From contig JAJTYI010000002.1 of assembly GCA_021463645.1 (NCBI GenBank), positions 12,080 through 76,079 of the forward strand: a stretch of DNA of 64,000 nucleotides. Reading direction: 5' to 3'. The notes beneath the pieces were generated by a model. The model made no database searches. It had not been told where the DNA came from and worked only from the letters and a program-made list of their open reading frames with translations. This DNA comes from a bacterium (GTDB lineage Bacteria > Patescibacteriota > Dojkabacteria > B142 > OLB20). Both the position numbers and the translations under genes were made by a program. This document shows, piece by piece, positions 1-64,000 of this stretch (position 1 is its first letter; each line of letters starts with the position of its first letter).

Positions 1-1646
1 TTATAGCAATACTATTTCGTTTGATTAAACAACCTACTATCCTTGCTTATATATTTACTGGAGTTTTAATTACTGCACTTGGCTTATTTCCCGAATCAAA
101 TCAAGACGCACTCCACTCTCTCTCAAAAATTGGGATAACACTCCTGCTTTTTATGCTGGGTTTAGAAATCCAGATTTCCGAACTGCGGTCGGTCGGAAGA
201 ACCGCACTAATAACCGGCATTGGACAGATCGTCTTTACCTCTTCAATCGGTTTTGGGTTATGTGTTCTACTTGGTTTTAGTAATTTATCTGCACTTTATG
301 CCTCTATTGCACTAACTTTTTCGAGCACAATCGTAGTAGTTAAGCTTCTCTCAGACAAGAAAGACATAAACAGCTTGTACGGCAAGATCTCTATTGGATT
401 CTTACTTGTGCAAGACTTTTTCGCAATCATCGCCTTAATCATCCTCGCTTCAATTTCTGATATTAATAATTCTTTTTCAATAGTTACACTCGCGGAAATT
501 TTTATAAAAGTAATCGTACTTTTCGGAAGTATAATTTACTTAAGTAAATCCATATTTCCAAGAATTGTTCACACTATTTCAAACAATCAAGAAATCCTCC
601 TACTTGCAAGCATTGCGTGGGCACTTGGATTTGCCGCATTTGTAAGCTCACCTCTGATTGGTTTTTCTGTAGAAATCGGAGGATTCTTGGCAGGATTGGC
701 ACTTGCAAACTCCACTGAAAGCTTTCAAATTGTCACTAAAATCAAATCTATTCGTGATTTCTTTATCATGATATTTTTTGTATTACTTGGAATGGAGTTA
801 CAGTTCAGCAACATCTCAGAAGCAATTTTTCCTGCAGTTCTCTTATCAGTATTCGTACTAGTTGGAAATCCATTTATCGTTATGGTTCTCCTTGGCATCC
901 TAGGGTATACAAAAAGAGTTGGTTTCCTTTCAGGGCTTACTGTTGCACAAATTTCTGAATTTAGCTTAATAGTTATAATACTTGGAAACACTATCGGTCA
1001 TGTTCCTGACAAAGTTGTTTCTATTATAACGTTAGTAGGAATAATTACTTTCACTTTCTCTACGTACGCAATTATTAAAGGTAACGATCTATTCCTGAAA
1101 CTTGAGAAAATATTAGGAATATTTGAAAGAAAAAGTCTAAACAAAATTGGATCCTTGACCCCTGAGGAGCTTTCAAACCATGTAGTACTTGTAGGTGCCC
1201 ATCGAGTTGGAACGGCATTCCTCAAAGAAATGACATCATATAAAGAGAAACTTACAATTATTGATTTCAACCCAGATGTGGTGGAAAAATTTAGACGCAA
1301 AGGTTTTAACGTAATTTACGGAGATATAGCAGATATTGATATTCAAGAAAAAGCAAAAATTGAGAAAGCAAAGATGATAATCTCCTCTATCCCCGACCTT
1401 GAAGATACTATTTTGTTTTTAAGTAAAGTTAATAAATTAAAACCGAAACCGATTACTATTGTAGTATCTAGATATATTGAAGATAAAACATTCCTCAAAC
1501 AATCCGGAGCAGATTATGTAGTTCTGCCTTATGATATAATTGGGAAAGCACTCGCTAATACTGTCTCCACAAATTCATTCGATCTTCTAACTCAGACTAA
1601 AAAAGACATTAAACAAACCCTTACATCAAATTTAAATAATATTTAA
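1..1646 (+). CDS. Kef-type cation:proton antiporter (CPA2) with C-terminal TrkA-N/RCK domain; 5' end lies outside the window
   Basis: Frame of ORF 21..1646 stays open back to base 3 (..AILFRLIKQPTILAYIFTGVLI, typical first TM of Na+/H+ exchanger family). About 11 hydrophobic helices are followed by the Rossmann-type motif VVLVGAHRVG. Confidence 0.8.
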   Translation, partial: IAILFRLIKQPTILAYIFTGVLITALGLFPESNQDALHSLSKIGITLLLFMLGLEIQISELRSVGRTALITGIGQIVFTSSIGFGLCVLLGFSNLSALYASIALTFSSTIVVVKLLSDKKDINSLYGKISIGFLLVQDFFAIIALIILASISDINNSFSIVTLAEIFIKVIVLFGSIIYLSKSIFPRIVHTISNNQEILLLASIAWALGFAAFVSSPLIGFSVEIGGFLAGLALANSTESFQIVTKIKSIRDFFIMIFFVLLGMELQFSNISEAIFPAVLLSVFVLVGNPFIVMVLLGILGYTKRVGFLSGLTVAQISEFSLIVIILGNTIGHVPDKVVSIITLVGIITFTFSTYAIIKGNDLFLKLEKILGIFERKSLNKIGSLTPEELSNHVVLVGAHRVGTAFLKEMTSYKEKLTIIDFNPDVVEKFRRKGFNVIYGDIADIDIQEKAKIEKAKMIISSIPDLEDTILFLSKVNKLKPKPITIVVSRYIEDKTFLKQSGADYVVLPYDIIGKALANTVSTNSFDLLTQTKKDIKQTLTSNLNNI

Positions 1647-3157
1647 TGGATAAGAATCTATTCCAAAATAAAATAATCATTGAGCTTCTTGAAAAATACC
1701 AATCCATATGGGCATTAGATCACTTGAACAAATTAGCCACATGGGATGGTGAAGTATACATGCCCACAAAAGGTGCTAGATATAGAGGAAAAGCACTCGC
1801 AAAGTCTCAAACACTTATACAACAATTATTCCTCTCTAAAGAGTTTATAAATCTAATAGATTTAGCATCAAACGAGGATTTAAACGAATACGAAAAGTCA
1901 GTAATACGCGTACTAAATAGAGAGTTAGAAATATTCCAGAAACTACCGTCAAAATTTATCGAAAAGTTTGAAGAAACTGTCAGTGAATCCCAAATCGTTT
2001 GGAGAAATGCGAGAAAATTAGACGATTTCAACCTTTTTAAGCCCAATCTGGAAAAAATCGTTGAGCTCTCTAAACAAAAAGCAGAATATCTGGGTTATAA
2101 ATCTAACCCCTATGATGCGCTATTGGACACTTTTGAAGAAGGACTTACCGTCGAATTCCTGGAAGATTATTTCAAAAAAGTTACGGATACAGTGACAAAA
2201 TTACTTTTCTCGCTCAAAAATAATCCCAATTATCCGAAAAAGGACCGGATTTCATCATTAAAATATGATATTGATAGAGCGAAAAAGTTAAACGAATCAA
2301 TTCTAGAATTCCTTCAATATGATAACCAAAAGCTTAGACTGGATATCTCATCACACCCGTTTAGCGAAGGTTTATCAACACAGGATTCTAGAATCACGAC
2401 CAGATACGAAGGTTTTGACATTGCTAGAACAGTTACCTCAACAATACATGAATTTGGTCATGCACTTTACTTTTTGCAACATAATGATGAAATAAACACT
2501 ACTCCACTTTACACAAATTACAGTCTAGCTCTTCACGAAAGCCAGTCAAGGTTTTTTGAGAATCATATAGGTAGATCACATGCTTTCTTTGTTGAGAACT
2601 TATCGAAGTTTCATAAATTGGGTAGTGAATATGAAAAATTTAACGCAGATGATTACTATACTTATTTCAATCAAGTACAACCTAGTTTAATCAGAGTCGA
2701 AGCTGACGAAGTAACTTACCACGCACACATTTATATACGTTATAAAATTGAAAAAGCTTTGATAAATGACGAGATCAAGGTTGAAGATGTTCCAACTACT
2801 TGGAATGAAATGTATCGAGACATTCTGGGAATTTTACCGAAAAATGATACCGAAGGCTGTTTGCAAGACATACATTGGAGCATGGGAGCCATTGGGTATT
2901 TCCCTACATATTCACTAGGTACCGTTTTTGCAAGTCAGATTTCAAGTAAGTTAGAAAAAGAGCTATCTCCAATAAGCGAACTTCTTCCTTCTTCAGTTGG
3001 TGTAAAGAAAATTAATAATTGGTTAGCAGAAAACATTCATCAATATGGTGCGACTTATACTTTTGGACAGATTTCAAATCGATTGACTGGTAGTGAATTG
3101 GATACTAAATATTGGAGTGACTATTTGAATGAAAAGTACAATAAAATCTATAGTTAA
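1646..3157 (+). CDS. M32 metallocarboxypeptidase (carboxypeptidase Taq family)
   Basis: HEFGHALY zinc motif, HESQS, and DIHWSMGAIGYFPTYSLG. The ATG overlaps the upstream TAA (TAATG). Confidence 0.85.
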   Translation: MDKNLFQNKIIIELLEKYQSIWALDHLNKLATWDGEVYMPTKGARYRGKALAKSQTLIQQLFLSKEFINLIDLASNEDLNEYEKSVIRVLNRELEIFQKLPSKFIEKFEETVSESQIVWRNARKLDDFNLFKPNLEKIVELSKQKAEYLGYKSNPYDALLDTFEEGLTVEFLEDYFKKVTDTVTKLLFSLKNNPNYPKKDRISSLKYDIDRAKKLNESILEFLQYDNQKLRLDISSHPFSEGLSTQDSRITTRYEGFDIARTVTSTIHEFGHALYFLQHNDEINTTPLYTNYSLALHESQSRFFENHIGRSHAFFVENLSKFHKLGSEYEKFNADDYYTYFNQVQPSLIRVEADEVTYHAHIYIRYKIEKALINDEIKVEDVPTTWNEMYRDILGILPKNDTEGCLQDIHWSMGAIGYFPTYSLGTVFASQISSKLEKELSPISELLPSSVGVKKINNWLAENIHQYGATYTFGQISNRLTGSELDTKYWSDYLNEKYNKIYS

Positions 3158-3195
3158 TTTTGTATAATATAAATATACAATACCATTCTAAAATC

Positions 3196-4089
3196 ATGGA
3201 TAAAAGACCAACTACCAAATTATTTCTAGATAGTGGAAATCCTACAGATACCCAGAAAGCTATTGATTTACTTGGATATCTGGATGGACAAACCACAAAT
3301 CCCTCATTAGTTGCACAGAATCCAGAGATAAACATGAAATTAACAAATGGAACTCGCCTTTCAGAAAATGAGTTGTTAGAGGAATATAGAAAGATTATTC
3401 AAGATATTAAGAAAATCATACCTGAAGGATCAATTTCTATAGAGGTTTATGCAGATTTGGAAACAAAGAGTGAACAAATGATTAAACAGGCTTTGGAATT
3501 TAATGAATGGATTGAAAATGCTCATATTAAGTTACCTACAAATAAAGAAGGCCTAATTGCAGCGAGGGAATTATCTATAAGTGGGGTAAACTTAAATATG
3601 ACACTCTGTTTCAGTCAACAACAAGCTGCTGCTGTATATTCTGCAACAAAAGTCGCTTCTAGTTCCTCCGTTTATGTGTCCCCTTTTATAGGAAGGTTAG
3701 ATGATATTGGTCTTCAAGGTGTAGATTTAATAGCAAATATCAAACAAATGTATGAAAATAGCGATCATCATGTGGAGTTATTAGCCGCTAGTGTCAGAAA
3801 TATAAAGCAATTCTTATACTGCTTGTATCTTCAGGTCGATATTATCACAGCACCTCTTAAAGTCTACGAGGAATGGGCAAAACTTAACAAAACACTACCT
3901 GGTATTGATCTTGATCCTGCACAGTTTATGGACATGGGGGAATACCTCGATACGAAACACCTACAACAGATGCAATATGAGGAAGTAGATTTAAATAAAA
4001 GTCCAGAACTCTATGAAATTAGTCATGAATTAACAACCAAAGGAATCGTAAAATTTGCCCAAGATTGGAATGCCTTATTGGGGAAATAG
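3196..4089 (+). CDS. Transaldolase / fructose-6-phosphate aldolase family protein
   Basis: KLFLDSGNP..LDGQTTNPSL N-terminal motif and HIKLPTNKEGL (Schiff-base Lys region). Start moved to ATG 3196 (MDKRPTT..). Confidence 0.75.
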   Translation: MDKRPTTKLFLDSGNPTDTQKAIDLLGYLDGQTTNPSLVAQNPEINMKLTNGTRLSENELLEEYRKIIQDIKKIIPEGSISIEVYADLETKSEQMIKQALEFNEWIENAHIKLPTNKEGLIAARELSISGVNLNMTLCFSQQQAAAVYSATKVASSSSVYVSPFIGRLDDIGLQGVDLIANIKQMYENSDHHVELLAASVRNIKQFLYCLYLQVDIITAPLKVYEEWAKLNKTLPGIDLDPAQFMDMGEYLDTKHLQQMQYEEVDLNKSPELYEISHELTTKGIVKFAQDWNALLGK

Positions 4090-4170
4090 ATTCAGAACAC
4101 CAAATTGATAAATCCGCGACTTTGTGCGAAACTTGGCTATAATTTACTCTTTATTTGATTAATTATTCCA

Positions 4171-5418
4171 ATGATTAAATATATCCCACATCAAGAGCCA
4201 TCAGAACAAGTAAGCGATTTAAATCTTTTCGATTTTATTGACTACTTAGAATCCTGCAAAAGACGTCCCAGTTTTGATCAAGAAGAAGATTTAATATTTT
4301 TACCGGACCATAAAAGCGACTTACCGAAATTAGAAAATTATTTACAACAGTTCTCCGATATTGGCTTCGACTTCATAATTTTTGTAGGTATTGGAGGTGC
4401 AAACTTAGGTGTTCAGACCGTTTACGATGCATTAACTCCTGAAAAAGAGATGATTTTCTTTGAGAATATTGACCCAGACCAAAACGAGAACCTACTAAAA
4501 ATTGTTAAAAAGAAGTATATCTCTGGACAAAAAGCATTGATGATTACTGCCTCCAAATCTGGAGCAACTACTGAAACTATGTCCAATTTTTCTTATGTAC
4601 TTAACGTTTTCCAAAGCATTGAGCCTAACTGGAAAGAACGTTCAATTGTAACTACTGTTGAAGGTTCAAATTTAGATAAAATTGCAAAAAAGCTTTCATT
4701 AAAAATTATTTATACTCACGAATTACTAGTTGATCGATATTCAGTTTTTGGATTGGGAAGTTTATTTGCACTTACAGCATGTGGTGTTGACACATCGTCT
4801 TTACTAAACGGAGCAAAGGAAATTAATGAAAATTTATTGTTAAAAGATTTCATAAATAATCCTGCATTGAACCTAGCATTGACACTTTTCTCACAAGCTG
4901 AAAAAGGAGAAAATATTTATAACAGCTTCATATTCTCTAGTAAGCTGGCAACATTTGGACGATGGTTTAGGCAACTTCTTGCAGAGAGTCTTGGTAAAGA
5001 GGGCAAAGGTATTACTCCGATTTACTCTGTGGGAACGGTCGATTTGCACTCCATGACACAGCTCTATCTTGATGGACCTAGAAATGTTTTTACAACATTT
5101 ATTTCTTTGGAACAATTTGAAAATAATGATGTATGCGACCCCCAGAATTACCTAGAAAACACCGAAATGAGTAAAATTAGTAATAAAACTCAGTCAGAAT
5201 TAATGACAATTGTCTTTAATGCCGTAAAAAAAGCTTATACAAAACAAGAACTTTCATTCAATGAAATTACTCTGCCGAAACTTGATGCATATCACATTGG
5301 ACAACTATTACAGATTGGCATGTTGACAACAATATTTCTGGGTAAATTAATGAATGTGAATCCATTCAATCAAGATGCTGTTGAGCTCTATAAAGAAGAA
5401 ATCAGAAATCAGCTTTGA
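4171..5418 (+). CDS. pgi: Glucose-6-phosphate isomerase (short bacterial/archaeal type)
   Basis: SIS-domain motifs GIGGANLG and ITASKSGATTET; length about 415 aa; ends in TGA. Confidence 0.8.
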   Translation: MIKYIPHQEPSEQVSDLNLFDFIDYLESCKRRPSFDQEEDLIFLPDHKSDLPKLENYLQQFSDIGFDFIIFVGIGGANLGVQTVYDALTPEKEMIFFENIDPDQNENLLKIVKKKYISGQKALMITASKSGATTETMSNFSYVLNVFQSIEPNWKERSIVTTVEGSNLDKIAKKLSLKIIYTHELLVDRYSVFGLGSLFALTACGVDTSSLLNGAKEINENLLLKDFINNPALNLALTLFSQAEKGENIYNSFIFSSKLATFGRWFRQLLAESLGKEGKGITPIYSVGTVDLHSMTQLYLDGPRNVFTTFISLEQFENNDVCDPQNYLENTEMSKISNKTQSELMTIVFNAVKKAYTKQELSFNEITLPKLDAYHIGQLLQIGMLTTIFLGKLMNVNPFNQDAVELYKEEIRNQL

Positions 5419-5921
5419 TGTAGTTTAAAATACTCTTTAATTGTATTGCTTACACTTGGGAATTTGATGTCTCCATAAGGCACTTCATCCTCACCAAAGA
5501 ACTTGGTCTCAGTAATGTCGTCATCCGGTTTGAAATCGAATGAGTCAACCTCCACAAGGAAGTTGACTACAATTATATTGTCCACAATACCGTCATACTC
5601 ATAGTAGTCAAATTGACTATTGAAGTATTTAATAGAAGTAGCTTTGACTCCCATTTCTTCAAATATTTCTCTCGTGATTGATTGTTCAAATGTCTCACCT
5701 GGTTCTGTGAACCCACCAGGTATATCCCAGCTACCTTTTGCTGGTTCGTGAGCTCTTCTTGTCAAAAGAAATTTATGATCTCTAATAATAATGGCACCAG
5801 TTGCTGGTGACGGATTGATAAACTTGCGAGTACCACACTTCTTACATTTCCTAAAATTTTTCTCTCCAGTAGACTCTCCTCCACAAACTATGCAGAACTT
5901 AGTTGCTTCAAAAATTGTCAT
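5409..5921 (-). CDS. Nudix hydrolase with N-terminal zinc ribbon
   Basis: Nudix box GGFTEPGETFEQSITREIFEEMG; N-terminal CIVCGG..CKKCG. Confidence 0.8.
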   Translation of the reverse strand: MTIFEATKFCIVCGGESTGEKNFRKCKKCGTRKFINPSPATGAIIIRDHKFLLTRRAHEPAKGSWDIPGGFTEPGETFEQSITREIFEEMGVKATSIKYFNSQFDYYEYDGIVDNIIVVNFLVEVDSFDFKPDDDITETKFFGEDEVPYGDIKFPSVSNTIKEYFKLHQS

Positions 5922-5924
5922 CTA

Positions 5925-6536
5925 TTAAATTTTGTTGAAAATATTAGATACTTCCTCCCAATTCAAAACTTTCCAAAAAGCGTCAAGGTAATCAGGACGT
6001 TTATTTTGATATTTTAGATAGTATGCATGCTCCCAAACATCTACACCTAACAATGGTTTGTAACCATACATTAAAGGAGAGTTTTGATTTGGTGTAGAAA
6101 CTGCCTCAAGTTTTGATTCTTTGTTCAAAACCAACCAACCCCAGCCAGAGCCAAAGTGTGTGCTAGCTGCGTCCGTTACTGCCTTAATACATTCTTCTAC
6201 TGACCCGAAATCTTCTTCAATTTTGGATTTTAGTTCTTTTGAAATGTTATCACTACCAGCAGGTGTTAGGATTTTCCAAAAAAAAGAGTGATTGTGGTGT
6301 CCACCACCATGGTTTCGAACTGCGTCTTTTTTGCCCTCTGGAGCATCTTCCCAGTTGGCAACTATCTCGTCAAGACTTTTACCATCAAACCAACTTTCTC
6401 CTTCCATTGCAGCATTTAGTTTATCTACATAGGTCTGATGATGCTTTGTATGATGAATTTCCATAGTCTTCGCATCAATATAGGGCTCTAATGCTCCGTA
6501 ATCATAATCTAGTTTTGGTAACTCGAATTTCGTCAT
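5925..6536 (-). CDS. Fe/Mn superoxide dismutase
   Basis: HHTKHH near the N-terminus and the DVWEHAYYLKYQNKRPDY signature. Confidence 0.9.
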   Translation of the reverse strand: MTKFELPKLDYDYGALEPYIDAKTMEIHHTKHHQTYVDKLNAAMEGESWFDGKSLDEIVANWEDAPEGKKDAVRNHGGGHHNHSFFWKILTPAGSDNISKELKSKIEEDFGSVEECIKAVTDAASTHFGSGWGWLVLNKESKLEAVSTPNQNSPLMYGYKPLLGVDVWEHAYYLKYQNKRPDYLDAFWKVLNWEEVSNIFNKI

Positions 6537-6560
6537 TTTTTTAAATTAATAATTAAAATA

Positions 6561-7097
6561 TTAGTTTCTTATCCATTCAAGATAATTATCTATAAATGAA
6601 TCAACTTTTGTTTTAAGTCCATCATCAATTATTTCACCCTTTTCATTGAATACGTCGTAGGCTTTTGAAACAGGTAAACGATGATGAGCATCTACTTTGA
6701 AACCTACTACTACGGCTATTTGTAGCAATTCATGTTGTGCTCTGACAGTTCCAAATCCACCATCCGTTACCCCAGTTATCCCGAGTGGTTTATTCAAAAT
6801 ATAAGGTTTGGAATACTTTCTGCTTAGCCAATGAATTACATTGCGTATAGGTGCCGGTAAAGAGTTGTTGTACTCTGGAGTGATAATTATTATTCCATCA
6901 GAACTTTTTATTAAATCAATCAGATTAGTGATTGCTTCAGGCAGGTTATCCTCAAGATCTTCGTTAAACATGGGCACATCATTTATTTCAAAAATTTCGA
7001 ATTCTGCTTTATGAGATTGTGAATTCTTGATGTGAATTGCAAGGGACTTGTTAAATGATTTTTGACGCAAACTACCTGGTATTAGTAATACTTTCAT
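6561..7097 (-). CDS. NADPH-dependent FMN reductase family protein
   Basis: MKVLLIPGSLRQKSFN and IIITPEYNNSLPAPIRN, typical of the flavodoxin-like FMN reductase fold. Confidence 0.75.
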   Translation of the reverse strand: MKVLLIPGSLRQKSFNKSLAIHIKNSQSHKAEFEIFEINDVPMFNEDLEDNLPEAITNLIDLIKSSDGIIIITPEYNNSLPAPIRNVIHWLSRKYSKPYILNKPLGITGVTDGGFGTVRAQHELLQIAVVVGFKVDAHHRLPVSKAYDVFNEKGEIIDDGLKTKVDSFIDNYLEWIRN

Positions 7098-7141
7098 TAA
7101 TATTTTCTCCGATTTGTGAAATTAAGGTACTAATATTATAC

Positions 7142-7753
7142 CTAAAAAAGCTTACGATATCCTAATTCAACCGACAAGTTGTTTATGTCTTGCCTAGCTT
7201 GTTGAACATATGTACCCCATTTGTCACAGTGCTGACCACAGTAATAATATTGTGCATAAACGGGATCATTGAAAAACTCAGTTTTATAGAAAGGGATAGT
7301 CATCAGCTTCTGAGTTACGTGATCTATCGCAGTTGGATAGTCCTTGAAAACAACCCTATTCTCACCAGCACCTCCCCAACCCCAGCAATTTTTTTGTCTA
7401 TCTGATGCCGCTAGAGTACAATTGCGAGTTTCGATATATCCAATAGCAGGTAACAATGTACAATCTTCAGGTGCACCATATCTTTCACATGCTTTCAGAA
7501 AATCTTTGCCGTAGCCTTGGAGTGGAGAACCACCTCTTTCAAAATATGTATCGAACACTTTTATCCTGAAATCATAATCATTATTCACTATCACTTTGCC
7601 TTCAGTCTGAGTTTGAGAAAATCTTTTATTTACTTTGATTGAATACTTATTAACCTTTTGAGCTTCAACCGAATCATGTGAGGGAAAGATTACGAAAAAC
7701 AAGCCAAAAAGCATGAATCCTAGAATTACGATTTTCTTATAATTATTTTTCAT
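7142..7753 (-). CDS. Membrane-anchored secreted protein, unknown function (weak resemblance to muramidase/glucosaminidase-type wall enzymes)
   Basis: Start moved to ATG 7753 (MKNNYKKIVILGFMLFGLFFVIF signal/anchor) to avoid overlap with the TPR gene. Cys-rich ectodomain. No firm motif. Confidence 0.45.
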   Translation of the reverse strand: MKNNYKKIVILGFMLFGLFFVIFPSHDSVEAQKVNKYSIKVNKRFSQTQTEGKVIVNNDYDFRIKVFDTYFERGGSPLQGYGKDFLKACERYGAPEDCTLLPAIGYIETRNCTLAASDRQKNCWGWGGAGENRVVFKDYPTAIDHVTQKLMTIPFYKTEFFNDPVYAQYYYCGQHCDKWGTYVQQARQDINNLSVELGYRKLF

Positions 7754-7760
7754 AAATAAT

Positions 7761-9140
7761 TTATTGTTCTTCAATAAGTTTTGTGACATCACCTCGTAAA
7801 TCGAGTTCAATCGCTCTTTCAAATGCTATATCAGCTTCGGAAACCCTACCCATATCTTTCATCATTAATCCTTTATAATAATGAATGATAGCAATTGTAT
7901 TGTCAATATTCTCAGCTTCCGCGATTCTATCCATGCCCTCTTGTTTTCTATCGAGTTTGTAACTTGTGAAAGCATCAAAGGCCTTGAGCTTAGCTTTTTC
8001 AGCTGAAGTCAGATTTTCACTATTAAATTCTTTAATAATTAAGTCCGCTTGATTATATTTCTCTAATCTAATCAGTGAGTCTAAATATATAATTTGGGCA
8101 CTTGCCTGAACTTCAATGCTTTTGGAAAATGTTGTGTAAAAACTTTCAATTTTCTCAAATTTGCCGAAATCATAATATATCTGTTGAATGGTATTGAATT
8201 GATTTGGTGTTAAGTTCAACCCTTCTTTTGCAAGTAACTCCTCAATTAGCGCAATCATGTTATCTTCCTCCCCTTTCATACTTAAAACCTGAGCATGAAA
8301 TATGTATGAGTCGATATTTTCGGGATTTAATTCTCTGACTTTAAGAAAATTTTCAATAGCTTTATCGTATTGTGATGTATGTAGATTAACTAAACCTTGA
8401 TAGACATAAGCTGTTTCATAGAAAGGATTATCGTTTAGTACTTTTGTAATAGGAAGTTGTGCTGTTTCATACCATCCATAATTTAACAATATGTAAATAA
8501 TTTCACTTCGATTATGAATTGTTTTTGCATTTTCGTATGCAGTTAACGCCATCCTCAATTCAACAGAAAGATCTGTATTTTCCTCATCGACAGTATTACT
8601 TTGAACTATTAACCTGGAAGCCTCTTTAGTATCATCAAGTAAGTAGATTGCTTTCATAATGTATATTTCACTATCAAAGGTTCCTAAATCAAGTTGATCA
8701 TAGTAATTTTTTAATCCCTCGTTATTATTAGTCAGAGACAGTATGTTAATTTTGCCTTTAATTGCAGTTTTATCAGATGGTTCTTTCAATAAAGAAGTCT
8801 CAAACCACTTTAAAGATTCGTCAAATTCTCCTCGTGTCAGATATATCTGTCCTAGAGAATTGGAAATCGAAATTGATGCATTAGCATCAAAACCTTTCTT
8901 AAGTGTTTCTATAGATTTGTCGATATCACCTTTCTTTGAATATACTTCAGCAGCTGATAAGTAATTCTTCTCTTCAGATGGAGTGCTTATAATCCCTGAT
9001 TGAAATTCTGAGAGAGCTTCATCATATTCAAAAGTATCTAAGTAGTTTTGACCTTTTTCAAAGTGATTTACCTCTTCATTAGACTTCGTACATCCTACTA
9101 AAAGAATGACAGATAGAAATATGATAATTATTTTAAACAT
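7761..9140 (-). CDS. TPR-repeat lipoprotein
   Basis: Start moved to ATG 9140: MFKIIIIFLSVILLVGC has a lipobox (LVGC). The remainder is repeated 34-aa TPR-like helices. Confidence 0.7.
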   Translation of the reverse strand: MFKIIIIFLSVILLVGCTKSNEEVNHFEKGQNYLDTFEYDEALSEFQSGIISTPSEEKNYLSAAEVYSKKGDIDKSIETLKKGFDANASISISNSLGQIYLTRGEFDESLKWFETSLLKEPSDKTAIKGKINILSLTNNNEGLKNYYDQLDLGTFDSEIYIMKAIYLLDDTKEASRLIVQSNTVDEENTDLSVELRMALTAYENAKTIHNRSEIIYILLNYGWYETAQLPITKVLNDNPFYETAYVYQGLVNLHTSQYDKAIENFLKVRELNPENIDSYIFHAQVLSMKGEEDNMIALIEELLAKEGLNLTPNQFNTIQQIYYDFGKFEKIESFYTTFSKSIEVQASAQIIYLDSLIRLEKYNQADLIIKEFNSENLTSAEKAKLKAFDAFTSYKLDRKQEGMDRIAEAENIDNTIAIIHYYKGLMMKDMGRVSEADIAFERAIELDLRGDVTKLIEEQ

Positions 9141-9141
9141 T

Positions 9142-9936
9142 CTAATTTGATCCAGAATTAAATATTTGACCAACTTTATGTGTATCAATCCCAATGTAAT
9201 ACATGGGATCAAGAGGTGGAGGTGGACTCTTTTTACCTGACAAATCGTATACTCCAAAATGTAAATGAATTACTCGATTTTCAGGTGCAAAAGAACTTTT
9301 ATGCCCCTGATATCCTACAAATTCACCTTTCTCTAACCTTTGCCCTACTTTCAATTTATGAAATGATTCACCAGTCTCTCCATCACCCAAATGGGAATAT
9401 AATATTTTAACATTTAATGAAGGGACTGTATCTTTAAACGTATCTGAAATACGATCACAAATTATTTCAATCTCCTCATTTGGCTCTTTATAATGAGAAA
9501 CGACCCCTGAGCAGGCTGAAAAAACTTCATATCCGTGCTTCTTGCCAGGAAGGCCACTTCCATTCTGGTTTGTCCAAATATCAATACCAGGATGAATATC
9601 AGGGAGATAAAGAAAATTTCCGTGACCAGCGATACCATTTGTGGGAACAATCATAGGATACTTAAGTTCTTCTGAGGTATAATTTTTCGGTGAGGAGATT
9701 ATTAAGTCTCCATTGATTATAGATGTTATATCGTTTGGGAAGCCCAGAAAATTCATATCATGTGCATAAACCTCACTGGGAAGAATAATAGATATGGCTC
9801 TTCCAATCAAGACGTTAATTGAATCCACAGTATTACCAGGTCCTAAAAGCACAATGGAATATACCAAAGATAGACACAATCCGAAGATAATGATGGTATT
9901 TGCTAATAGGAATTTTTGCATATTAAAATATATCAA
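9142..9936 (-). CDS. M23 family metallopeptidase (peptidoglycan endopeptidase-like)
   Basis: N-terminal TM, HPGIDIW (HxxxD) and IHLHFGVY (HxH) motifs. Confidence 0.75.
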   Translation of the reverse strand: MIYFNMQKFLLANTIIIFGLCLSLVYSIVLLGPGNTVDSINVLIGRAISIILPSEVYAHDMNFLGFPNDITSIINGDLIISSPKNYTSEELKYPMIVPTNGIAGHGNFLYLPDIHPGIDIWTNQNGSGLPGKKHGYEVFSACSGVVSHYKEPNEEIEIICDRISDTFKDTVPSLNVKILYSHLGDGETGESFHKLKVGQRLEKGEFVGYQGHKSSFAPENRVIHLHFGVYDLSGKKSPPPPLDPMYYIGIDTHKVGQIFNSGSN

Positions 9937-9986
9937 GATTTAAATAAGAAGAGAAATAATTCGATTTACTGTATAATTGCTCCAAT

Positions 9987-11879
9987 ATGAACAAAATTAA
10001 CAACATTAGAAATTTTGCAATAATTGCCCATATTGATCATGGGAAATCGACCCTATCTGATAGAATTCTGGAATTGACTAATACTGTTAGCCAACGAGAA
10101 AGTTCTGACAGAATGATGGATACTCTAGAATTGGAGCAAGAGAAAGGTATTACAATAAAATTGCAGACTGCAAGAATGGAGTATCAGTACGATGGCCAAA
10201 TTGATAAATTTCAAAGTGAAAAACCATACATTTTAAATCTCATAGATACTCCGGGGCATGTTGATTTTGGTTACGAAGTTTCTAGATCTCTTTCAGCTGT
10301 TCAAGGTGCAATTTTACTTGTTGATGCTACACAAGGCATACAAGCTCAGACCATAACAAATGTCTACAAAGCACTTGAGTATGATTTACTAATCATACCT
10401 GTTATCAATAAAATCGATCTACCAAATGCAAATGTCCCAGCACTAAAAAATGAACTTGAATTAGTATTTGGATTCGACGAGGAAGATATATTGCTCACAT
10501 CTGGAAAAACTGGCGAAGGTGTTGACGTTTTACTACAAAGAATCGTAGAGAGAATTGATTCACCCACAGATACATCTGACAAACCACTAAGGGCATTAGT
10601 TTTTGATTCCTACTACCATGAGCACAAAGGTGTTGTAGCAGAAGTATACATTGAAGATGGTAGATTACAAAAAGATGAGGCAATGAAATTAATTGGCTCA
10701 GATATTGAAATCGAACCCATAGAAATTGGTTATCTTAATCCCAATATGGTTAAAAATGAATATATAAATTCAGGTGAAGTCGGTTATATTGCCACTGGAC
10801 TTAAAAACATCAGAGACGTTCATGTTGGAGACACACTTACAACTCTTGCTGCATATGAGAAAGAGGAAATCCAGCCACTTGTGGGCTATAAACCCGTCAA
10901 ACCTATGGTATTTGCCTCAGTATTTCCAATTGAAAGTGACAACTATAACGAATTCCGAGATGCTATGGAAAAGCTAGCATTAAATGATGCAGCATTGTCA
11001 TATACAAAAATACACTCTCAAGCACTAGGATCTGGATTTTTATGTGGTTATCTTGGATTACTACATCTCGAAGTAGTACAAGAGAGATTAGAGAGAGAAT
11101 TTAACATTGACCTTATCACGACTGCACCAAGTGTTGAATACAGAGTAAAACTCAACACATCCGATTTTTCAAAACTACCAAATTACAACAACACTAACCT
11201 CACAGATGATGGATATTATATTATCCGTTCTGCGTCTGAATTCCCAGACCCATCTCTCATTAATACTATTGAAGAACCTTGGAACAAGATTGAAATCATT
11301 GCACCAGAAAAGTATATCGGAGGTTTGATGGAATTGGCAAAAGCCCACCGTGGAATTTACAAAAACATGACTTACATAAGCGATCAGTTAATTCACAGCC
11401 AAAGACATGTGACTCTAACTTATGAGATACCAACTGCGGAAATTATCACAACATTCTTTGACAAACTAAAGTCTGTTTCTCAAGGATATGCCTCGCTAGA
11501 CTACGAATTTTTAGATTTCCGAGATGGTGATATTGCAAAAGTTAATATAATGGTAAATTACGAGACAATTGAGGCTTTATCTTTTCTTTCTCACGAGTCG
11601 AATGCAGAAAACAAAGGAAGAATCGTAGTAGATAAGCTTAAAACACTTCTTCCTCGACAACAATTTAAGATTCCGATTCAAGCAGCAATTCACAATAAAA
11701 TTATTGCAAGAGAGACAATCCAAGCATTCAGGAAAGATGTAACCGCGAAATTATATGGTGGAGATATTACAAGGAAGAAGAAGCTCCTAGAAAAACAAAA
11801 GAAAGGAAAGAAACGTATGAAAATGTTTGGAAGTGTAGCGATTCCAAAGAACGTTTTTATTGAAGCCTTGAAAATGTAA
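9987..11879 (+). CDS. lepA: Elongation factor 4
   Basis: NIRNFAIIAHIDHGKSTLSDR, DTPGHVDF and NKIDL GTPase motifs, plus the LepA C-terminal region ..YGGDITRKKKLLEKQKKGKKRMK. Confidence 0.95.
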   Translation: MNKINNIRNFAIIAHIDHGKSTLSDRILELTNTVSQRESSDRMMDTLELEQEKGITIKLQTARMEYQYDGQIDKFQSEKPYILNLIDTPGHVDFGYEVSRSLSAVQGAILLVDATQGIQAQTITNVYKALEYDLLIIPVINKIDLPNANVPALKNELELVFGFDEEDILLTSGKTGEGVDVLLQRIVERIDSPTDTSDKPLRALVFDSYYHEHKGVVAEVYIEDGRLQKDEAMKLIGSDIEIEPIEIGYLNPNMVKNEYINSGEVGYIATGLKNIRDVHVGDTLTTLAAYEKEEIQPLVGYKPVKPMVFASVFPIESDNYNEFRDAMEKLALNDAALSYTKIHSQALGSGFLCGYLGLLHLEVVQERLEREFNIDLITTAPSVEYRVKLNTSDFSKLPNYNNTNLTDDGYYIIRSASEFPDPSLINTIEEPWNKIEIIAPEKYIGGLMELAKAHRGIYKNMTYISDQLIHSQRHVTLTYEIPTAEIITTFFDKLKSVSQGYASLDYEFLDFRDGDIAKVNIMVNYETIEALSFLSHESNAENKGRIVVDKLKTLLPRQQFKIPIQAAIHNKIIARETIQAFRKDVTAKLYGGDITRKKKLLEKQKKGKKRMKMFGSVAIPKNVFIEALKM

Positions 11880-11881
11880 AA

Positions 11882-13432
11882 CTAAGCGAGTAGGTTTCTC
11901 CCAGTCATCTCTTGTGGTTTGGGAAGTCCAAGTAATGCCAGTATTGTAGGTGCAACGTCCGCTAATATTCCAAAACTAAGTTCACGAGCTTCTAAATTTT
12001 TTTGAACAATTACCAAAGGAACTGGATTTGTGGAATGTTTAGTATCAACTTGTCCGGTTTGCTGATTTACTAATTCTTCAGCATTTCCGTGATCTGCTGT
12101 GATAATCAACGCACCATTTTTGGCAAGTACAGCTTCTGTGATTTGACCAATCGCTTTATCGATTACTTCCATTGCTCTAACAGTGGCATCAATAACTCCA
12201 GTATGACCTACCATATCTGCGTTAGCAAAGTTTGTGATTATCAAATCATAATAATCACTCTGAATTTTCTCAAGTAAAACATCAGTAATCATTTGAGCAC
12301 TCATTTCTGGCTTCTGGTCATATGTTGAAACATCACGAGGAGATGGTACTTCTACCCAGTCTTCACCAGGATTTTGTTTCTGATTTCTACCATTCATAAA
12401 GTAAGTGACATGAGGAAACTTCTCGGATTCAGCTAATCTCAGTTGTCGAAGTCCACTCTCAGAAATAACTTTTCCTAAAGAATTGACAATGTTTTCTGGG
12501 GGAAATGCAACTCGAAATGGATAACCTTTTTCGTAATTAGACATACCGACGAAATAAAGATCTTCAATCATTACTCTATCCCATCCTGGGAAATTCGTAT
12601 CTTCGAAAGCCCTAGTTAACTGTACAGCCCTATCTGGTCTAAAATTAAAGAAAATCATCGCATCACCAGGATTAACGATATTCTGGCCTTCTTCTTTCTT
12701 CCCAACAAAAAATGGGGTTATGTACTCATCAAACACGTTTTTCTTATACGATTCTTTTAGAGCATCCCTCCAATCATCTACTTGCTGACCTACACCTTGT
12801 GTGATCAAATCATATGCTAACTTAGTTCTATCCCATCTCTCATCTCGATCCATCGAATAATATCTCCCAATTATACTAGCAATCCGACCAATTTTATCTC
12901 TAGAGAGTTCAACTTCCAGATTTTCTAATAATTTATATGCTCCTTTTGGTGGAGAATCCCTACCGTCAGTGAATGCATGAACTATTAAACTTTTTTCGGG
13001 AAGTTTCATCTTTCTTGCCATCTCGATTAAAGCTAACAAATGCCCATAGGAGGAATGTACTTGCCCAGCTCCTACTAAACCAATCAGGTGTACCTTATGA
13101 TCTTTCCCGCGAGACATTGCATTGAGTAACTGCTCATTTTTATAAAAATGTCCAGAGTTAATGGAATTGTCAATTCTAGGAAGTTCCTGAAAAATAATCT
13201 TGCCAGCACCCATGTTCATATGTCCAACTTCGCTATTTCCGTCAACACCATGTGGAAGTCCAACATTAATGCCTGCGGCGTAGAGATATGTGTGAGGAAA
13301 CCTAGGCCACAAAGAGTCAAGATTAGGGGTTTTAGCTAATGTCACTGCGTTGGCTGGACTTTGAGGTGCAACCCCAACGCCGTCCATAATTAACAACACG
13401 AGTGGTTTTGGTTTAATAAAAATATTTGCCAA
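11882..13432 (-). CDS. gpmI: 2,3-bisphosphoglycerate-independent phosphoglycerate mutase
   Basis: LLIMDGVG, NSEVGHMNMGAG and ITADHGNAE motifs; about 515 aa. Confidence 0.9.
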   Translation of the reverse strand: MANIFIKPKPLVLLIMDGVGVAPQSPANAVTLAKTPNLDSLWPRFPHTYLYAAGINVGLPHGVDGNSEVGHMNMGAGKIIFQELPRIDNSINSGHFYKNEQLLNAMSRGKDHKVHLIGLVGAGQVHSSYGHLLALIEMARKMKLPEKSLIVHAFTDGRDSPPKGAYKLLENLEVELSRDKIGRIASIIGRYYSMDRDERWDRTKLAYDLITQGVGQQVDDWRDALKESYKKNVFDEYITPFFVGKKEEGQNIVNPGDAMIFFNFRPDRAVQLTRAFEDTNFPGWDRVMIEDLYFVGMSNYEKGYPFRVAFPPENIVNSLGKVISESGLRQLRLAESEKFPHVTYFMNGRNQKQNPGEDWVEVPSPRDVSTYDQKPEMSAQMITDVLLEKIQSDYYDLIITNFANADMVGHTGVIDATVRAMEVIDKAIGQITEAVLAKNGALIITADHGNAEELVNQQTGQVDTKHSTNPVPLVIVQKNLEARELSFGILADVAPTILALLGLPKPQEMTGRNLLA

Positions 13433-13580
13433 TGTAATAGACCTATATCTTCATAGATTAGTTTAATTCTTATCTCTCGTCAATGCTTCTTAGAAAGAAG
13501 TGTTTGTTCCATAAGTATAATTTTACAAATGCAATAACTTAATAGACTACAGCAAAGAAGTCTGATATAAATGATATGTA

Positions 13581-14093
13581 ATGAAAAAAATCACTGGAAC
13601 AAAATTAAAAAAGTTTAATAAAAAAAATAAACCCGATAGAGAAATTATTTTGATATTAGACAATTTAGAATACGCGAGAAATGTTGCGTCCATATTCAAT
13701 CTCGCATTTGCATTAAAAGTTGAAACAATATTTCTGACAGGAATCACTACAACACCCCCGTTTGGAAAAGATTTACAAAAAGTATCTAAACGACGTGAAG
13801 AACACTTATTTTGGAAAAAGGAGAAAAATTTACCAATTTTAGTTGAAAAACTTAAAAGCCAGGGAGTAACTACAATTGCACTTGCTAAAACTGAAGATTC
13901 TATAAGTTTTGATTTAATAAATTCTAACCAACTTGCCAATAAAGTTGCTATAATAGTCGGCAACGAAAAACAAGGATTGTCCAATAAACTGCTTTCTGAA
14001 GTAGATATTGTAACTATCGTTCCTGTTTTTCGTCCCCTAGCTCACTTGAACGTAGTCAATGAACTAGCAGTATTAGCCTATAAATTAGTTTAA
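13581..14093 (+). CDS. SpoU/TrmH-family RNA 2'-O-methyltransferase
   Basis: IIVGNEKQGLS and the LNVVNELAVLAY C-terminal knot-region motifs. Confidence 0.7.
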   Translation: MKKITGTKLKKFNKKNKPDREIILILDNLEYARNVASIFNLAFALKVETIFLTGITTTPPFGKDLQKVSKRREEHLFWKKEKNLPILVEKLKSQGVTTIALAKTEDSISFDLINSNQLANKVAIIVGNEKQGLSNKLLSEVDIVTIVPVFRPLAHLNVVNELAVLAYKLV

Positions 14094-14104
14094 AACCCAT
14101 TATC

Positions 14105-15505
14105 ATGAATTATCGGAGAACAAAAATAGTATGCACTATTGGCCCATCTAGCTGGAATGCCGAAACAGTTAAGTCAATGTTTGAAGCAGGTATGAACGTT
14201 GCACGTATCAATGGTGCTTTCGCTGATGTAGCTGAGCTACAAAGAGTAGAGAAATTAATCAGAGGAATCAGCCCTAGAATAGCTCTTATGCTTGATATTA
14301 AAGGCCATGAAGTCAGATTGAATAAATTCTCAGAAGCTCTCCCAATAAGAAAAGGTGATGTTGTTGTTTTGGGTAAAGATTCTTCTGAAAATATTTACCC
14401 TGCAACTTTCCCGAATTTATACAAGGATTTAGAAGTTGGTCAAAAAATCATGATGGACAAAGGAGCAGCTGGATTAGAAGTTGTAAAAATAACATCTGAT
14501 GGGAAAATTCATGCAAAAGTTTTGTTCGGGGAGAAAATCGCACCTGGAAAAGGCATGAACTTTCCGGGAGCCAAACTTTCAAATGAAGCAATCACGGATA
14601 TTGACAAAGAACAGATAATATATTGCGGGAAAGCAGGTTGGGAATTTGTCTCAGCTTCTTTCATTCGAAATAAACATGATATAGCAATTGTCAAAGAGGC
14701 ATTTGGTGATAGTAAAATCAACCTAATTGCAAAAATTGAGGATCAACAAGGAGTAGACAATATTGACGACATCATAGAAAATAGCGATGGAATCATGATT
14801 GCGAGAGGAGACCTAGGTTCCGAACTACCACTAGAAAAACTTCCATGGCTCCAGAAACAAATTATTCATAAATGCAACCAAAAAGCGAAACCTGTTATAT
14901 TGGCAACCAACTTACTTGAATCTATGACAGTGAATGTATTTCCTACCAGAGCAGAAGTTACAGATGTTGCTAATGGAGTTATGGAAGGAACAGATTCCTT
15001 AATGACATCAGGAGAAACTGCACAAGGTAAATATCCGATAGAATCTGTTGAGATGTTAGACAAGATTGCTCGAGAAACAGAGCAATACCTAGAACCGATG
15101 TTTATTAGTGAGACTTATGACCCTTCAAATGATCTTACACTTTTCCCAGCTCAAGCAATCTATGAGAGCGCTATGGATCCAGAGGTTGATAAAGTTCTAG
15201 TTATATCTGAATCAGGTGTCGAATCCAGAATATTGTCACGTTACAACTTGCCTCAACCAATTATCGCATTTGTCTCGAATATAGTTTTCCAGAATCAACT
15301 CAATTTGACAAAGAATGTTCAAGGTAATGTATTTACTTCTGATAAAAAGGACAAAGATACAATTGTAAGGGAGTTGATACAATTTGCTCTAAAAGAAAAA
15401 TTAATACTAAATGTGGACAGAGTTATTGTCACCGGGAAAGTTAATGATGCAGATTCTAACTCTCCATATCTATTTGAATACTTTGACGTTTCAAAAAGCT
15501 TGTAG
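14105..15505 (+). CDS. pyk: Pyruvate kinase
   Basis: RRTKIVCTIGPSS, ARINGAF, MIARGDLG and SGETAQGKYP. Confidence 0.9.
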   Translation: MNYRRTKIVCTIGPSSWNAETVKSMFEAGMNVARINGAFADVAELQRVEKLIRGISPRIALMLDIKGHEVRLNKFSEALPIRKGDVVVLGKDSSENIYPATFPNLYKDLEVGQKIMMDKGAAGLEVVKITSDGKIHAKVLFGEKIAPGKGMNFPGAKLSNEAITDIDKEQIIYCGKAGWEFVSASFIRNKHDIAIVKEAFGDSKINLIAKIEDQQGVDNIDDIIENSDGIMIARGDLGSELPLEKLPWLQKQIIHKCNQKAKPVILATNLLESMTVNVFPTRAEVTDVANGVMEGTDSLMTSGETAQGKYPIESVEMLDKIARETEQYLEPMFISETYDPSNDLTLFPAQAIYESAMDPEVDKVLVISESGVESRILSRYNLPQPIIAFVSNIVFQNQLNLTKNVQGNVFTSDKKDKDTIVRELIQFALKEKLILNVDRVIVTGKVNDADSNSPYLFEYFDVSKSL

Positions 15506-15558
15506 GTATTTACTTTTAAAGCTTCAATTAGTAAGATTATCTATTACTAGAGCGTCCT

Positions 15559-16395
15559 TTGGAGAAGATTTTCTACTATCTTAAAGAATTTAGATATACT
15601 CAGTGGGTAAAAAACTTAGTAGTTTACCTTCCTATGTTTTTTGGTGGAAAATTTACAAGCATTGAGACTATTCAGCACTCGACCTTCGCATTTATATTAT
15701 TCTCACTCACTGCAAGTTTGGTATATGTCATAAACGACATCCGAGATGTTGAAGAGGATCGACTTCACCCAGAAAAAAAATATAGACCACTTGCGTCTGG
15801 CAAAATAAATAACTCAGAAATAAAACTCATACTCCTATTTATGTTACTGGTATTTGGTCTATCACTCTATTTCATAGACCAAACTGAATTTAAACTGGTA
15901 TTAATAACCTATTTCATTATTAATATTCTATATTCACTTGGGTTGAAAAGAATTCCTATATTAGAGATGTTCATTGTTTCCTTTTGTTATACTCTCAGAC
16001 TTTTAGGTGGCGGATTCATTACCAATATCGAAATCTCCCCATGGTTAAATTTATTAATTTTTTCAGGAGCTATGTTGATAATTGGTGGCAAGAGACTTAC
16101 TGAAAAACGAAATTCTAATGTCAGATTTGTACTAAGATATTATCCTGAAAAATTATTACGTTCATGGGTAGTTATAACTGCGATCTTCTCTATTATTTTT
16201 ATGTTTTTATATACTATTGCTCAAGGTTTAATTTACATACCCCAGTCTATTATTTTCTCGCTAGCAATAATTCGTTTTCTCTTTTTACTTGAAACAACCA
16301 AAAAGGGAGAATCTACAGAAATTCTATATGATAAAATAATACTTTCACTATTAATCTTGTTCACACTTTATTCCTTCTACATAATATATTTCTAA
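15559..16395 (+). CDS. UbiA-superfamily prenyl/phosphoribosyl transferase (DPPR-synthase-like)
   Basis: NDIRDVEEDRLHPEKKYRPLASG Asp-rich motif; 8-9 predicted TM helices. Confidence 0.7.
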   Translation: MEKIFYYLKEFRYTQWVKNLVVYLPMFFGGKFTSIETIQHSTFAFILFSLTASLVYVINDIRDVEEDRLHPEKKYRPLASGKINNSEIKLILLFMLLVFGLSLYFIDQTEFKLVLITYFIINILYSLGLKRIPILEMFIVSFCYTLRLLGGGFITNIEISPWLNLLIFSGAMLIIGGKRLTEKRNSNVRFVLRYYPEKLLRSWVVITAIFSIIFMFLYTIAQGLIYIPQSIIFSLAIIRFLFLLETTKKGESTEILYDKIILSLLILFTLYSFYIIYF

Positions 16396-16399
16396 AAAT

Positions 16400-17308
16400 A
16401 TGAACTCTAATTACGAGATATTGCTCTATTATAAGTATGTGGATATTGATGACCCTGAAGTCCTCAAGTCTCAACAAATTGACTTATGCAATCAATTGAA
16501 TTTAAAGGGACGTATAATCGTTTCTCAAGAAGGTATAAATGGAACTGTTGAGGGGGTTAAAGAAAACACCGAGAAATACATCGATATTATGCTTGCGGAT
16601 AAGAATTTTAAAGACACTCATTTCAAACGCAGTGTTGGAAATGGGAAAGCATTCCCAAAGTTAAAAATCAAAGTGAGACCTGAGCTAGTTAGTTTGCATT
16701 TAGGTGACGAAGATATAAATCCCCAAGAGATTACCGGGACATATCTAGAACCAGATGAGCTACATAGATGGTTTCAGGATGAGAAAGAATTCTATATCAT
16801 TGATATGCGTAACGACTATGAACATGTAGTTGGTCAATTTGAGAATTCAGTTTTACCCAGTCTGCATAATTTCCGCGACTTACCTGCAGCACTCCCGGAA
16901 TTAGAACATCTAAAAGAAAAAACAATACTCACTGTTTGTACTGGTGGTGTCCGTTGTGAGAAAGCTTCTGGTTACTTATTAAGCAAAGGATTCAAAGATG
17001 TCTATCAACTCAATGGTGGGATTGTATCTTACATGGAGAAGTATCCAAATCAAAACTTCCTCGGCAAATTATATGTTTTCGATAGCAGAGTTGTTATGGG
17101 TTTTAATACCGATTCAGAAGACCATAAGATAATTTCTAAATGCGATAAATGTGGTGAACTTTCTGATAATTATGTCGACTGTAAATATATCCACTGCAAA
17201 GGCCATAGACAGTTTATTTGCTGTGGGAAATGCTTGAAAAACAAAGACAACGAATACTGTTGTGAGGACTGCTTAGATAAAGATGCTATTGAAGAAAAAG
17301 AATCTTAA
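16400..17308 (+). CDS. trhO: Rhodanese-domain protein, UPF0176/TrhO family (tRNA U34 hydroxylase-like)
   Basis: LLYYKYVDIDDPE N-terminus, rhodanese active-site loop CTGGVRCEKASG and a Cys-rich C-terminal tail. Confidence 0.8.
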   Translation: MNSNYEILLYYKYVDIDDPEVLKSQQIDLCNQLNLKGRIIVSQEGINGTVEGVKENTEKYIDIMLADKNFKDTHFKRSVGNGKAFPKLKIKVRPELVSLHLGDEDINPQEITGTYLEPDELHRWFQDEKEFYIIDMRNDYEHVVGQFENSVLPSLHNFRDLPAALPELEHLKEKTILTVCTGGVRCEKASGYLLSKGFKDVYQLNGGIVSYMEKYPNQNFLGKLYVFDSRVVMGFNTDSEDHKIISKCDKCGELSDNYVDCKYIHCKGHRQFICCGKCLKNKDNEYCCEDCLDKDAIEEKES

Positions 17309-17382
17309 ATAATCCTTCCTGTTTTGAGATAAATTAATTTAATGTTATGATTATTTTTATATATTTTTCAAATTAATAAAAA

Positions 17383-18135
17383 ATGGCAACCAAAGAAGAA
17401 TCAAAAAGCATAACTATAGATTTAGATGTTGTGTTAATACCACTTTCTATTTTACTTTCGGCGGTAATGGTATCAGCTTCGATTCTGTACACATTCCGTG
17501 ATGGTTCAGTCAAAAAAACCACAACGACAACAACTGTCGGAGCAGTAGACTCTACTATCGAGTCTTTAGTGGAAGAAATTGAAGTGGATACTGATAAATT
17601 TGCTGAATGCGTTGCAGACAATGATTTTAAAGATGAGATTGCTAAAGACACGTCTGATGGACAAGCTGCTGGAATTACTGGTACCCCCGGTTTTGTTGTT
17701 GGTAAATTAAATGGTGATGGTCAAGTTGATGGAGTTGTAATTTCCGGAGCTCAGCCATATAGCTCATTTAAGACAGAGATTGACAATTATCTATCTGGAG
17801 CAGGTGAATCTACAGCAAAAGTGAGTATTGATGATGATCCATATTTGGGTGATAAAGACAAAGTAAAAGTCGCTCTTGTTGAATTTTCAGATTTTGAGTG
17901 TCCTTTCTGTCAGAAATTTCACAATGATACTTTTGAACAAATAATTTCAGACTATGTTGATTCTGGTAAAATCATTTATGTTTACAGAGATTTCCCTCTA
18001 AGTTTCCATGAACCAAAAGCTTCTGAAGCTGCAAATGCAGCAAATTGTGTCCAAAAAGTTGCAGGAAATGAAAAATATTTTGAATTCTCAAAACTTTACT
18101 ACGAAAGAACCCAGTCAAACGGAAAAGGACTATAA
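17383..18135 (+). CDS. Membrane-anchored DsbA-like thiol:disulfide oxidoreductase with permuted segment order
   Basis: N-terminal TM. The segment that normally ends DsbA-like domains (AAGITGTPGFVVG, cis-Pro loop) comes first. The normally N-terminal CxxC segment comes second (VALVEFSDFECPFCQKF..YVYRDFPLSFH). Confidence 0.7.
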   Translation: MATKEESKSITIDLDVVLIPLSILLSAVMVSASILYTFRDGSVKKTTTTTTVGAVDSTIESLVEEIEVDTDKFAECVADNDFKDEIAKDTSDGQAAGITGTPGFVVGKLNGDGQVDGVVISGAQPYSSFKTEIDNYLSGAGESTAKVSIDDDPYLGDKDKVKVALVEFSDFECPFCQKFHNDTFEQIISDYVDSGKIIYVYRDFPLSFHEPKASEAANAANCVQKVAGNEKYFEFSKLYYERTQSNGKGL

Positions 18136-18138
18136 AGT

Positions 18139-18183
18139 ATAGAAATTTAAAGATTAAGAAATTAAGGAATTCAGGAATTATAA
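18139..18183 (+). repeat. Diverged copy of the purine-rich post-stop-codon motif
   Basis: GTATAGAAATTTAAAGATTAAGAAATTAAGGAATTCAGGAATT lies directly after the dsbA-like stop. It aligns with the copies at 43.7, 46.1 and 62.7 kb read on their sense strand. Confidence 0.5.
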
Positions 18184-18184
18184 G

Positions 18185-18208
18185 TCCCTGCGAAAGCAGG
18201 GATTTTTT
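18185..18208 (+). terminator. Rho-independent terminator
   Basis: TCCCTGC-GAAA-GCAGGGA hairpin followed by TTTTTT. Confidence 0.7.
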
Positions 18209-18309
18209 GTTTTCGACTAGAACTACTCGAGTTTTGCAATCACTCCTTGAAAGGGGGGAAACCGCGAAGTCTCGTAAGTCCTCTCACACGTAGTTATTAA
18301 AGACAATCC

Positions 18310-18338
18310 TTGACAAAATATTACAAATATTTTATATT
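18310..18338 (+). promoter_or_regulatory. Sigma-70-type promoter (TTGACA-17 nt-TATATT)
   Basis: TTGACA at 18310-18315 and TATATT at 18333-18338 with a 17-nt spacer, immediately upstream of CIRCE. Confidence 0.6.
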
Positions 18339-18339
18339 A

Positions 18340-18366
18340 TTAGCACTCACATAGTACGAGTGCTAA
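18340..18366. promoter_or_regulatory. CIRCE operator (HrcA binding site)
   Basis: Perfect TTAGCACTC-N9-GAGTGCTAA inverted repeat. Confidence 0.85.
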
Positions 18367-18392
18367 TTATTTTATTTATTAATATTTTTACT

Positions 18393-18824
18393 ATGAGAAA
18401 TAGAAAACTTACGGTATTCAACCCTACTAGTATTTTCTCGGATGATTTTCTCGATACATTTTCAATGTTTCCTAGTTCAAATTGGGTAAGTGATCAGCCT
18501 AATCTAGAGATGTATGAGGATGAAGAAAATGTTGTAGTGAAATTAGCTGTGCCTGCTTTTAATGAGGATGACTTAGACATTAGCATCGAAGATAATGTAC
18601 TTACAATTTCGGGAACTTCCAAAGAAGAAGAGGAAAAAAATGAAGGAAAGAAATACTACTACAAAGGTATTAGAACAGAGTCATTTAGCAGATCTGTCAG
18701 CCTACCTGTCAGGGTTAAATCCGATAAGGCAGATGCAGAGGTAAAGAAAGGTGTCTTACATATTACTTTGCCTAAAGCTGAAGAAAGCAAAGCAAGTAGA
18801 ATCATGATTAAAGGTAAAAAATAA
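18393..18824 (+). CDS. Hsp20 / alpha-crystallin small heat-shock protein
   Basis: Alpha-crystallin domain (..VVVKLAVPAF..LTISG....SFSRSVSLP..AEVKKGVLHITLPK). Start moved to ATG 18393 because the GTG at 18360 lies inside CIRCE. Confidence 0.85.
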   Translation: MRNRKLTVFNPTSIFSDDFLDTFSMFPSSNWVSDQPNLEMYEDEENVVVKLAVPAFNEDDLDISIEDNVLTISGTSKEEEEKNEGKKYYYKGIRTESFSRSVSLPVRVKSDKADAEVKKGVLHITLPKAEESKASRIMIKGKK

Positions 18825-18843
18825 TTTTAATAATTAACGAAAA

Positions 18844-18866
18844 AGAGGCGCAAGCCTCTTTTTTTG
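18844..18866 (+). terminator. Rho-independent terminator
   Basis: AGAGGC-GCAA-GCCTCT hairpin followed by TTTTTTT. Confidence 0.8.
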
Positions 18867-18880
18867 TGTCAGCTTCGATA

Positions 18881-19957
18881 ATGTATAATAAAACACAAAT
18901 GATGAAACTGAAATTTATCAAAACCAGAATTCCACTAGCTAGAAATATTGATTCTGCAATACTCGCAGAGTTATTTTTAGTTAATTCGGTACTTTCCATT
19001 CTTGCAATTAGGGTTTTCTTGTCGATGACGAATTATCCCCAACTCGGTGGAGGTGATTTGCATATAGCCCATATGTTATGGGGAGGGACTCTGATGTTAA
19101 CTGCAATCTTTCTTTTAATATTTACCATAGGAAAACCAAGCCTGTATATTTCATCTATAATAGGTGGACTTGGATTTGGGACTTTTATTGATGAGTTAGG
19201 GAAATTTATCACTTCTGACAATGATTACTTCTTCCGACCTACAATTGCAATTATTTATTTATTATTTATAGCACTCTTCTTCATTTTTAGATATTTCTTC
19301 GTCAGGAGACCATTAAGTCCTAGAGAGTATCTAATTAACGCTGGTGACTTCCTCAAAGATATTATTGCAACGGAGGATTATGACCCGGAAGATGTTAAAA
19401 AACTTGAATACCTTTTGATAAACAGTTCCGCAAATCCTAAACTAATTGGACTCTTCCAACAAATCGCATTAGTATTTAAATCAGAAAAAACAAATAAGCA
19501 AAGTAGATACTATATACTTAAAAAATTTCTAAAATCTGAATTCCTAAAAATTGTTCATACAAATAAATTTAAAGATTTATTAAATAGTATCTTCACATTT
19601 AGAATTTTCTTCATTATTGGAAGTGTTTTAATTGGCCTGCTGATTTATGCTGACAATAAATTCTTTAATATTTTTAGTGAAATCGGTATTTTTGAGGTTG
19701 GTTTAGTTGTATCTGCTTTTATAACAAACTTAATAGCATTTCTTGGACTATACCGTTATAAAACAGAAACTGTTAAAAGATTAAATTGGTTTAGAACTTC
19801 CACCCTTTTTTCTATTCTTTTCTACACTTTCTTTTCGTTTTATTTCAATCAGCTTAGCGCACTTTTTGGTCTTACGTTAGAAATTTTCTTGTATTATGCA
19901 ATAGACATAATCATCTCCGTAGAGAGTAAGCCAAAAAACAACCCCCTCACGAATTAA
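18881..19957 (+). CDS. Polytopic membrane protein, unknown function
   Basis: Start moved to ATG 18881, downstream of the terminator. Multiple hydrophobic helices at both ends. Confidence 0.5.
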   Translation: MYNKTQMMKLKFIKTRIPLARNIDSAILAELFLVNSVLSILAIRVFLSMTNYPQLGGGDLHIAHMLWGGTLMLTAIFLLIFTIGKPSLYISSIIGGLGFGTFIDELGKFITSDNDYFFRPTIAIIYLLFIALFFIFRYFFVRRPLSPREYLINAGDFLKDIIATEDYDPEDVKKLEYLLINSSANPKLIGLFQQIALVFKSEKTNKQSRYYILKKFLKSEFLKIVHTNKFKDLLNSIFTFRIFFIIGSVLIGLLIYADNKFFNIFSEIGIFEVGLVVSAFITNLIAFLGLYRYKTETVKRLNWFRTSTLFSILFYTFFSFYFNQLSALFGLTLEIFLYYAIDIIISVESKPKNNPLTN

Positions 19958-20154
19958 TCTTTGTGTGTCAGAATATAAACAATAGGTAATATTCCGACAG
20001 TATTAAAAATAAAAATCAGAATAAACCATGCGAGATCTTTATTACCACCAGCCCTATATAATGCAATTGCCTTCCAAATCGATTCCCATATTGATAGAAA
20101 TACGAAAAGCGGAATAAGAAAAACTGGGAAATCCTGGAATGCTTCTTCCATCAT
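19954..20154 (-). CDS. Small two-TM membrane protein
   Basis: 66 aa with two hydrophobic helices (..WESIWKAIALYRAGGNKDLAWFILIFIFNTVGILPIVYIL). Confidence 0.5.
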   Translation of the reverse strand: MMEEAFQDFPVFLIPLFVFLSIWESIWKAIALYRAGGNKDLAWFILIFIFNTVGILPIVYILTHKD

Positions 20155-20167
20155 ATATTATTAATAA

Positions 20168-20803
20168 TTAAATCCGACAATAAATGTAGTCTTCCCATTC
20201 TTTGTACCAATCATCAATAGTGGTTTTCTCAAAGTTATGTTGAGCACGTTTGATAAAGTTCAATTTGTTGATAAATTCAATCATTTTTTCAGAAGTGATC
20301 AACTCCAATCCCATACTTTCCATTGTCTTTTGGATTTTATTCTCTTCCGATGCTATATATTCTGGCGAATTATTAGTAGCTAATTTTTCAAAGTCAATAA
20401 TGTAATCATCGTTAAAGAAGTATTTATCAATACTGACAGTATATTCTTTATATAAGAATTCTTTTCTCTCAATATAAACTGAAACACAATAATGACTGCC
20501 CATCTCAGTGAGAATTCCCATCGCATCTTTAATTTCTGACAAATCGAAATGAATCTCAAACTCTTTTCTCGCTACCCCTGAATGCCAGTTTCCTACCTTT
20601 AGTGTTAGAAGACCCTTTTTTCCGTCGGATCGTATCCTAAAATCCCTATCTCCAATGGTGTCTGGTATAAAGTCAGATCGTTGAATTCCAATTATTGTGT
20701 ATCTTTTAAATTGATGAGTGAGTTTACCGTTTTTTGAGAAAAACTTCAGTAAGCCTTCGTATTGACTTTTATCGACTAAGGCTCTTTTTTCTATTTCAAT
20801 CAT
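20168..20803 (-). CDS. CYTH-domain protein (triphosphate tunnel metalloenzyme / class IV cyclase-like)
   Basis: N-terminal IEIEKR (ExExK), FRIRSDG (RxR), LTLKVG, RKEFEIHF (ExE), ERKEFLY and IIDFEKL. Confidence 0.7.
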   Translation of the reverse strand: MIEIEKRALVDKSQYEGLLKFFSKNGKLTHQFKRYTIIGIQRSDFIPDTIGDRDFRIRSDGKKGLLTLKVGNWHSGVARKEFEIHFDLSEIKDAMGILTEMGSHYCVSVYIERKEFLYKEYTVSIDKYFFNDDYIIDFEKLATNNSPEYIASEENKIQKTMESMGLELITSEKMIEFINKLNFIKRAQHNFEKTTIDDWYKEWEDYIYCRI

Positions 20804-21150
20804 CTTGACTTCTTAAATACCTTCATACGAAGGATTTTAATTAAAGTAAAGCCATCTAGAACGAATAGAGAGTAAAAAAGTAACCCGCAAATCAATTTGA
20901 AAACATCGATTTTACCATCGACCCAATAGCTTACAGGCCAACCTCGAAGAACTTCACCGTCTGAACCGTCCGTTTTGATTAAAAGACTTAAAGTTAAGAG
21001 AAGAATAGTCCCAACAATTATTCCGATAATATTCCTACGGGAATGTGCAAGTCGAACTTTAAACAAGAAATAAAGTATGGCATCAAAAAGTGCCATGAAA
21101 ATAATTGCTATCACTACGAGGGAGGAAACTAAAGTATCGAAAGGGTTCAT
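20800..21150 (-). CDS. Small membrane protein, unknown function
   Basis: 116 aa, 3-4 TM helices; 4-nt overlap with the CYTH gene. Confidence 0.45.
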   Translation of the reverse strand: MNPFDTLVSSLVVIAIIFMALFDAILYFLFKVRLAHSRRNIIGIIVGTILLLTLSLLIKTDGSDGEVLRGWPVSYWVDGKIDVFKLICGLLFYSLFVLDGFTLIKILRMKVFKKSR

Positions 21151-21239
21151 ATGTATTGTTAATATGGTTAATTATAGCGGAGGGAATAAATTAATTAAAT
21201 ACCATATTTCTGAGTTTCGTTGTTGTAAGAATTATGTTG

Positions 21240-21245
21240 TATAAT
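21240..21245 (+). promoter_or_regulatory. Candidate -10 box (TGTTGTATAATC context) for the tRNA-Gln locus
   Basis: TATAAT lies about 10 nt upstream of the tRNA-like 5' fragment. The same GTTGTATAATC string recurs at 61965-61976. Confidence 0.4.
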
Positions 21246-21255
21246 CTTAGCGTAT

Positions 21256-21368
21256 TCGGAGATCGTCTAATCTAATGAGGAGTTAGTGAGCTTGAGCGAA
21301 GCGAAAAGCGAACTTATCCGAATTAGCCCCGTAAGCTTACGCAGTTAGCTGTACGGGGTCTATTAGAC
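21256..21368 (+). other. Duplicate of the first 16 nt of tRNA-Gln fused to a Y-shaped structured insert
   Basis: TCGGAGATCGTCTAAT (21256-21271) is identical to tRNA positions 21417-21432. It is followed by nested stems GTCTAAT/ATTAGAC, CTAAT/ATTAG and CCCCGTA/TACGGGG. Confidence 0.5.
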
Positions 21369-21416
21369 AAGACAAGCAAATAAATAAGGCATAGTATTTA
21401 AACTGTAAAAAATTAA

Positions 21417-21487
21417 TCGGAGATCGTCTAATGGTAGGACAACAGTTTCTGAAGCTGTTTATCTAGGTTCGAGCCCTAGTCTCCGAA
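21417..21487 (+). tRNA. tRNA-Gln (anticodon CUG)
   Basis: Hand-folded cloverleaf: acceptor TCGGAGA/TCTCCGA, D arm GTCT..GGAC, anticodon arm ACAGT-TTCTGAA-GCTGT, T arm CTAGG-TTCGAGC-CCTAG. No encoded CCA. Confidence 0.9.
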
Positions 21488-21988
21488 TTTTGTTTTTTAA
21501 TTATTAAATACCTTAATTTCTACATTTTAATATTAGGTTCTCCCTTACAACTTATACGGAAACTCGTTAGTGAAAGGGATTAACCAGCAGTAATGTTCGA
21601 TAAATCTCACAAACTGCTGCTAAAGAGCCCCTGTCTGCCGACAGGCAGGCTAGTCTCCGAATTTTGTAAATTAAATATTAATTTAATTAGTTCATTTTAA
21701 TCCTAGGTTCTCCCTTACAACTTATACGGAAACTCGTTAGTGAAAGGGATTAACCAGCAGTATTGTTCGATAAATCTCACAAACTGCTGCTAAAGAGCCC
21801 CTGTCTGCCGACAGGCAGGCTAGTCTCCGAATTTCTTTAAGAACAGATAAATCTATAATTCAAAAGGTATTTCTTTGGTTCTCCCTCACTCTGGTAGAGG
21901 GAGGGACTAACCAGCAGTAATGTTCGGTCTTACCTCACAAACTGCTGCTAAAGAGCACCTGTCTGCCAACAGGCAGGCTAGTCTCTGA
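21488..21988 (+). repeat. Three tandem units (period about 170-173 bp), each ending in a T-loop-interrupted copy of the tRNA-Gln 3' end
   Basis: Units are 21534-21660, 21704-21830 (one mismatch to unit 1) and 21877-21988 (diverged). Each reads (CTA)GGTTC + hairpin-rich insert + CTAGTCTCCGAATTT. In unit 3 the first hairpin is replaced by a different perfectly paired stem. Confidence 0.85.
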
Positions 21989-22013
21989 ATTTAATTCTTA
22001 AAAATTGCCCCTA

Positions 22014-22373
22014 ATGATGAACACCAACAAAAACATTAACTCCATTGATGAATATATAGGTCAGTATGACATTGATATTCAAGAAAAATTAACCAAGATA
22101 AGAGACTTTCTAAGACCACTAATTCCAGATGTTGAAGAAGCAATGACATACGGTATACCAACGTTTAAATCTAAAGGAAAAAATATTTCCCATTTCGCTA
22201 ACTATGAATCCCATATTGGATTGTATCCCGGCTCTAGTGCAGTTGAAGAATTTAAGGATAAATTAAACGACTTTAAAATTTCAAAAGGAACAATTCAGAT
22301 AAAGCACGATCAAGACCTTCCATTCGAATTGATAAAACAAATGGTCAAATTTAATCTGGAGAATCTAGAGTAA
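22014..22373 (+). CDS. DUF1801 (YdhG-like) domain protein
   Basis: SIDEYI....IQEKLTKIRDFLRPLIPDVEEAMTYGIPTFK is the pattern of the YdhG/DUF1801 family. Start moved to ATG 22014. Confidence 0.6.
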   Translation: MMNTNKNINSIDEYIGQYDIDIQEKLTKIRDFLRPLIPDVEEAMTYGIPTFKSKGKNISHFANYESHIGLYPGSSAVEEFKDKLNDFKISKGTIQIKHDQDLPFELIKQMVKFNLENLE

Positions 22374-22382
22374 CAGGGCTTT

Positions 22383-22769
22383 TTAGCGACTTCGTTTTGT
22401 ATAGGCTCTCCATAACATCCTGATGAATGAAATAGGTAGCATAGCTAACATTATGTAATAAATCGTTTCCTCTGTCTTATCTTTTGCACCTTGTTCAAGC
22501 AAATACAAAAAGATGAAAAAGAAAAGCGCATGCAATAGAACGAAGAGTAATAAAATTGGAATAAACTGAACCTCCCCTCTAAAAGCCTTTACGAAGGCAT
22601 CCCACATATTCATAGAAACAGATTTTCTGATTCTTATACTTTGTGGATTTTCTTCAATTATAGGTTCATTCTCTTTTCCTTGATCATATTTTCCAGTTAA
22701 TAGAAAAAACATAATTGAGAGAAATGATAAGAAGGTTAAAACTCCGATGATTACTACGAAAGTTAACAT
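22383..22769 (-). CDS. Membrane protein, unknown function
   Basis: 128 aa with an N-terminal TM and two C-terminal TMs. Confidence 0.45.
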   Translation of the reverse strand: MLTFVVIIGVLTFLSFLSIMFFLLTGKYDQGKENEPIIEENPQSIRIRKSVSMNMWDAFVKAFRGEVQFIPILLLFVLLHALFFFIFLYLLEQGAKDKTEETIYYIMLAMLPISFIRMLWRAYTKRSR

Positions 22770-22838
22770 ATTTAAGAAATATAATTGTTAAATTTTAACA
22801 TGTTACTGGGATAATAAAAATGGAATTTATATGGTGTA

Positions 22839-23855
22839 TTAGCTTTCGTTTTTATCCTCTTTGCCCCCTTCATTAGGCAATATCTTATTTAACAGTGTAA
22901 TAATATTTCCCCATCTACGTTCCATATCATCCAAAAATTTCGGATCAATCGGCTTAATTTTCTTTGGTGCATAAGGATTCCATTCCTTTCTAGGTCTAGA
23001 AGTGACAGTGGGATCTGATTGTTTTTCATCCCCATCCCATGATACGCTAACACGCCCTCCGCCTTCTGACTTCTGTGGAATCAAATTTCGTAGAAATGCA
23101 GAAAGTAACATACCAGCACCTAACACAAGAGCAATTCCTGCTGCCGCTAATGCCCGTCTTTCATGAGGGGTAAGATTATCTAAACTAAATCCTTTTTGTT
23201 CTCCGTTTAAATTCCCGTTAGATGAACTTGGTGTAACTGCTGGAGTGGGTGCAGGGATTGATTCTGCAACAAGGGGCGCTGGATTAGGAATACCACCAAC
23301 CGGATGGATAACAGAAACAAATTTATCATCAGTGAAACAAACATTCCCTGCACCATCAACTCCTAACAAAGCGCCTTTAGAGAGTGCATATTCACAGGTT
23401 AGCACGACAGGATTTATACCCTCATCATTACTCTCACAATAATAAGGCCCATTAGGATGTAGAACAAACGGCGCTATTCCGTTTTCCCCAGGCTGAACTG
23501 CATCTTCACAATCGATTTCTACAGGTCGATCAGGTTGTTGATATTCGACCAAAGCAGTAGGGACAACCGCCATGAGCGTAGACATCATAGGCGAAAATAC
23601 TGAGCTAATTTCTCCATTTTTCATATCCAAAGCGAAAAGTTGTAAACCAGCCTTCATGGATCCCATGTCTTCCCTGAAATCCGCTTGTAGAGTTCCACCT
23701 GTTAGATATTGCATAAGTCTTCTTCCCCAACTATCTGGAGCAACACCAGTGCTTGTTACCGGATTTTCAAGTTGGGCATTATCAGGTTTAGGTAAACGCC
23801 TTCCAGAGAAAATTAAAGTATCTACCATTAGCTTGTAAACATTAATTAAAGCCAT
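22839..23855 (-). CDS. Single-pass membrane protein, unknown function; visibly more G+C-rich than its neighbours
   Basis: 338-aa ORF. One TM (AAAGIALVLGAGMLLSAFL) after a Pro/Thr linker. Long antisense ORFs reflect the composition shift. Confidence 0.5.
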   Translation of the reverse strand: MALINVYKLMVDTLIFSGRRLPKPDNAQLENPVTSTGVAPDSWGRRLMQYLTGGTLQADFREDMGSMKAGLQLFALDMKNGEISSVFSPMMSTLMAVVPTALVEYQQPDRPVEIDCEDAVQPGENGIAPFVLHPNGPYYCESNDEGINPVVLTCEYALSKGALLGVDGAGNVCFTDDKFVSVIHPVGGIPNPAPLVAESIPAPTPAVTPSSSNGNLNGEQKGFSLDNLTPHERRALAAAGIALVLGAGMLLSAFLRNLIPQKSEGGGRVSVSWDGDEKQSDPTVTSRPRKEWNPYAPKKIKPIDPKFLDDMERRWGNIITLLNKILPNEGGKEDKNES

Positions 23856-24014
23856 TATACATCCTTAAAGCTATAGATTCAATATATATCGCATTCCTTT
23901 GTAGATAATAAGTCGAGTATATTGTTTTAATTGAAGAGGGAGAAATGAGTTTTATTCATAAGAAATTTAAAAAAAGCGAACTTCTGGAAAAAGTCATAAC
24001 TAATTCCCAAAGAT

Positions 24015-24473
24015 TTATTCCGTGTGAGATGAGTCTTTTAACAAAAAGATACAAATAAAGAAGAGACTAATTAAAGCATATATAATTGCCAAAACCCCGT
24101 AATTTATTGGAACCTCCAAAGTTATCAAAGCAACTACAACTATATTAAATACCATAACTACGAAACTATTAACTTTTAATTCAGAACCTCGTCCAGGAAT
24201 CAGGTTAGTCCCAATCAACATCGTAACTCCGAAGTTATAAATGTAATCGAAAGGGTGTAAGGGGAGCTTTATGCCGAGGAATGCAATTAATGCTACTATT
24301 ATAAGTATGAATGAATTACCTAATAATATACCAGTAATGACTAACAATATTTGTACCGGGTAACTAAACCTGATACCGTATTGCACGCTCTTCTTATCTG
24401 ATATTAATCTACATGCTATCCACTTCGAGAAAAATCGTTCTTTAATTTTTCCTAATAAGTCTTCCGTTTTCAT
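24015..24473 (-). CDS. Polytopic membrane protein, unknown function
   Basis: 152 aa, 4 predicted TM helices. Confidence 0.5.
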   Translation of the reverse strand: MKTEDLLGKIKERFFSKWIACRLISDKKSVQYGIRFSYPVQILLVITGILLGNSFILIIVALIAFLGIKLPLHPFDYIYNFGVTMLIGTNLIPGRGSELKVNSFVVMVFNIVVVALITLEVPINYGVLAIIYALISLFFICIFLLKDSSHTE

Positions 24474-24510
24474 TAGCTCGTATACTTGTGCTGAAGAAAT
24501 TGGTTTTGTT

Positions 24511-24568
24511 CGGCTAAGAGATGTGAGCCCTGATTTTCATCAGGATAAACTCCATCGAACCGCCTAAT
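24511..24568 (-). repeat. Distal degenerate T-arm-like fragment with hairpin
   Basis: The minus-sense sequence GGCGGTTCGATGGAG is followed by the hairpin CCTGAT-GAAA-ATCAGG. It shares GGTTCGATGGAG with the proximal element. Confidence 0.5.
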
Positions 24569-24584
24569 GAAATTGTATACAAAA

Positions 24585-24641
24585 AGCGGGCGATCCCTCC
24601 CTAAGAATTTGGGAGGGACAGGCTCCATCGAACCCGTATCC
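24585..24641 (-). repeat. T-loop-interrupted copy of the tRNA-Gly 3' end
   Basis: The minus-sense sequence starts GGATACGGGTTCGAT, identical to the tRNA. A roughly 33-nt insert with hairpin TCCCTCCC..GGGAGGGA follows. It ends TCGCCCGCTTTTTGTA, identical to the tRNA 3' end plus trailer. Confidence 0.8.
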
Positions 24642-24655
24642 ATTTATTTACAAAA

Positions 24656-24727
24656 AGCGGGCGACGGGAATCGAACCCGTATCCTTGGTTTGGAAAACCA
24701 ATATAATGACCGCTATACTACGCCCGC
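24656..24727 (-). tRNA. tRNA-Gly (anticodon UCC)
   Basis: Hand-folded cloverleaf: acceptor GCGGGCG/CGCCCGC, anticodon arm TTGGT-TTTCCAA-ACCAA, T arm CGGGT-TCGATTC-CCGTC. No encoded CCA. Confidence 0.9.
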
Positions 24728-24789
24728 TTTTTTTAAAGAACAGCCAATTATAACTAATTATCGTCAGATTATAAAGTGGGAGTTATTTA

Positions 24790-25251
24790 TTAATTCACAA
24801 TTCTGGTAGGTCCGACAGTGTCTGTTATTGCTTCTGTTGGAGTTGGAGTCTGAGTGGGTCTGGGTGTTGAAGTAGGTGGGACCTTAGTTGGAATAGAAGT
24901 TGGGACCGGTGTGATTGTGGGTGTATGCCTTTCGAAGTCATCGAGATACCCCTCAATTATCTGATCAAGATGAGATCTTTCGATAAGTCTATCTAATAAT
25001 GGAATATTTTCTGCTGATTGAACAAAATTCGAGAATCCAGTTAGAAACAATGCAAAGCCAATACTTGCTCCAATAGCAGTGAAAACACCATTTAATAATC
25101 CTCTTAAAATCACGTTTCGCTTACGATTTACATTCGTAAGTTTATTGAGATTTTTGTTTAATTCAATTATTTCGTATTTTAAGGTATTACCGTTTTGATA
25201 CACACCTTGTGTAGGAATCGGCTTTTTTGGTCCTGGAGCAGTATCTTGCAT
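24790..25251 (-). CDS. Membrane-anchored protein with Pro/Thr-rich C-terminus, unknown function
   Basis: One TM (VFTAIGASIGFALFLTGF) and the C-terminal tail TPVPTSIPTKVPPTSTPRPTQTPTPT. Confidence 0.5.
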   Translation of the reverse strand: MQDTAPGPKKPIPTQGVYQNGNTLKYEIIELNKNLNKLTNVNRKRNVILRGLLNGVFTAIGASIGFALFLTGFSNFVQSAENIPLLDRLIERSHLDQIIEGYLDDFERHTPTITPVPTSIPTKVPPTSTPRPTQTPTPTEAITDTVGPTRIVN

Positions 25252-27062
25252 TAATTAAGTTTTATATCTAAATTTCTCCCCTTTATATTATTTAACAACT
25301 TTTCAGAAAATTCAGCAAATTTAAGATCTTTAACTTCTTCACCATCACGGTACCTCAAAGACACTGTCTCCTCTGCTTCCTCTCTTTTACCAACGATTAA
25401 CATATACGGAACTTTTTGTTCCTGTGCTAAGCGAATTTTATTTTGCATTCTTTCGCTATCTGTATCAACCTTAACTCTAACTCCATTCTTTTCAAGTTCT
25501 TCTTCTAACTTTTCTGCATATGTATTATTTTGGTCAGAGATAGGAATGATTTGCACCTGAACTGGTGATAGCCAAGCTGGGAAAGCACCTGCAACATGTT
25601 CTATTAGTACTGACAAAAATCTTTCAATCGAACCCATTATTGCAGCATGAATCATGAAGATCTGCTCTTCTTTGCCCTCTTCGCTTATACAATGTAATTG
25701 GAATCTAACAGGCATATTTAAATCTAATTGAATTGTAGCAACTTGATGTTTTCTGCCTATAGAATCCTCTGCAAGGAAATCAAGCTTAGGAGCATAGAAC
25801 GCAGCCTCACCTCGTGCCACAAAATATTCAACATTTCTGCTTTTTGCAATTTCTTCCATCTCAGCTTCAGCATAGTCCCAAACTTTGTCATCCCCAAGGT
25901 ATTTATCTTTGTTATCCAAATCCCTAAAAGATAACGACACCTCTAAAGGCATACCTAATGTTGAATATAATCCATCGACAATATCCCAAATGTGATTTAT
26001 TTCTTCACGAATCTGACTTTTCCTTAAGAATACGTGCGCATCATCTTGGGTTATTGAAATAACCCGGGATAATCCTGATAATTCTCCACTTTGCTCTGCT
26101 CGATATACCATTGTGGTTTCGGCATATCTCTGAGGCATATCTCTATAACTCCTTGGGATATGAGCGAAGATTTGAGTGTGATGAGGGCAATTCATTGGCT
26201 TAATTGCCATTTCTTCACCATCTCTGGTCTGTAACCGGAACAAATCTTCAGCATATTTGGTCCAATGTCCACTTGTCTCATAGAGTGCTTTTTTGGTGAT
26301 ATGTGGAACAGTAACCTTCTCGTAGCCTTTGGCTTTTCTTAATTCCCATACATATTGATCTAATAAATCCCGGAGAATTGTTCCTTTTGGTGTCCACATT
26401 GGCAACCCTGGACCGACCAATTCCGAGAAAGTAAACAAATCAAGTTGTTGACCAAGTTTTCGATGGTCTCGCTTTTTTGCTTCTTCTTTTTGCCATAGAT
26501 ATTTTTCCAATTCTTCCTTAGAGAAAAATGCTGTGCCATAAACTCGAGTCAACATTTCATTTTTCTCATCTCCTTTCCAATATGCTCCTGCAATGTTTAG
26601 AACTTTAAAAGCCTTAATTTCACCTGTCGAATCAACATGAGGACCTTTACATAAATCGACAAATACATCGCCAGTATGATAAACAGACAAACTCTCACCA
26701 CTTTTTACAAATTCTGTTATAAGCTCTTGTTTGAAAGGATTATCTTTGAATATTTCTCTAGCTTCTTCTTCAGAAACATCTTTCCTGTTTATTGGTAGAT
26801 CTGCATCAATAATTTCTTGCATTTTAGCTTCAATATTCTCGAAATCTTCTTCGGTTGGTGCTACTTCCCATCTAGAGTCATTGTAAAATCCATCGGCGAT
26901 TGCAGGACCGATTGCTCTTTGAATTTTTCCCGGCCAGATCTCTTCAATTGCTTGATTAAAAACATGCTCAGTTGTATGTCTTAATTTGTAAAGTTTGAAA
27001 TCTTCCTCATTTCTCACATAGTCAGGAACTAGATTTTTAAAATCTTCATATTTGTCGTTCAT
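25251..27062 (-). CDS. thrS: Threonyl-tRNA synthetase (no N-terminal TGS domain)
   Basis: The editing-domain motif RHTTEHVFNQAIEEIWP sits at residues about 28-44, so the TGS domain is absent. Class II catalytic core and C-terminal anticodon-binding domain are present. Confidence 0.9.
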   Translation of the reverse strand: MNDKYEDFKNLVPDYVRNEEDFKLYKLRHTTEHVFNQAIEEIWPGKIQRAIGPAIADGFYNDSRWEVAPTEEDFENIEAKMQEIIDADLPINRKDVSEEEAREIFKDNPFKQELITEFVKSGESLSVYHTGDVFVDLCKGPHVDSTGEIKAFKVLNIAGAYWKGDEKNEMLTRVYGTAFFSKEELEKYLWQKEEAKKRDHRKLGQQLDLFTFSELVGPGLPMWTPKGTILRDLLDQYVWELRKAKGYEKVTVPHITKKALYETSGHWTKYAEDLFRLQTRDGEEMAIKPMNCPHHTQIFAHIPRSYRDMPQRYAETTMVYRAEQSGELSGLSRVISITQDDAHVFLRKSQIREEINHIWDIVDGLYSTLGMPLEVSLSFRDLDNKDKYLGDDKVWDYAEAEMEEIAKSRNVEYFVARGEAAFYAPKLDFLAEDSIGRKHQVATIQLDLNMPVRFQLHCISEEGKEEQIFMIHAAIMGSIERFLSVLIEHVAGAFPAWLSPVQVQIIPISDQNNTYAEKLEEELEKNGVRVKVDTDSERMQNKIRLAQEQKVPYMLIVGKREEAEETVSLRYRDGEEVKDLKFAEFSEKLLNNIKGRNLDIKLN

Positions 27063-27117
27063 CGAAAATTTATAATAATTAATTTTTATGTCTCATTAGC
27101 ACATAAACCATACAAAT

Positions 27118-27262
27118 GCTAAAAGACCCTTTACTCATCTATTAATAGATTAGTCAAGGGTCTTCGAGGACGGTTCCACCTTTAGTTTAACTTTAGGTAA
27201 TATTTAATTGTATGGTATGAACTTTTTAGAAAATTTTCACCAATATTTTCTTCTCTGCATTT
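27118..27262 (-). promoter_or_regulatory. T-box-like leader upstream of thrS
   Basis: Minus-sense AGAGA, an ACC-A triplet context and the T-box-like sequence AAAGGUGGAACCGUC. The antiterminator can be drawn as AAGG[UGGAACC]GUC-CUCGAA-GAC-CCUU. It competes with the long hairpin GAAGACCCUU..AAGGGUCUUUU. Confidence 0.45.
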
Positions 27263-27337
27263 TTAATTTAGTGTATATTATAAACAATTTGATAGTACAA
27301 AATCAAAAAAGTAATTTATACCAAGTGAAACTGTCCA

Positions 27338-28588
27338 ATGTCCCTTAAAGTTCTTATGTTCGGATGGGAGTTAGCTCCCATAGTTTATGGAGGATTAGGG
27401 GTTGTCTGTCGTTCAATTACAGAAAGACTTATTCAATCTAACATCCGGGTCACGTATGTAATTCCGAAATTGCCGGTACCTATCGACATCCCTAATTTAA
27501 ATCTTGTAAACGCCTCCGAAATTGTATTGGACGAAAAAATGTTTAGTAAATTATCTATCAATTCCACACTAACTCCTTACGTAAATAACGAAAGCTATAC
27601 TCAGTTTGTCAATTTCCTTCGAAAAAACCACATTGGTGAGCAAAATTCAGATGTATACGGGATGGACTTGTTTACTGAAGTTGAAAGATATTCGTACCGA
27701 GCTAGAGATTTAGTCAAATCTGCAGATTTCGATGTGATTCATTGCCATGATTGGATGACTTTCAAAGCAGGAGTCTTCGCAAAACAAATCTCAGGTAAAC
27801 CACTTGTTGTCCACGTACACGCTACAGAATATGACAGATCAGCTGGAAACCCAAATCCAGCAGTATTAGACTATGAGAGATTTGGTCTAGAAAATGCTGA
27901 CAAAATCATAGCAGTTTCAAATTTCACAAAAGACAAAATAGTAGAAAAGTACAATATTGATCCCTCGAAAATAAGAGTCGTTCATAACGCTATCGAGAAA
28001 AATATCACAAATAGTTCTGTCAGACCAGAAATGACAAAACAAAAAGATGAAAAGATGGTATTATTTCTTGGAAGACTCACGATTGCTAAAGGAGCAGATT
28101 ATTTACTCCAAGCAGCTCAAAAAGTAATCAAAATTGTTCCTGAAGCAAAGTTTGTATTCGTAGGAAAAGGTGAGATGATCAAAGAATTGATAGACATGAG
28201 TATAGAACTTGGCATTTCAGAGAATATTGTTTTCACTGGATGGTTAAATCACGAACAAGTTGACCAAGCATACAAACAAGCTGATTTGTTTGTAATGCCT
28301 TCTATCACAGAGCCGTTTGGACTGACAGCTCTTGAAGCTATGAGAAATGGAACGCCAGTGTTGTTATCGAGACAAAGTGGTGTAAGTGAAGTGGTACAAA
28401 ACTGCTTAAAAGTTGATTTCTGGGACATTGATGCAATGGCAAATAAAATACTTTCAGTGCTTAGATATCAACCTTTACAAGAAACGTTACGTGAAAATGG
28501 TAACCACGATGTGAACCATCTAAGTTGGGAATCACAAACAAGTAAAATAATAGATTTATACAACGAATTGATTACTGATGAATACTAA
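27338..28588 (+). CDS. Glycogen(starch) synthase-like glycosyltransferase (GT4/GT5, GT-B fold)
   Basis: N-terminal KVLMFGWELAPIVYGGLGVV (starch-synthase catalytic-domain style) and C-terminal glycosyltransferase group 1 motif EPFGLTALEAM. Confidence 0.7.
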   Translation: MSLKVLMFGWELAPIVYGGLGVVCRSITERLIQSNIRVTYVIPKLPVPIDIPNLNLVNASEIVLDEKMFSKLSINSTLTPYVNNESYTQFVNFLRKNHIGEQNSDVYGMDLFTEVERYSYRARDLVKSADFDVIHCHDWMTFKAGVFAKQISGKPLVVHVHATEYDRSAGNPNPAVLDYERFGLENADKIIAVSNFTKDKIVEKYNIDPSKIRVVHNAIEKNITNSSVRPEMTKQKDEKMVLFLGRLTIAKGADYLLQAAQKVIKIVPEAKFVFVGKGEMIKELIDMSIELGISENIVFTGWLNHEQVDQAYKQADLFVMPSITEPFGLTALEAMRNGTPVLLSRQSGVSEVVQNCLKVDFWDIDAMANKILSVLRYQPLQETLRENGNHDVNHLSWESQTSKIIDLYNELITDEY

Positions 28589-29900
28589 AGAAAAGAACAA
28601 TTACAAAAAGTCAGTCTGCTTCTACTTTCAGGTACATCAGCCCCTGCGCCTCACACAATTTAATTACTTCAATAAAGGCAACACAAGTGGTTATTTCAAA
28701 GGGGATTTGCCACACACAAATAAATTTTTCATAGAGAAAGTCGGAAAAAAAAGTTACCATCCCACAAATAATTTATTACTCGAACTATTAGCCAAGCACA
28801 AAGAATTTAAATGTAGCTTTTCGATTTCTGGAATTGCACTCGAACAGTTCGAGAAATATGACCCCACTTTGATAGAAAGCTTTCAAAGTCTTGTTAAAAC
28901 ACGAAGAGTAGAACTTCTAAGTGAGACGTATTACCATTCTTTGAGTTGGATTTATTCCAAACAAGAATTCGCAGAACAAATCATCCTACACAGAAAGAAA
29001 ATTTATAAACTATTTAAAAAACGACCAAAAGTATTTCGAAATACTGAGTTGATTTACAACAACGAACTTGCCAATTTCATCAGGAAGATGGGATTTGATG
29101 CGATTTTAGCCGAGGGTTGGGATTATTATCTCAAATCAAAATCTCCAAACTACGTCTACAACGCTCCTAAATTCGACCTACATCCTGAAGATGAAAAGAT
29201 AATTAGAAATTACAAGATAAAGGACAGAGCAAATCGTAAAATCGCCTTGCTTCTCAAAAATTACAAACTTTCTGATGACATTGCTTTCAGATTCTCAGAT
29301 GTAAATTGGAAAGAGCATCCACTCAGCGTCGAAAAATTTGTGGATTGGGTTGAGAGTACCGATGGTGAAACAATCAATCTTTTTATGGATTACGAAACTT
29401 TTGGAGAACATCAGTGGGAAGATAGTGGAATATTTAAGTTCTTGGAATTATTGCCTGCAGAACTTATTAGAAGAGGTATTGGTTTTCGTGCACCTAGTGA
29501 AACTGTGCGAGATTTTGAAGCAAGAGACGAAATTGATATTCACAATTTAATATCATGGGCAGATATTGAAAGAGACTTGTCTGCATGGCTAGGAAATAAA
29601 ATGCAAAGACATGCAGCTGACCAAATTTATAAATATGAACAACTGGTAAGAAGTGCTATTGGTACAATTTCTGACAAATTAACGAAAAGAAAGCTTTTAT
29701 CAACTTGGAGAAAATTACAAACCTCAGATCATTTTTACTATATGTCGACGAAATATTGGAATGACGGAGATATTCATAAGTACTTCAGTCCATATGAGTC
29801 GCCTTACGATGCGTATATTAACTACATGAATGTCGTAAGTGATTTTAGCGATAAGCTAAAACAAATGGTCAGTTATAAATCCTACTTGAAAAATGATTAA
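28578..29900 (+). CDS. GH57-family alpha-glucan enzyme (amylase / glucanotransferase / branching type)
   Basis: CFYFQVHQP N-terminal motif, WDYY.. and ..MDYETFGEH (GH57 catalytic Glu region). Confidence 0.7.
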   Translation: MNTKEKNNYKKSVCFYFQVHQPLRLTQFNYFNKGNTSGYFKGDLPHTNKFFIEKVGKKSYHPTNNLLLELLAKHKEFKCSFSISGIALEQFEKYDPTLIESFQSLVKTRRVELLSETYYHSLSWIYSKQEFAEQIILHRKKIYKLFKKRPKVFRNTELIYNNELANFIRKMGFDAILAEGWDYYLKSKSPNYVYNAPKFDLHPEDEKIIRNYKIKDRANRKIALLLKNYKLSDDIAFRFSDVNWKEHPLSVEKFVDWVESTDGETINLFMDYETFGEHQWEDSGIFKFLELLPAELIRRGIGFRAPSETVRDFEARDEIDIHNLISWADIERDLSAWLGNKMQRHAADQIYKYEQLVRSAIGTISDKLTKRKLLSTWRKLQTSDHFYYMSTKYWNDGDIHKYFSPYESPYDAYINYMNVVSDFSDKLKQMVSYKSYLKND

Positions 29901-31821
29901 TTTTGGTTCATACCAAAGAGAATTCCTTATAACAAATAAGCTGGGTACATATTCTTCAGCTAATTTCCTCTATGGCAACACGAGAAAATATCATTCTCTT
30001 CTTGCTAGTACTCAAGGGCATCTTAGTAGAACAAATGTTTTAAATAGGGTGCTTGATAGAATAGAGACAACACAAGGTGATTTCGCACTTTCTACAAATA
30101 TTTATCAAAATTATCACTTTGATCCCGAAGGGTTCCGCAATATAGCAAATTTCGAGTTTGAACCACTCCCAAAGTGGTTGTACAGGGTTCCGGGTATTAG
30201 TATTGAGAAAACGATAATGCTACTCTCAGAGGATGATACACTTCTCATAAAATACAACATAAACTCATCAACTGCAGGAAAATTATTTTTATCACCTTTA
30301 ATCAATATCAGAGATATTCATGAAAATGGAACTAATGAGGCGTTCAAAAATTACAAATTATTGTCTTTGGGAAATTATGGGAATGTAACATCCGAACAAA
30401 ACCTTTCCATTAAATTTATTTCAGACAATGCTAGATTCATACAAAAACCTGATACTTATTTTCACATCTATTACCCGGATGAAGAGCAAAGAGGTTACTA
30501 TCCGTATGAAGACTTATTTATGCCCGGACATTTCGAATCAAACTTCATTGCTGGTGAGACAGACCACTATTTTGCATTTCATTTCAATCAAACCACAGAA
30601 GAAAACAAGATTGAAGATATGTGGCAAGACGAATACGATAGATACTACTCCGATTCCGTGGTTAAACCACGGAATGACCTTGAGAAATCCTTGTTATCCC
30701 AGAGTGACAAACTGAAAATCTCCAGTGCTAAACACACAGGAATTGTAGCGGGATATCACTGGTTTGATGAATGGGCAAGGGATACATTTATCTCAGTTCA
30801 TGGATTGGCACTTGCTCAAAATGATTTCGATTTTGCAAAGAAATTATTTATTGAATGGGGTAAAAGTTTTCAAGATGGAATGCTTCCGAATCGATTGTTC
30901 ATTAACAAAATCATGAATTCAGTCGATGGGATGTTTTGGTTTGTGGTTCGCTTGTATGAATACATTGAAATGACTTCGGATTATGATACAGCCAAATTGT
31001 TACTTCCCGATATTGAAGAAATTTTTACGAGTATTTTAGAAGGTAAAAACAAACTTCATATCACTTCAGATGGGTTTCTCTCTGATGATAGCCTTACAGA
31101 AGCACGTACTTGGATGGATGCAATTGTCGAAGGCAAACCTGTCACCGATAGAAGTGGTTGTGCAGTTGAGATTCAAGCTCTCTGGTACAACTATTTAAGA
31201 ATATTGATAATTTTCAAAGAAAAATTCGAAGATCGTACTCATCTTAATCAATTAAAAGACCTCAAAGTTAAAATTGAAAATAATTTCGAAGAGAAATTTT
31301 GGAATCAATCAACAAATTGCTTGTATGACGTCATTGGCTTAAAAGAATTAGACAAATCCATACGACCAAACCAAATCATAGCTTTGTATCTTCCATTTAA
31401 ACTCCTCACTAGCAAGAGAAGTAAAATGATTCTGGCCACAATAGAACAAAAACTACTTACAGACGTAGGATTAAGAACATTATCCCGAGAAGACGAAAGA
31501 TATTTAGGTGATTACTCAGGTAATCAAAAACAAAGAGATTTAAGCTATCACCAGGGCACAATTTGGCCATATTTATTAGGGTTCTATTTAGTCTCATATC
31601 TTAAAACCTATAATCATTCTTCCTCAAGTATTAAGTATGTGGAAGAAAAGTTAAAGAGTTTTGATGAAAGCATTCAATCAAAAAACTTAAAGTATATTCC
31701 TGAAGTTTTTAGTGCAGATTTAGTAGAACCAAACGGATGTTTACTTCAAGCTTGGAGCGTTGCAACGTTGTTGGAAACAATTTATTATTTAAAGATTAAT
31801 CGAGATATTAATGTCAACTAG
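29893..31821 (+). CDS. Glycogen debranching enzyme (amylo-alpha-1,6-glucosidase, GDE_C type)
   Basis: GYHWFDEWARDTFIS, AVEIQALWYN and YHQGTIWPYLLG, an (alpha/alpha)6 barrel signature. Confidence 0.8.
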   Translation: MINFGSYQREFLITNKLGTYSSANFLYGNTRKYHSLLASTQGHLSRTNVLNRVLDRIETTQGDFALSTNIYQNYHFDPEGFRNIANFEFEPLPKWLYRVPGISIEKTIMLLSEDDTLLIKYNINSSTAGKLFLSPLINIRDIHENGTNEAFKNYKLLSLGNYGNVTSEQNLSIKFISDNARFIQKPDTYFHIYYPDEEQRGYYPYEDLFMPGHFESNFIAGETDHYFAFHFNQTTEENKIEDMWQDEYDRYYSDSVVKPRNDLEKSLLSQSDKLKISSAKHTGIVAGYHWFDEWARDTFISVHGLALAQNDFDFAKKLFIEWGKSFQDGMLPNRLFINKIMNSVDGMFWFVVRLYEYIEMTSDYDTAKLLLPDIEEIFTSILEGKNKLHITSDGFLSDDSLTEARTWMDAIVEGKPVTDRSGCAVEIQALWYNYLRILIIFKEKFEDRTHLNQLKDLKVKIENNFEEKFWNQSTNCLYDVIGLKELDKSIRPNQIIALYLPFKLLTSKRSKMILATIEQKLLTDVGLRTLSREDERYLGDYSGNQKQRDLSYHQGTIWPYLLGFYLVSYLKTYNHSSSSIKYVEEKLKSFDESIQSKNLKYIPEVFSADLVEPNGCLLQAWSVATLLETIYYLKINRDINVN

Positions 31822-33787
31822 TTTAGTACTTGGAAACGGATCAACTCTTGTAAATATTGATGATGATTTAAATCTGAAAGATTTTTATTGGCCATTTGTC
31901 GGAGAAGCAAATCATTTAAGCGAAAAAGCCAATGAAATTTTCTTTCTAATTGACGGCAATATCGTCCATCTCAATAAAGATAATTTCATTATCAAAACAA
32001 ATTATTTTGATAATTCTCTGGTATCAAGTTCATCTGCATATAGCGAATTGTACAGGTTGGAAATCACCTTCACTGATTTTGTGCTTTACGATAAGGATAT
32101 ATTCCTCAGAAGGATGAATATCATAAATAAAGATGAAGAATATCGCGAAATCAAAGTCTTTTTTAAACACAATTACTACATGCGAGAAGACGATAGTGGA
32201 AATACTGCCACTTGGTACGAACCAGCAAAAATTATGTGTCATTATAAAAAGAATTCATATCTAGGTATGGGTTTTTGTTCAAAAGTTCATGAATACACCT
32301 GTGCAGCTCCAAATGACAACGATAATAAAGGTGCATACCCAGATAATGAAGGTAAGTTGGCTTTTAACCCTGTAAGTACAGGAACATCTCAATCCTGCAT
32401 ATCTGCTTTATTGAAGATTCAGGGGAATTCTTCGCAAGAACTTGAGTATTTTATAGTTTGTGGACAAAACTACAACGAAATTGCTGATCTAGCGAGGTTT
32501 ATACGCAAAGCGGACAGAAAGAATATCGAAGAAAAAACCAACTATTTCTGGCAAAATTGGCTTAATCCTAAAACAAATATCAAATTCTATAAGGAAGACG
32601 AAAAAAATCGTCAACTTGAAACTCTTTACACAAGATCTTTATTAATTTTAAGGACTCAAACTGACAAAAACGGTGCGATAATAGCCGCCAATGACTCAAC
32701 TTTCGTAAAACAAGGTGGTAAAGATTCATACTCGTATATGTGGCCTAGAGATGGAGCACATACTGCAATGGCATACATCGAGGCAGGTTATCCCGAATTA
32801 GCTAAGAATTTCTTTCTATTCTGTGAAAAAGTAATTACTAAAGAAGGGTTTTTACATCATAAGTATTATTCCGATCTTTCAAAAGGTATCGGTAGTAGCT
32901 GGCATCCATGGGTAGACAAATATGGAAACGAACAACTACCTATCCAAGAGGACGAGACAGCCGGTGTTATAGTTGCATTAAACAAATATTATCAACACTA
33001 TGAAGATCGCGGACTCATCACAGAACTTTGGAATTCTTTCATTGTACCTGCCCTGAACTTTCTCATCGATTATAGATTTCTAAGTAACAATCTTACTGAT
33101 AATCATCCAATAGGTTTTAAACTTGCCGGCTCTATGCTCCCAAAGCCTAGCTACGACATTTGGGAAATTCACTGGGGAGTTCATAGCTATACCATAGCCA
33201 TGGTTTACTCTGCTTTGAAAGCTGGAGCACAGTTGGCCGAAAGTATGAAGTACGAACATCTAATAGAGTCATGTGCACAAGCTGCTGACAGCATAAAAGA
33301 AGCATACGAAAAGTACTTTTATGATGAGAAAGACAGTACTTTCATAAATAGTATCTATTGCAATCCACTTCATACAAAATCACGAATTGACAAGTTGTCA
33401 GATGCATCTATACACGCTCTGTGGATGTATGGAATGTTCGACATTGACGACAAACGTATTAAATCCACTATTGAGAAAATTGAGGCTGATTTGTGGCTTG
33501 ATACTGAGGTGGGTGGAATTGCTAGAAAAATGGAAGATCACTACATGCTTATAGATAAATCCCTCCCAGGTAACCCTTGGTTTATCTCTGCTCTATGGAT
33601 GGTTCAATACTATTTAAAAATTGGAGACAAATCAAAGGCCACTAGATATCTTGACTGGGTAATCGATCATACTGACCACACAGGCCTCATGGCCGAACAA
33701 GCTCATCCTCATACAGGGTTCGGACTTTCTATGAAACCGCTTACTTGGTCTCATTCGGAGTTCGTGAGAACTATCAATATGTTCTGA
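31811..33787 (+). CDS. GH15 glucoamylase/glucodextranase-family protein
   Basis: YSYMWPRDGAHTAMA, QEDETAGVIVAL and WSHSEFVR. Confidence 0.8.
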   Translation: MSTSLVLGNGSTLVNIDDDLNLKDFYWPFVGEANHLSEKANEIFFLIDGNIVHLNKDNFIIKTNYFDNSLVSSSSAYSELYRLEITFTDFVLYDKDIFLRRMNIINKDEEYREIKVFFKHNYYMREDDSGNTATWYEPAKIMCHYKKNSYLGMGFCSKVHEYTCAAPNDNDNKGAYPDNEGKLAFNPVSTGTSQSCISALLKIQGNSSQELEYFIVCGQNYNEIADLARFIRKADRKNIEEKTNYFWQNWLNPKTNIKFYKEDEKNRQLETLYTRSLLILRTQTDKNGAIIAANDSTFVKQGGKDSYSYMWPRDGAHTAMAYIEAGYPELAKNFFLFCEKVITKEGFLHHKYYSDLSKGIGSSWHPWVDKYGNEQLPIQEDETAGVIVALNKYYQHYEDRGLITELWNSFIVPALNFLIDYRFLSNNLTDNHPIGFKLAGSMLPKPSYDIWEIHWGVHSYTIAMVYSALKAGAQLAESMKYEHLIESCAQAADSIKEAYEKYFYDEKDSTFINSIYCNPLHTKSRIDKLSDASIHALWMYGMFDIDDKRIKSTIEKIEADLWLDTEVGGIARKMEDHYMLIDKSLPGNPWFISALWMVQYYLKIGDKSKATRYLDWVIDHTDHTGLMAEQAHPHTGFGLSMKPLTWSHSEFVRTINMF

Positions 33788-33825
33788 ATTCGGAATTTAT
33801 AGTTTAGGATTCAGAAATATAAGTT

Positions 33826-33980
33826 GCGAGAGATTCCCGCTACCGAGGGAAAATGATTCATTTCCCTGACCTGATCCCGCCTTGGATACTTGGCAGGACG
33901 GATCTCTAGGTAGTGATTTCTCGAGTTATACAGTGCTGAAATCATCTGCGAGAGATCCCTTCTTTCGAAGGGAAATTAAA
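33826..33980. repeat. REP-like hairpin modules (GAGAGAT-CCC family)
   Basis: GCGAGAGATTCCC-GCTACCGA-GGGAAAATG, TTTCCCTGACCTGATC..GGATCTCTAG and GCGAGAGATCCCTT-CTTTCG-AAGGGAAATTAAA. Colinear with 43413-43516. Confidence 0.7.
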
Positions 33981-34000
33981 CGTACTGAATGCTGAATATT

Positions 34001-35401
34001 TTAAGTGTTCACTACTACCATCTTCCCTCTTGTCATCAAATCAAGTGTTTCAATTGTACCTTGCATTAATTGGCCAGAGTCTTTCACTCCTCCAAATGGA
34101 AAATTATCAGGACCACGGTCGGGTTTAGCATTTATCTGAACTGTTCCAACTTCAATTTTGTCTGCAAGACGAAATGCCTGGTCTATGTTGGAAGTATAGA
34201 GACTTGCTTGTAGCCCATATGGCGAACCATTGACTAATTTGATCAATTCTTCTTCTGTTTCATATTTTCCAATAGGTAGTAATGGACCAAATTGTTCTTC
34301 GTAGAAAACTCTCATTTCAGGATTTACATTTGAGACAACTGCAGGTGAGAGTTTGTTTGATTCATGGTTGGGCGATACTTTAACATCGGCACCTTTTGAA
34401 GTCGCATCAATATATAACTCCATTACAAAGTCAGCAGCAGATTCATCAATCATTGGGTTTAATTCTAGTTTTTGAGTTTCTTCTGCAATTCTATGAGTGA
34501 ATTCATCGTATTTTGAAACATGAACCAAAGCCAACTTCTGTGCTGTGCATCGTTGCCCACAGTAGGAGAAAGCACCTTTGACAATTTCCTTTACAGCTAA
34601 TTCCAAATCTGCGTTTTCTGTAACTACCCCAATGTCTTTACCACCCAGCTCTAAAAGTAGAGGAACTCCGAGCGAGACTTTTCGAATGTGATTACCTACT
34701 TCAGTACTTCCTGTGAATGCGATTAGTTTGACTAATGGGTGTGTCAAAAGTGGATCTCCGATTTCTTTCGAACTTCCACTTACAATATTCAAAACACCAT
34801 TTGGTAACCCTGCCTTGGTAAAATGCTTATAGAACTCGTAACTAGTATACGCTCCCTGTGTAGAAGGTTTGAGCACTACAGTATTTCCAGATAACAATGC
34901 AGGAGCAACTTTTGTGATAGATAGGTTTATAGGATAATTAAATGGCGAAATGGCTAACACAACACCCAATGGAACTCTTGAGTATATTCCTGTTTTCTTA
35001 TTTCGTGGATATTTGGGATCGATGTCTCCGTAATAAACATTACCTTTCCAGTGTTTCATTGCGGAAAGCATGAGTTCCATGTAATCAATAGATCTATTTA
35101 TCTCACTTCTCGCATCCTCTTCAAATTTTCCAATTTCTTTGTGAAGTAACTGCGCCAACCATTCTGCTTCCTCTCTCAAACTTTTAATCGCTTTTGTAAA
35201 TATTTCCATTCTGTCGGAAAGATTGCTATATCTCCAAGTTTGGAAAGCCTCATCTGAACTAGCAACTGCATTTTCAGCTTGTACTTTACTAGCAGATGCC
35301 ACACTAGCAAATGTTTGTAAATCCCAAGGTGACTTAATTTCAATATTCCCGTGATCACCTTCTAGATTTTGACCATTAATTATAAGAGACTGATTTTCCA
35401 T
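34001..35401 (-). CDS. NAD(P)-dependent aldehyde dehydrogenase, GapN-like (non-phosphorylating GAPDH)
   Basis: ALDH motifs LELGGKD and FSYCGQRCTAQK (catalytic Cys) plus EEQFGPLLP. Confidence 0.75.
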   Translation of the reverse strand: MENQSLIINGQNLEGDHGNIEIKSPWDLQTFASVASASKVQAENAVASSDEAFQTWRYSNLSDRMEIFTKAIKSLREEAEWLAQLLHKEIGKFEEDARSEINRSIDYMELMLSAMKHWKGNVYYGDIDPKYPRNKKTGIYSRVPLGVVLAISPFNYPINLSITKVAPALLSGNTVVLKPSTQGAYTSYEFYKHFTKAGLPNGVLNIVSGSSKEIGDPLLTHPLVKLIAFTGSTEVGNHIRKVSLGVPLLLELGGKDIGVVTENADLELAVKEIVKGAFSYCGQRCTAQKLALVHVSKYDEFTHRIAEETQKLELNPMIDESAADFVMELYIDATSKGADVKVSPNHESNKLSPAVVSNVNPEMRVFYEEQFGPLLPIGKYETEEELIKLVNGSPYGLQASLYTSNIDQAFRLADKIEVGTVQINAKPDRGPDNFPFGGVKDSGQLMQGTIETLDLMTRGKMVVVNT

Positions 35402-35513
35402 AATTACAAATTGTTAACAAAATTTTGAGTATAGGAGTAATTAATATAAATAATATAGCCAATTGCTATTAAAATGAGAATTATTAAAATGATTGTTTTG
35501 TGATATTCTTTCA

Positions 35514-36140
35514 TTATTCGGTTATTGGTTTGGCAACGACTATCAGCCTTTTTTCAGCTGATAGACCGCTACAAGTATAAAGTGTAAGTATGTCGTCTTT
35601 GGTCGGACCTTCTACAGCTATATCTTCGGGATTTGTCTCATAAACCTTCTCTATCTTATATTTATATTCTTTTTCTTTCCAAAAGACAATAATTTCTTCC
35701 CCAGCTACTAGTTTGTTCAAATGGTAGAAAGTGTTTTTTCCTTGGCCAAAAAATCTATGACCTACAACCACTGTATTCCCACCAGCATCGGGGGACGATG
35801 TAAGTGGTCTTCTCCAGGATTGTCCTTCGTTCAGTATATCGATGGTATCCCCCTCCAATATTTCCGCATCCACGTTAATAGCAGGAATAACTACTCTATT
35901 TTCTTTTGGGATAGGTTTCAACTTTTCTTCGTCAATTCCAGCTTCCTTAGCTGAGTTGCTTTTATATACAAATCCCTGTGTTTCATCTTGTTTTCGATTT
36001 AGGATTAGTTCCAGTTCAGGGAGAAATGGGGAAACCATTATGTATATGGAGAGAAGGAATAAAATAATCGAAAGTATTTTATTAATCCGAGGTAGATTTC
36101 GAGTAAGTTTTGATTGTCTTTTTACCGTGATTTTTTTCAT
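35514..36140 (-). CDS. Sortase-family transpeptidase
   Basis: N-terminal TM anchor, VVVGHR (His), LTLYTCSG (TLxTC Cys) and a C-terminal Arg (EKRLIVVA). Confidence 0.8.
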   Translation of the reverse strand: MKKITVKRQSKLTRNLPRINKILSIILFLLSIYIMVSPFLPELELILNRKQDETQGFVYKSNSAKEAGIDEEKLKPIPKENRVVIPAINVDAEILEGDTIDILNEGQSWRRPLTSSPDAGGNTVVVGHRFFGQGKNTFYHLNKLVAGEEIIVFWKEKEYKYKIEKVYETNPEDIAVEGPTKDDILTLYTCSGLSAEKRLIVVAKPITE

Positions 36141-36243
36141 ATTTGTAATTATAGCATTTATTAATTCTTAAATTTTAATCTTTAATAATTCTTGCAGTGA
36201 TTTTTTTTCTGGCGCATAATGTTATTTCACAAAAGGTAATTTT

Positions 36244-38265
36244 ATGTCAGAAGATACTAAACAAAAACTATTCGATGTGCTCGATAACCTATACTATTCG
36301 TGGGATTATCACGCTACCCTTCCTGTCATAGATGAGTTTGAAGAAGGTTGGAGAAGACACCCTGCCCCCAAAAGTCACTTAGACGATTTTGGATCTCATA
36401 AGTTAGTCGAAATAATTGAAAGTAACTCAACAAGTATTAATGAAAGTTCAAAACGTCTCGAAAATTATTTAAGCCGTAATACATGGTTTGACAAATTTGT
36501 GACAGAAAATCCAAAATTCGAAGTACTCAAATCAAATCCAATAGCATATTTTTGCATGGAATTTGGTTTAATTGACTGGTTGCAAATTTACTCAGGAGGA
36601 CTTGGAGTATTAGCTGGAGACTATTTGAAGGAAGTTAGCGATCTTGGGATTCCTGTTGTTGGAATTGGGATTTTCTATAACCAAGGATATTTCCACCAAA
36701 GATTTTCTCCGGACGGAAGACAACTCGATGAATACCTTACACAAGATCCGCTAGATTTCCCACTGACACTTGTGAAAGATAAACTTGGAAGCACATTGAA
36801 GGTTCAAATTGACATCAAGGATCACGTTGTCTATGCACAAGCTTGGGAATTAAAGATTGGTAGAGTTTCTCTTTACCTCCTTGATACGAATATTGACGAA
36901 AACAGACTAGAAGAAGATAAAATGATAAGCGCACACCTTTACGGTGGTGATAATGACACTCGAATTCGTCAGGAAATTTTACTAGGAATTGGTGGAGCAA
37001 GACTATTAAGGGAGCTCGAGATTGATCCATCGATTTTTCATATGAACGAAGGTCACTCTGGATTTCTTGTACTTGAAATCGCCAAACAACTTATGCAGGA
37101 GAAGAATATTGACTTTTTGACTGCAATGAGGGAGGTCGATGCTGAGCTCGTATTCACAAATCACACATTAAAGCCTGCTGGTAATGATAATTTCCCATAT
37201 GAATTAGTCGCGAGTTACCTCTACGCATATTGCGATGACCTAGACACAAACCTAGAGGCTATATTCGAGCTTGGCAGAGATGACGATTACTCTTCTGGGA
37301 ACTTCTCTATGACAATGCTCGGCTTTAGACATGCAAAAGTATCCACTGCTGTAAGCAAACTCCACGGAGAAGCAGCATCTAGAATATGGCCTAAATATCC
37401 ACTACTGCCGGTAACAAATGGAACACATGTCCCAACATGGCTAAATCCTGAATTAAACAAATTATTAGAGAATCATCTAGGTTTTGATTGGGCTCTGAAT
37501 CCTCTTGAGGTCGACCTAAATAAAATTTACAATATCCCCCAAAAAGATTTATGGGATGTGCATATTCGTAGAAAACATAAGTTAATTAACTCCCTGAATC
37601 GAGAACTCTCTTTAAATTTAAATCCCGAAGCATTAACAATTGCATGGTCACGAAGGCTGGCATCATATAAACGACCGGACTTGATCATTTCGGATATAGA
37701 GAGAATGAAGCGCATAGTAAACAATTCAGAACGACCTGTTCAAATATTAATCGCAGGGAAAGCACACCCAAGAGATATATCAGCAGTTGACCTATTACAA
37801 AAGATAAATCAACAACTCAGTTCGGCAATTAACTCCGAACTTTCACAAAAAGTTGTTGTCATTCCTGATTACAACTGGAAGTTAGCAAAAGCGATGGTGT
37901 CTGGTTCTGATGTTTGGTTAAACACACCATTTAGATTTGAAGAAGCGTCTGGAACTAGTGGTATGAAAGCTTGCTTAAATGGAGTACTACAACTAACCAC
38001 ATTAGACGGCTGGACGGACGAAGTCGAATGGGCTGACAAAGGATTTATTGTCGACCACAACGATCCTGTCACATCCCTACATGACAATTTAGAATTTATT
38101 GTAACTCCACTTTTCTTTGATAGAAACCATGATGGTTACAATGAAAAGTGGGTGAAGATGATGATTGAAAGCATAGTATTAGCTGTAAAAGATTTCTCTT
38201 CAACGAGAATGGTAAAAGATTACCTAGAGAAAGTTTACTCACAAATCCTCACAGAAAAACACTGA
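36244..38265 (+). CDS. glgP: Alpha-glucan (glycogen) phosphorylase, GT35 short type
   Basis: YFCMEFGL..YSGGLGVLAGD N-terminal motif and the PLP-lysine region EASGTSGMKA. Confidence 0.85.
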   Translation: MSEDTKQKLFDVLDNLYYSWDYHATLPVIDEFEEGWRRHPAPKSHLDDFGSHKLVEIIESNSTSINESSKRLENYLSRNTWFDKFVTENPKFEVLKSNPIAYFCMEFGLIDWLQIYSGGLGVLAGDYLKEVSDLGIPVVGIGIFYNQGYFHQRFSPDGRQLDEYLTQDPLDFPLTLVKDKLGSTLKVQIDIKDHVVYAQAWELKIGRVSLYLLDTNIDENRLEEDKMISAHLYGGDNDTRIRQEILLGIGGARLLRELEIDPSIFHMNEGHSGFLVLEIAKQLMQEKNIDFLTAMREVDAELVFTNHTLKPAGNDNFPYELVASYLYAYCDDLDTNLEAIFELGRDDDYSSGNFSMTMLGFRHAKVSTAVSKLHGEAASRIWPKYPLLPVTNGTHVPTWLNPELNKLLENHLGFDWALNPLEVDLNKIYNIPQKDLWDVHIRRKHKLINSLNRELSLNLNPEALTIAWSRRLASYKRPDLIISDIERMKRIVNNSERPVQILIAGKAHPRDISAVDLLQKINQQLSSAINSELSQKVVVIPDYNWKLAKAMVSGSDVWLNTPFRFEEASGTSGMKACLNGVLQLTTLDGWTDEVEWADKGFIVDHNDPVTSLHDNLEFIVTPLFFDRNHDGYNEKWVKMMIESIVLAVKDFSSTRMVKDYLEKVYSQILTEKH

Positions 38266-38283
38266 ATCTGATAAAATACTTTT

Positions 38284-38946
38284 ATGGAAGTAAAGATTCA
38301 TCTAAGCTGGAAAAAACTCCTGAAAACCGAATTCGAGAAAGAATATTTTCTTAAATTAATCGATTTTGTTAAGTACGAATATACTTCAAATGTAATTTAC
38401 CCTCCTGGACCTCTAATTTTTAATGCATTTAATCAAACTCCACTTGATCAAGTAAAGGTTGTTATCTTGGGACAAGACCCTTATCACGGTCAAGGTCAAG
38501 CACATGGACTGGCGTTCTCTGTCCATGACGGTGTTCCACTACCTCCATCTCTTAAAAACATCTTTAAAGAACTCAAATCTGATGTTGGTATGGATTTACC
38601 CGAATCAGGAAATCTAACCAAATGGGCACAACAGGGGGTGTTTTTATTAAATAGTGTGCTTACAGTAAGAAAATCTACCCCAGGTAGCCACGCAAAAAAG
38701 GGCTGGGAAACATTTACCGACTATGTTATTAAGGTCCTCTCGGATAATAAAGGACATTTAGTCTTCCTACTTTGGGGAAATTACGCAATTACAAAGGAAA
38801 ATCTGATTGATGAAAATAAACATTTAATTCTCAAAGCTCCCCACCCTTCACCATTTTCTGCTGACAGAGGATTTTTTGGTTGTAAGCATTTTAGTAAGAC
38901 TAACGTTTACTTAAATAAGTACAATATTTCAACTATTAATTGGTAG
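38284..38946 (+). CDS. ung: Uracil-DNA glycosylase, family 1
   Basis: VVILGQDPYHG water-activating loop, LLNSVLTV and HPSPFSA. Confidence 0.9.
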   Translation: MEVKIHLSWKKLLKTEFEKEYFLKLIDFVKYEYTSNVIYPPGPLIFNAFNQTPLDQVKVVILGQDPYHGQGQAHGLAFSVHDGVPLPPSLKNIFKELKSDVGMDLPESGNLTKWAQQGVFLLNSVLTVRKSTPGSHAKKGWETFTDYVIKVLSDNKGHLVFLLWGNYAITKENLIDENKHLILKAPHPSPFSADRGFFGCKHFSKTNVYLNKYNISTINW

Positions 38947-38967
38947 AATATTCAAGAGTTCAGTTAC

Positions 38968-39369
38968 TTGCCATTAATCACACATATAGGGAAGTCCGAA
39001 CAAGGGGATGCGATTAAATCAACACTCGACACTATTATAAATTGGATAAATACTCCGGTAGAAGATCATGAGATACCACCTTACACAGAGGGTATCGAAG
39101 CAGTTAACAAATTTGTTTTTTCACCAACATTTCAAGAATTCTGGTATGGTAGCATTCTAGAACCACATGAATGCATAAGTATTTTGTATGGGGCAATTCA
39201 ACATCCCCTCTACAAAGGATACGAATTAATAATTGAAGGAACAGTAGGAAGTGTTCTTCTGTTTGATGAACCAAAGTTATCGGGGGATGAAATAAACCAA
39301 CTTTACGATAAAGGCAAACTTCCTTTGGATTATAACGGCAATTTGGTTCTCCCTTATTGCGAATCGTAA
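38968..39369 (+). CDS. Hypothetical protein
   Basis: 133-aa ORF with a TTG start and no recognised motif. Confidence 0.4.
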   Translation: MPLITHIGKSEQGDAIKSTLDTIINWINTPVEDHEIPPYTEGIEAVNKFVFSPTFQEFWYGSILEPHECISILYGAIQHPLYKGYELIIEGTVGSVLLFDEPKLSGDEINQLYDKGKLPLDYNGNLVLPYCES

Positions 39370-39424
39370 TTATTAAATTCCTTGATTAAACCATACTGCC
39401 AAAACGCTCGCTCCTATGCAAAAA

Positions 39425-39540
39425 TGTCATTCCTGAGACAAACTGTCACTCCTGCGACTAATTGTCACTCCTGCGAAGGCAGGAGTCTATTCCAAGTCCT
39501 ACATTATAAAGGATAGATTCCTGCCTTCGCAGGAATGACA
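39425..39540. repeat. MITE/REP-like element with nested palindromes
   Basis: Three direct TGTCA[CT]TCCTG[AC]GA words are followed by TGTCACTCCTGCGAAGGCAGGA. About 34 nt later comes its inverted partner TCCTGCCTTCGCAGGAATGACA. Each arm is itself a CCTGC-GAA-GCAGG hairpin. Confidence 0.7.
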
Positions 39541-39565
39541 TAGTGCTGATGGTTGGGAGTAAAAG

Positions 39566-40279
39566 TTAATTCTTCCCATTCGTCGCTCTCCCAAACTTCC
39601 TCACAATAAATGCAATACTTAATAAAGTTGTAAAGAGTGCGATATAGATTAATACCATATACATTGGGTTACGTTCGAATAGTCCCATAACAATTAAAAT
39701 TGCGGGAAATATCTGAAAAGGCATACTAATCGCAGATGAAATTAGATACGATTTAAACGAAATTTTTGAAAAACCTGCTATATAAGCCAGATAATCCATC
39801 GATGAAAAAGCTAAGAATCTATACATAATCAAATGATGGGGCATTAATCTGTGATCATATCCATCAATTTTATTTATCAATTTAGGGAACCTCCTGATTA
39901 ATCTCTCCCTACCATAATGTCTGGCGATGTAGAAACTCATCGAAGTAGCAGTTAAATAACTCGCATAAATAGCTAAGAACGTCTCCAAGGGTCCAAAAAC
40001 TACTGTTCCTACATAAATTAGGAAATTATCAGGAAATGGGGTTAGCGAGAACAAAACTTGGAGAAAATACAACATTACTATCCCAGCTTTTTCAATAGGT
40101 TCGACTAAAGGCTCAATGATAGTGCGGTCTATGTCGTACTTTATGAAAAGACCTAGAATTATGAAATAGATGAATGCGCCGATAGAAATCAAAACTACAC
40201 GTTTTCTAACGTAAGGAGAAGCTGAATACTTCCTATAGTAGTATATGAAATCGGAAATTAGTGGAATGTTTTTGGACAT
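39566..40279 (-). CDS. DedA/VTT (TVP38/TMEM64-type) membrane protein
   Basis: ..LTPFPDNFLIYVGTVVFGPLETFL....FYIARHYGRE pattern; 5-6 TM helices. Confidence 0.6.
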   Translation of the reverse strand: MSKNIPLISDFIYYYRKYSASPYVRKRVVLISIGAFIYFIILGLFIKYDIDRTIIEPLVEPIEKAGIVMLYFLQVLFSLTPFPDNFLIYVGTVVFGPLETFLAIYASYLTATSMSFYIARHYGRERLIRRFPKLINKIDGYDHRLMPHHLIMYRFLAFSSMDYLAYIAGFSKISFKSYLISSAISMPFQIFPAILIVMGLFERNPMYMVLIYIALFTTLLSIAFIVRKFGRATNGKN

Positions 40280-40331
40280 CCAGAATAATTAAACAGCTAC
40301 ATATTAACATTTTTGGATGGAACTTTAAGGA

Positions 40332-41525
40332 TTAATGGTGATGGTCAATTTCTCTTTCATCACCAAGGTTAATTTTATACTTAGTGACGACATAACAAGC
40401 AAGAGCAGTGGTAATAGGAACTGCGATTATTAGTCCTATGCTTCCCACAAGCATACGAACTATTTCAGTAGCCACTAGCTCATAACTTAGGAGTTCCTCG
40501 AATGGTCGTGGATTATTCATAAATAGCAGCAGAAGGGGCATAGATGCACCCGTATATACCAAAACCAAAGTATTCACCATAGATGAAATATGGTCTTTGC
40601 CAACCTTTATTGATCTCGAAAACAGTTCACCAAAAGTTATCTTCTTTTTCAAATCATAAAGTTGGAAGACAATTGAAGTTTGAGATACTGTCACATCATC
40701 CATAACTCCCATCGTACCAATGATAATACCCGCTAGTAATAAGTCTTTAAGGTTATAAACAGTTCCACCAATGTTCTGCAGGAACAAAGCCTCTTCCGAA
40801 GCACCACCTGTGAGATTGACTAGATTTACAAAATAAATCGCAAGTAGACCAGTAATAACAAGTGATATGAAAGTGCCAACGATGGAGATGGTTGTTTTAA
40901 ACTGAAAACCGTGTGAGAGATAGAAAGTAATCGGGATTATGACGATTGATGATAAAATTGCAACCAGCACAGGGTCTTTTCCTGCCTGTATCTGAGGTAG
41001 TACAAATATAAAAATGATAGCGAATGAAATAATCAAAGAAAGAATCGATAGTGCACCTCTTTTAAAGCCAATTACCAAAGTAAGCAATACAAAACTTAAA
41101 AACAAAACTGCCAATCCATTCGTACGATCAAAGTCAGTTATGAAAAACAAAGCTTTTCCATTTTGATCTCTTGTATAACTTAAATATACAGTATCCCCTA
41201 CTTCATAAATAATTTCCTGCAATGATGAGGTACTTCCGTTTTCTACCTCGACTTTCTCCCCTTTGAAATCTCCGTTTGTTATGGTTATTAATAACCTTTG
41301 ATACATCTGTTCCCCATCTATGTATTCCACTAACTCTTCTTCGAGGATTTCTGTTACCGTTCCTTTGAAATATTCCGTCTGAGGGATTTCAGCTTCTGGT
41401 TGGAGGACTTCATCGATTACCGATGTTGATTCCTCGAATAGGTTTTCCTGTGCTTTGGTATTAATTAATGAACCACCAAATATTAATATACATAGTGTTG
41501 ACGCAATAATTAATATTTTACTCAT
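40332..41525 (-). CDS. YibE/F-family membrane protein
   Basis: Signal/anchor plus soluble N-domain, then a multi-TM region with GVMDDVTVSQ, characteristic of YibE/F. Confidence 0.75.
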   Translation of the reverse strand: MSKILIIASTLCILIFGGSLINTKAQENLFEESTSVIDEVLQPEAEIPQTEYFKGTVTEILEEELVEYIDGEQMYQRLLITITNGDFKGEKVEVENGSTSSLQEIIYEVGDTVYLSYTRDQNGKALFFITDFDRTNGLAVLFLSFVLLTLVIGFKRGALSILSLIISFAIIFIFVLPQIQAGKDPVLVAILSSIVIIPITFYLSHGFQFKTTISIVGTFISLVITGLLAIYFVNLVNLTGGASEEALFLQNIGGTVYNLKDLLLAGIIIGTMGVMDDVTVSQTSIVFQLYDLKKKITFGELFSRSIKVGKDHISSMVNTLVLVYTGASMPLLLLFMNNPRPFEELLSYELVATEIVRMLVGSIGLIIAVPITTALACYVVTKYKINLGDEREIDHHH

Positions 41526-42754
41526 GATCCAAACATTAAAACTTCAGGCTTAAATATTAACAAAATTCCAATTATTAATATTAAAATCCCTCCAATTATC
41601 CCAGAAATTCTCGAATATTTCCTAGTAATTCCAACGACCTCGAGAGATTTGATAGCGATGAAAAACACTGCCAAATCATCAATCATAAATATGATGACAT
41701 AAAGTAGGATGTAGGAATAATGTTTGACAATAGGCAAATCTATAGATGAAAGTAAATTCGTATATACTGCTGGAAGTCCAGCAGAACATACCACTTCGAC
41801 CAAATTGACAGAAATTGCTAAGGTAATCATCCCCAATATTGCTAATGCATAGTTCTTTTCGGCAATAGTCTTTTTAATTCGATCCATAAGCGAAACTCGT
41901 TTATCCTTGTCAACAGAGTGGCACTCTCCTTTTGTGATTAATCCATTTCTAAGATGAATAATTCCGCTTATGATTGCGACGATTCCGATTATCACCTTTA
42001 TCCAATAAACATAGCCAATAAACTTGAACAAGTTGAACCACGCAGATAGGAAGAGGAAATAAACAAATCCTGATGTGATAATGAATGTAGAACCCAGGAT
42101 GTAGAGTTTCTTTCTGTCCTTCATGTTCACGAGCATAGTGATGAGGAAAATCAAAATCCACATCGCACAGGGGTTGAATCCATCAACAAAAGCTATCAAT
42201 ATCGTGGCAATTGGTAGGGAAAAGTCACGCAGATTCACACTTCCAAATAACGGGATATCGATTAAAACTTCGTCTTTTGGAGATTCAACTTTTTTCTCTT
42301 CTTCTATTTTTTCGCTAGGGACAACATCTCCATCATTAAGAATGTAATTTGTTACTACATCTTCGCAACTATTTTCAAAACAATAATTCACCAACGCTTC
42401 GATTTCAGCTCCGGTCGTTACATCAGACCCATACCCAAGTAAATATTGATCACCGATAATTAAAAATGGAACTCCTCCTTGTTCAATTTGGAAAATTTCG
42501 AGCGCTTCATTGAAATATTGTGAATTCTGGGAATTGTAATAGGATTCATATTTGTTAAGCTCAACTTTATTACCCCACTCAGGTTGTTTTCTATCTAGAA
42601 AATCAATTTCTTTTGCACAATGAGGGCACCCCTCACCATAGAACAAATGCATCACTACGGGACTTTCTACATCTTGCGCTTTTACTCCATTAAGTGGAAA
42701 GACAGTAAATAAAACGGAGAGGGTTAAAACAAAAATCAGCAGTATTTTTTTCAT
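41522..42754 (-). CDS. Secreted thioredoxin/glutaredoxin-like domain fused to a CcdA/DsbD-like polytopic membrane domain
   Basis: Signal peptide, the GCPHC redox motif with the GVPFLIIG cis-Pro loop, then six TMs beginning FVDGFNPCAMWIL. Confidence 0.6.
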   Translation of the reverse strand: MKKILLIFVLTLSVLFTVFPLNGVKAQDVESPVVMHLFYGEGCPHCAKEIDFLDRKQPEWGNKVELNKYESYYNSQNSQYFNEALEIFQIEQGGVPFLIIGDQYLLGYGSDVTTGAEIEALVNYCFENSCEDVVTNYILNDGDVVPSEKIEEEKKVESPKDEVLIDIPLFGSVNLRDFSLPIATILIAFVDGFNPCAMWILIFLITMLVNMKDRKKLYILGSTFIITSGFVYFLFLSAWFNLFKFIGYVYWIKVIIGIVAIISGIIHLRNGLITKGECHSVDKDKRVSLMDRIKKTIAEKNYALAILGMITLAISVNLVEVVCSAGLPAVYTNLLSSIDLPIVKHYSYILLYVIIFMIDDLAVFFIAIKSLEVVGITRKYSRISGIIGGILILIIGILLIFKPEVLMFGS

Positions 42755-43017
42755 AGATTCTTATATTTCTCAATTAATTCTAATAACTTCTTTTTCGAGA
42801 CTTCTCCGACTTCACGATGAACTTCATCATCATTTTTACTCAAGAAAATAAATGTTGGAAAGTCTTCGATTTTATATTGTTCAACTAATTCTGGATGTTC
42901 GTCCACATCATAATATTCTGTCTTTAGATCTGGATTTTCATCCTCGATTTCTTTCCATCTTGGCTTCATAACTAGGCATCCCGAACACCAGACTGCTCCG
43001 AACTTAAGAATTTTCAT
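42751..43017 (-). CDS. Thioredoxin
   Basis: MKILKFGAVWCSGC (WCxxC), about 88 aa. Start moved to ATG 43017. Confidence 0.8.
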   Translation of the reverse strand: MKILKFGAVWCSGCLVMKPRWKEIEDENPDLKTEYYDVDEHPELVEQYKIEDFPTFIFLSKNDDEVHREVGEVSKKKLLELIEKYKNL

Positions 43018-43276
43018 GTTTATTAAAGATAACAATTAAATTCATTAATGATTCTACAACGGGTTTTTTATCATTTTTCAATGAGTAGATAATGTGCTGG
43101 CCTTCGCGATAACTTTCCACATAATTCATTTCTTGGAGGGTTTTTAGATGATGGGAAACTAAATTGTGCTTGAGTTTAAGTTTCTCAACAATTTCACAAA
43201 CACATGTACTATCTTTTTGTAAGATTTTGAGTATCTCAAGTCTGTTTGGAACGAGAAGTGAATTTAATTTCGACAT
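43004..43276 (-). CDS. ArsR/SmtB-family transcriptional regulator
   Basis: ..RLEILKILQKDSTCVCEIVEKLKLKHNLVSHHLKTLQEMNYV wHTH signature. Start moved to ATG 43276 (MSKLNSLL). Confidence 0.8.
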   Translation of the reverse strand: MSKLNSLLVPNRLEILKILQKDSTCVCEIVEKLKLKHNLVSHHLKTLQEMNYVESYREGQHIIYSLKNDKKPVVESLMNLIVIFNKHENS

Positions 43277-43284
43277 ATTATTAC

Positions 43285-43304
43285 ATTTCAATGACCATTG
43301 AAAT
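43285..43304. promoter_or_regulatory. Candidate ArsR operator (9-2-9 palindrome)
   Basis: ATTTCAATG-AC-CATTGAAAT lies 9 nt upstream of the arsR-like ATG, with TTGACT about 30 nt further upstream on the sense strand. Confidence 0.5.
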
Positions 43305-43360
43305 ATATAATAGAAAATGGGTGAAGTCAATAACCTTGAAGATTTGGAATATATTAACAT

Positions 43361-43520
43361 GAGATCCCCGCTGGAGTTTACACCAAACCTGATTTGGTGC
43401 GGGGATATCTATTAATTTCCCTGACTTGATCAGGGATCTCTAGACTGTGAATTACCTAAGAGATACCTTATATAGAAAAGTTTGAGAGAGATACCCTTTT
43501 CCGAGGGGAAATTAAAATCA
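43361..43520. repeat. REP-like hairpin modules (GAGAGAT-CCC family)
   Basis: Nested stems ATCCCCGC..GCGGGGAT around CACCAAA..TTTGGTG, then TTTCCCTGACTTGATCAGGGATCTCTAG, then GAGAGAGATACCCTT-TTCCGA-GGGGAAATTAAA. Colinear with 33858-33980. Confidence 0.7.
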
Positions 43521-43544
43521 CTCAATTTCTTAAATTCTTCATTT
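43521..43544 (-). repeat. Purine-rich post-stop motif, core copy G
   Basis: The sense strand reads AAATGAAGAATTTAAGAAATTGAG. The TGA inside it is the stop of the 62-aa ORF. Confidence 0.6.
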
Positions 43545-43727
43545 ACTTGAAGGTGGCCAAACAACCGCCTGTAACTTTGGATTATTCAAATCTTTATCTG
43601 TGATGTGTCCTCCCCCACCCGCATCTTCAGCATCTCGCACCTCTGCCAGATTTTCAGCATCCCCTGGAGTAACTTGGAGTCTTTCTCCGTCATAACCTAA
43701 CGGTTTTGGTGTCGGATTAGTTTCCAT
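43539..43727 (-). CDS. Small hypothetical protein (62 aa), more G+C-rich than its surroundings
   Basis: ATG-initiated ORF between two motif copies; no recognised domain. Confidence 0.35.
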   Translation of the reverse strand: METNPTPKPLGYDGERLQVTPGDAENLAEVRDAEDAGGGGHITDKDLNNPKLQAVVWPPSSK

Positions 43728-43732
43728 ATTTT

Positions 43733-43783
43733 TATTTCTTAATATCTTAATTTCTAAATTTCTTCATTTCCACATTCCTGAAA
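43733..43783 (-). repeat. Purine-rich post-stop motif, copy A
   Basis: The sense strand reads ..GGAATGTGGAAATGAAGAAATTTAGAAATTAAGATATTAAGAAAT, starting 5 nt after the stop at 43788. Confidence 0.7.
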
Positions 43784-43787
43784 GTAG

Positions 43788-44777
43788 TTATACCTCACTA
43801 ATAACATCAAAACCTTTGAAACTTCCAGTGATTGCTAAGCCAATTAATTTCCCTTCACATAATCCTTTTCGCTTAATTTGAGCAGCAGTTTCATTTAATG
43901 TTGCACCAGAACCTACAGCATCATCAATTAACAAGATGTTTTTATACTTTTTGTTATCTTCTACAACAATAGTGTGTTTTGCATTTTCTATACGATCTCC
44001 CAATTTACTCAAAGTCTTTTGAGGTACCGATATTTCCGTTTTTATTTTACTTACCTTAAGAATCGGCAAAGGAAGACTTAAATTGCGTTCCAACTCTTTC
44101 ATGAATTGAACTTCTCTTTTTACTGTCGGTGGGATGAATACTATTCCATCAACATCATATCTTTTAACTAGTTGAAGTAATTTGGGGTGGATTTCGTCTG
44201 ATAGAGATTTAATTAATTTTTTATCTTGGCTTTGCTTTGCATACAGTAATAATTGTCCAATCCTAGTTTTTCCAAATCTCTCAATACTATAGAAATCTAT
44301 ATAATATAGTCTGTCAAGATTCACTAAGTTAAAAGTCATCTTAAGTTTATCCAAACCACTGATAAAACCTTTTTGTTTATACTTACTATATTTATCAAGT
44401 GTTTTCACGTATTCTTTTGCTGTTTTAATAGGATTCTGATTTGTTTTTTCACACCACATCACGAACCCCTCCCAACCTTGCTTTTGTTCTCCTCGAGGCG
44501 AGATATACAAATAATTCTTGTCAATTTTATTTTTTACGCTTTTATCAATTACTTCATATTCAAGACCCAATGATTTAGCTTTTCTGTCAGTATCATTTAT
44601 AAGGTAAAATACCTTTGGAGGTTTTCCAACCTTACGTAATTGTCCAGATTCTAGAAGACTTTTAAGCTGTTTTCTAACCGCTCTAGGAGTAATGTCCTGC
44701 AAGTAATCGACCAGCTCTTTTCCACTGGCTTGATTATTTTCACGAATGTATTGAATGATTTTTTCTGAAGTTTTCAT
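43788..44777 (-). CDS. Winged-helix DNA-binding domain fused to a ComF-like phosphoribosyltransferase domain
   Basis: N-terminal wHTH (IIQYIRENNQASGKELVDYLQDITPRAVRKQLKSLLESGQL). C-terminal PRTase loop ILLIDDAVGSGATLNE with ComF-like upstream pattern (..IVFIPPT.., RIENAKHT). Confidence 0.7.
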   Translation of the reverse strand: MKTSEKIIQYIRENNQASGKELVDYLQDITPRAVRKQLKSLLESGQLRKVGKPPKVFYLINDTDRKAKSLGLEYEVIDKSVKNKIDKNYLYISPRGEQKQGWEGFVMWCEKTNQNPIKTAKEYVKTLDKYSKYKQKGFISGLDKLKMTFNLVNLDRLYYIDFYSIERFGKTRIGQLLLYAKQSQDKKLIKSLSDEIHPKLLQLVKRYDVDGIVFIPPTVKREVQFMKELERNLSLPLPILKVSKIKTEISVPQKTLSKLGDRIENAKHTIVVEDNKKYKNILLIDDAVGSGATLNETAAQIKRKGLCEGKLIGLAITGSFKGFDVISEV

Positions 44778-44795
44778 ATTTTATTATAGCAAATA

Positions 44796-44817
44796 AGTTC
44801 CTAGTTCACTAGGAACT
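44796..44817. promoter_or_regulatory. Candidate operator (10-2-10 perfect palindrome) over the promoter of the wHTH-PRTase gene
   Basis: AGTTCCTAGT-TC-ACTAGGAACT lies 19 nt upstream of the ATG and is adjacent to TATAAT on the sense strand. Confidence 0.45.
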
Positions 44818-44865
44818 AGGAACCTTCTTAGTTTTCCATGAAATACGTTTAAACAAGTGTGTGGG

Positions 44866-44904
44866 TTTGAATTTTAAATTTCTTCATATCTAAATCTCTA
44901 CATC
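44866..44904 (-). repeat. Purine-rich post-stop motif, copy B
   Basis: The sense strand reads GATGTAGAGATTTAGATATGAAGAAATTTAAAATTCAAA, after the stop at 44918. Confidence 0.65.
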
Positions 44905-44917
44905 TTTTATCTGGATT

Positions 44918-45502
44918 CTACCTCAAAATCCTCACAAACTCCCCCTCATCGAGTGTCAAAATCGGCAAATCCGGTGATATTTTCTTCAGTAGATTTATTT
45001 TCAATTCTCGTCTTTGTTCAATGTCCCAGTGACACAAGAGATTGATATCTAGTAAACCTATTCCTTTATGTACGTTTTGGTTATCTTGGTAATCGAAAGA
45101 TAGAACATAATGCGAACATACCATAAAAGCTCCCATAGAACCCCCTGCATACGTTTTGCCTTTAAGTTTTTTCTCTAGGTTTGTGAATTATTGGTAGTAG
45201 GGTTCAATCAACTTTGCATCTCCTCCCACAACATATAAAACATCGAATTGATCGATTTTCGCATTAAAGTCATCTACGTCCTCAACAACTTCTACTTCAA
45301 CATTTTTATATGAGTTCTCAGTAATTTTCTTTCTATAACTTTCCTTTTTTACATCCCAAAACTTCTTTTCCACTGCCCATAGGCACAATAGTAATCTAAC
45401 ATTATCTTTACCTGGAACATCCACCATCTCTTTGAAAAATCTTGTATTACTTTTTCTTTTAATTGAGGTATTACCGCCGTGGAGTAGGTATTTTGTGTGC
45501 AT
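44918..45502 (-). pseudogene. Peptidase S51 (dipeptidase E-like) gene interrupted by one in-frame TAA
   Basis: ORFs 45188..45502 and 44918..45136 are in the same frame. The 51-nt gap translates without further stops (..YYQ*FTNLEKKLKGKTYAGGSMGAF..) and restores the GGS nucleophile region. Confidence 0.7.
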
Positions 45503-45593
45503 TGGGTTTTGTTTATTTTGTTAATTATAACAAATGATTAATCTATCCTAAACAGGCAATTATTGATATAATACATATATAGTAGTTTTTAAA

Positions 45594-45851
45594 ATGGCTT
45601 CTGAATTTACGAGTAAAATTAGCGAACTTGCACCTATAGTAGCAATTCCTTTGGGTCTAGCTTTAGTGTATTTCGGGGGAAGATTAATTCACAGATTAAG
45701 TAATTCTGAAGATCCATATATGCAAGGAAGAAACAGATACATTGAATCAGGTGATATTGAAGATTTACACCCGGAAGATGGTATGAGAGAATCACTTAAG
45801 AAGGGAGAAACTTATAAAAGTATGGCACAGGATATTGAAGATAGAAAGTAG
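45594..45851 (+). CDS. Small single-TM protein, unknown function
   Basis: 85 aa, one TM (LAPIVAIPLGLALVYFGG). The only plus-strand gene in this stretch. Confidence 0.4.
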   Translation: MASEFTSKISELAPIVAIPLGLALVYFGGRLIHRLSNSEDPYMQGRNRYIESGDIEDLHPEDGMRESLKKGETYKSMAQDIEDRK

Positions 45852-45890
45852 TTTTTCTTAATTGAATTTCATAAGAGTGAATCCTTTGTT

Positions 45891-45935
45891 CCCTCAATTT
45901 CTTAATATCTACATTCCTAAATCTCTACATTACCC
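45891..45935 (-). repeat. Purine-rich post-stop motif, degenerate copy C
   Basis: The sense strand reads GGGTAATGTAGAGATTTAGGAATGTAGATATTAAGAAATTGAGGG. Confidence 0.6.
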
Positions 45936-45939
45936 TTTT

Positions 45940-46077
45940 TCATTCATTCTGTAATTTCTCTAATTCTTTAATCCTTTTCTCTGCTTCTTTTTCTTTGCGT
46001 TGGATTTCTTTAGGATCATCTGTACTCTTTATCAACTCTACCTTTCCTAATTCGATATCGGTAATGAAGTCTTTCAT
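45940..46077 (-). CDS. Possible 45-aa charged coiled-coil-like peptide (not in the supplied ORF track)
   Basis: The ATG at 46077 to the TGA at 45940 gives MKDFITDIELGKVELIKSTDDPKEIQRKEKEAEKRIKELEKLQNE. The only support is an open frame between two motif copies. Confidence 0.25.
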   Translation of the reverse strand: MKDFITDIELGKVELIKSTDDPKEIQRKEKEAEKRIKELEKLQNE

Positions 46078-46126
46078 GGAATTTGATTAGTTTAAAGTAA
46101 TGTTAATTTTATGCTTTTATTTTTTT

Positions 46127-46174
46127 CTGAATTTTCCTAATCCCTTAATTTCTAAATCTCTTCATTTTCCTCAC
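46127..46174 (-). repeat. Purine-rich post-stop motif, copy D
   Basis: The sense strand reads GTGAGGAAAATGAAGAGATTTAGAAATTAAGGGATTAGGAAAATTCAG, beginning at the stop of the receiver gene. Confidence 0.7.
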
Positions 46175-46599
46175 TCCCCTACCCAAACCATTTTCTGCAA
46201 TTCCAACTCAAATACATAAGCAGAGAAAAAAGAATCAAATTCGGCATAAATCTCCCAGAATGTTTTACCCACCAGATTTATGAAATGAACTTTCAATTCT
46301 TTTGTAATATATTCTTCAAAATCTTGAACATCAAAGACCGAGAATAATGCTATTGCTGGAGTGCCAAAAATTTTAGGATTTCTTTTGATAATTTCTGCGA
46401 TTTCCAAACCAGAAACTGGAGACATAAGCATGTCGGCTATCACAAATTCATAATTCTGAGTCCGAAGTCTATCAAAACCTTCATCTGCTGTCGTCACATG
46501 CTCCACAACAAGGTCTGGGCGAAATTCTTGGTAATCATCATAAGCACCATCGAAATCAGTCTCGTCGAAACAAAGTACTCTAGCTAAACCGTTCTGCAT
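46171..46599 (-). CDS. Stand-alone receiver (CheY-like REC) domain protein
   Basis: RVLCFDETD acidic pocket, FVIADMLMSPVSGLEIAEIIK (putative phospho-Asp) and PAIALFS. No output domain and no kinase in the window. Confidence 0.55.
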   Translation of the reverse strand: MQNGLARVLCFDETDFDGAYDDYQEFRPDLVVEHVTTADEGFDRLRTQNYEFVIADMLMSPVSGLEIAEIIKRNPKIFGTPAIALFSVFDVQDFEEYITKELKVHFINLVGKTFWEIYAEFDSFFSAYVFELELQKMVWVGE

Positions 46600-46665
46600 T
46601 TGGTTCGGATAATGATTATGTTAATCATATGATATATAAGAGTGTTTGTGCAATATTAGGTGATT

Positions 46666-48861
46666 TTATACTATCTTTATTACGTATAGACCAAATCTTG
46701 CTCTTGTCATAGCCTCGTAATTTATCATTTTATCGTCATCCGAGATATTCTTATTGTGTTGGATATAAATGACAATATCTGCTTCTAAACCTTTGTATGC
46801 ATGTACGGTAAAATGATCTATATTCTTAGAAATTTTTAATTGTTCAAGATTTAGTATATCTTTCTCGCTTAGAAACTTTTCAAATCTACGATCAGATAAA
46901 ATTACTGTAGATACATCTTCGGCTTGTTCAATGCCAACTTCTTTTATTAATTCTTGAATCTCTTTAACTACTAGGTTTTTGTTGTTTACATTCAATATGT
47001 CTGTAAAATTCGTGGTTAATATCTTTGAGTAGTCTATAATCCTCATTTCAGGGCAAATGTCTTCAATAAATTGATGTATTCCTAGACTATTTCTGTAATT
47101 ATTAAATAAAAAATAAATATCTAGCTCTTTCAATGTTCGATTCATATCTAAACCTTCACCCAGCCTTCTGTAGTATTCTTCAACAAAATCTCTTCCAAAA
47201 ATATTCTGAGTTTCATCAGCGGCCAAAAGTATGCTACCTTTATCTGTAAGAAATTTATCAAGAATTAATTCGATCCAATTGAATTCAAAGTCTTGTGCCT
47301 CGTCGATAATAATCAAATCATATGTCTTGGCAATTTCTTCTATCGACTCAAGATTTTTTAATTTAAAATCTTCTAGATTTACATTATCTGGGTTTAAACT
47401 CTTATCAAATTGGTGAACATTGAATATTTCAACATTATTAAAATCTCCAACCTGGTTGTGTATATCATCCGCAAGCTTAGAGTTAAAACACAAATATAAG
47501 ATGTTTTCAAAAGAGTCTACACAATTTTGAATGGTTCTAATACAATGATATGTTTTTCCCGTTCCAGGACCACCTATAACTAAAGTATTAAGTTTTATAT
47601 TAAAATAATCTTTCTCTAATTCTGAATTATTTTTTTTATATGTATCCTTTTTAAAACTTTTTATCAACTTATAGTCCTTGTATCCCTTTGTAATTCCTAC
47701 TAACTCTTCAAAAGATCTTTGTATCATGTTTTTATTTAAGTTACTACTACCTCTCTTATTAAATATTTCTTCAACCTTTATTTCTAAATTTTCCGAAGTT
47801 ATGATATTATCATGCATCGACACATCCCCTCTTAGTTCTTCTTTTCTAGGAATCAAAACTGCTGTCTCATATATTAAATTATTCTTAATAGACGGTATTC
47901 TATGCTCTAAAAAATCGATGAGTGCTCTTTTATTTCTTTCCATTTGTTCGAATAGTTTACTCATACTTTCACCACTTTTATATGTAAGACTTCCATCGGA
48001 ACCGATTGTTAACGAACTCTTCACTTCAATAACAATGAATCCTTTGTCTAAATCAAAAAGTATTAAATCTATCTCGCCTAAATAACATTTATTATTTAAT
48101 TTAAAATCGTATGTTTTTGAATAGATTAGTCTATATTTATTTGATTTATCTAACACTTTTTCCTTTAATAAATACAAAGCGTTTGCTTCAGCTCTCCTTC
48201 CTGCATCTTCTCGTGTTGAGTCCGTCGATACTATTAAATCAACTTTATGAGGTATCAAATATTTAGATTCGACTATTTTTCTTTTTACCTTTATTGCTTT
48301 GCTTTCGGCTATCTTCTTATTTTCGATGTGATAATTTTCTATGCCATCCAATTTAGGCTTGTAGTATTTATTGACGAACTCAGGATCTTCCATTTTTAAA
48401 TTTTTAAATTCTTTCTCCATATCTTCCTTCTTATGTTTTTTCACTTCCTGTTTACCTTCTCGGAGTGCACCTTTAAATAAGTTTTTTAAATTTTTTTCAT
48501 CAATATAAAACCCACTAGATTTACTCTTAAAGTATTCATCTAGTAACTTACCTATGGCATAAGTTAAAGAAAATACAGTAGGAATGGTAGTAACAGCACC
48601 AAAGTAAGGGATAAACTTATATAGACCGATGGCTAATTGTTGTGCAAAAACCCCTATACCAACTATCCCCATTAGCTCCTTAATTATTTCTATTAATTCT
48701 TGTTCAGATAAATTTATTCCATGTGACTTTGCAATCTCTCGACCCATGAGAGCCTGTATAGGAGTTAATATAAAAATATCCGCAAATGGTATGGGTTGGA
48801 TAGCTACAATTGCACAGATAGAACTATATTTGATGATTGTGGATTGAGTATGTTTGTACAA
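46666..48861 (-). CDS. DUF697-like hydrophobic N-domain + NERD nuclease-related domain + SF1 (UvrD/AAA_30-like) helicase
   Basis: N-terminus AIVAIQPIPFADIFILTPIQALMGREIA plus a hydrophobic stretch. NERD core GEIDLILFDLDKGFIVIEVKS. Walker A VIGGPGTGKT, Walker B LIIIDEAQD, and C-terminal VHAYKGLEADIVIY..MTRARFGLYVI. Confidence 0.75.
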   Translation of the reverse strand: MYKHTQSTIIKYSSICAIVAIQPIPFADIFILTPIQALMGREIAKSHGINLSEQELIEIIKELMGIVGIGVFAQQLAIGLYKFIPYFGAVTTIPTVFSLTYAIGKLLDEYFKSKSSGFYIDEKNLKNLFKGALREGKQEVKKHKKEDMEKEFKNLKMEDPEFVNKYYKPKLDGIENYHIENKKIAESKAIKVKRKIVESKYLIPHKVDLIVSTDSTREDAGRRAEANALYLLKEKVLDKSNKYRLIYSKTYDFKLNNKCYLGEIDLILFDLDKGFIVIEVKSSLTIGSDGSLTYKSGESMSKLFEQMERNKRALIDFLEHRIPSIKNNLIYETAVLIPRKEELRGDVSMHDNIITSENLEIKVEEIFNKRGSSNLNKNMIQRSFEELVGITKGYKDYKLIKSFKKDTYKKNNSELEKDYFNIKLNTLVIGGPGTGKTYHCIRTIQNCVDSFENILYLCFNSKLADDIHNQVGDFNNVEIFNVHQFDKSLNPDNVNLEDFKLKNLESIEEIAKTYDLIIIDEAQDFEFNWIELILDKFLTDKGSILLAADETQNIFGRDFVEEYYRRLGEGLDMNRTLKELDIYFLFNNYRNSLGIHQFIEDICPEMRIIDYSKILTTNFTDILNVNNKNLVVKEIQELIKEVGIEQAEDVSTVILSDRRFEKFLSEKDILNLEQLKISKNIDHFTVHAYKGLEADIVIYIQHNKNISDDDKMINYEAMTRARFGLYVIKIV

Positions 48862-48890
48862 GATTTAGATATTTAACGTGATTTATTATA

Positions 48891-49826
48891 TTAAAGATCT
48901 CTCGAATTTTCTTCATATTCTTTATCCAGTATAGATTTGCTCTTGACCTTTTCCTTGTTATCGAAAGTTCTCCCAAATGCATCATATTTAGTTTTTGTGT
49001 ACTTATGTATCTTTTCTTTGTTGAAACCTTTTTTATTAAAACCTTCTCTATCATATCCTTGAATGTTGTAACCCTCACGGTCATACTCAGATTGAGTATA
49101 CTTATTGATTCCTTTAATATTAAATTTTCTTTTATCGAATCCTTTTCTATCGTAACCTAGTTTATTGTAACCTTTACTGTCAAAACCCTGACTGTCGAAT
49201 CCATCTTTGTTAAAACCAAATACGTTGAAACCTTCTTTATCATATCCCTCGAAATCAAATCCAAATTCATCAAAATTATTTCCCGTAACAAAATGGTTAC
49301 TTTTTTTGTTAAAACCATCTTTATTAAAACCTTTATGGTCATAGCCATCCTTATCAAAACCTTCTCTGTTATAACCATTTTTATCATAACCTCTTATATT
49401 AAATCCTTTGATATCAAACCCTTTTAGATCATACTTTTGTCTTGTTTTATAATGTAACCCAAATTTATCAAATCCAGATATATTTAAACCATTAATGTCC
49501 CAGACTTCTCCTTTAACTATTTGATCGTAAAAATCTAATATTTTTATATGTTTAGGATATACTTTAGATAATCTAAGTAATTCCTTTTTACTTTCTTCCC
49601 AATTGCCTAATTTCGCCTCTATCAATGCTTTAGCTGTTTTAGAACTGACTAGAAATTTATTTACAAATATTGATTTGTCATTAACTAGTTCTAATTCCGC
49701 AATAATCTCATTAAAAGTTTTCAGAGCTTCTTGGAATTCATTAATCTTATATTGGTGGTAGGCAAGTTTATAGAGTTGAAGGATCAACTCTTCGTCTAAA
49801 TTCTTTTTTGATTCTTTTTTACTCAC
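48891..49826 (-). CDS. TPR-like N-domain followed by about two dozen 5-residue G[FY][DN]xx repeats
   Basis: KGFDIKGFNIRGYDKNGYNREGFDKDGYDHKGFNKDGFNKK, FGFDFEGYDKEGFNVFGFNKDGFDSQGFDSKGYNKLGYDRKGFDKR and EGYNIQGYDREGFNKKGFNKE. The corresponding 15-nt DNA periodicity is visible at 49000-49450. Confidence 0.7.
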   Translation of the reverse strand: MSKKESKKNLDEELILQLYKLAYHQYKINEFQEALKTFNEIIAELELVNDKSIFVNKFLVSSKTAKALIEAKLGNWEESKKELLRLSKVYPKHIKILDFYDQIVKGEVWDINGLNISGFDKFGLHYKTRQKYDLKGFDIKGFNIRGYDKNGYNREGFDKDGYDHKGFNKDGFNKKSNHFVTGNNFDEFGFDFEGYDKEGFNVFGFNKDGFDSQGFDSKGYNKLGYDRKGFDKRKFNIKGINKYTQSEYDREGYNIQGYDREGFNKKGFNKEKIHKYTKTKYDAFGRTFDNKEKVKSKSILDKEYEENSRDL

Positions 49827-49860
49827 GAGAGTTATAAGCTAACCCCTTTTTGAACAAATT

Positions 49861-52593
49861 TTAAATCTTCTTCCATTGTTTCTTAAAATGTTCGACCTTG
49901 ATATATTCATCTAGAACATGAGAGCAGGATTCCCAGTTAAGGGCTTGAACCATTTTTGGATTTTCGTATTTTGATTCAAACGGACTCCTTTCAGGAACTG
50001 CATCTATAATCTTTTTTGCCTTCTCAATGTTATTTTGTGCAATTTCCACCCATACATCTTCAAGGACATCAGGTAATTGACCAAATATGCTTGTTATTGA
50101 TTTTAATCGTTCGGAAAGTATTGAGTGCACACGATCTTCTATTGAGTCTTTGTACCTCATATTATAAATCCATACTTCATCAAAACGTTGGCCAATCCTT
50201 TGGATTCTTCCTTTTCTTTGCTCAAGTCTTGTAGGATTCCACGGCAAGTCAATGTTAATTAATGCTCCAAGCGTTTGTAGGTTTAGTCCCTCACTAGCTG
50301 CATCTGTCCCAAATAGAATTTTTATTTCACCAGTCTTGACCATTTTTTTTAATTCATCCTTTGGACGCTTAACAAATTGTCCATCGATGAACATCCCGGA
50401 TTTATCTCCACCGGCATACAGGCCTATCTTCATGTCGGGGAAAATATTTTGCTTCACAAGTTTTTCGGCAAACCAGTATGCTGTATCAAAATACTGTGAG
50501 AATATTATGCAGCCTCGTTTTGCCCATTCGCTATCTTTAAGTAATTCTACTAATAAATTGAATTTTGGATCTTCATCGATTCGTTCTCGAATAATTGTGA
50601 TAAATTCCTGAAGTGCATTATATGCACTTTTATCAAGTTCAACTGCATCTTGGGGAATTAGTTCATCCTCATATAAATCGTCCTCTTTAGTAAAATCGTT
50701 CACTTTTTCTTCAATAGGCAAATCCGCCCCTTTATGCCCTTTCAATAGTTTCTCTGCAGTTACACTTCCGGCGAACATTGAACTACCAACTCTTTTTAGT
50801 AATAAGGAAGTAATAAATTTGCTATTTCGTTTTGATTTTGCTAGTTCTTGAGAAAATTCTTCTGCTTTTACATAGGCATCCTGTAAATAGGTAGGAAGGA
50901 CTATAGCCTCCGAATCTTTATCCCCAAAAAGCTGGACTTTAATTGGTGCCAAATAAGGTTCGTTTGTTGCAGGATTAATTGTCGTTTCAAGATATTTTCT
51001 TGTTCTCCGAACTATCTTACGAATAAACGGATTATGTTCATCAATGTATTTATCGCTTATTCTTTCAACAATGTTTTTTTGCAAAGGTTCCAACTCATTA
51101 AATGATTTATTCAGAATATGTTCTGAATCTGAAAGCTCAGCTGAGTCTCTTAAAATTCCAATGTTTTGAGGGTCCTCAAAACTATCTGGTAGGGGATTTC
51201 GCATCCAATCAAAAATCTCTTCAACACGATTCAGTTTTAATTCACCTGATAATAATTTCAAAGCCAAGGCTGGATTAGTTTGCCAATGACTGGCATATGA
51301 ACCTAAAATTTTTTCATCTCCCTGACTTAAGATGTTTAATAAGTCCCAAGCTTCAATAGGGTATAGCTGGATAGGAGTAGCTGTACCCATCAAAATATGT
51401 TCAGTTTTTCTGGCAATTTTAAGCAAGTAATTGTAAAGATTATTTGGTAGTGGTTTTTCGTACTCTTTATCCTTTCCTAGATTCTTTCTGCGGGCACGGT
51501 GGCATTCATCTACAATAATAGTATTATATTCAAGATCTAATAAAAGTTTAGAAGCGTCAGTATTTGCTGTAATAATTCCTTGGGAAATAATTCCAATTTT
51601 TCTTGGACATCTTTTTATATCAAGGGTGCTTTTTCCACCAAAAATGTTTTCTGATTCATCAACCCAACATTTACCGTCCCAAACAGCGGAAGGCAATCCC
51701 ATTAATGTATTTAATTCATCTTGCCATTGCCAGCAAAGAGTTTTTGGACAAATTATAAGCACTGGTTTTTCGCTGTGAAGGGATAATACTTGAGCTGATA
51801 AACCAAGCTGGATTGTCTTACCAAGGCCAACCATATCGGCTAATACATATCGGGCTTTAGAACCTGCTAACTGCGTTCGATAAACTAGATCAATAAAATA
51901 CTTTTGATGCTCCCAAAGCCCCAATTGTTGTCTGTAAACAGGTGATTCGACAACTGTTTCCTCCGGTCTAGAAATCCTTTCTATTTGATAAATGATTTTT
52001 CTTTCTGAAATCCTACGAATATCTTCAACTACGAAATCGATAATATTTCTAGCATTTTCGTTATTCCATAAAGCATCAAATTCATTTTGCACCCAGGAAA
52101 CAGCATCGTATGAATCATCTTCCCAAACTAATTCGTAATTTCTTTCCCAACCAGATTGACTCTCATTCATACTCCCCAAAAAAGAGGTTTGTTTCCCGTC
52201 GGGATAAGTAATAACTCCTGCTTTTCCGTGGACAAAACCAAAAACATCATCAGGCAGAACTTTGATCTCCAGTTTTCCCGATCTAATAAGTGCATAAAGC
52301 TTTTCTAATCTGTCCGGGAATTGAATATCCTGTTTCTCAGGTTGGCTTTCACACCAATCTTTTCGGAGTGCGGCTTCAAATGCTTTGATATTTCTAACAT
52401 CATCAATCTGCAAATGTGCATTACAAATTATTCTGATCTTTCCAGTTACCGAGTCTAATGCCTCTCCAGAGATATCAAAAAGCGAAGTGGAGAAATAACC
52501 GGCGATCCTATCGTAACTTTGTGCTCCAGAAAGTTTGGCACTTAGAAGCGAAGTATTTAATTTTTCTCTTCTTGAAGAAAATCTGTTTATCAT
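49861..52593 (-). CDS. PLD-family (HKD) nuclease domain fused to an SNF2-family helicase
   Basis: FVHGKAGVI....FLGSMNES (HxK..GSxN), LADMVGLGKT (motif I), IIVDECHRARR (DExH), GTATPIQ and EQRKGRIQRIGQ (motif VI). Confidence 0.85.
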   Translation of the reverse strand: MINRFSSRREKLNTSLLSAKLSGAQSYDRIAGYFSTSLFDISGEALDSVTGKIRIICNAHLQIDDVRNIKAFEAALRKDWCESQPEKQDIQFPDRLEKLYALIRSGKLEIKVLPDDVFGFVHGKAGVITYPDGKQTSFLGSMNESQSGWERNYELVWEDDSYDAVSWVQNEFDALWNNENARNIIDFVVEDIRRISERKIIYQIERISRPEETVVESPVYRQQLGLWEHQKYFIDLVYRTQLAGSKARYVLADMVGLGKTIQLGLSAQVLSLHSEKPVLIICPKTLCWQWQDELNTLMGLPSAVWDGKCWVDESENIFGGKSTLDIKRCPRKIGIISQGIITANTDASKLLLDLEYNTIIVDECHRARRKNLGKDKEYEKPLPNNLYNYLLKIARKTEHILMGTATPIQLYPIEAWDLLNILSQGDEKILGSYASHWQTNPALALKLLSGELKLNRVEEIFDWMRNPLPDSFEDPQNIGILRDSAELSDSEHILNKSFNELEPLQKNIVERISDKYIDEHNPFIRKIVRRTRKYLETTINPATNEPYLAPIKVQLFGDKDSEAIVLPTYLQDAYVKAEEFSQELAKSKRNSKFITSLLLKRVGSSMFAGSVTAEKLLKGHKGADLPIEEKVNDFTKEDDLYEDELIPQDAVELDKSAYNALQEFITIIRERIDEDPKFNLLVELLKDSEWAKRGCIIFSQYFDTAYWFAEKLVKQNIFPDMKIGLYAGGDKSGMFIDGQFVKRPKDELKKMVKTGEIKILFGTDAASEGLNLQTLGALINIDLPWNPTRLEQRKGRIQRIGQRFDEVWIYNMRYKDSIEDRVHSILSERLKSITSIFGQLPDVLEDVWVEIAQNNIEKAKKIIDAVPERSPFESKYENPKMVQALNWESCSHVLDEYIKVEHFKKQWKKI

Positions 52594-52595
52594 GA

Positions 52596-55496
52596 TTATA
52601 TTCCGTCATTCTCAACTAGACTTTGAATGTACTGTGCGTATCTGGCTGATTCTTGCCAATGCTCTGCACCTGTAATATTCTCAAGTGTGTTAATTAGTTT
52701 TAATATCTCAATTATTTTATTTCTACTATTCCAGTAATCAGGAACTTCGTTTCTTAACCAATTTTTCCCACTAACAGCATCTTCGTCTTTCACTGCTAAA
52801 TATATTGCCATTAGTATTTGTCGGACTAAACTTTTTGAAAAACTTTCGGCATTATTTAGTAATTTATTTGAAAATTCAATTGGAGTTTTTAACCTGGCAT
52901 TATTTGCCTTAGTAGAAGCAAGTAAGAGGGTATAGTCAGATACCCCTAGTCCTCTTGCTAATTCCTGATATGCAGATAAAGCAAACGCGCCAGATTTTTC
53001 AAATTCTAAACCTTTAATATAATACTTTTCTTCTTTGCTTAAATCTTTCCAGACATTTTTTGAGATACCCTTAGGGATAAGGTAATCATATGCAACTTTA
53101 ATTGCTGACTCGATAATAAGTTGAATAGGGCTTTTAGCATTCTTATCACGCTTACGTGAAATTTCATATTCAACATCAATATCTCCAATTTTCTTATATT
53201 TAGTGAGCACTTTAAGGGAAGCTGCATAAGCGGCTAATAAATAATCATTATCTGTAAAGTCGGGTTCATCCTGATCATCTAAAGCATGCATAGAATCAAT
53301 TTGAGCTTTAACCTCATCTTTTATTTCCGGATAGATGTCATCGAGCCAACCATTCAGATTGGAATTGTTTTTTCTTAAAACTAATAACACTGTGCCTTTA
53401 ACGTAGTTTCCGGACTTCAAGCCACCTGACTCTGTTTCTGTAGCGATATTCCAAGCAGCAGTAACCTGTAAACCAGCCGACCAAAGAATTAATGATAATT
53501 CTGCCCAGACTGCAGGGTCTTGATGTGTGAACATAACTATCTGCATACCATCATCAGGCATATGGTTGGTTAGATTGCGATAGACATCAATCATAGCTTT
53601 CGTGAAGTTTTCGTCGTTACCTTTTACAGCATCTTTTCTTTTACTTTCGGTATACCATTCTGGGAAAGCCTTTTTAATTAATGTCTTGTTCCAGGCTAAA
53701 AAGAATTCAGAAAGTTCATGATAATTTACAGCGTCTGCGTACGGTGGGTCAGTAATCCATAAGTTGGAATTATAATTGATTACTCTTGCGTCACATGTAT
53801 TTACTTTCCCTTCCAATGCTTCTTTAGTATTTGAGAAATTTAAGAACCAAGCCGAGTCAAGATTGGACGTGGCTTTGCAGCCATATACGTAAAGTGTGTT
53901 TAAAGCTTGGTTAGAAAATGTATTTTGCGTATGCTCTTGGTTTGCACCATTATTCCATATACACAAACGGCTATTCCAATCCGCTATTTTATTTATTCCT
54001 AAAATCCCTGTTACAAATTCCTTTTTGTTACTAGCTAGAGTTTGAATAGTTTCACTTATTATTCCTAGCAATAGTAACTGTCTTGGATTAAATAATTGAT
54101 GCCAGTATTGCCAACCCCTTTCTCTAATTGGTTGATCTGTATTATATCCTGACTCAATCCTATCAGATGGTATATAACCTTTATCTTGCCACTCACTAAA
54201 CTTATCTGCCAATAATTGATATACTTTTTGCTCACGCTTTAAATCTTCATCTGTAGGGGTTACATAATGCCTGATACCCTTTATCTTGTTATTTTCAAAA
54301 ATTGTTTCTTCGTATCTTATGCAATAAAGTCTTTCTTGGAAAATATCCGTTTCCCGAGGTGTAAACTCATTTTTCCCCCACATTCTTAAACCAAATTTTG
54401 TATTTCCGTTTTCATCTTTTTTGTCTTTTCTAATACTTGTTATTGGGGTTACAACTTTGCAATGTGAGCATTTTAATGAACTATCTTCAATTGTTCTATA
54501 CTTATCTGCATCTTTTAATTCTTGATTAGACACATCAGACTTTATTTCAATATCAAAAGATTTCTTTGTAGGATTTTCTTTTAGAATTGCGATTGTTTTG
54601 CTCCTTTTCCCAATTATCATTGAGGGGAAAAGTGGTATTAACCAATCGCAGGCAGGACATTTTATAAAATGTCCATAAATATAGGCTTTTGATCTCCATC
54701 CATTCTCATTCGTCTCGATCCCCCATTCCAATATTTGTTTATCAATAGCGTCATATACTTTCTTTTGAAAATTCTTTAGCTTTTTAATTTCCTCATCACT
54801 TGCCCCGTTGATATTGACAGCTGCCCACGTTAACAATGTTGCGATTGGGTTAAGGTCAGATGCATAGGCGTTTAAACCTAATCTTGCCGCCTCAAAAGGG
54901 ATGCTACCACCACCTGCAAAACAATCACCTAATGTTGTAATTTCTCCAAAGCGTTTAATGCTTAGTTGCTGAAATATTTCTTGAATATTAGTAGCTTCAA
55001 TACCCAGTTGGGAATTAATCTCTTCAATTGATTTATTTTTGATTTCAGTTATTTCTTCAGGCCTTACACAGTAAGTAATTTTTTTATCGTAGCTAAGTCT
55101 TGAGAATACAAGTTTCTGGACTTCATTTTTCTCTTTGTTTGAAATATCTGATTTCCACTTGATTTTGGTGTCCTGAGATACAAAATAATAGGCTCGTTCT
55201 TTATCTGTCAGATTGTCGTATAAATCTGAAATTGAAATACTCGCCTTTTTCCTTTCCCATAAACCTTCGTCATCCATTGTTAGAATTTTAAGGAAAATTT
55301 CTCGGTCTTTTTGAGGATTATTTGTTGCAGGTAGAAGCAATCCAAGAATTGCCGCCCTTACTAGAATAAGAGGTTTGCGCCCCCACCATTTACCAAGTCC
55401 AGTCAGTGTCTGCCCAGCTCCAGCCTTCCTCTCCTTATAACTTTCTTTTGAAATTTTTGAGACAGGGAACTGTACCTCAATAAATGATTTTTCCAT
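52596..55496 (-). CDS. DUF1156-type Zn-ribbon DNA methyltransferase (DPPY, N6-adenine/N4-cytosine class)
   Basis: N-terminal FPVSKISKES..GLGKWWGRKPLILVRAAILG. SAM motif DCFAGGGSIPFEAARLGLNAYASDLNPIA. Cys pairs CPACDW..CSHCKV. Catalytic ITDPPYADAVNY. Confidence 0.85.
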   Translation of the reverse strand: MEKSFIEVQFPVSKISKESYKERKAGAGQTLTGLGKWWGRKPLILVRAAILGLLLPATNNPQKDREIFLKILTMDDEGLWERKKASISISDLYDNLTDKERAYYFVSQDTKIKWKSDISNKEKNEVQKLVFSRLSYDKKITYCVRPEEITEIKNKSIEEINSQLGIEATNIQEIFQQLSIKRFGEITTLGDCFAGGGSIPFEAARLGLNAYASDLNPIATLLTWAAVNINGASDEEIKKLKNFQKKVYDAIDKQILEWGIETNENGWRSKAYIYGHFIKCPACDWLIPLFPSMIIGKRSKTIAILKENPTKKSFDIEIKSDVSNQELKDADKYRTIEDSSLKCSHCKVVTPITSIRKDKKDENGNTKFGLRMWGKNEFTPRETDIFQERLYCIRYEETIFENNKIKGIRHYVTPTDEDLKREQKVYQLLADKFSEWQDKGYIPSDRIESGYNTDQPIRERGWQYWHQLFNPRQLLLLGIISETIQTLASNKKEFVTGILGINKIADWNSRLCIWNNGANQEHTQNTFSNQALNTLYVYGCKATSNLDSAWFLNFSNTKEALEGKVNTCDARVINYNSNLWITDPPYADAVNYHELSEFFLAWNKTLIKKAFPEWYTESKRKDAVKGNDENFTKAMIDVYRNLTNHMPDDGMQIVMFTHQDPAVWAELSLILWSAGLQVTAAWNIATETESGGLKSGNYVKGTVLLVLRKNNSNLNGWLDDIYPEIKDEVKAQIDSMHALDDQDEPDFTDNDYLLAAYAASLKVLTKYKKIGDIDVEYEISRKRDKNAKSPIQLIIESAIKVAYDYLIPKGISKNVWKDLSKEEKYYIKGLEFEKSGAFALSAYQELARGLGVSDYTLLLASTKANNARLKTPIEFSNKLLNNAESFSKSLVRQILMAIYLAVKDEDAVSGKNWLRNEVPDYWNSRNKIIEILKLINTLENITGAEHWQESARYAQYIQSLVENDGI

Positions 55497-55498
55497 AT

Positions 55499-56074
55499 TT
55501 AAATATCTTCGTCATTCATATTAAAAAAAAGTGATTCACGCTTTTTGTCATCCAGCACGGGGTTTTCAGTAAGGGCATACCTGATTGCTTTTCTCCAGCC
55601 AAAGTTATCATCAACATTACCGCTAGTAGCGTTGGTCATTGTATAAAGCCACCATCGTTCTTCTGGTCTTAATCCTAACCAATTTTTTAATGCACTATCA
55701 ATGTTAGTGGGATCGCAATCTGCTATTACCCAAGCAATCAGAACTAGTTCTTTACCAAGTAACCTATGAACTGGTGTCTTGCCCATTACCCAAGTTCCTT
55801 TCTTGTACTTTTTTGCTTTTAATCTAGGATTGAATTCCCGGGCAATAGTAAATTTAATTTTTTCCCATTTTGAAACAGATAAGAGCACTTTAATTTTGTC
55901 ATGACGATAATCAATCACTTGTTCTCCTTCCAACCACTTTGCTCTTTCAAATATTCTTACTTCTTTGTCTTTATTTCGAGGTATCTCCACTAGAAAATGA
56001 AGTTGAGATTCTTCTGGTACAAATCCAAAACCTATTGATGTTAGTTTTTTATTTTTATTTTTGTTCAATATCAT
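55499..56074 (-). CDS. Small conserved partner protein (DUF3780-like by size and position)
   Basis: About 190 aa. It overlaps the stop of the upstream ATPase gene and ends 2 nt before the methyltransferase ATG. The domain assignment rests on synteny only. Confidence 0.45.
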   Translation of the reverse strand: MILNKNKNKKLTSIGFGFVPEESQLHFLVEIPRNKDKEVRIFERAKWLEGEQVIDYRHDKIKVLLSVSKWEKIKFTIAREFNPRLKAKKYKKGTWVMGKTPVHRLLGKELVLIAWVIADCDPTNIDSALKNWLGLRPEERWWLYTMTNATSGNVDDNFGWRKAIRYALTENPVLDDKKRESLFFNMNDEDI

Positions 56075-59000
56075 TTCGATCAACTTTGCTCAATGAAATA
56101 TTTTGCGCAGATAAGAACCTTTTAAAAGTTATACCATCTTCAAATGAAATTTTTCTTAATTCTAATGAGATTTCAATTTGGTCATTCTCATCTGCTACGT
56201 TACTTCTTATTTGTGACAAGATTTCTTTAAGCTTTTCCATATTTAAAGACATAGTCTCGGAAAAAGACAAACTAATCCAGTTAATTTTTCCGTTTATATT
56301 AAAGTTAATAGCATATGGCGTAACTTGTGCGTTTGACCTTTGTAATTCTTCTATCATACTATAGGTTTGGTTATTGTCTGATGTTGGTAGTTTTTGTTTA
56401 TAAACAACCGGTTTATGGTCGTCAATAACAAGTGGACCAGTTGTTTGAGGAACAGATATCTCCTCAATGTCACTTTGATCACCATCGATTATTGCAACTA
56501 CCCTTATATATTTTGTGCCATCTGGAATCTGAAATGGAGTATCATAAATCCCACCATTATCTCGGGGATCGCTACTGTCGGTAGTATATTTGATTTGTGC
56601 TCCACAATTCACCTGCAACTCAAGTGCCTGTCCGTCATGACCTTCAATAAATTTATAGGTTATTTTAAGAGGTGCTTTGAATAATTTAACTTCCCCGGTT
56701 TCGTGTTCACCCTTAGAATCTACACAAAGAAAGTAATTTTTATAATCTGTTATTGATAAGAAATCAGGATTTTCTACAAGTTTGGAACTTTGTGTAACAT
56801 TTTCATTTGAATCTAGATAGATTTTATCTCCATATTTTGCGATGACCTTGATAGCAGTCGCCTTAGTATCCTTGTCATAGTCTTTAACTTTGATATCAAT
56901 CCCAGTTGATTCCTTTGGGAAAGGTCCTTTTGAGATATATCCTCCATTATCTCTCCAATGACCTTCTTGTAATGCACTTATTTTCAAATCATCAAGCGCT
57001 CTAGGATGATGCCATGTCCAACGACAATTGCGTGCGGCCCTGTCTTTTAAATCTTCCCAACGTACTTCTGTTTCTGTTTCTCCAAATAACTTTTCTTCCA
57101 CCATTTTTCTGAAATTAGGATTGTTGATTTCGTTTGTAAATTTTCTTTCTTCTATCAGTAAGTTACAAATTTGCTCTTCAGGGTTAAAATCATTTCCTGA
57201 AAATTGGAATTTAATCTCTGCTTCTGCGAGGAAATCGCCACTCTCTTGATTTCGAGGAAAATATATTTTTATAAAAGTCTCTCTTATCGCAGAATTAATA
57301 CTTAGACGAATTTTATCTTGTTTATCAATTGCTTTTTTATACTGTGGATCTGATTCTAAAACGCGGTCAGATAGCATTTGTTCAATAATTGACTTTATAC
57401 CTTTGTACTCTTTAAAAACTTTAGTTAAGTTTTCCCATGTTTGCCTTTCACCGGATAGAAACAAGAATCTGTTTTTGAATGGATGATCGTTCCAATACTC
57501 CATAAGTTCTACCGCTAAACCTGTTTGAATGGTACTAGGTTCTGTTACTAACAAAGTAACATCTTTGGAATTGATTTCTATTTCATCAACTGCGGGGAAA
57601 ACAACAACTTTATGATACACATCTTTCTTTATAGGTTTAAGTTCTTCGTTTAAGTAAGCACGAATCTCTTTTTTTGCACTTTCATCATCAAAACTATCTA
57701 CTAATTCTTTAAGTCTTGCAATAAGGTTTTGCTGGTTTTGGAAGAAAAATTTTCCATCTTTGTCTCTTGCTAAATACCATGCGCCTTGGTCTAAGTGGTC
57801 AATAGCCGTTTTAAGATCAGTCACTTTTGTTTCTGGAGTGACTACATAATCGATAATCTCATTTAGGTGCAGTCCTTTAATACCTCCTGCAGTATTTGAA
57901 AGTGAAGATATTAAAATTAGTTTGGCAACACTACTAACATCGCTAGTTTTTAGATTATCATCAGCAATTTCAGCAATTGAATCACCTTGGTCAGCTATAT
58001 CATGTTTTATAGCACTGACCAAGGTGTCATTCAGCTGTTCGATTGTAGTTCTAATCTTTGGATTGGAGAGGTTTATATTTTGAGGTGCAATTAATTCACC
58101 TTCAAAACTTGAATTGTATAGATCTTGCAACATCATTCTGACTAAGCGAATGACTCCCCTTGTCTGTTGAAAACCTTCGTTCTCTTTAAATCTATGATAT
58201 AGGTTTATAAAAGATGGATGGAATGGATAGGTTTTAATAATTTGAGTATAAATGGTAGTAGGATCAGTGGAGGTTAAACCGTTTTGCTTAGCTTCTTTTA
58301 ATACATCCTGATATTGTCTCGCGACTTTTTCTACTATATCCTTACTTGGTAATTTTTCAAATAGTTTAGTTTTCAAGATTTCTTCTAGGTCTCCGTCTGC
58401 TTTTACAGGGGTAAGATTTAATGAAACCCGATTCAATTCACCTCTGAGATTCTTTAATACTTCTTGAATAAGTTGACTACCTTCAGAGTAGCTACCAGCC
58501 AAGTCTGCAATGACTACCATCACATTAGATAATTCTTTCTGTTTGACAACATTAAATAGATTTGCCAATGCAATCCCCGTAACATTACTTAAGTCTGAGT
58601 TCCCAACACTAACAGCTTTAGCACTTACCAAGTAAGGTGGGAGCTCATCTATCAAAATTAATGTCGGAGCTCCTTTGAGCATTGTTTTCCAGGCTTCATC
58701 CCCTGGAGCTTTATATTGAGGGTTAAAATATTCTTTAAATTGTTCTTCTTTACCCAATTGTTTGGCCAGTTCTCCCCATAAGCCAAGAGGAGAATCGGTT
58801 TGTCTTCCTGAAAAACCAATTACCCTTACTTCACCTTGGAAACAATCTTTACCTAAAAATCTTTCTCTGAATTCTGGATGTTTTGCCAACAATCCTAAAG
58901 TAATCATACTGTGCGTTTTACCACCACCCATGTTTTGAGTTAATTTAACTATCCCTTTATCTTCTTTCCCCTCGAATCTTCCAAATGCCGTCTTTAATAG

Positions 59001-59150
59001 GATATTTATACCGTCTGTAAAATAACTCTCCGCAAAGAATCTCTCTGGCTCAATTTCGTTCTTTAATAGATTTAGGATTTCTAAAACATCGTCCTGGAGA
59101 TTATCATTTAATGCTGACTCTCTCACCTTACAATTTTCTATTAACTTCAT
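56055..59150 (-). CDS. DUF499-type P-loop ATPase (BrxC/PglY-like)
   Basis: ..ESYFTDGINILLKTAFGRFEGK..VKLTQNMGGGKTHSM (Walker A) and PTLILIDELPPY (Walker B); over 1000 aa. Confidence 0.85.
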   Translation of the reverse strand: MKLIENCKVRESALNDNLQDDVLEILNLLKNEIEPERFFAESYFTDGINILLKTAFGRFEGKEDKGIVKLTQNMGGGKTHSMITLGLLAKHPEFRERFLGKDCFQGEVRVIGFSGRQTDSPLGLWGELAKQLGKEEQFKEYFNPQYKAPGDEAWKTMLKGAPTLILIDELPPYLVSAKAVSVGNSDLSNVTGIALANLFNVVKQKELSNVMVVIADLAGSYSEGSQLIQEVLKNLRGELNRVSLNLTPVKADGDLEEILKTKLFEKLPSKDIVEKVARQYQDVLKEAKQNGLTSTDPTTIYTQIIKTYPFHPSFINLYHRFKENEGFQQTRGVIRLVRMMLQDLYNSSFEGELIAPQNINLSNPKIRTTIEQLNDTLVSAIKHDIADQGDSIAEIADDNLKTSDVSSVAKLILISSLSNTAGGIKGLHLNEIIDYVVTPETKVTDLKTAIDHLDQGAWYLARDKDGKFFFQNQQNLIARLKELVDSFDDESAKKEIRAYLNEELKPIKKDVYHKVVVFPAVDEIEINSKDVTLLVTEPSTIQTGLAVELMEYWNDHPFKNRFLFLSGERQTWENLTKVFKEYKGIKSIIEQMLSDRVLESDPQYKKAIDKQDKIRLSINSAIRETFIKIYFPRNQESGDFLAEAEIKFQFSGNDFNPEEQICNLLIEERKFTNEINNPNFRKMVEEKLFGETETEVRWEDLKDRAARNCRWTWHHPRALDDLKISALQEGHWRDNGGYISKGPFPKESTGIDIKVKDYDKDTKATAIKVIAKYGDKIYLDSNENVTQSSKLVENPDFLSITDYKNYFLCVDSKGEHETGEVKLFKAPLKITYKFIEGHDGQALELQVNCGAQIKYTTDSSDPRDNGGIYDTPFQIPDGTKYIRVVAIIDGDQSDIEEISVPQTTGPLVIDDHKPVVYKQKLPTSDNNQTYSMIEELQRSNAQVTPYAINFNINGKINWISLSFSETMSLNMEKLKEILSQIRSNVADENDQIEISLELRKISFEDGITFKRFLSAQNISLSKVDRNDIEQK

Positions 59151-59240
59151 AGTTATTAGTAATTAATTATTATTTTAGTTTCCCAATAAGATTATATATC
59201 AAATTGGATGTATTATATTACATGATGAAATGAATCTACT

Positions 59241-60968
59241 TCATACATCCAAATTCCATACTTTTATAGCATTTTCGTATAGTTCATTTGCTCTTTCTCT
59301 AATATCTGACTCACTCCATGATTCCCTCTGTAAATATTTGCTAAATATTTCAACACCTTGTGCGTATTCCATTAAACCTTTATTTGTCCCTACTCCAGAT
59401 TTCTTGGTTGACCAATCTGCATCTCTTATGGACGAATTCAAATTACTTGTTATTAAGGTGAGGTTACCTAATGTATATAAAATCCTATCCCGCTCTCTTT
59501 TATCCTCTTCCGAAAGAAATGTACTGTCCCAGTTGTTTCTCCACTTCTTTGGTAAAACATGTTCAACGCTATAATCTTTAAAGTTTTTCAACTGAGTTGC
59601 GTTAAAGTTATTTCTTGTAGTTAATTCTATCAAGTACAAAATCCCCTTTGAAAGTTTATTACTCAAGGTAGATTCGGCGAAGCCTTTTGCGACTTCTACA
59701 TCCGATGGCATAAAGTTAATCTTTTCTGATTTATCCTCGATAAATTCAATTAACTTATCTAATGTATTAATTTCTCTATTTATCATCGAGCCATTAAATA
59801 GTTGGTTATAATTTTTATTATTGGTTCTACAAATCAGCCTTCTCATCAAATAGGCTTCTAAATACTTGAATATCCTATTTCTCTCTGTTTCATCTTTAAC
59901 ATTTTTAGTTATATATAGGATATATGGTATTAATGTTGTGGTTTCTAATCCGAATATTAACAAGTTCAGTCTGTCCACATTACTGTCTCTATCAACAAAT
60001 TCCTGAGATATATTTGGGTTAAATGTGTTTTTATATACTTGAGCGTAATCTTTTAACTTTAAAATTAATTCATCCTTATTAATTTTATAATTTGTTATAA
60101 ATTCTTTATAAGAATTGAAAACTGACTCTACTTTGAAAAATCGTTCTTTATCTTCAGAAGTTACATTTAAAGGGGTTTCCTGGATTTTGATAGATAAATA
60201 GGATTGTAAGAACAAATCAATATTAGTCCTTTTTACCCTTCCGGCATTAATCTCCTTCCCCCAGTAAGAAATGATATCATCTTCAGCTTCAAAAATTTCT
60301 TTCCAGTTTTTATTGTATGAATCAATATCTTCGTTAAATAAATAATTTTTGAGTAATTCAGCTGTAGTTAGTGAAACACCTAAAGAGTTAATAGTATCAA
60401 AAATTTGTTGTTCATCCTCTTTCGATTGCAAATCTATGCCTACGAACATGATGTTACTAAGCAGATTATTGTGAGACAATGAATTTTCCTGAATATTATC
60501 GAGAAAGTATTTATAGCACTTGTAAATTCTTTTTTCTTTCGTTTTTTCATCCATCTCATCCATGTCATTGATTTTATCTTTTAGTATTTTTTCAAACAAA
60601 GGTTTATCTATAAAATTGTGTTGTAAAATTAAATTCCCATGATATGAGTGGAAATTGGTTTTGAAATCATCAGGGACACCATTTTTCAGAAAAAGGACTT
60701 TAAAAAATAGGAGTAAAGTAGTTAACCTCTGCTGACCATCAACAATTTCTCTTACATCACGCTCAATCTCATGTGTAGCAGTTTCAATTTGTTTAAAAAT
60801 TACTGAACCCATAAAATATGGTGAATTTGAACGCGAAACATAATCCATGTCCTCAAGGAATCTCTCCCACTGATTAGTATTCCATACATAGGATCTTTGA
60901 AAAAATGGAACCTTAAGTATCGTTCCACGACTCAAAACATCTGATATTTTTCTTTTTCCTGCTTCCAT
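59241..60968 (-). CDS. GmrSD-like DUF262 + DUF1524 protein (type IV restriction-like)
   Basis: FQRSYVWNTNQWERFLEDM and VDGQQRLTT (DUF262/ParB-like). C-terminal EHVLPKKW...LGNLTLITSNLNSSI (His-Me/HNH-like DUF1524). Confidence 0.85.
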   Translation of the reverse strand: MEAGKRKISDVLSRGTILKVPFFQRSYVWNTNQWERFLEDMDYVSRSNSPYFMGSVIFKQIETATHEIERDVREIVDGQQRLTTLLLFFKVLFLKNGVPDDFKTNFHSYHGNLILQHNFIDKPLFEKILKDKINDMDEMDEKTKEKRIYKCYKYFLDNIQENSLSHNNLLSNIMFVGIDLQSKEDEQQIFDTINSLGVSLTTAELLKNYLFNEDIDSYNKNWKEIFEAEDDIISYWGKEINAGRVKRTNIDLFLQSYLSIKIQETPLNVTSEDKERFFKVESVFNSYKEFITNYKINKDELILKLKDYAQVYKNTFNPNISQEFVDRDSNVDRLNLLIFGLETTTLIPYILYITKNVKDETERNRIFKYLEAYLMRRLICRTNNKNYNQLFNGSMINREINTLDKLIEFIEDKSEKINFMPSDVEVAKGFAESTLSNKLSKGILYLIELTTRNNFNATQLKNFKDYSVEHVLPKKWRNNWDSTFLSEEDKRERDRILYTLGNLTLITSNLNSSIRDADWSTKKSGVGTNKGLMEYAQGVEIFSKYLQRESWSESDIRERANELYENAIKVWNLDV

Positions 60969-61040
60969 GATAAATATTTATTAAGTATATTTAATTATGT
61001 TAGAGTATATACTAAACTTTGAATTAACCCCAACAAGCTT

Positions 61041-61150
61041 CCTTCCCAAATATAATTTCCAATCCCAAAATTCCTAAATCTATAAATTTTCCCTCCTCAT
61101 TTCTTAATTCCTCAATCCCTAAATCTCTAAATTCCTCAATTCCTTCACCT
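61041..61150 (-). repeat. Purine-rich post-stop motif, double copy E (overlaps the last codons of the Cas4-like gene)
   Basis: The sense strand reads GGAATTGAGGAATTTAGAGATTTAGGGATTGAGGAATTAAGAAATGAGGAGGGAAAATTTATAGATTTAGGAATTTTGGGATTGGAAATT. Confidence 0.6.
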
Positions 61151-61859
61151 TCCTCTGGTATCCACACCACTCACACCCCTCTGAATACCCCGGAATTTCT
61201 TCACCCATCAAACACCCCTTAATCTCCCTCAACTTCCCCTCTATCCAACTATCATCCCCTATATAGGGAATTACTGAGATTTTGAATTCTAGTTTTGCAT
61301 CGAAGGCTTGTTTGTCTTTGATGCCATTGCAGTAAACAAAGTAGCCAGTATTAGAAACTTCAAAACCATTTCTTCGTAGTAACCATTGATATATTTCCAT
61401 TTGTCTTTTGTAGGACATTTGCCAATCAGCATCGATATTTACCTCATCTTTCTTTGAAGTTGATTTGTAGTCCACTACTATTAATTCTCCTTTTGGATTT
61501 ACCCAAACATCATCCACTGCACCTGCGACCAATAAGTTTGTTTCTTCATGCAAATATTGAACTCCTTGGAAATTCTCTCTCCAGATATCGATATCTTTGT
61601 GAGTGAAAGGAATTGCATCGATTCCATAAGCGGTCATCAGTGGATGGGGGTCGCCTTTGATACGATGGGTATCGAATTCTTGCTTTAATAAGTGGTCAAC
61701 AGCAGAATTTAAACTGAAAGGTGGACCAGATGGTTGTTTGACACCGAGTCTTCTATCCAGATAAAAACAATGCGGACAATTAATGAAGAATTCAATTCCC
61801 GATCTGCTGATTTTGTAAGCTTCGTCTCTCTGTGGATCAAACTGCCCTCGATACGCCAT
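61119..61859 (-). CDS. Cas4/RecB-like PD-(D/E)xK nuclease with four terminal cysteines
   Basis: N-terminal CPHC and C-terminal CEWC. GAVDDVWV (motif II Asp), VVDYKST (DxK) and QMEIYQWLL (QxxxY). Confidence 0.8.
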   Translation of the reverse strand: MAYRGQFDPQRDEAYKISRSGIEFFINCPHCFYLDRRLGVKQPSGPPFSLNSAVDHLLKQEFDTHRIKGDPHPLMTAYGIDAIPFTHKDIDIWRENFQGVQYLHEETNLLVAGAVDDVWVNPKGELIVVDYKSTSKKDEVNIDADWQMSYKRQMEIYQWLLRRNGFEVSNTGYFVYCNGIKDKQAFDAKLEFKISVIPYIGDDSWIEGKLREIKGCLMGEEIPGYSEGCEWCGYQRKVKELRNLEI

Positions 61860-61969
61860 GGTAGTGGTTTCTAGGTTGAAGTTGATTATACTATTAAATT
61901 ATTGCTATGGAAACAAGTTGTAAATATATATGGGAAATAAATTATTTCAATAAATATCTAAGTTTGTTG

Positions 61970-61975
61970 TATAAT
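61970..61975 (+). promoter_or_regulatory. Candidate -10 box (TGTTGTATAATC context)
   Basis: TATAAT lies 25 nt upstream of ATG 62000. It has the same 11-mer context as the tRNA-Gln locus promoter. Confidence 0.4.
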
Positions 61976-61999
61976 CCGAATAATAGTTAGTAATTAAAT

Positions 62000-62272
62000 A
62001 TGCCAGAAGCAGGTCAGGAACAATCAACTCTAGGTGGTCTAGAACCAGGAGATCCATTTAAATTGCTGGGGCCTACTAATCCTATAAGAAGTTACTTAAT
62101 AGGTAATGATGGAATTTCTAGGAATCTTCAGGTTCCTACTCCTTTAGATTCTCAAAGTAACTTGTTCTATGATTCAAAAATTGGTAGCGATAAGGTACTA
62201 GTTCAAGAATCATTAAATGATAGAACATATCAGCACTTACTTTATGCAAAGACACCGATAGAAAGAGTTTGA
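62000..62272 (+). CDS. Hypothetical 90-aa protein
   Basis: ATG ORF with a good upstream -10; more G+C-rich than its surroundings; no recognised motif. Confidence 0.4.
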   Translation: MPEAGQEQSTLGGLEPGDPFKLLGPTNPIRSYLIGNDGISRNLQVPTPLDSQSNLFYDSKIGSDKVLVQESLNDRTYQHLLYAKTPIERV

Positions 62273-62401
62273 CATTACATCTGTTTTAGAGATGAGTAAA
62301 CAATATCTGCATTTTATAATCAAGAGTGTTAGTTTGAGAGAGATCCCCTCCCATCGAGTTTTTAGAATGGATCAGAAGAAAATATAATATGATTTCCGAA
62401 T

Positions 62402-62638
62402 TCAATTTCCTTGCCTTGCGAATGCATTCAATTTATAGTGCGTTGACAATACCCTCGCCACATGACCAGCCATATCTGCAGGTGTGATGTATATAGTAAA
62501 TGGATTGGGATATTCTGTTCTTGAATCCACCTGAGCACTGACATGTGTAACATTATCAATTCCCCTAGCAGCTTTTACAACATGTTCGGGATCCTGATCA
62601 CTTCCATTTGGAATTGTTACTACTACTTCTCCTGGCAT
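62402..62638 (-). CDS. Hypothetical 78-aa protein
   Basis: ATG ORF preceded on its sense strand by TTGCAA..TGATATAAT; no recognised motif. Confidence 0.4.
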   Translation of the reverse strand: MPGEVVVTIPNGSDQDPEHVVKAARGIDNVTHVSAQVDSRTEYPNPFTIYITPADMAGHVARVLSTHYKLNAFARQGN

Positions 62639-62715
62639 TTTATTATGTGTGAAAATTAATAAGCGATTATATCACTTTCATTAAATATTTTTGCAATAAC
62701 TTCCAACAACTCTTA

Positions 62716-62772
62716 CTGAATTTTGAATTCTTAATCTCTTAATTTCTTCATTTCTAAATCTCTACATCTCCC
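62716..62772 (-). repeat. Purine-rich post-stop motif, copy F (best-preserved)
   Basis: The sense strand reads GGGAGATGTAGAGATTTAGAAATGAAGAAATTAAGAGATTAAGAATTCAAAATTCAG, starting immediately after the TAA at 62773. Confidence 0.7.
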
Positions 62773-63915
62773 TTACACACTCATCGTCCTCCTTATCGAA
62801 GTTAACCTCATTGGTTCATTGTTTGAATCCTTAATCTCACTTGGTATATAGATCTCTGGTTCTCCATTATGTCTACGTTTTAGTTGTCCATCATTTCCGA
62901 ATAAACATACCGGTAATCTATAATCCAACGAATATCCTTGGGATTGGAGTCTTGCGGGTAATGAAGTAGGGAAAAAAACTTGTTTTCTACCTAAAAATCC
63001 TGTTACACCAGGTACTTGTTCGCTTGACATATTAGCTGGATAGATTTCGTGATTCTCACCATCAAGTCGAACATTGAATAAGTTTCTTGCTGTATTTTGA
63101 AAAATCGTAAGCTGTTCAAAAAGTTCAAGATTACCTTTTGCTATACCACTAAGTTGTGCTATAAAACCGGCATATCTTTTATTAATCTTTTTGATTTCAG
63201 CCTTATTTAGAACTAATGCACTCTCTTTATCATTTATTCTTCTGATATCCTGAATTGCAGTATTAATATAATTTAATCTATAAACTACATAATCTACTAA
63301 TTGTGGAAGTCTTAACATCCCAACTAAATCATTGAGTTCATCGTCTCTCAAATCCGTGTGATGTACTCTACCCAACTCACCTCTTATTTGGTAATGTTGA
63401 TAATCATTTAAATCATACCTTTGAGTTTCAACTAACGCATTAAATGTTAGAAACGCCTTCATTCTTTCAACCCTCTTGATTATACTTGCTTCAATAATAT
63501 TATTTAATTGTTTCTCTGCCGAGGCTGATGCTGCTAACTCCTCTCTACGTAGAATTGCAGGTTTGGCTGATTCAACAAATTTCGCAGGATAAAGTGCTCT
63601 CAATGTAGAGGATAATATTACTTCAAAAGGAAGAGGAAACCCTCCAAGTTCCGAAGTCACTCTATCTTTGACATCCAATATTTCATCTTGATGTGAAACA
63701 CTTTCAGGCAAGATTAAGACATGAGCTCGTGCTCCACTTAATAGTTCTCCATATGTAACAGGTTTTGACAAATCTCCTGATGAATTTAATAAACGAAAAT
63801 CAGGAAGCGTTTTATCAATAAATAGCACTTCCACGGCATCTCTCATTGTTCGAATGTGAGGATGTTCAGGCCTTGGCCTCCTACCTCTTTTTTTTGTAAC
63901 TCCGTCTTCAGGCAT
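62773..63915 (-). CDS. Hypothetical 380-aa protein with a basic N-terminus
   Basis: Long ATG ORF (MPEDGVTKKRGRRPRPEHP..); no motif I can assign. Confidence 0.5.
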   Translation of the reverse strand: MPEDGVTKKRGRRPRPEHPHIRTMRDAVEVLFIDKTLPDFRLLNSSGDLSKPVTYGELLSGARAHVLILPESVSHQDEILDVKDRVTSELGGFPLPFEVILSSTLRALYPAKFVESAKPAILRREELAASASAEKQLNNIIEASIIKRVERMKAFLTFNALVETQRYDLNDYQHYQIRGELGRVHHTDLRDDELNDLVGMLRLPQLVDYVVYRLNYINTAIQDIRRINDKESALVLNKAEIKKINKRYAGFIAQLSGIAKGNLELFEQLTIFQNTARNLFNVRLDGENHEIYPANMSSEQVPGVTGFLGRKQVFFPTSLPARLQSQGYSLDYRLPVCLFGNDGQLKRRHNGEPEIYIPSEIKDSNNEPMRLTSIRRTMSV

Positions 63916-64000
63916 TGAATATTATTAACTACCTGGTGATTATACACTCTAAGGGACCTTTGCACCAAGAGATACGAGGATATTGATTTGATATTATGAA

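Follow-up and report, generated by a model that had tools for sequence, protein, structure and literature searches.

Anatomy of the tRNA-Gln and tRNA-Gly loci

The 64-kb stretch of DNA analysed here (the window) carries an intact tRNA-Gln(CUG) gene at 21417..21487 on the + strand, called by ARAGORN and by Rfam (RF00005, 61.6 bits) and lacking an encoded CCA. Downstream of this gene, a direct-repeat search and MAFFT alignment resolve three tandem units, which follow one another with a period of 170 bp (TRF). We set the limits of each unit from GGTTC to the discriminator, which places unit 1 at 21536..21661, unit 2 at 21706..21831 and unit 3, the most distal, at 21877..21989, all on the + strand; a covariance model of the core (R1) scores them at 91.3, 87.7 and 82 bits, respectively. 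Three conserved 19-23-mers that we tested each occur exactly three times in the 64 kb, with an expectation of 0. The original prediction of three units about 170 bp apart behind tRNA-Gln(CUG) is therefore borne out by TRF, repeat search and alignment, with boundaries that have shifted slightly.

Each unit consists of an ~85-nt constant core, made up of GGTTC and two hairpins, and a copy of the neighbouring tRNA that runs from T-loop nt 57 to the discriminator. In unit 1, the core (21536-21624, + strand) reads GGTTC, hairpin 1, TTAACC, hairpin 2 and TAAA, while the tail (21625-21661, + strand) comprises GAGCC, a 20-nt hairpin 3 (21630-21649) and CTAGTCTCCGAA. Hairpin 3 is situated in the T-stem 3' strand and is limited to the lineage of the window. 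All three units terminate in CTAGTCTC[C/T]GAA, the 3' end of tRNA-Gln. The earlier description of a unit as the 3' portion of a tRNA with insertions in the T-loop and the T-stem is thus correct. Alignment with MAFFT likewise agrees with the earlier statements that units 1 and 2 are one base apart, the single difference being A vs T in the loop of hairpin 2, and that unit 3 has a different yet paired hairpin 1. The latter, CTCCCTC/GAGGGAG, is shorter than and unlike that of units 1-2. Unit 3 also has a mutated tail, with a C>A substitution giving GAGCAC and, in the acceptor copy, a C>T substitution giving TCTCTGA for TCTCCGA. The folds of the units are more stable than those of shuffled sequence (z = -3.3 to -4.4).

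Upstream of the tRNA gene lies a 5' piece (21256..21374, + strand; direct repeat, fold z = -2.9). It comprises a copy of tRNA-Gln nt 1-16 (TCGGAGATCGTCTAAT), a ~100-nt structured insert in the place of the D-loop, and then ATTAGACAAGAC. Homologues of this piece occur in L004, L014, L021 and L037, where labels L004-L084 denote related Dojkabacteria (CPR) contigs or loci, and each homologue starts with the 5' end of its own tRNA. In L004, the sequence after the insert resumes with TGGTAGGACA, which corresponds to tRNA nt 17-26. We note that neither the 5' piece nor the tRNA-Gly fragments described next had been part of the original prediction.

The only other tRNA of the window, an intact tRNA-Gly(UCC) at 24655..24728 on the - strand (ARAGORN; Rfam), is also followed by fragments, which are partial copies of its 3' portion with one inserted hairpin each. 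Fragment G1 (24585..24640, - strand) reads GATACGGGTTCGAT (tRNA nt ~44-58), GGAGCCTGT, a hairpin CCCTCCC/GGGAGGG, and TCGCCCGC with trailer. The decayed fragment G2 (24519..24564, - strand) reads GGCGGTTCGATGGAG, a hairpin CCTGAT/ATCAGG, and CTCAC.... Orthologues of G1 are found at the matching place in L011 and L004, and the hairpin in L011 differs from that of the window. At G2, two states are observed: the site is empty in the window and in L004, with GGCGGTTC followed directly by GATGGAG... and the core absent, and it is filled in L011, where the ~85-nt core stands exactly at the GGTTC^GA junction with no target duplication.

The Gly fragments also retain tRNA alleles. The functional tRNA-Gly is type 1 in the window (GCGGGCG/CGCCCGC, T-stem ACGGG) and type 2 in L004 (GCGGGTG/CACCCGC, T-stem GGCGG), and both loci carry a type-1 G1 together with a type-2 G2 fragment. 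G2 of the window hence derives from the other tRNA-Gly allele, the one that is the functional gene in L004. Moreover, L004 carries 5' pieces of both type 1 and type 2. The hairpin of the Gly 5' piece, TCCTCC-TTCGCAAAAGCTAC-GGAGGA, resembles hairpin 1 of L004B and has homologues among the first hairpins of certain Gln and Asn units.

Tails, copy number and distribution at related loci

Comparison across loci reveals that the tail of a unit matches its local tRNA across the acceptors TCTCCGA, TCTGGCA, TCCCCGA, Arg GGTGCA and Asn CGCGGAG, and across the T-loop variants GAGCCC, GAATCC and GAGTCC. In L004 and L022, for example, the tRNA acceptor is TGCCAGA/TCTGGCA and the fragment ends ...CTAGTCTGGCAA, and in L018 both tRNA and unit carry the T-loop GAATCC. 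A metagenome scan added a tRNA-Arg(GCG) unit, whose tail GAATCCTGCTTGGTGCAATT is 100% identical to its tRNA, and a tRNA-Asn(GUU) unit, whose tail is also 100% identical and runs on through 12 nt of trailer. Recent origin or constraint would both explain the identity of the Arg and Asn tails. The leading (TTA)GGTTC of these two units is independent of the local T-stem. Because the tail tracks the local tRNA and the head is constant, the unit is an ~85-nt core joined at T-loop 56/57 to local tRNA sequence. The original prediction had both ends of a unit copying the tRNA, which holds for the tail from T-loop nt 57 onwards but not for the leading GGTTC, constant behind the Arg and Asn T-stems.

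The same comparison reveals decay. Distal tails have 1-3 mismatches to the tRNA and the Gly fragments keep the sequence of the other allele, so that the tails are not tuned to their tRNA and the initial characterization of the units as tRNA mimics is not supported. When 26 tRNAs were compared, sequences matching the last 12 nt turned up exclusively downstream and those matching the first 12 nt exclusively upstream, and the reverse controls gave 0. We rejected a retrocopy of mature tRNA as the source, since the tails are without CCA and the Asn tail extends into the trailer.

Syntenic loci were fetched as a graded series through homologues of the flanking DUF1801 protein and CYTH protein, giving a sample of about a dozen loci from one clade. 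The sources named for the DUF1801 homologues assign the window to Candidatus Dojkabacteria, a lineage of the CPR. Beside tRNA-Gln(CUG), the window has one 5' piece and three 3' units, L007 has one 5' piece and at least three units (with an assembly gap), and L004 has one and two. No 5' piece is present in L022, with two units, or in L011 and L018-L020, with one unit. Conversely, L014 has one 5' piece and L021 a decayed one, with no units in either case, and L024-L026 have neither. In L015, the tRNA itself is absent from the syntenic locus. The copy number of 3' units among close relatives consequently ranges from 0 to at least three. L014 thus offers an empty site: the sequence that immediately follows its tRNA is the orthologue of the sequence beyond the last unit in L037. 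We further observe that lineages differ in which way the tRNA module faces with respect to its neighbours, that the window and L007/L084 carry their spacer types in shuffled arrangement, and that two MAG assemblies have gaps or breaks inside the array.

Since 5' pieces and 3' units occur independently (5' piece only in L014 and L021; 3' units only in L011, L018 and L022), a split-tRNA or two-piece tmRNA-like partnership is excluded. A split or permuted tRNA is also at odds with the absence of an anticodon arm, and neither ARAGORN nor Rfam found a tmRNA in the window. Group I introns in tRNAs (10.1101/2025.07.03.662931) proved not relevant, as they concern the anticodon loop and are of other size.

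The core is found behind Gln-CUG, Gln-UUG, Arg-GCG, Asn-GUU and a Gly fragment on related Dojkabacteria contigs. In 232 kb, covariance model R1 gave 27 matches at E<=1, all at these tRNA loci; the matches sit downstream of the tRNA wherever the contig includes it, and none lies elsewhere in the window. The proposed check of whether units always follow tRNA genes is thus positive in these 232 kb for the contigs that include the tRNA. A GTDB scan with CACAAACTGCTGNTAAAGAGC returned one Dojkabacteria genome with two loci, along with two chance matches; the second locus in this genome is a tRNA-Gln(UUG) with one unit, which ends CTAGTCCACGAA. The metagenome scan with the general pattern produced 69 matches, of which 5 are real and the rest, including 23S rRNA, are due to chance. 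A GGTTCTCCCTTA string at 39344 of the window, perhaps located where an ORF ends, was rejected as a unit as it has no covariance-model match. Lineages whose neighbouring CYTH and DUF1801 proteins share only 62-82% identity still retain the core and both of its helices.

The filled and empty states of G2 raise the question of whether the core is a mobile element in its own right. Under such a reading, the core would be a non-autonomous IS200/IS605-like (PATE-type) element, possibly a guide-RNA scaffold, that inserts seamlessly 3' of GGTTC and uses the tail as a TnpB-type omega RNA guide. Presence and absence exactly at a fixed short motif, the location of hairpins near both core ends, and folding without strand bias (see below), as DNA hairpins would give, are consistent with this proposal. 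In addition, a scaffold whose 3' tail of 17-29 nt is identical to the gene next to it has a geometry that we take to be like that of TnpB omega RNAs. We nevertheless regard this reading as very improbable. Neither the scanned ORFs of the window nor the gene tables of the related loci contain TnpA, TnpB or RAYT, and R1 found no core copies at the many non-tRNA GGTTC sites in 232 kb, whereas a PATE or MITE would be dispersed and accompanied by a cognate gene of this kind. A guide that matches the intact resident tRNA gene would be self-targeting. Finally, the left flank is spacer and not tRNA body, and a pre-existing tRNA fragment would still be required. More broadly, the units share with REP/BIME, PATE of IS200/IS605 and Rickettsia palindromic elements that they are short and non-coding and retain hairpins, that the core is inserted seamlessly at a fixed motif, and that hairpin modules are reused across contexts. 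They differ in being confined to duplicated tRNA ends rather than dispersed and in lacking terminal inverted repeats, and no partner transposase was found at the loci examined.

Integrative elements characteristically leave a tRNA 3' end directly repeated behind its gene, and the repeats seen here fit this pattern. The units could accordingly be ordinary att-site remnants, left by repeated integrase-driven insertions at the tRNA T-loop, in which the old 3' end was displaced and the bodies were later deleted. As in attL/attR, a partial tRNA 3' copy follows the intact gene with its breakpoint in the T-loop region, and the array would have been built up in tandem with the oldest copy distal; the distal copies are indeed the most diverged. 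A 231-aa ORF beside the L004 5' piece, absent from L022, also fits. Precedents exist both for a T-loop crossover, as a passage of PMC1762012 describes the recombination of the Ms6 attP core with tRNA-Ala T-loops, and for the integration of genomic islands, as a passage of PMC3146451 places those of Dehalococcoides at the single-copy ssrA gene.

Several observations argue against this origin, which we consider improbable. No integrase or recombinase was found among the 38 window ORFs scanned with Pfam, in line with the earlier remark that no mobile-element gene is nearby, and neither a recombinase nor element cargo is listed for the related loci in their precomputed Pfam gene tables. The arrangement that had been named as the signature of ordinary att sites, namely the same repeats flanking an intact integrated element in relatives, was seen at none of the fetched tRNA loci. 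Four viral-contig scans (3' unit type A, 3' unit type B, general pattern, and 5' piece) returned chance matches only, in coding DNA or a phage tRNA cluster. The units are also merely 100-170 bp in period. A crossover in the T-loop should leave the T-arm of attR intact, with contiguous identity between tRNA and repeat over the crossover core, but the T-arm copy is interrupted at 56/57 by the conserved module of ~85 nt. In contrast to att sites, there are mirror-image 5' copies, and one core family serves several tRNAs; its presence behind five of them would need five elements, each with the correct acceptor strand.

Hairpin pairing and transcription signals

Hairpins 1 and 2 are supported by RNAalifold and by explicit pair counting. 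Both sides have changed in 9 of the 15 pairs, the observed covariation score was reached by 0 of 500 shuffles, and slid controls score far below it. Single-sequence MFE folds often add a closing helix, GGUUCU/AGAGCC, formed by the two T-loop halves, which results in a three-way junction. At orthologous positions, whole hairpins are swapped and do not drift by compensatory point changes. The two strands fold about equally well, with a summed MFE of -336 kcal/mol for the plus strand vs -364 for the minus strand and 20 vs 20 G-U pairs. The pairing is real, but equal folding of both strands and the frequent wholesale replacement of hairpins keep it from establishing selection at the level of RNA; it could just as well stem from DNA hairpins or from mechanisms that generate palindromes. 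Strand-specific RNA selection was dropped in view of the missing asymmetry in MFE and G-U counts. Consequently, the earlier suggestion that the hairpin substitution pattern reflects selection on RNA structure is not upheld.

Signals for transcription were searched around the array. A TATAAT hexamer at 21240..21245 (+ strand), noted by eye ~10 nt upstream of the 5' piece, is a possible -10 element for the whole array. TATAAT/TATACT hexamers in L014 and L004 likewise lie upstream of the 5' piece and not of the tRNA. This assignment is tentative, because a consensus scan called no full sigma-70 site on the + strand. Intrinsic terminators, sought as a GC-rich hairpin directly followed by a T-run, number zero in 21100-22100 and in 24400-24850, while terminators of genuine look elsewhere in the window (e.g., 18185-18208) do show a hairpin and a T-run. 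A terminator role for the hairpins was dropped, since a T-run never directly follows one. Given the placement of the hexamer and no predicted terminator between tRNA and units, the array is plausibly a single transcription unit, with the 5' piece as leader and the units as trailer. The T-run at 21488-21500, directly 3' of the tRNA, could end transcription before the units.

The units may alternatively be selected functional RNAs that are co-transcribed with the tRNA, either small RNAs or elements of pre-tRNA processing or stability, which would form a T-arm-like three-way junction and in which a tRNA-like 3' end would serve processing or protein binding. Hairpins kept through two-sided changes, a junction closed by the T-loop halves in the MFE folds of most units, the lack of a predicted terminator between tRNA and units, and the retention of the family behind several tRNAs across diverged lineages all speak for such a role. 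So does the precedent of rttR, whose rtT RNA a preprint describes as taking part in tyrT transcript processing (10.1101/2024.07.17.603846). The persistence of the core behind four tRNAs in diverged lineages outlasts what neutral debris would be expected to achieve in a streamlined genome and could mean selection. We still judge selected function unlikely. Close relatives differ in copy number from none to at least three, tails decay, hairpins at orthologous sites are exchanged as a whole, and folding is no weaker on the minus strand than on the plus strand. The acceptor 5' partner is absent in cis, and 5' pieces and 3' units come and go independently of one another. With regard to known families, Rfam returned the two tRNAs only, both for the whole window at the gathering threshold and for 21100-22100 at E<=10, in keeping with the original view that the fold belongs to no recognised RNA family.

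Comparison with E. coli RtT repeats and proposed origin

To our knowledge, the RtT repeats of E. coli have been an isolated oddity since the late 1970s. In E. coli NC_000913.3, the order is tyrT, RtT, tyrV, RtT, RtT, RtT, and RF00391, run as a positive control, gave four matches of 133-137 bits; the repeat period is 178 bp. Upstream of a ~70-nt structured insert, every repeat carries AAGGTTCGA, where the T-stem/T-loop begins, and it ends with the last 19 nt of tRNA-Tyr (AATCCTTCCCCCACCACCA), beginning in the T-loop. A preprint reports that rttR encodes the rtT RNA, which takes part in tyrT transcript processing and may also act in the stringent response, by a mode of action that the preprint describes as unknown (10.1101/2024.07.17.603846).

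The architecture of the Dojkabacteria units is similar. In both cases, tandem non-coding units stand directly after a tRNA gene; the period is 178 bp for RtT vs 158-174 bp for Dojkabacteria. Each unit closes with the 3'-terminal segment of its own tRNA, as do those of the window, and the T-arm is split within the T-loop by a structured insert, with the acceptor 3' strand thereafter. The differences are equally clear. There is no similarity in sequence or by covariance model, as RF00391 has no match in 21100-22100 at E<=10, and the split falls at 56/57 in the Dojkabacteria units and at about 58/59 in RtT. In Dojkabacteria, the core is present behind at least four tRNA species and is joined by 5' pieces with D-loop inserts, the locus has neither an encoded CCA nor a tpr-like ORF, and the host is a member of the CPR. 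Taken together, the units probably represent a new RtT-like tRNA-linked repeat family, and the analogy suggests that they are probably co-transcribed with the tRNA. Our literature search for tRNA-flanking repeats in CPR or for palindromic insertions in T- or D-loops found no description of such a family.

In sum, we assign a probability of roughly 0.55 to the reading that the units are a lineage-specific, non-coding, tRNA-linked repeat family of Candidatus Dojkabacteria that has RtT architecture and arose as products of recombination. We consider such recombination products, of little or no sequence-specific function, a better description of the units than evolved tRNA mimics. Empty and filled sites, fossil tRNA-Gly alleles, decayed distal tails, exchanged hairpin modules and shuffled spacers count as support for an origin at the DNA level. 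In this process, the 3' segment of the adjacent tRNA gene would be duplicated from the T-loop to the discriminator, sometimes with a few trailer bases, and the duplicated segment would carry a two-hairpin module of ~85 nt exactly at T-loop 56/57. In the lineage of the window, a further 20-nt hairpin would have entered the T-stem 3' strand. The mirror-image 5' pieces would arise correspondingly, from tRNA nt 1-13/16 with hairpin modules in the D-loop. An intact tRNA would survive each event because the stretch from the loop to the end of the gene is duplicated. The arrays may then expand, contract and homogenise as the repeated tRNA ends undergo unequal recombination or gene conversion with one another. 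Readthrough from the tRNA promoter would make the array a leader and a trailer of the tRNA transcript, and, by analogy with E. coli tyrT/rtT RNA, cleavage at the tRNA-like 3' ends may release RNAs of ~130-170 nt.

Of the two options that the original prediction had offered, scars of a T-loop-targeting element are hence the better supported, with the core at 56/57, its presence and absence at the same site, and copy numbers from 0 to at least three, while the other, small RNAs processed from a shared transcript, may hold by analogy with rtT RNA; we count it against the recombination-product reading that an enzyme or a donor copy was not identified. A still wider proposal would be that RtT-like repeats form a general, unrecognised class, reaching from Enterobacteria to CPR and generated by a mechanism that hits tRNA loop-coding DNA (T-loop 56-59, D-loop 13-17), seamlessly inserts hairpins and duplicates the gene end, maybe through an IS200/IS605-type enzyme or an RNA-guided enzyme with the tail as guide. 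We give this proposal little credence.

The locus series described here offers natural presence/absence states and fossil tRNA alleles, and thereby makes the origin of such repeats testable. In practical terms, the arrays break MAG assemblies and could pass for novel RNAs, att sites or pseudo-tRNAs. The phenomenon is unusual, is undescribed for CPR as far as our literature search extends, and ties to an old, unexplained oddity of E. coli. That RtT architecture also occurs in a bacterium of a candidate phylum suggests that tRNA genes are subject to a recurrent process and that the E. coli case is not a one-off accident.

Partial copies of tRNA-Gly and tRNA-Tyr

Downstream of tRNA-Gly(UCC), the window holds two partial 3′ copies with inserted hairpins, G1 and G2 (24519-24640, minus strand). 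The source of G2 is a different tRNA-Gly allele, and this same allele is found as a functional gene in L004, a locus from a related Dojkabacterium. Upstream of tRNA-Gly, L004 also carries two tandem 67-nt 5′ pieces (5022-5170, reverse complement), each of which consists of the leader, tRNA nucleotides 1-13 and the hairpin TCCTCC-TTCGCAAAAGCTAC-GGAGGA; the outer piece corresponds to the other tRNA-Gly allele.

In the E. coli tyrT/tyrV locus (NC_000913.3 1286709-1287500), every RtT unit, the repeat behind tRNA-Tyr, includes AAGGTTCGA, followed by an insert of about 70 nt and then by AATCCTTCCCCCACCACCA. This layout is that of the tRNA-Tyr T-arm with its T-loop split.

A possible further repeat family, intergenic hairpins and a likely defence island

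The intergenic stretches at 33825-33975 and 43360-43445 of the window have in common the motif GAGATCCC...hairpin...GGGATCTCTAG, accompanied by TCCC..GGGA hairpins, and may represent another small repeat family. A further intergenic stretch (39430-39540) contains a cluster of overlapping hairpins, two of the form ACTCCTG..CAGGAGT and one TTCCTGC-CTTC-GCAGGAA, which is matched neither by Rfam nor by the covariance model of the unit core.

The minus-strand region at 46666-61859 is likely a defence island. It encodes a NERD/UvrD-like helicase, DUF3780, GmrSD and a PD-(D/E)XK nuclease, together with three ORFs of 900-1030 aa.

Variation at the tRNA-Gln locus among relatives

Runs of N lie within the array of tRNA-Gln units in two GenBank MAG scaffolds (L001, 2753-2852; L007, 4973-5071). 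The unit repeat breaks short-read assemblies, and copy numbers from MAGs are therefore unreliable.

In L004, the Gln 5′ piece is separated from the DUF1801 gene by a 231-aa ORF without a Pfam match (3188-3883, minus strand). Both this ORF and the Gln 5′ piece are missing at the L022 locus, which is nearly identical in other respects; the ORF could be insertion cargo. One lineage carries an 82-aa GIY-YIG ORF between tRNA-Gly and tRNA-Gln (L018, 2463-2711; L019, 2460-2708).

In one relative, whose CYTH protein is 78% identical, the tRNA-Gln module is wholly absent from the locus (L015 and L016, 3233-3654), and between other relatives the orientation of the tRNA module is reversed. From this absence and these flips, we find that the tRNA module is positionally unstable.

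Follow-up and report, generated by a model that had tools for sequence, protein, structure and literature searches.

The tRNA-Gly(UCC) gene of this bacterium, a member of the Dojkabacteria, is followed by two partial copies of its own 3' end, each interrupted by a hairpin. As the initial annotation had noted, the same architecture is present on the opposite strand at the second tRNA gene of the window (the whole 64,000-nt stretch of DNA analysed here), and partial copies also flank several tRNA genes in related species. Comparison between species demonstrates the duplication architecture and its age, the covariation of the hairpins, the decay of some copies and the variability of the island in which they lie, and finds no mobility genes nearby. 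The pattern is lineage-wide and reaches beyond ordinary integration scars: tRNA gene fragments at island borders are of a known kind, and what is unusual is their partly constrained architecture. The reading that we favour, tentatively and at slightly less than an even chance, is that of birth-and-death arrays of tRNA 3'-end duplications, which arise by recombination at tRNA genes and carry an inherited, structurally constrained hairpin.

The live tRNA-Gly(UCC) gene was located by ARAGORN and Rfam (67.8 bits) on the minus strand at 24656..24727; the span 24727-24656 includes the discriminator, and CCA is not encoded. Its sequence is 100% identical in L002, L004 and L010. The gene adjoins that of the threonyl-tRNA synthetase (ThrRS), by which the window is assigned to Candidatus Dojkabacteria within the Patescibacteria / Candidate Phyla Radiation. 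The genes of the window are ordinary chromosomal genes. Positions and sequences of the Gly units are given in minus-strand sense. The units share a common plan, which comprises the 5' strand of the T-stem with TTCGAT, a GGAG-N4 element, a hairpin of 6-8 bp, the acceptor 3' strand and the tRNA's own U-rich trailer. The first unit, c1 (24578..24641, minus strand), whose parts were located by sequence comparison and which matches covariance model R2 with 44.3 bits, is separated from the tRNA by exactly 14 nt, namely the trailer TTTTGTA (24655-24649) and AATAAAT (24648-24642). Its 5' part, GGATACGGGTTCGAT (24641-24627), equals tRNA-Gly positions 45-59 (15/15), and its 3' part, TCGCCCGCTTTTTGTA (24593-24578), equals the acceptor 3' strand with the trailer and U-run (16/16). 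Between these flanks, which are identical to the live gene at 31 of 31 bases, lies an unrelated insert of 33 nt (24626-24594; fold z = -2.2) of the form GGAG-CCTG-TCCCTCCC-AAATTCTTA-GGGAGGGA, with GGAG-CCTG at 24619-24626 and the hairpin TCCCTCCC/AAATTCTTA/GGGAGGGA at 24594-24618; the five tRNA bases TCCCG are absent from c1 at the insert. The initial annotation had described the 14-nt spacer, both tRNA-identical parts and a hairpin insert of about 33 nt, and was correct to the base.

After a gap of 13 bases comes the second, more degenerate copy that had likewise been announced with a hairpin CCTGAT-GAAA-ATCAGG. This unit, c2 (24512..24564, minus strand; R2 match of 55.6 bits), is composed of GGCGGTTCGAT (24554-24564), GGAGTTTA (24546-24553) and the hairpin TCCTGAT-GAAA-ATCAGGG (24528-24545), and ends (~24512-24527) in the decayed acceptor strand of an older allele, CTCAC..., most of the acceptor strand being gone. 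The interruptions of c1 and c2 measure 27-33 nt, and in neither unit does the identity run unbroken to the tRNA 3' end. The window has two occurrences of GGTTCGATGGAG, where 0.07 would be expected, and local alignment scores of the Gly copies (30-32) exceed the shuffle maximum of 20. An assembly artefact is ruled out, since the structure is identical in 10 independent assemblies from different samples; eight other assemblies of the species agree with the window throughout the 316-nt intergenic region, and the GTDB representative L014 agrees with it in the unit region. The next co-directional gene, geneX (24015..24473, minus strand), encodes 152 aa with a weak DUF4395 match; wherever an examined relative carries the oldest tRNA-Gly fragment, this fragment immediately precedes the geneX orthologue.

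Syntenic loci of relatives were retrieved through their ThrRS and geneX homologues (ThrRS identity: L122 93%, L002 78%, L004/L005/L028 71%, L007 65%, L008 63% and L010 62%). In L002, five or more units (U0-U4) form an array just after secA, at a distance of 3 kb downstream from tRNA-Gly: U0 is a plain fragment, U1 is of c2 type with the old acceptor strand CTCACCCGC intact, U2 is of c1 type (GGGTTCGTCGAT-GGACTCTG-TCCCTAC-GAAA-GTAGGGA-TCGCCCGC-TTTC...), U3 is decayed and U4 is of c2 type. In L004, L005 and L028, the 5' fragment GCGGGCGTAGT plus 14 nt precedes tRNA-Gly, and the gene is followed first by a hairpin-rich insert of ~170 nt and then by an uninterrupted 3' fragment of the older allele, GGCGGTTCGATTCCCCTCACCCGCTTTTTGTA; these loci also carry a complete c2-type unit, GGCGGTTCGAA-GGAGTTTA-TCCTGAC-AAAA-GTCAATA-TTGCCCG-TTTTTTGTA, and a decayed unit c3, TAAGTTTATGCATATAAAAAGTAAGGCTCACC. 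In L007 a c2-like module stands in front of a tRNA-Leu 3' fragment. The c1 type is common to the window and L002 (counterpart U2), and the c2 type to the window, L002 and L004, with L002 U1, L004 c2 and c3, and the L007 Leu unit as counterparts. Since the same two unit types occur in relatives with 78% and 71% ThrRS identity, both are, judged from sequence, older than the split of these species and vertically inherited.

The c2-type units carry an older acceptor allele, CACCCGC, and the outer 5' fragment of L002, GCGGGTG, is its complement. Moreover, the plain L004 fragment GGCGGTTCGAT-TCCC-CTCACCCGC has the same flanks as L002 U1, with the hairpin module in U1 only, so that by their alignment the two look like an empty and a filled site. 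Distant relatives have less: L010 has only a plain decayed fragment and L008 none. A 12-nt 3' repeat around a 57-nt insert is found in L059, and a remnant of hairpin and acceptor in L137.

A covariance model built on seven Gly-type units and searched in 12 related loci recovers exactly the known members and nothing else. All stem positions pair in window c1 (8/8), window c2 (7/7), L002 U2 (7/7) and L002 U1 (6/6), and pairing declines through the L007 Leu unit (6/7), L004 c2 (5/7) and L002 U4 (4/7) to L004 c3 (2/7). Three compensatory double changes separate the species. The c1 stem TCCCTCCC/GGGAGGGA is replaced by TCCCTAC/GTAGGGA in L002 U2, with distal CCC/GGG against AC/GT; in the c2 stem, position 7 is T-A in the window and C-G in L004, and position 4 is T-A in the window and C-G in the L007 Leu unit. 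The comparison argues that the hairpin stems are structurally constrained; some copies retain the hairpin and others have lost it, the window c2 being partly decayed. The GGAG-N4-hairpin design recurs in all intact units. The hairpin also resembles a local terminator stem-loop, TCCCTGC-GAAA-GCAGGGA-TTTTTT at 18185, and two units have the GAAA loop. However, the U-run lies 8-9 nt beyond the hairpin stem and a terminator scan found no intrinsic terminator in 24400-24900 or 21100-22100, so a simple terminator role is not supported.

The second tRNA gene of the window, tRNA-Gln(CUG), lies on the plus strand at 21417..21487 (ARAGORN, Rfam). Its upstream part (21256..21416) consists of an outer 5' fragment followed by a 145-nt hairpin-bearing insert. 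This fragment, TCGGAGATCGTCTAAT (21256-21271), equals tRNA-Gln positions 1-16 and stands 161 nt upstream of the gene, right behind a TATAAT box, with an alignment score of 32 against a null maximum of 25. Downstream, sequence comparison identified three tandem units on the plus strand (21534-21661, 21704-21831 and 21875-21989), the first two with a 170-nt period, that fill the space between tRNA-Gln and a DUF1801 gene. Each comprises the T-stem 5' strand with TTC, an insert of ~105 nt with three hairpins, and CTAGTCTCCGA with the trailer. The unit is present once in the species of L004 and L028, while its number and order vary among assemblies of species A, that of the window. Between the window and the L004 species the Gln unit is 88-92% identical, compared with 74% for ThrRS, 75% for geneX, 64% for DUF1801 and 74% for the spacer. 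RNAalifold predicts three hairpins with two compensatory pairs, and two strain polymorphisms within the stems are G·U compatible. On these alignments the Gln unit looks constrained, and it is the strongest hint that some units do something. Genome, metagenome and viral scans with a conserved 18-mer found true Gln units in two species only; among these matches, both species came from the genome scan, and the second metagenome scan contributed a single contig belonging to one of the two. A 35-nt tRNA-Gly piece had no matches in the first metagenome scan.

The first hairpins of the Gly and Gln inserts both start with TCCCT in the T-loop region, where the T-arm 3' half would begin. The initial annotation had compared the c1 hairpin with the first hairpin of the third Gln unit, and the two do share the 8-mer GGGAGGGA and a TCCCTC start, but the likeness is weak and the covariance models do not cross-match. 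Alignment of the inserts had been proposed as a check for a single family; models R1 and R2 find their own members only, which rules out one family for both loci.

A self-match scan around every tRNA in the fetched loci found partial self-copies both upstream and downstream of tRNA-Gly, Gln, Cys and Leu genes in this Dojkabacteria subclade. A scan of relatives for downstream copies with inserts had been suggested, and such copies were encountered in several of these species. In L002 and L122, tRNA-Gly positions 1-13 are followed by homologous inserts at the same site, 13/14; their first hairpin covaries (CCTCC/GGAGG against CCAGC/GCTGG), a conserved ACAAGTAAC follows, and the window has no such insert. 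L007 has 5' fragments of tRNA-Cys and of tRNA-Leu, both ending at position 16. Furthermore, a complete tRNA-Cys of L007 (allele GGTGAT/ATCACC) is nested between the halves of an older copy split at 34/35, whose own allele, GGTGAC/GTCACC, covaries in common between the halves. The break points at 11-16, 34/35, 42-45 and 56-60 fall in or beside the D, anticodon, variable and T loops. The 3' repeats extend as far as the U-run, with the trailer included, and two 5' copies share the leader with the live gene, so the copies are derived from DNA and not from mature tRNA. Recurrence at four tRNAs in relatives makes the pattern lineage-wide and no local accident, as the initial annotation had argued in favour of a general mechanism. 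A specificity for the T-loop did not hold: 5' fragments ending at 11-16, the 34/35 break and starts in the variable loop also occur. For the old, inherited Gly copies, one or a few ancient events with subsequent duplication and recombination suffice, so that recurrent targeting of the T-loop is neither needed nor shown.

Both window arrays lie in an island (21150..25040) that was delimited by strain and species comparison, is bounded by the two convergent tRNA genes and has four small genes inside. Strains of species A differ by 0-1.6% within the island, against 9-11% in the flank on one side and ~20% on the other. The near-identity of the whole 3.9-kb island indicates, from divergence along the sequence, a recent sweep or transfer, so that identity of the units within the species would be uninformative on selection; within-species invariance was discarded as a sign of selection on that ground. 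The interval contains geneX, genes of 338 aa and 128 aa, and DUF1801 in the window; geneX and DUF1801 in L004; HIT, geneX, HAD, NUDIX, glyoxalase, methyltransferase and a ParE pair in L010 and L131 (species C); a further variant with MazG and EamA genes in L133; and secA with the unit array in L002. In L010, L131 and L133, tRNA-Gly and a displaced decayed fragment, AGTTCGAACTTCCTGCAGTAGCCCGCTT, exactly bracket a 159-aa HIT gene, and the fragment is followed at once by the geneX orthologue; L002 U0 is a fragment of the same kind. The bracketed HIT gene, together with the variable island, links the copies to the insertion of DNA at tRNA genes. That copies might coincide with the ends of integrated elements, which the initial annotation had named as a refutation, is partly borne out by the HIT gene of L010 and L131 and by the variable island; at c1 in the window, 14 nt alone lie between the tRNA and the copy and no element is identifiable. 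Scans of the ~37 window ORFs with Pfam and of the unannotated island ORFs with PHROGs detected no transposase, reverse transcriptase, integrase or remnant of an integrase, and the island ORFs of relatives likewise yielded none. Similarly, the ~37 window ORFs and the island ORFs included no protein that could target GGTTCGA, for which a search had been suggested.

Under the reading of birth-and-death arrays, a unit would be a DNA-level partial duplicate of the 3' third of tRNA-Gly, from the variable loop to the U-rich trailer, in which GGAG-N4 and a hairpin of 6-8 bp have presumably replaced the T-arm 3' half. DNA would recombine into the tRNA gene repeatedly, the incoming DNA bringing a new tRNA end and the old end being pushed into the adjacent island, here the interval from tRNA-Gly to tRNA-Gln, where displaced ends could persist as a short tandem array that grows, shrinks and decays. 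Through the shared tracts of 15-18 nt, recombination with the live tRNA may make the array homogeneous with it again. The hairpin would have been gained once or a few times long ago and then inherited with the units, not re-inserted at each event. It is probably kept by selection, most plausibly since the units would be read through from the tRNA promoter and the hairpin would act in RNA, with 3'-end protection, processing or insulation from the next gene as candidate roles. The recombination route, the co-transcription and any RNA role are what we infer.

Some observations stand against this reading. A classical attR is an uninterrupted identity block, whereas these units are interrupted; no recombinase was found among the scanned ORFs, and the spacers are tiny, with 14 nt behind tRNA-Gly. 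The identity of the c1 flanks (31/31) around an unrelated insert requires selection or else gene conversion at both flanks. Ordinary integrases, which restore the 3' end, produce neither 5' fragments beginning precisely at tRNA +1 with tiny inserts nor a nested tRNA-Cys. Classical integrase scars thus leave the interruption, the tiny spacers, the c1 flank identity, the +1 5' copies, the nested tRNA-Cys and the absence of a recombinase unexplained.

A doubtful but broader alternative traces the units, along with their 5' counterparts, to an undescribed process that is specific to this Candidate Phyla Radiation lineage and acts at tRNA loop apices. They could come from a mobile hairpin module or a recombinase that remodels tRNA genes while one copy stays intact; or they could be co-transcribed RNAs that mimic tRNA ends, best exemplified by the Gln unit, and serve in the maturation of tRNA or in defence against integrating elements or nucleases directed at tRNA.

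Stated separately, an active small mobile hairpin element or recombination machinery, inserting into DNA at the apices of the T, D and anticodon loops with survival only of insertions into redundant partial copies, seems unlikely to us. Breaks do cluster at 11-16, 34/35 and 56-60, empty and filled sites both exist, and the L002 and L122 inserts with covarying stems at site 13/14 are homologous and absent from the window. Nearly the same module, GRAGTTTATCCYGATGA...ATCRG, occurs in the tRNA-Gly units of the window, L002 and L004 and in the L007 unit with tRNA-Leu-specific flanks, and a 10-nt loop, GAGTTTACGA, is common to L004 Gly and L007 Leu on different stems. However, tRNA-Gly and tRNA-Leu have GGGTTCGATTCCC in common, and recombination between T arms could have moved the module instead. 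Motif and covariance-model searches of the 64 kb and of the 12 relatives' loci found no copies of the module outside tRNA-derived units, and neither terminal repeats, nor a consistent target-site duplication, nor a transposase was seen. Global k-mer sharing among inserts exceeded a mononucleotide-shuffle null but not a real-intergenic control, and only specific long matches were retained as signs of relatedness. Since the unit types are shared by descent, few events are required.

With about the same low probability, the units would be functional RNAs made with or beside the tRNA, that is, mimics, decoys or guides bearing the tRNA 3' end or, on the other strand, its complement; pre-tRNA processing, protection from tRNA-directed nucleases and guiding of a protein to the tRNA gene are possible roles. 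The conservation of the Gln unit (88-92% against 64-75% for flanking genes), its two compensatory pairs and G·U-compatible polymorphisms, the covarying Gly hairpins, two with a GAAA loop, and the intact units of L002 at 3 kb from the tRNA are all consistent with this, and the tRNA-identical tail spans the trailer, as that of a guide against the gene would. On the other hand, in Rfam 15, searched to E <= 10, only the two tRNAs match, the other matches having E >= 0.1, far below threshold; the Gln unit matches no family. No promoter or terminator is predicted within the arrays and no protein gene is associated with them; the Gly units are short, the window c2 is without a tail, many units are decaying, and the family is limited to few species.

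It is very unlikely that the units are purely neutral scars of classical integrase-mediated integration and deletion, with hairpins as unconstrained leftovers of element ends or terminators: the bracketed HIT gene, the variable island, the plain uninterrupted fragments of L004, L002 U0, L010 and L131 and literature precedent (PMC9897764; bioRxiv 10.1101/2020.12.28.424599) would fit, but compensatory changes keep stems intact across species, every intact unit has the GGAG-N4-hairpin design, conservation of the Gln unit exceeds the coding level, and neither the ~37 window ORFs nor the island ORFs include an integrase or a remnant of one.

Other origins were rejected. Retro-copying of mature tRNA is ruled out by the genomic trailer in the copies and the leader in two 5' copies; an IS91-type GTTC/CAAG target rule by inconsistent junctions; and a TnpB/IscB-type guide RNA or a Cas12k homing crRNA by the absence of such proteins from the scanned ORFs. 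An integron-like array with a fragment behind every cassette is not seen in the species C islands. A phage attP origin was likewise discarded: true viral matches are absent for the core of the Gln unit and for the Gln 3' 21-mer, and the Gly 3' 21-mer matches 70 viral contigs, yet its sequence is that of a generic bacterial tRNA-Gly end.

Partial tRNA copies that derive from integration and are pushed inward, into islands, by later integrations are documented, and in the tycheposons of Prochlorococcus partial tRNAs are scattered through islands (PMC9897764; bioRxiv 10.1101/2020.12.28.424599). As with attL/attR copies and tycheposons, the tRNA 3' part is directly repeated on the island side with older copies deeper, and island content varies by presence or absence at the same tRNA among relatives, one of which has a bracketed gene. 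Unlike those, the units described here are interrupted by hairpins and form tight tandem arrays 7-46 nt apart, with 5' copies, a nested split tRNA and constrained hairpins, and with no integrase or element body. The interruptions in the D, anticodon and T loops and the structured inserts between pieces also recall archaeal non-canonical tRNA introns and split or permuted tRNA genes (PMC3218864; PMC3241643). Here, in contrast, the host is bacterial, positions 1-44 are missing from the units, which begin at position 45 or beyond, an intact gene adjoins, no bulge-helix-bulge motif was identified and the genomic trailer is copied. ARAGORN and Rfam call intact tRNA genes only and do not assemble the units into a complete tRNA.

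In REP elements with RAYT transposases, and in IS200/IS605-type hairpin ends, a conserved tetranucleotide (GRAG) stands at a fixed distance 5' of a short hairpin. The units resemble these in the tetranucleotide before a short hairpin, the covarying stems and the intergenic position downstream of genes; they differ in that the modules are not dispersed, their flanks are always tRNA sequence and the window has no Y1/HUH transposase gene. Type III toxin-antitoxin systems have tandem antitoxin RNA repeats, and similarly a short tandem array of structured repeats stands here upstream of a co-directional protein gene, but neither of the downstream genes (DUF4395-like and DUF1801) is a known toxin, and the repeats derive from tRNA and have partly decayed.

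Passive integration scars are the usual interpretation of partial tRNA copies; those described here make up ordered arrays with a hairpin maintained by compensatory change, at both ends of several tRNA genes and with one tRNA nested in an older split copy, in a tiny-genome lineage with scarce non-coding DNA. If functional or mobile, the units would show the way in which essential tRNA genes present in single copy, and the variable islands next to them, are maintained or exchanged in these bacteria; if scars only, the units would be a layered record of repeated insertions, usable for island history. They are also a caution for annotators about tRNA fragments. An ORF of 56 aa that runs across the Gly units (24473-24643) is taken as spurious because it is not conserved in L004.

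The region carrying both convergent tRNA loci of the window, tRNA-Gln(CUG) and tRNA-Gly(UCC), and the four small genes between them (21150-25040) diverges by only 0-1.6% between strains when compared with L123-L130. In the same strains, by contrast, the flanking threonyl-tRNA synthetase and glycosyltransferase genes differ by 9-11%, and the DNA left of 21150 by about 20%. This low divergence between more divergent flanks points to a recent sweep or a horizontal replacement of the island. Within it, a 128-residue ORF on the minus strand (22383-22769) matches only positions 155-264, the middle part, of the 347-position MFS transporter profile, and is probably a gene remnant.

Among the live tRNA genes of related loci, CCA is encoded in tRNA-Gly of L002 (12645) and L059 (13232) and in tRNA-Cys of L007 (3346), while the tRNA-Gly genes of the window (24656), L004 and L010, identical in all other respects, lack an encoded CCA. 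This mixed encoding indicates that the 3' flank of the tRNA gene has been replaced repeatedly. In L002 (13272-15900), tRNA-Gly is separated by the essential secA gene from an array of displaced tRNA-Gly units, partial 3'-end copies that are plain or have a hairpin in place of half the T arm; this separation suggests that a rearrangement had one of its break points at the tRNA locus. In L007 (3070-3440), an older tRNA-Cys copy (allele GGTGAC/GTCACC) is split into two halves, 1-34 and 35-72, with a complete tRNA-Cys of allele GGTGAT/ATCACC and with encoded CCA nested between them. The inverted repeat GGATCCCG...CGGGATCC flanks the nested gene, and an additional tRNA-Cys 1-16 fragment is present upstream.

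An AT-rich motif of AGAAATTAAG-like repeats recurs in intergenic DNA of the window, at 18140-18186, 43730-43792, 44866-44920, 45893-45947, 46128-46182, 61050-61165 and 62730-62784, and also at 21495-21534. Where checked (18140 and 62730), it is in gene sense, immediately 3' of a stop codon; in the spacers of the tandem tRNA-Gln units its orientation is opposite to tRNA-Gln. Convergent hairpins (CTCCTGC-GAAG-GCAGGAG and TTCCTGCC-TTCG-CAGGAA) are found between convergent genes at 39463-39540, with a copy after the Gln unit of the L028 species (955-985), and likely represent a local terminator type. Finally, intergenic DNA at 33830-33990 and 43350-43526 holds two structured elements, homologous to each other and each about 150 nt long (e.g. 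GAGAGATCCCTTCTTTCGAAGGGAAATTAAA). Neither matches an Rfam family at gathering score, and they may represent two copies of a so far undescribed cis-regulatory RNA.

Follow-up and report, generated by a model that had tools for sequence, protein, structure and literature searches.

Polar octamer arrays in the defence island of a Dojkabacteria-related genome and their possible role at module boundaries

Known short repeats and their likeness to the arrays

Short tandemly repeated repetitive (STRR) sequences are heptamers of heterocystous cyanobacteria, while REP, BIME and REPIN elements are recombination and rearrangement substrates. The 'linker' sequences of mosaic phages and the repeats flanking pilS and vls are short conserved module-border sequences where homologous exchange resolves, and this exchange yields mosaics of otherwise unrelated modules. 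Chi and KOPS/SRS are purine- or G-rich, strand-specific motifs some 8 nt long, which act in an orientation-dependent way to stimulate or orient machines related to recombination. Prokaryotic short-repeat 'satellite families' have also been surveyed (Subirana & Messeguer 2019, PMC6749651); purine-rich examples are (GATAGRA)n in Chloroflexus and (AGGGGAGT)2 in Mesorhizobium, the function of the families is given as unknown, and a 'transposition-like' spread is raised by the authors.

We analyzed a 64-kb stretch of DNA (hereafter the window) from the genome of an uncultured CPR (Dojkabacteria-related) bacterium, in which a first-pass annotation had described a recurring 45-55-nt purine-rich motif. 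This motif proved to be an imperfect tandem array of 3-7 units of the octamer G-R-R-A-T-T-N-A. Like the STRR and satellite families, it consists of tandem 7-8-nt units, present in many copies scattered over the non-coding DNA of one genome. However, the unit is degenerate here (GRRATTNA), with variants mixed within one array, and the arrays show head-body-tail polarity, begin at stop codons in sense orientation and are concentrated at the cassette boundaries of a defence island, none of which is mentioned in the section of PMC6749651 consulted. With REP, BIME and REPIN elements, the arrays share the nature of high-copy extragenic repeats in gene 3' flanks and, in other phyla, the frequent occurrence as foldable inverted pairs, but a single array is non-palindromic, the window holds no inverted array pairs, the two arms of the pairs found outside it are not exact complements, and a RAYT-type transposase is neither known nor seen here. 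Integron cassette arrays resemble the locus in that cassettes are mostly co-oriented and each is followed by a recombination-prone site (attC) in fixed orientation, in that some cassettes carry inverted genes, and in that sites are chimeric between neighbouring cassettes. Unlike integrons, the locus has no IntI integrase, no attI/Pc and no inverted-repeat structure in its arrays, its crossover point is not fixed, and its cassettes carry their own promoter-like sites. Phage linkers and pilS/vls repeats, in turn, are unique conserved stretches and not tandem octamer arrays, and the modules exchanged here are whole defence systems in a CPR chromosomal island, whereas Chi and KOPS/SRS are single well-defined motifs dispersed over the chromosome, not degenerate tandem arrays beside stops.

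The reading that we prefer, with a probability of about 0.45, is that the arrays are dispersed, polar, STRR/REP-like short-unit repeats marking module boundaries, and that they may act as a preferred, non-exclusive crossover substrate. At a likelihood a little short of even, the element itself would be a boundary repeat at the level of DNA, of the same kind as STRR, short-unit satellites or REP, and neither a structured RNA nor a coding mini-ORF.

Anatomy and location of the arrays

Tandem Repeats Finder detected period-8 arrays at positions 18141-18180, 43734-43770, 61106-61144 and 62729-62770 of the window. At ≤1 mismatch, GRRATTNAGRRATT gave 28 matches compared with 5.8 ± 2.5 in shuffled sequences, and the three-unit pattern at ≤3 mismatches gave 31 compared with 1.3 ± 1.2 (shuffle maximum 6). 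The earlier caveat that part of the similarity might be compositional was rejected, because strict period-8 arrays numbered seven with the real unit but on average 0.61 over 100 permuted units; the few permuted units that scored high were near-equivalents of the real octamer. Octamer positions 1, 4, 5, 6 and 8 are conserved, while 2, 3 and 7 vary. Arrays of the host lineage start at their 5' end with a G-rich patch and ATG-type first units (ATGTAG / ATGAAG), continue with a body of ATT-type units and finish at the 3' end with a GAATTCA(G) tail. They are nearly C-free (0-2 C per ~50 nt), avoidance of C at the N position of the octamer was not found, and stops in all three frames occur in only 4/9 window arrays and 73/123 external seeds. 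As RNA they are unstructured, with folding z-scores from -0.9 to +0.85 except where a terminator was included, and no internal inverted symmetry, attC-like or other, was seen in them, in agreement with the first-pass annotation. A search of Rfam returned no matching family, and the searchable literature yielded none of the exact sequence strings.

A 20-kb phage-defence island (43.5-62.8 kb) holds eight arrays, all of them on the minus strand; a ninth belongs to the core genome (18.1 kb), and two weak copies occur elsewhere. The core copy, annotated before at 18139-18183 and recovered here at 18142-18181 (plus strand, five units), is the only clear one in the core genome; it follows the stop of a DsbA/thioredoxin-like gene (17383-18135) by 6 nt and is identical in eight strain contigs, and a relative with 77% LepA identity has a diverged heptamer-like array at the orthologous place. 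Directly 3' of it lies an intrinsic-terminator-like hairpin with a T-run (18184-18210, plus strand; folding z = -3.09, hairpin-driven). The partial tail reported at 33785-33825 was recovered merely as a degenerate, roughly three-unit copy with a GAATTC-type tail (33785-33837, plus strand), which begins at the stop of a glucoamylase-like gene (31811-33787) and is followed by a hairpin element. The related string reported after tRNA-Gln is also present, but is weak: it has three mismatches and lies at 21499-21528 (minus strand), within a 170-bp tandem repeat 3' of this tRNA gene.

All island copies of the first-pass annotation were recovered, each on the minus strand. The array at 43516-43545 overlaps the stop (TAA-ATG) of a 62-aa gene (43539-43727) and has a hairpin element (TTTCCCC..GGGTATCTCTC; 43484-43511, minus strand) directly 3' of it, while that at 43733-43778 is placed 9 nt past the stop of a PRTase (PsyrT/ShosT-like) gene and 5 nt ahead of the ATG of the 62-aa gene. 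The array at 44868-44908, with an ATGTAG head, lies 19 nt past the stop of ORF 44918-45136, and a terminator-like hairpin (44795-44825, minus strand) separates it from the promoter-like TTGCTATAAT of the PRTase gene. Two further arrays, at 45880-45933 and 46131-46168, lie 9 nt past the stop of a 45-aa gene (45943-46077) and 2 nt past that of a receiver-like 142-aa gene, respectively. The PD-(D/E)XK (Cas4-like) ORF 61119-61859 ends within the proximal half (61098-61155) of a double array, whose distal half spans 61061-61090. The last array, at 62725-62770, lies 2 nt past the stop of a 380-aa orphan gene (62773-63915) and is conserved in strain contig L250.

The first-pass annotation had placed the motif on the sense strand just past the stop codon of the upstream gene, and this holds for 9/9 window arrays: each is preceded by a co-oriented stop, and array starts range from -33 to +19 nt relative to it (gaps of 6, -7, 9, 19, 9, 2, -33 and 2 nt). 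Hairpins come after the arrays, as had been reported for 18.2, 33.8 and 43.4 kb (the arrays at 18.1, 33.8 and 43.5 kb), and also at 44.9 kb. The tight stop-codon link in the window also fits a role at the RNA level, an observation that speaks against a crossover substrate.

Island polarity, strain breakpoints and chimeric arrays

The array-punctuated island (43516-64000) has nearly all of its genes on the minus strand and encodes the PRTase, NERD+UvrD, PLD-helicase/DUF1156 MTase/DUF3780/DUF499, GmrSD and the PD-(D/E)XK nuclease. An array lies 3' of 8/17 island genes but of only 1/40 core genes (Fisher p = 1e-4), and core regions of the same species and its relatives are free of arrays, except at the site 3' of the DsbA-like gene. 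In L250 a further array, just past window position 64000, separates the island from a divergent transporter gene. The arrays of L003, L237, L240, L243 and L250 are without exception on the island sense strand, even beside the 5' ends of inverted genes, and the island polarity is also kept by one array that precedes the promoter of the first island gene. No integrase, transposase or other recombinase was found in the island or at either flank.

The same slot holds four different defence contents in four strains, and between-strain identity is 97-98% for island modules and 87-90% for the core flank. Strain breakpoints were located at 43521, 43771/43779 (where L003 carries a 1.97-kb insertion), 44880, 44909, 45896 and 46133, each at one of the arrays described above, and an L250 breakpoint lies at the 5' edge of the array at 61098-61155. 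Six of 14 distinct breakpoints fall within arrays, or seven when one located 1 nt outside is included. Since arrays make up 4.8% of the compared DNA, the probability of at least 7 of 14 is 1.5e-6 (of the order of 1e-5 with six), the 14 breakpoints being not fully independent. Arrays constitute 26% of the compared intergenic DNA, and the enrichment among intergenic breakpoints is only marginal (P = 0.04 given intergenic position), which tells against the crossover-substrate reading. Of the remaining breakpoints, two map to a promoter-like TATTTGYTATAA / TATAAT region and three to the interior of genes, the others being in other intergenic DNA; because about half of all breakpoints are thus outside arrays, arrays are preferred but not required. 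The earlier suggestion that the motif marks junctions of shuffled gene cassettes is supported by this breakpoint clustering in the strain contigs, together with the single-polarity punctuation.

Arrays are chimeric in that their head is kept with the upstream gene (GGAATGTG past the PRTase gene, TAAATGAAGAA past the 62-aa gene and ATGTAGAGAT past the 45-aa gene), while body and tail vary with the downstream module, and at three junctions the crossovers cluster just past the ATG-type head. Arrays also gain and lose units among strains and relatives, and in L001 and L240 the Dev_Cell_Death gene ends in an array-like tail, which has replaced the native 3' end seen in L250. Where a cassette is absent from L240, its two flanking arrays remain intact in tandem and there is no single hybrid array, contrary to the prediction of simple array-by-array homologous deletion. 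Arrays of ~40 bp at ~80% identity are also short for RecA-dependent recombination, a further point against a crossover substrate.

Octamer arrays in other phyla and readings of their role

Heterogeneous arrays of the degenerate octamer occur just past stop codons in many phyla, where they sit 3' of ordinary housekeeping genes; a recombination role there is only a candidate one, which again weighs against the crossover-substrate reading. For unpaired arrays of these phyla, the upstream gene was co-oriented in 61 cases vs 33, with a median stop-to-array gap of 6 nt. An inverted partner was found 1-60 nt away in 71/175 arrays, with the purine arm always first (71 vs 0). Heterogeneity exactly at R and N was seen in 61/123 bacterial and 13/30 viral arrays, compared with 1/44 control arrays, while perfect octamer repeats in viral contigs were represented by 44 loci for the control pattern and 29 for G-R-R-A-T-T-N-A.

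The first-pass annotation had also proposed a 3'-UTR or intercistronic RNA element, and we consider this doubtful. Single-stranded (GRRAUUNA)n could serve as a linear binding or cleavage platform between stop and terminator (the RNase E-type consensus R-N|W-U-U fits each octamer unit) or as a C-free, unstructured spacer that insulates one cistron from the next with respect to translation, termination and Rho loading. The position of 9/9 window arrays fits this proposal, as do the hairpins 3' of several arrays, the C-poor unstructured sequence, the pattern of conserved and variable octamer positions, and, in other phyla, the co-orientation, short gap and purine-arm-first order. However, ~5/~25 arrays in related contigs (~20%) cannot be 3'-UTRs, since they lie 3' of an inverted gene's 5' end or upstream of a promoter, with polarity kept. 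Moreover, arrays are rare 3' of core genes of the same genome, Rfam has no match, three-frame stops are far from general, and C is not avoided at N. Shine-Dalgarno use was not seen in the host, so SD-like readings of the arrays are inapplicable. A translated frame is extremely unlikely, although ATG frames of 1-7 codons that couple or uncouple expression of neighbouring genes would agree with the ATG-type first units of 7/9 window arrays and of nearly all island arrays in related contigs, with several ATGs that share bases with the upstream stop or directly adjoin it (TAAATG, ATGA), and with A-rich unstructured leaders in an organism that lacks Shine-Dalgarno use. The six-codon frames reported before (MKKFRN*, MKRFRN*, MKKLRD* and MKNLRN*) do exist, but only in 4/9 copies; the others have M*, MWK*, a 12-codon ORF or no ORF, so that lengths range from 1 to 12 codons, and the 18.1-kb copy lacks the ATG, which is not consistently present in arrays of other phyla either. 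If the ATG occupies positions 4-6 of the unit, the frame reads N-A-G, R-R-A, T-T-N, A-G-R, R-A-T and T-N-A; peptide and stop therefore arise automatically from the octamer consensus, and the frame is no independent evidence of coding. Its variation (K/R, F/L, N/D) is non-synonymous and falls on the degenerate R and N positions. The mini-ORF is a side effect of the octamer repeat.

A neutral or selfish by-product is an unlikely account of the arrays; on this view they would be purine-loaded low-complexity repeats arising from slippage or self-copying and persisting only where harmless (just past stops, in sense orientation, their own stops capping gene intrusion), and their breakpoint association would be incidental. 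Unit gain and loss, the many upstream ORFs whose frame extends by a few codons into an array (…GIEGLRD*) and the abundance of other perfect octamer repeats in viral contigs would all agree with such an origin, as would the documented purine-rich satellite families scattered in bacterial genomes (PMC6749651). Plain slippage, however, does not predict heterogeneity exactly at R and N, drift is not expected to give one head-body-tail order and one polarity over ~25 arrays, and the array 3' of the DsbA-like gene is identical in eight contigs. Dedicated orientation-dependent signals, either attachment sites for a site-specific recombinase that escaped recognition (as in an integron-like platform) or Chi-like clusters read by a polar translocase or nuclease, are improbable. 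Co-oriented cassettes with a site at each 3' end, the array at the very start of the island, strict polarity and the crossovers just past the head speak for them, and known Chi sequences have the size of the octamer unit and are G/purine-rich. Against them stand the missing recombinase in island and flanks, the lack of attC-like symmetry, the variable crossover position with some junctions at promoters or within genes, the degenerate units (unlike Chi) and the cassettes' own promoter-like sites; furthermore, no fold or family could be recognised for the 380-aa orphan gene at the island start, and the one distant homologue it has sits in a locus without arrays.

Array anatomy, polarity, chimerism, island enrichment and breakpoint enrichment are established by these data. 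Returning to the crossover-substrate reading, we infer that the arrays cause crossovers rather than merely sit where crossovers are tolerated. Each boundary would present 30-60 bp of common, quasi-repetitive, register-tolerant sequence in one orientation, and arrays would therefore offer (micro)homology patches, in which exchanges among strains or with incoming DNA, by homologous or homology-facilitated recombination, would preferentially resolve. Because the arrays read in sense are rich in stops, poor in C and free of structure, a crossover that enters the 3' end of a gene would cost only a few C-terminal residues, and modules could be inserted, deleted or replaced with ORFs left unbroken. 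Tentatively, with odds just on the lower side of even, arrays in the 3' flanks of genes or modules may partition the defence island of this CPR genome into cassettes, always with island polarity.

Octamer arrays and their placement beside genes

The recurrent motif of 45-55 nt resolved into imperfect tandem runs of 3-7 units of an octamer that reads G-R-R-A-T-T-N-A on the purine-rich strand (hereafter called arrays). Tandem Repeats Finder returned period-8 arrays at 18141-18180, 43734-43770, 61106-61144, and 62729-62770, and clear arrays were delimited at 18142-18181 on the plus strand and at 43516-43545, 43733-43778, 44868-44908, 45880-45933, 46131-46168, 61061-61090, 61098-61155, and 62725-62770 on the minus strand, with weak ones at 33785-33837 and 21499-21528. 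The recurrence noticed in the first-pass annotation is real, amounting to nine clear and two weak arrays in 64 kb. A two-unit pattern with one mismatch matched 28 times in the window against 5.8 expected, and a three-unit pattern in which as many as three mismatches were allowed matched 31 times against 1.3 expected (shuffle maximum, 6), while the real unit formed seven strict period-8 arrays, compared with 0.61 on average for 100 units with the same letters permuted; the few permuted units that scored high were near-equivalent to the real one. Since the real unit far exceeded both shuffles and permutations, the similarity is not compositional, contrary to the reservation that part of it might be. 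Each array is intergenic or shares a few codons with the end of an ORF, and the C content is only 0-2 per ~50 nt. In nearly all island arrays of the lineage, the first one or two units carry ATG in place of ATT and follow a G-rich patch, and the last units tend to GAATTCA(G); the arrays therefore have a polarity of head, body (the ATT-type units), and tail.

Each clear array of the window is co-oriented with the gene ending beside it, as the proposed sense-strand placement required, with stop-to-array gaps of 6, -7, 9, 19, 9, 2, -33, and 2 nt; the distance to the next co-oriented start, 5 to 178 nt, was far more variable. Hairpins, where present, come 3' of the array, which also agrees with the first-pass annotation: a canonical terminator (18184-18210) follows the 18.1-kb array, a terminator-like hairpin lies at 44795-44825, and a recurrent TTTCCC..GGGAA-TCTCTC element follows arrays at 43.49 and 33.83 kb. 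A second repeat family, in which TTTCCC(C)-loop-GGG(G)AA precedes TCTCTC (GAGAGATYCC on the opposite strand), was recorded at 33828-33990, 43360-43511, and 62338-62347 in the window and at 7215-7255 of L250, a contig of a related strain. It often lies directly 3' of an octamer array and has a REP-like or terminator-like look; its GAGAGATYCC core alone was not above chance in the window (10 matches versus 6.4 expected). Among other tandem repeats, a 170-bp unit is present 2.1 times (92% match) at 21476-21834, starting within the 3' end of tRNA-Gln(CTG) (21417-21487); it contains a weak minus-strand array-like string and could be a duplicated tRNA-proximal integration scar. A 19-bp unit, AAACTGTCACTCCTGCGAC, occurs 2.9 times at 39421-39476, in the spacer between the genes at 38968-39369 and 39566-40279.

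The array after the DsbA-like core gene (18.1 kb) was identical in eight contigs, and a hypervariable simple-sequence repeat or phase-variation switch was rejected on this ground. A relative with 77% LepA identity has a diverged heptamer-type array at the orthologous site (GGATTCA, GTATTAA, GAGTTTA, GAATTCA, and GTATTTA, in that order), and in a second relative the next gene abuts the DsbA-like gene and the array is absent. When the window was compared with the related contig L240 (flanks ~80% identical), the array after the 45-aa gene showed conservation no lower than that of the coding DNA on its flanks, in this one case only.

RNA-level and coding candidates

Eight array regions were folded as RNA, and since all structure came from downstream hairpins, a structured-RNA reading was abandoned. 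With the terminator left out, the array RNA was unstructured (z of -0.9 to +0.85 versus shuffles), which accords with the lack of internal inverted symmetry noted earlier, and no inverted partners of arrays were found in the window. Identity with intrinsic (Rho-independent) terminators was dismissed because the arrays themselves have no hairpin and the terminator-like hairpins sit 3' of them. Membership in an Rfam 15 family was likewise discarded, as the window at gathering threshold matched two tRNAs only; a permissive scan of 43.3-46.4 kb returned nothing beyond chance-level matches to eukaryotic snoRNAs and miRNAs. A three-frame "universal stop" module did not hold, given all-frame stops in 4 of 9 window arrays and, among the external matches listed, in 73 of 123 seeds, with C at position N not avoided. 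Repeats of type III toxin-antitoxin RNAs (ToxI-like) were set aside because the period is 8 nt, not about 34-40, and the arrays follow many kinds of gene. A multi-Shine-Dalgarno or ribosome-tethering reading was rejected because no Shine-Dalgarno sequence precedes any of the 43 starts examined. The ATG often has a TATAAT-like hexamer 4-30 nt in front of it (starts at, e.g., 44777, 45502, 62638, and 63915), and together with the missing Shine-Dalgarno sequences this suggests that mRNAs of the lineage are leaderless or have very short leaders.

The four 6-codon frames put forward as a conserved mini-ORF are present as claimed, but coding evidence independent of the repeat did not emerge. An ATG at unit positions 4-6 is followed by the octamer in the codon order N-A-G, R-R-A, T-T-N, A-G-R, R-A-T, and T-N-A, the last of which is a stop if N is A or G, and a T at N of the first unit reduces the ORF to ATG-TAG. 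Other array copies hold M-stop, MWK-stop, a 12-codon ORF, or none, the length across copies being 1 to 12 codons where an ORF exists. The check proposed earlier, whether the frame is kept through synonymous-type variation, went against it, as the K/R, F/L, and N/D changes are non-synonymous and fall at degenerate positions of the unit. Since the frame and its stop are imposed by the octamer consensus and the variation is non-synonymous, there is no coding evidence beyond the nucleotide pattern, and, the length being inconstant as well, a translated small ORF or leader peptide was rejected. As a general caution, a repeat with a short period can by itself give rise to conserved short "mini-ORFs". 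On an external metagenome contig (L238; PVBE010549488.1, 47% GC), long arrays of 9-22 units of GAAATGTA were seen on both strands at 2040-2274 and 3271-3446; each unit holds an ATG-TAG start-stop pair, the ATG-type octamer variant having expanded alone.

Strain variation and breakpoints in the defence island

LepA places the window in CPR/Patescibacteria, with Candidatus Dojkabacteria as the best named relatives (about 66% identity). The defence island at 43.5-64 kb encodes a PRTase (PsyrT/ShosT-like), NERD+UvrD, GmrSD, a PD-(D/E)XK nuclease, a PLD-helicase, a DUF1156 methyltransferase, DUF3780, and DUF499, and an array follows 8 of its ~17 genes versus 1 of ~40 core genes (Fisher p = 1e-4). 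Contigs of the same or related strains were obtained by exact-protein look-ups, and two more, L237 and L240, came from scanning metagenomes for the array head specific to the lineage; exact-protein look-ups gave no match for LepA, for the 380-aa gene, or for the Cas4-like gene. The lineage occurs in the sequencing runs SRR35759025-39, SRR23814899-904, and SRR24941436 and in JGI 3300009868. Closely related strains fill one slot (46666-61859) with at least four unrelated sets of defence genes. The window has the DUF1156/DUF499/DUF3780/PLD-helicase system together with GmrSD and NERD-UvrD, L001 a Type I RM system, L243 a MazG-like protein plus an SLFN-type helicase, and L250 an HSDR-like protein with MTase/S subunit and AAA_13. 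Smaller cassettes also vary, being present or absent between strains, and the replacement in L243 truncates the PD-(D/E)XK gene and a receiver-like gene. Across 39463-46133, compared with L001, L004, and L243, island DNA was 97-98% identical versus 87-90% for the adjoining core genes (ArsR, thioredoxin, YibE/F), the switch falling at hairpin elements near 43368-43410. Since the modules are more alike than the core flank, they have been exchanged between diverged backgrounds, and the comparison indicates that this transfer was recent.

Two adjacent ORFs of 72 and 104 aa on the minus strand (44918-45136 and 45188-45502) jointly correspond to one 194-aa Peptidase_S51 gene. It is intact in L243, L237, and L249, whereas in the window's strain a frameshift or stop has split it. 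At the island start, the 380-aa protein (62773-63915, minus strand) is an orphan that matched nothing in Pfam, NCBIfam, PADLOC, PHROG, or the PDB, and its AlphaFold model was unusable (pLDDT 40.6). Among 1.8 billion representatives it had one distant homologue (24% identity; external locus L258, 8001-9155), which lies a few genes (~2.4 kb) upstream of GmrSD and Type I RM genes in a locus that has no arrays.

The ends of BLAST alignments to the strain contigs defined 14 distinct breakpoints. Six lay within arrays (43521, 43771/43779, 44880, 45896, 46133, and the 5' edge of the 61.1-kb array) and one lay 1 nt outside an array (44909); the others were found at the promoter-like TATTTGYTATAA/TATAAT region (44784 and 45513), in other intergenic DNA (43368/43410 and 61895), or inside genes (45835, 46353, and 61698). 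Arrays make up 4.8% of all DNA compared and 26% of the intergenic DNA in it, and the probability of at least 7 of 14 breakpoints falling in them is 1.5e-6, or of the order of 1e-5 with six by our own arithmetic; given an intergenic location, the enrichment has P = 0.04. With six or seven breakpoints in arrays and the remainder elsewhere, the arrays are preferred, though not exclusive, junctions. Several arrays are chimeric, in that a given upstream gene keeps its head whereas body and tail switch with the downstream module, and in L001 and L240 an array-like tail stands in place of the native 3' end of a Dev_Cell_Death gene that is intact in L250. The breakpoint excess and the chimeric arrays support the earlier suggestion that the motif marks junctions of shuffled cassettes in the island.

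All arrays of L003, L237, L240, L243, L250, and the island itself share one polarity, that of the island sense strand. In L003, L237, and L250 several such arrays adjoin the 5' ends of inverted genes, and one array precedes the first island gene's promoter, in the interval between that gene and a divergent transporter gene. Since the island polarity is kept at these places, about 5 of ~25 lineage arrays cannot be the 3'-UTR of the adjacent gene, which weighs for polarity being a property of the DNA or of the whole island. No recombinase was found among the island genes or in the flanks with Pfam, NCBIfam, or PADLOC.

Other phyla, known repeat systems, and interpretation

When one genome per species was scanned for four exact units in tandem, more than 119 loci from many phyla (GC 32-73%) came up; among the titled matches listed, about half were from Desulfobacterota-type MAGs, with Chloroflexota, Planctomycetota, and Bacteroidota next. 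A frequency far above chance in other genomes was not upheld, as the 0.02 matches expected is a naive estimate, and in viral contigs a permuted control unit gave 44 loci versus 29 for the real unit; phage-contig groups sharing arrays were near-identical to each other. The real pattern is set apart by its mixed-unit composition, not by its frequency as a perfect repeat: at least two GRRATT variants within four units were present in 61 of 123 bacterial arrays among the matches listed, and mixed-unit arrays in viral contigs accounted for 13 of 30 with the real unit versus 1 of 44 with the control. When the seeds were masked, 25 further arrays were found at the listed loci versus ~6 for permuted units. 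By crude ORF-based gene calls on the matches listed, the upstream neighbour of unpaired arrays was co-oriented in 61 cases versus 33, and the median stop-to-array gap was 6 nt (at most 30 nt in 45 of 104); among the same matches many ORFs ran a few codons into the array, and the upstream genes were ordinary housekeeping genes. An inverted partner stood 1-60 nt downstream of 71 of the 175 arrays among the matches listed, always with the purine arm first (0 reversed), the arms being independent arrays, not exact complements. Convergent array pairs from different species among the Desulfobacterales-type MAGs (loci L012, L041, L102, L112, L071, L095, and L108) share a similar spacer, aaaatcaRtaRaataccttc, which suggests a conserved composite element or mobile unit in this clade.

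The arrays lack the defining features of integrons, REPs, terminators, Rfam families, and translated sORFs. They share with integrons the co-oriented cassettes and an element at module ends in one polarity. Integrons, however, have an IntI-type tyrosine recombinase with attI/Pc, whereas the upstream flank of the island in L250 is a divergent transporter gene, and attC sites are imperfect inverted repeats (R''-L''/L'-R') that fold as hairpins. An integron-like platform was rejected, the island and flanks having no recombinase and the 380-aa orphan no family or PDB relative. REP/REPIN elements have an imperfect palindrome as unit and a long hairpin as doublet, neither of which is found in the window arrays; the partnered arrays of other phyla also differ in their arms, and no RAYT (TnpA_REP) transposase was seen in the 64 kb and the short contigs. 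STRR and other short-unit prokaryotic satellites, with a tandem 6-8-nt unit in dispersed non-coding copies, match the arrays, which belong with them structurally while resembling REP/REPIN in where they lie and, in role, the attC sites of integrons or phage boundary sequences. Purine-rich short-unit satellites exist in bacteria, according to PMC6749651. Literature searches by sequence strings and descriptive terms gave no description of this octamer, and we could not find an earlier account of the degenerate mixed-unit octamer, of its cross-phylum stop-codon placement, of the purine-arm-first rule, or of octamer arrays bounding defence modules that a CPR bacterium can swap.

The best-supported reading, to which we tentatively assign a probability of about 0.45, is that the arrays are a dispersed, polar, short-unit repeat family that bounds the island cassettes and serves as a preferred substrate of their exchange. 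The arrays in gene 3' flanks would act as register-tolerant homology patches, and module exchange would preferentially resolve within them; anatomy, polarity, island enrichment, chimeric arrays, and breakpoint excess were observed, whereas we infer that the arrays cause the crossovers, as well as the recombination pathway. The arrays might instead work at the RNA level, either as a linear platform for cleavage or binding or as a spacer that insulates; this fits the window and the stop-codon rule of other phyla but is at odds with arrays located next to inverted genes or promoters, and we consider it rather unlikely. Doubtful, too, is a neutral or selfish origin: the position-specific conservation and uniform polarity sit less well with it than do the unit turnover and the purine-rich satellites documented in PMC6749651.

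Polarity and clustered crossovers speak for a dedicated integron-like or Chi-like recombination signal, a candidate for which we see only a very slim chance. A Chi-like hotspot would attenuate RecBCD/AddAB in one orientation and stimulate recombination nearby, and strict polarity and breakpoint enrichment bear on it only indirectly. Hardly more probable is a joint reading in which (GRRATTNA)n would be a selected, cross-phylum sense-strand stop-codon signal that in CPR bacteria might serve as the orientation-dependent attachment site or hotspot of an integrase-less cassette platform for assembling and exchanging entire defence systems, a counterpart of the integron run by a polar machine (such as a Chi-reading nuclease/helicase) or an unknown recombinase in place of a known site-specific one. 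Across phyla, the stop-codon and purine-arm-first regularity points either to a process of mutation or mobility that these arrays have in common or to an RNA-level function that they share. If the arrays are a preferred crossover substrate, as in the exchange-substrate reading that we favor, reduced-genome CPR bacteria could rotate defence systems through one slot without an integrase, a transposase, or a prophage, which would add a mechanism for the assembly and turnover of defence islands and would provide a simple sequence marker for variable cassettes in metagenomes.
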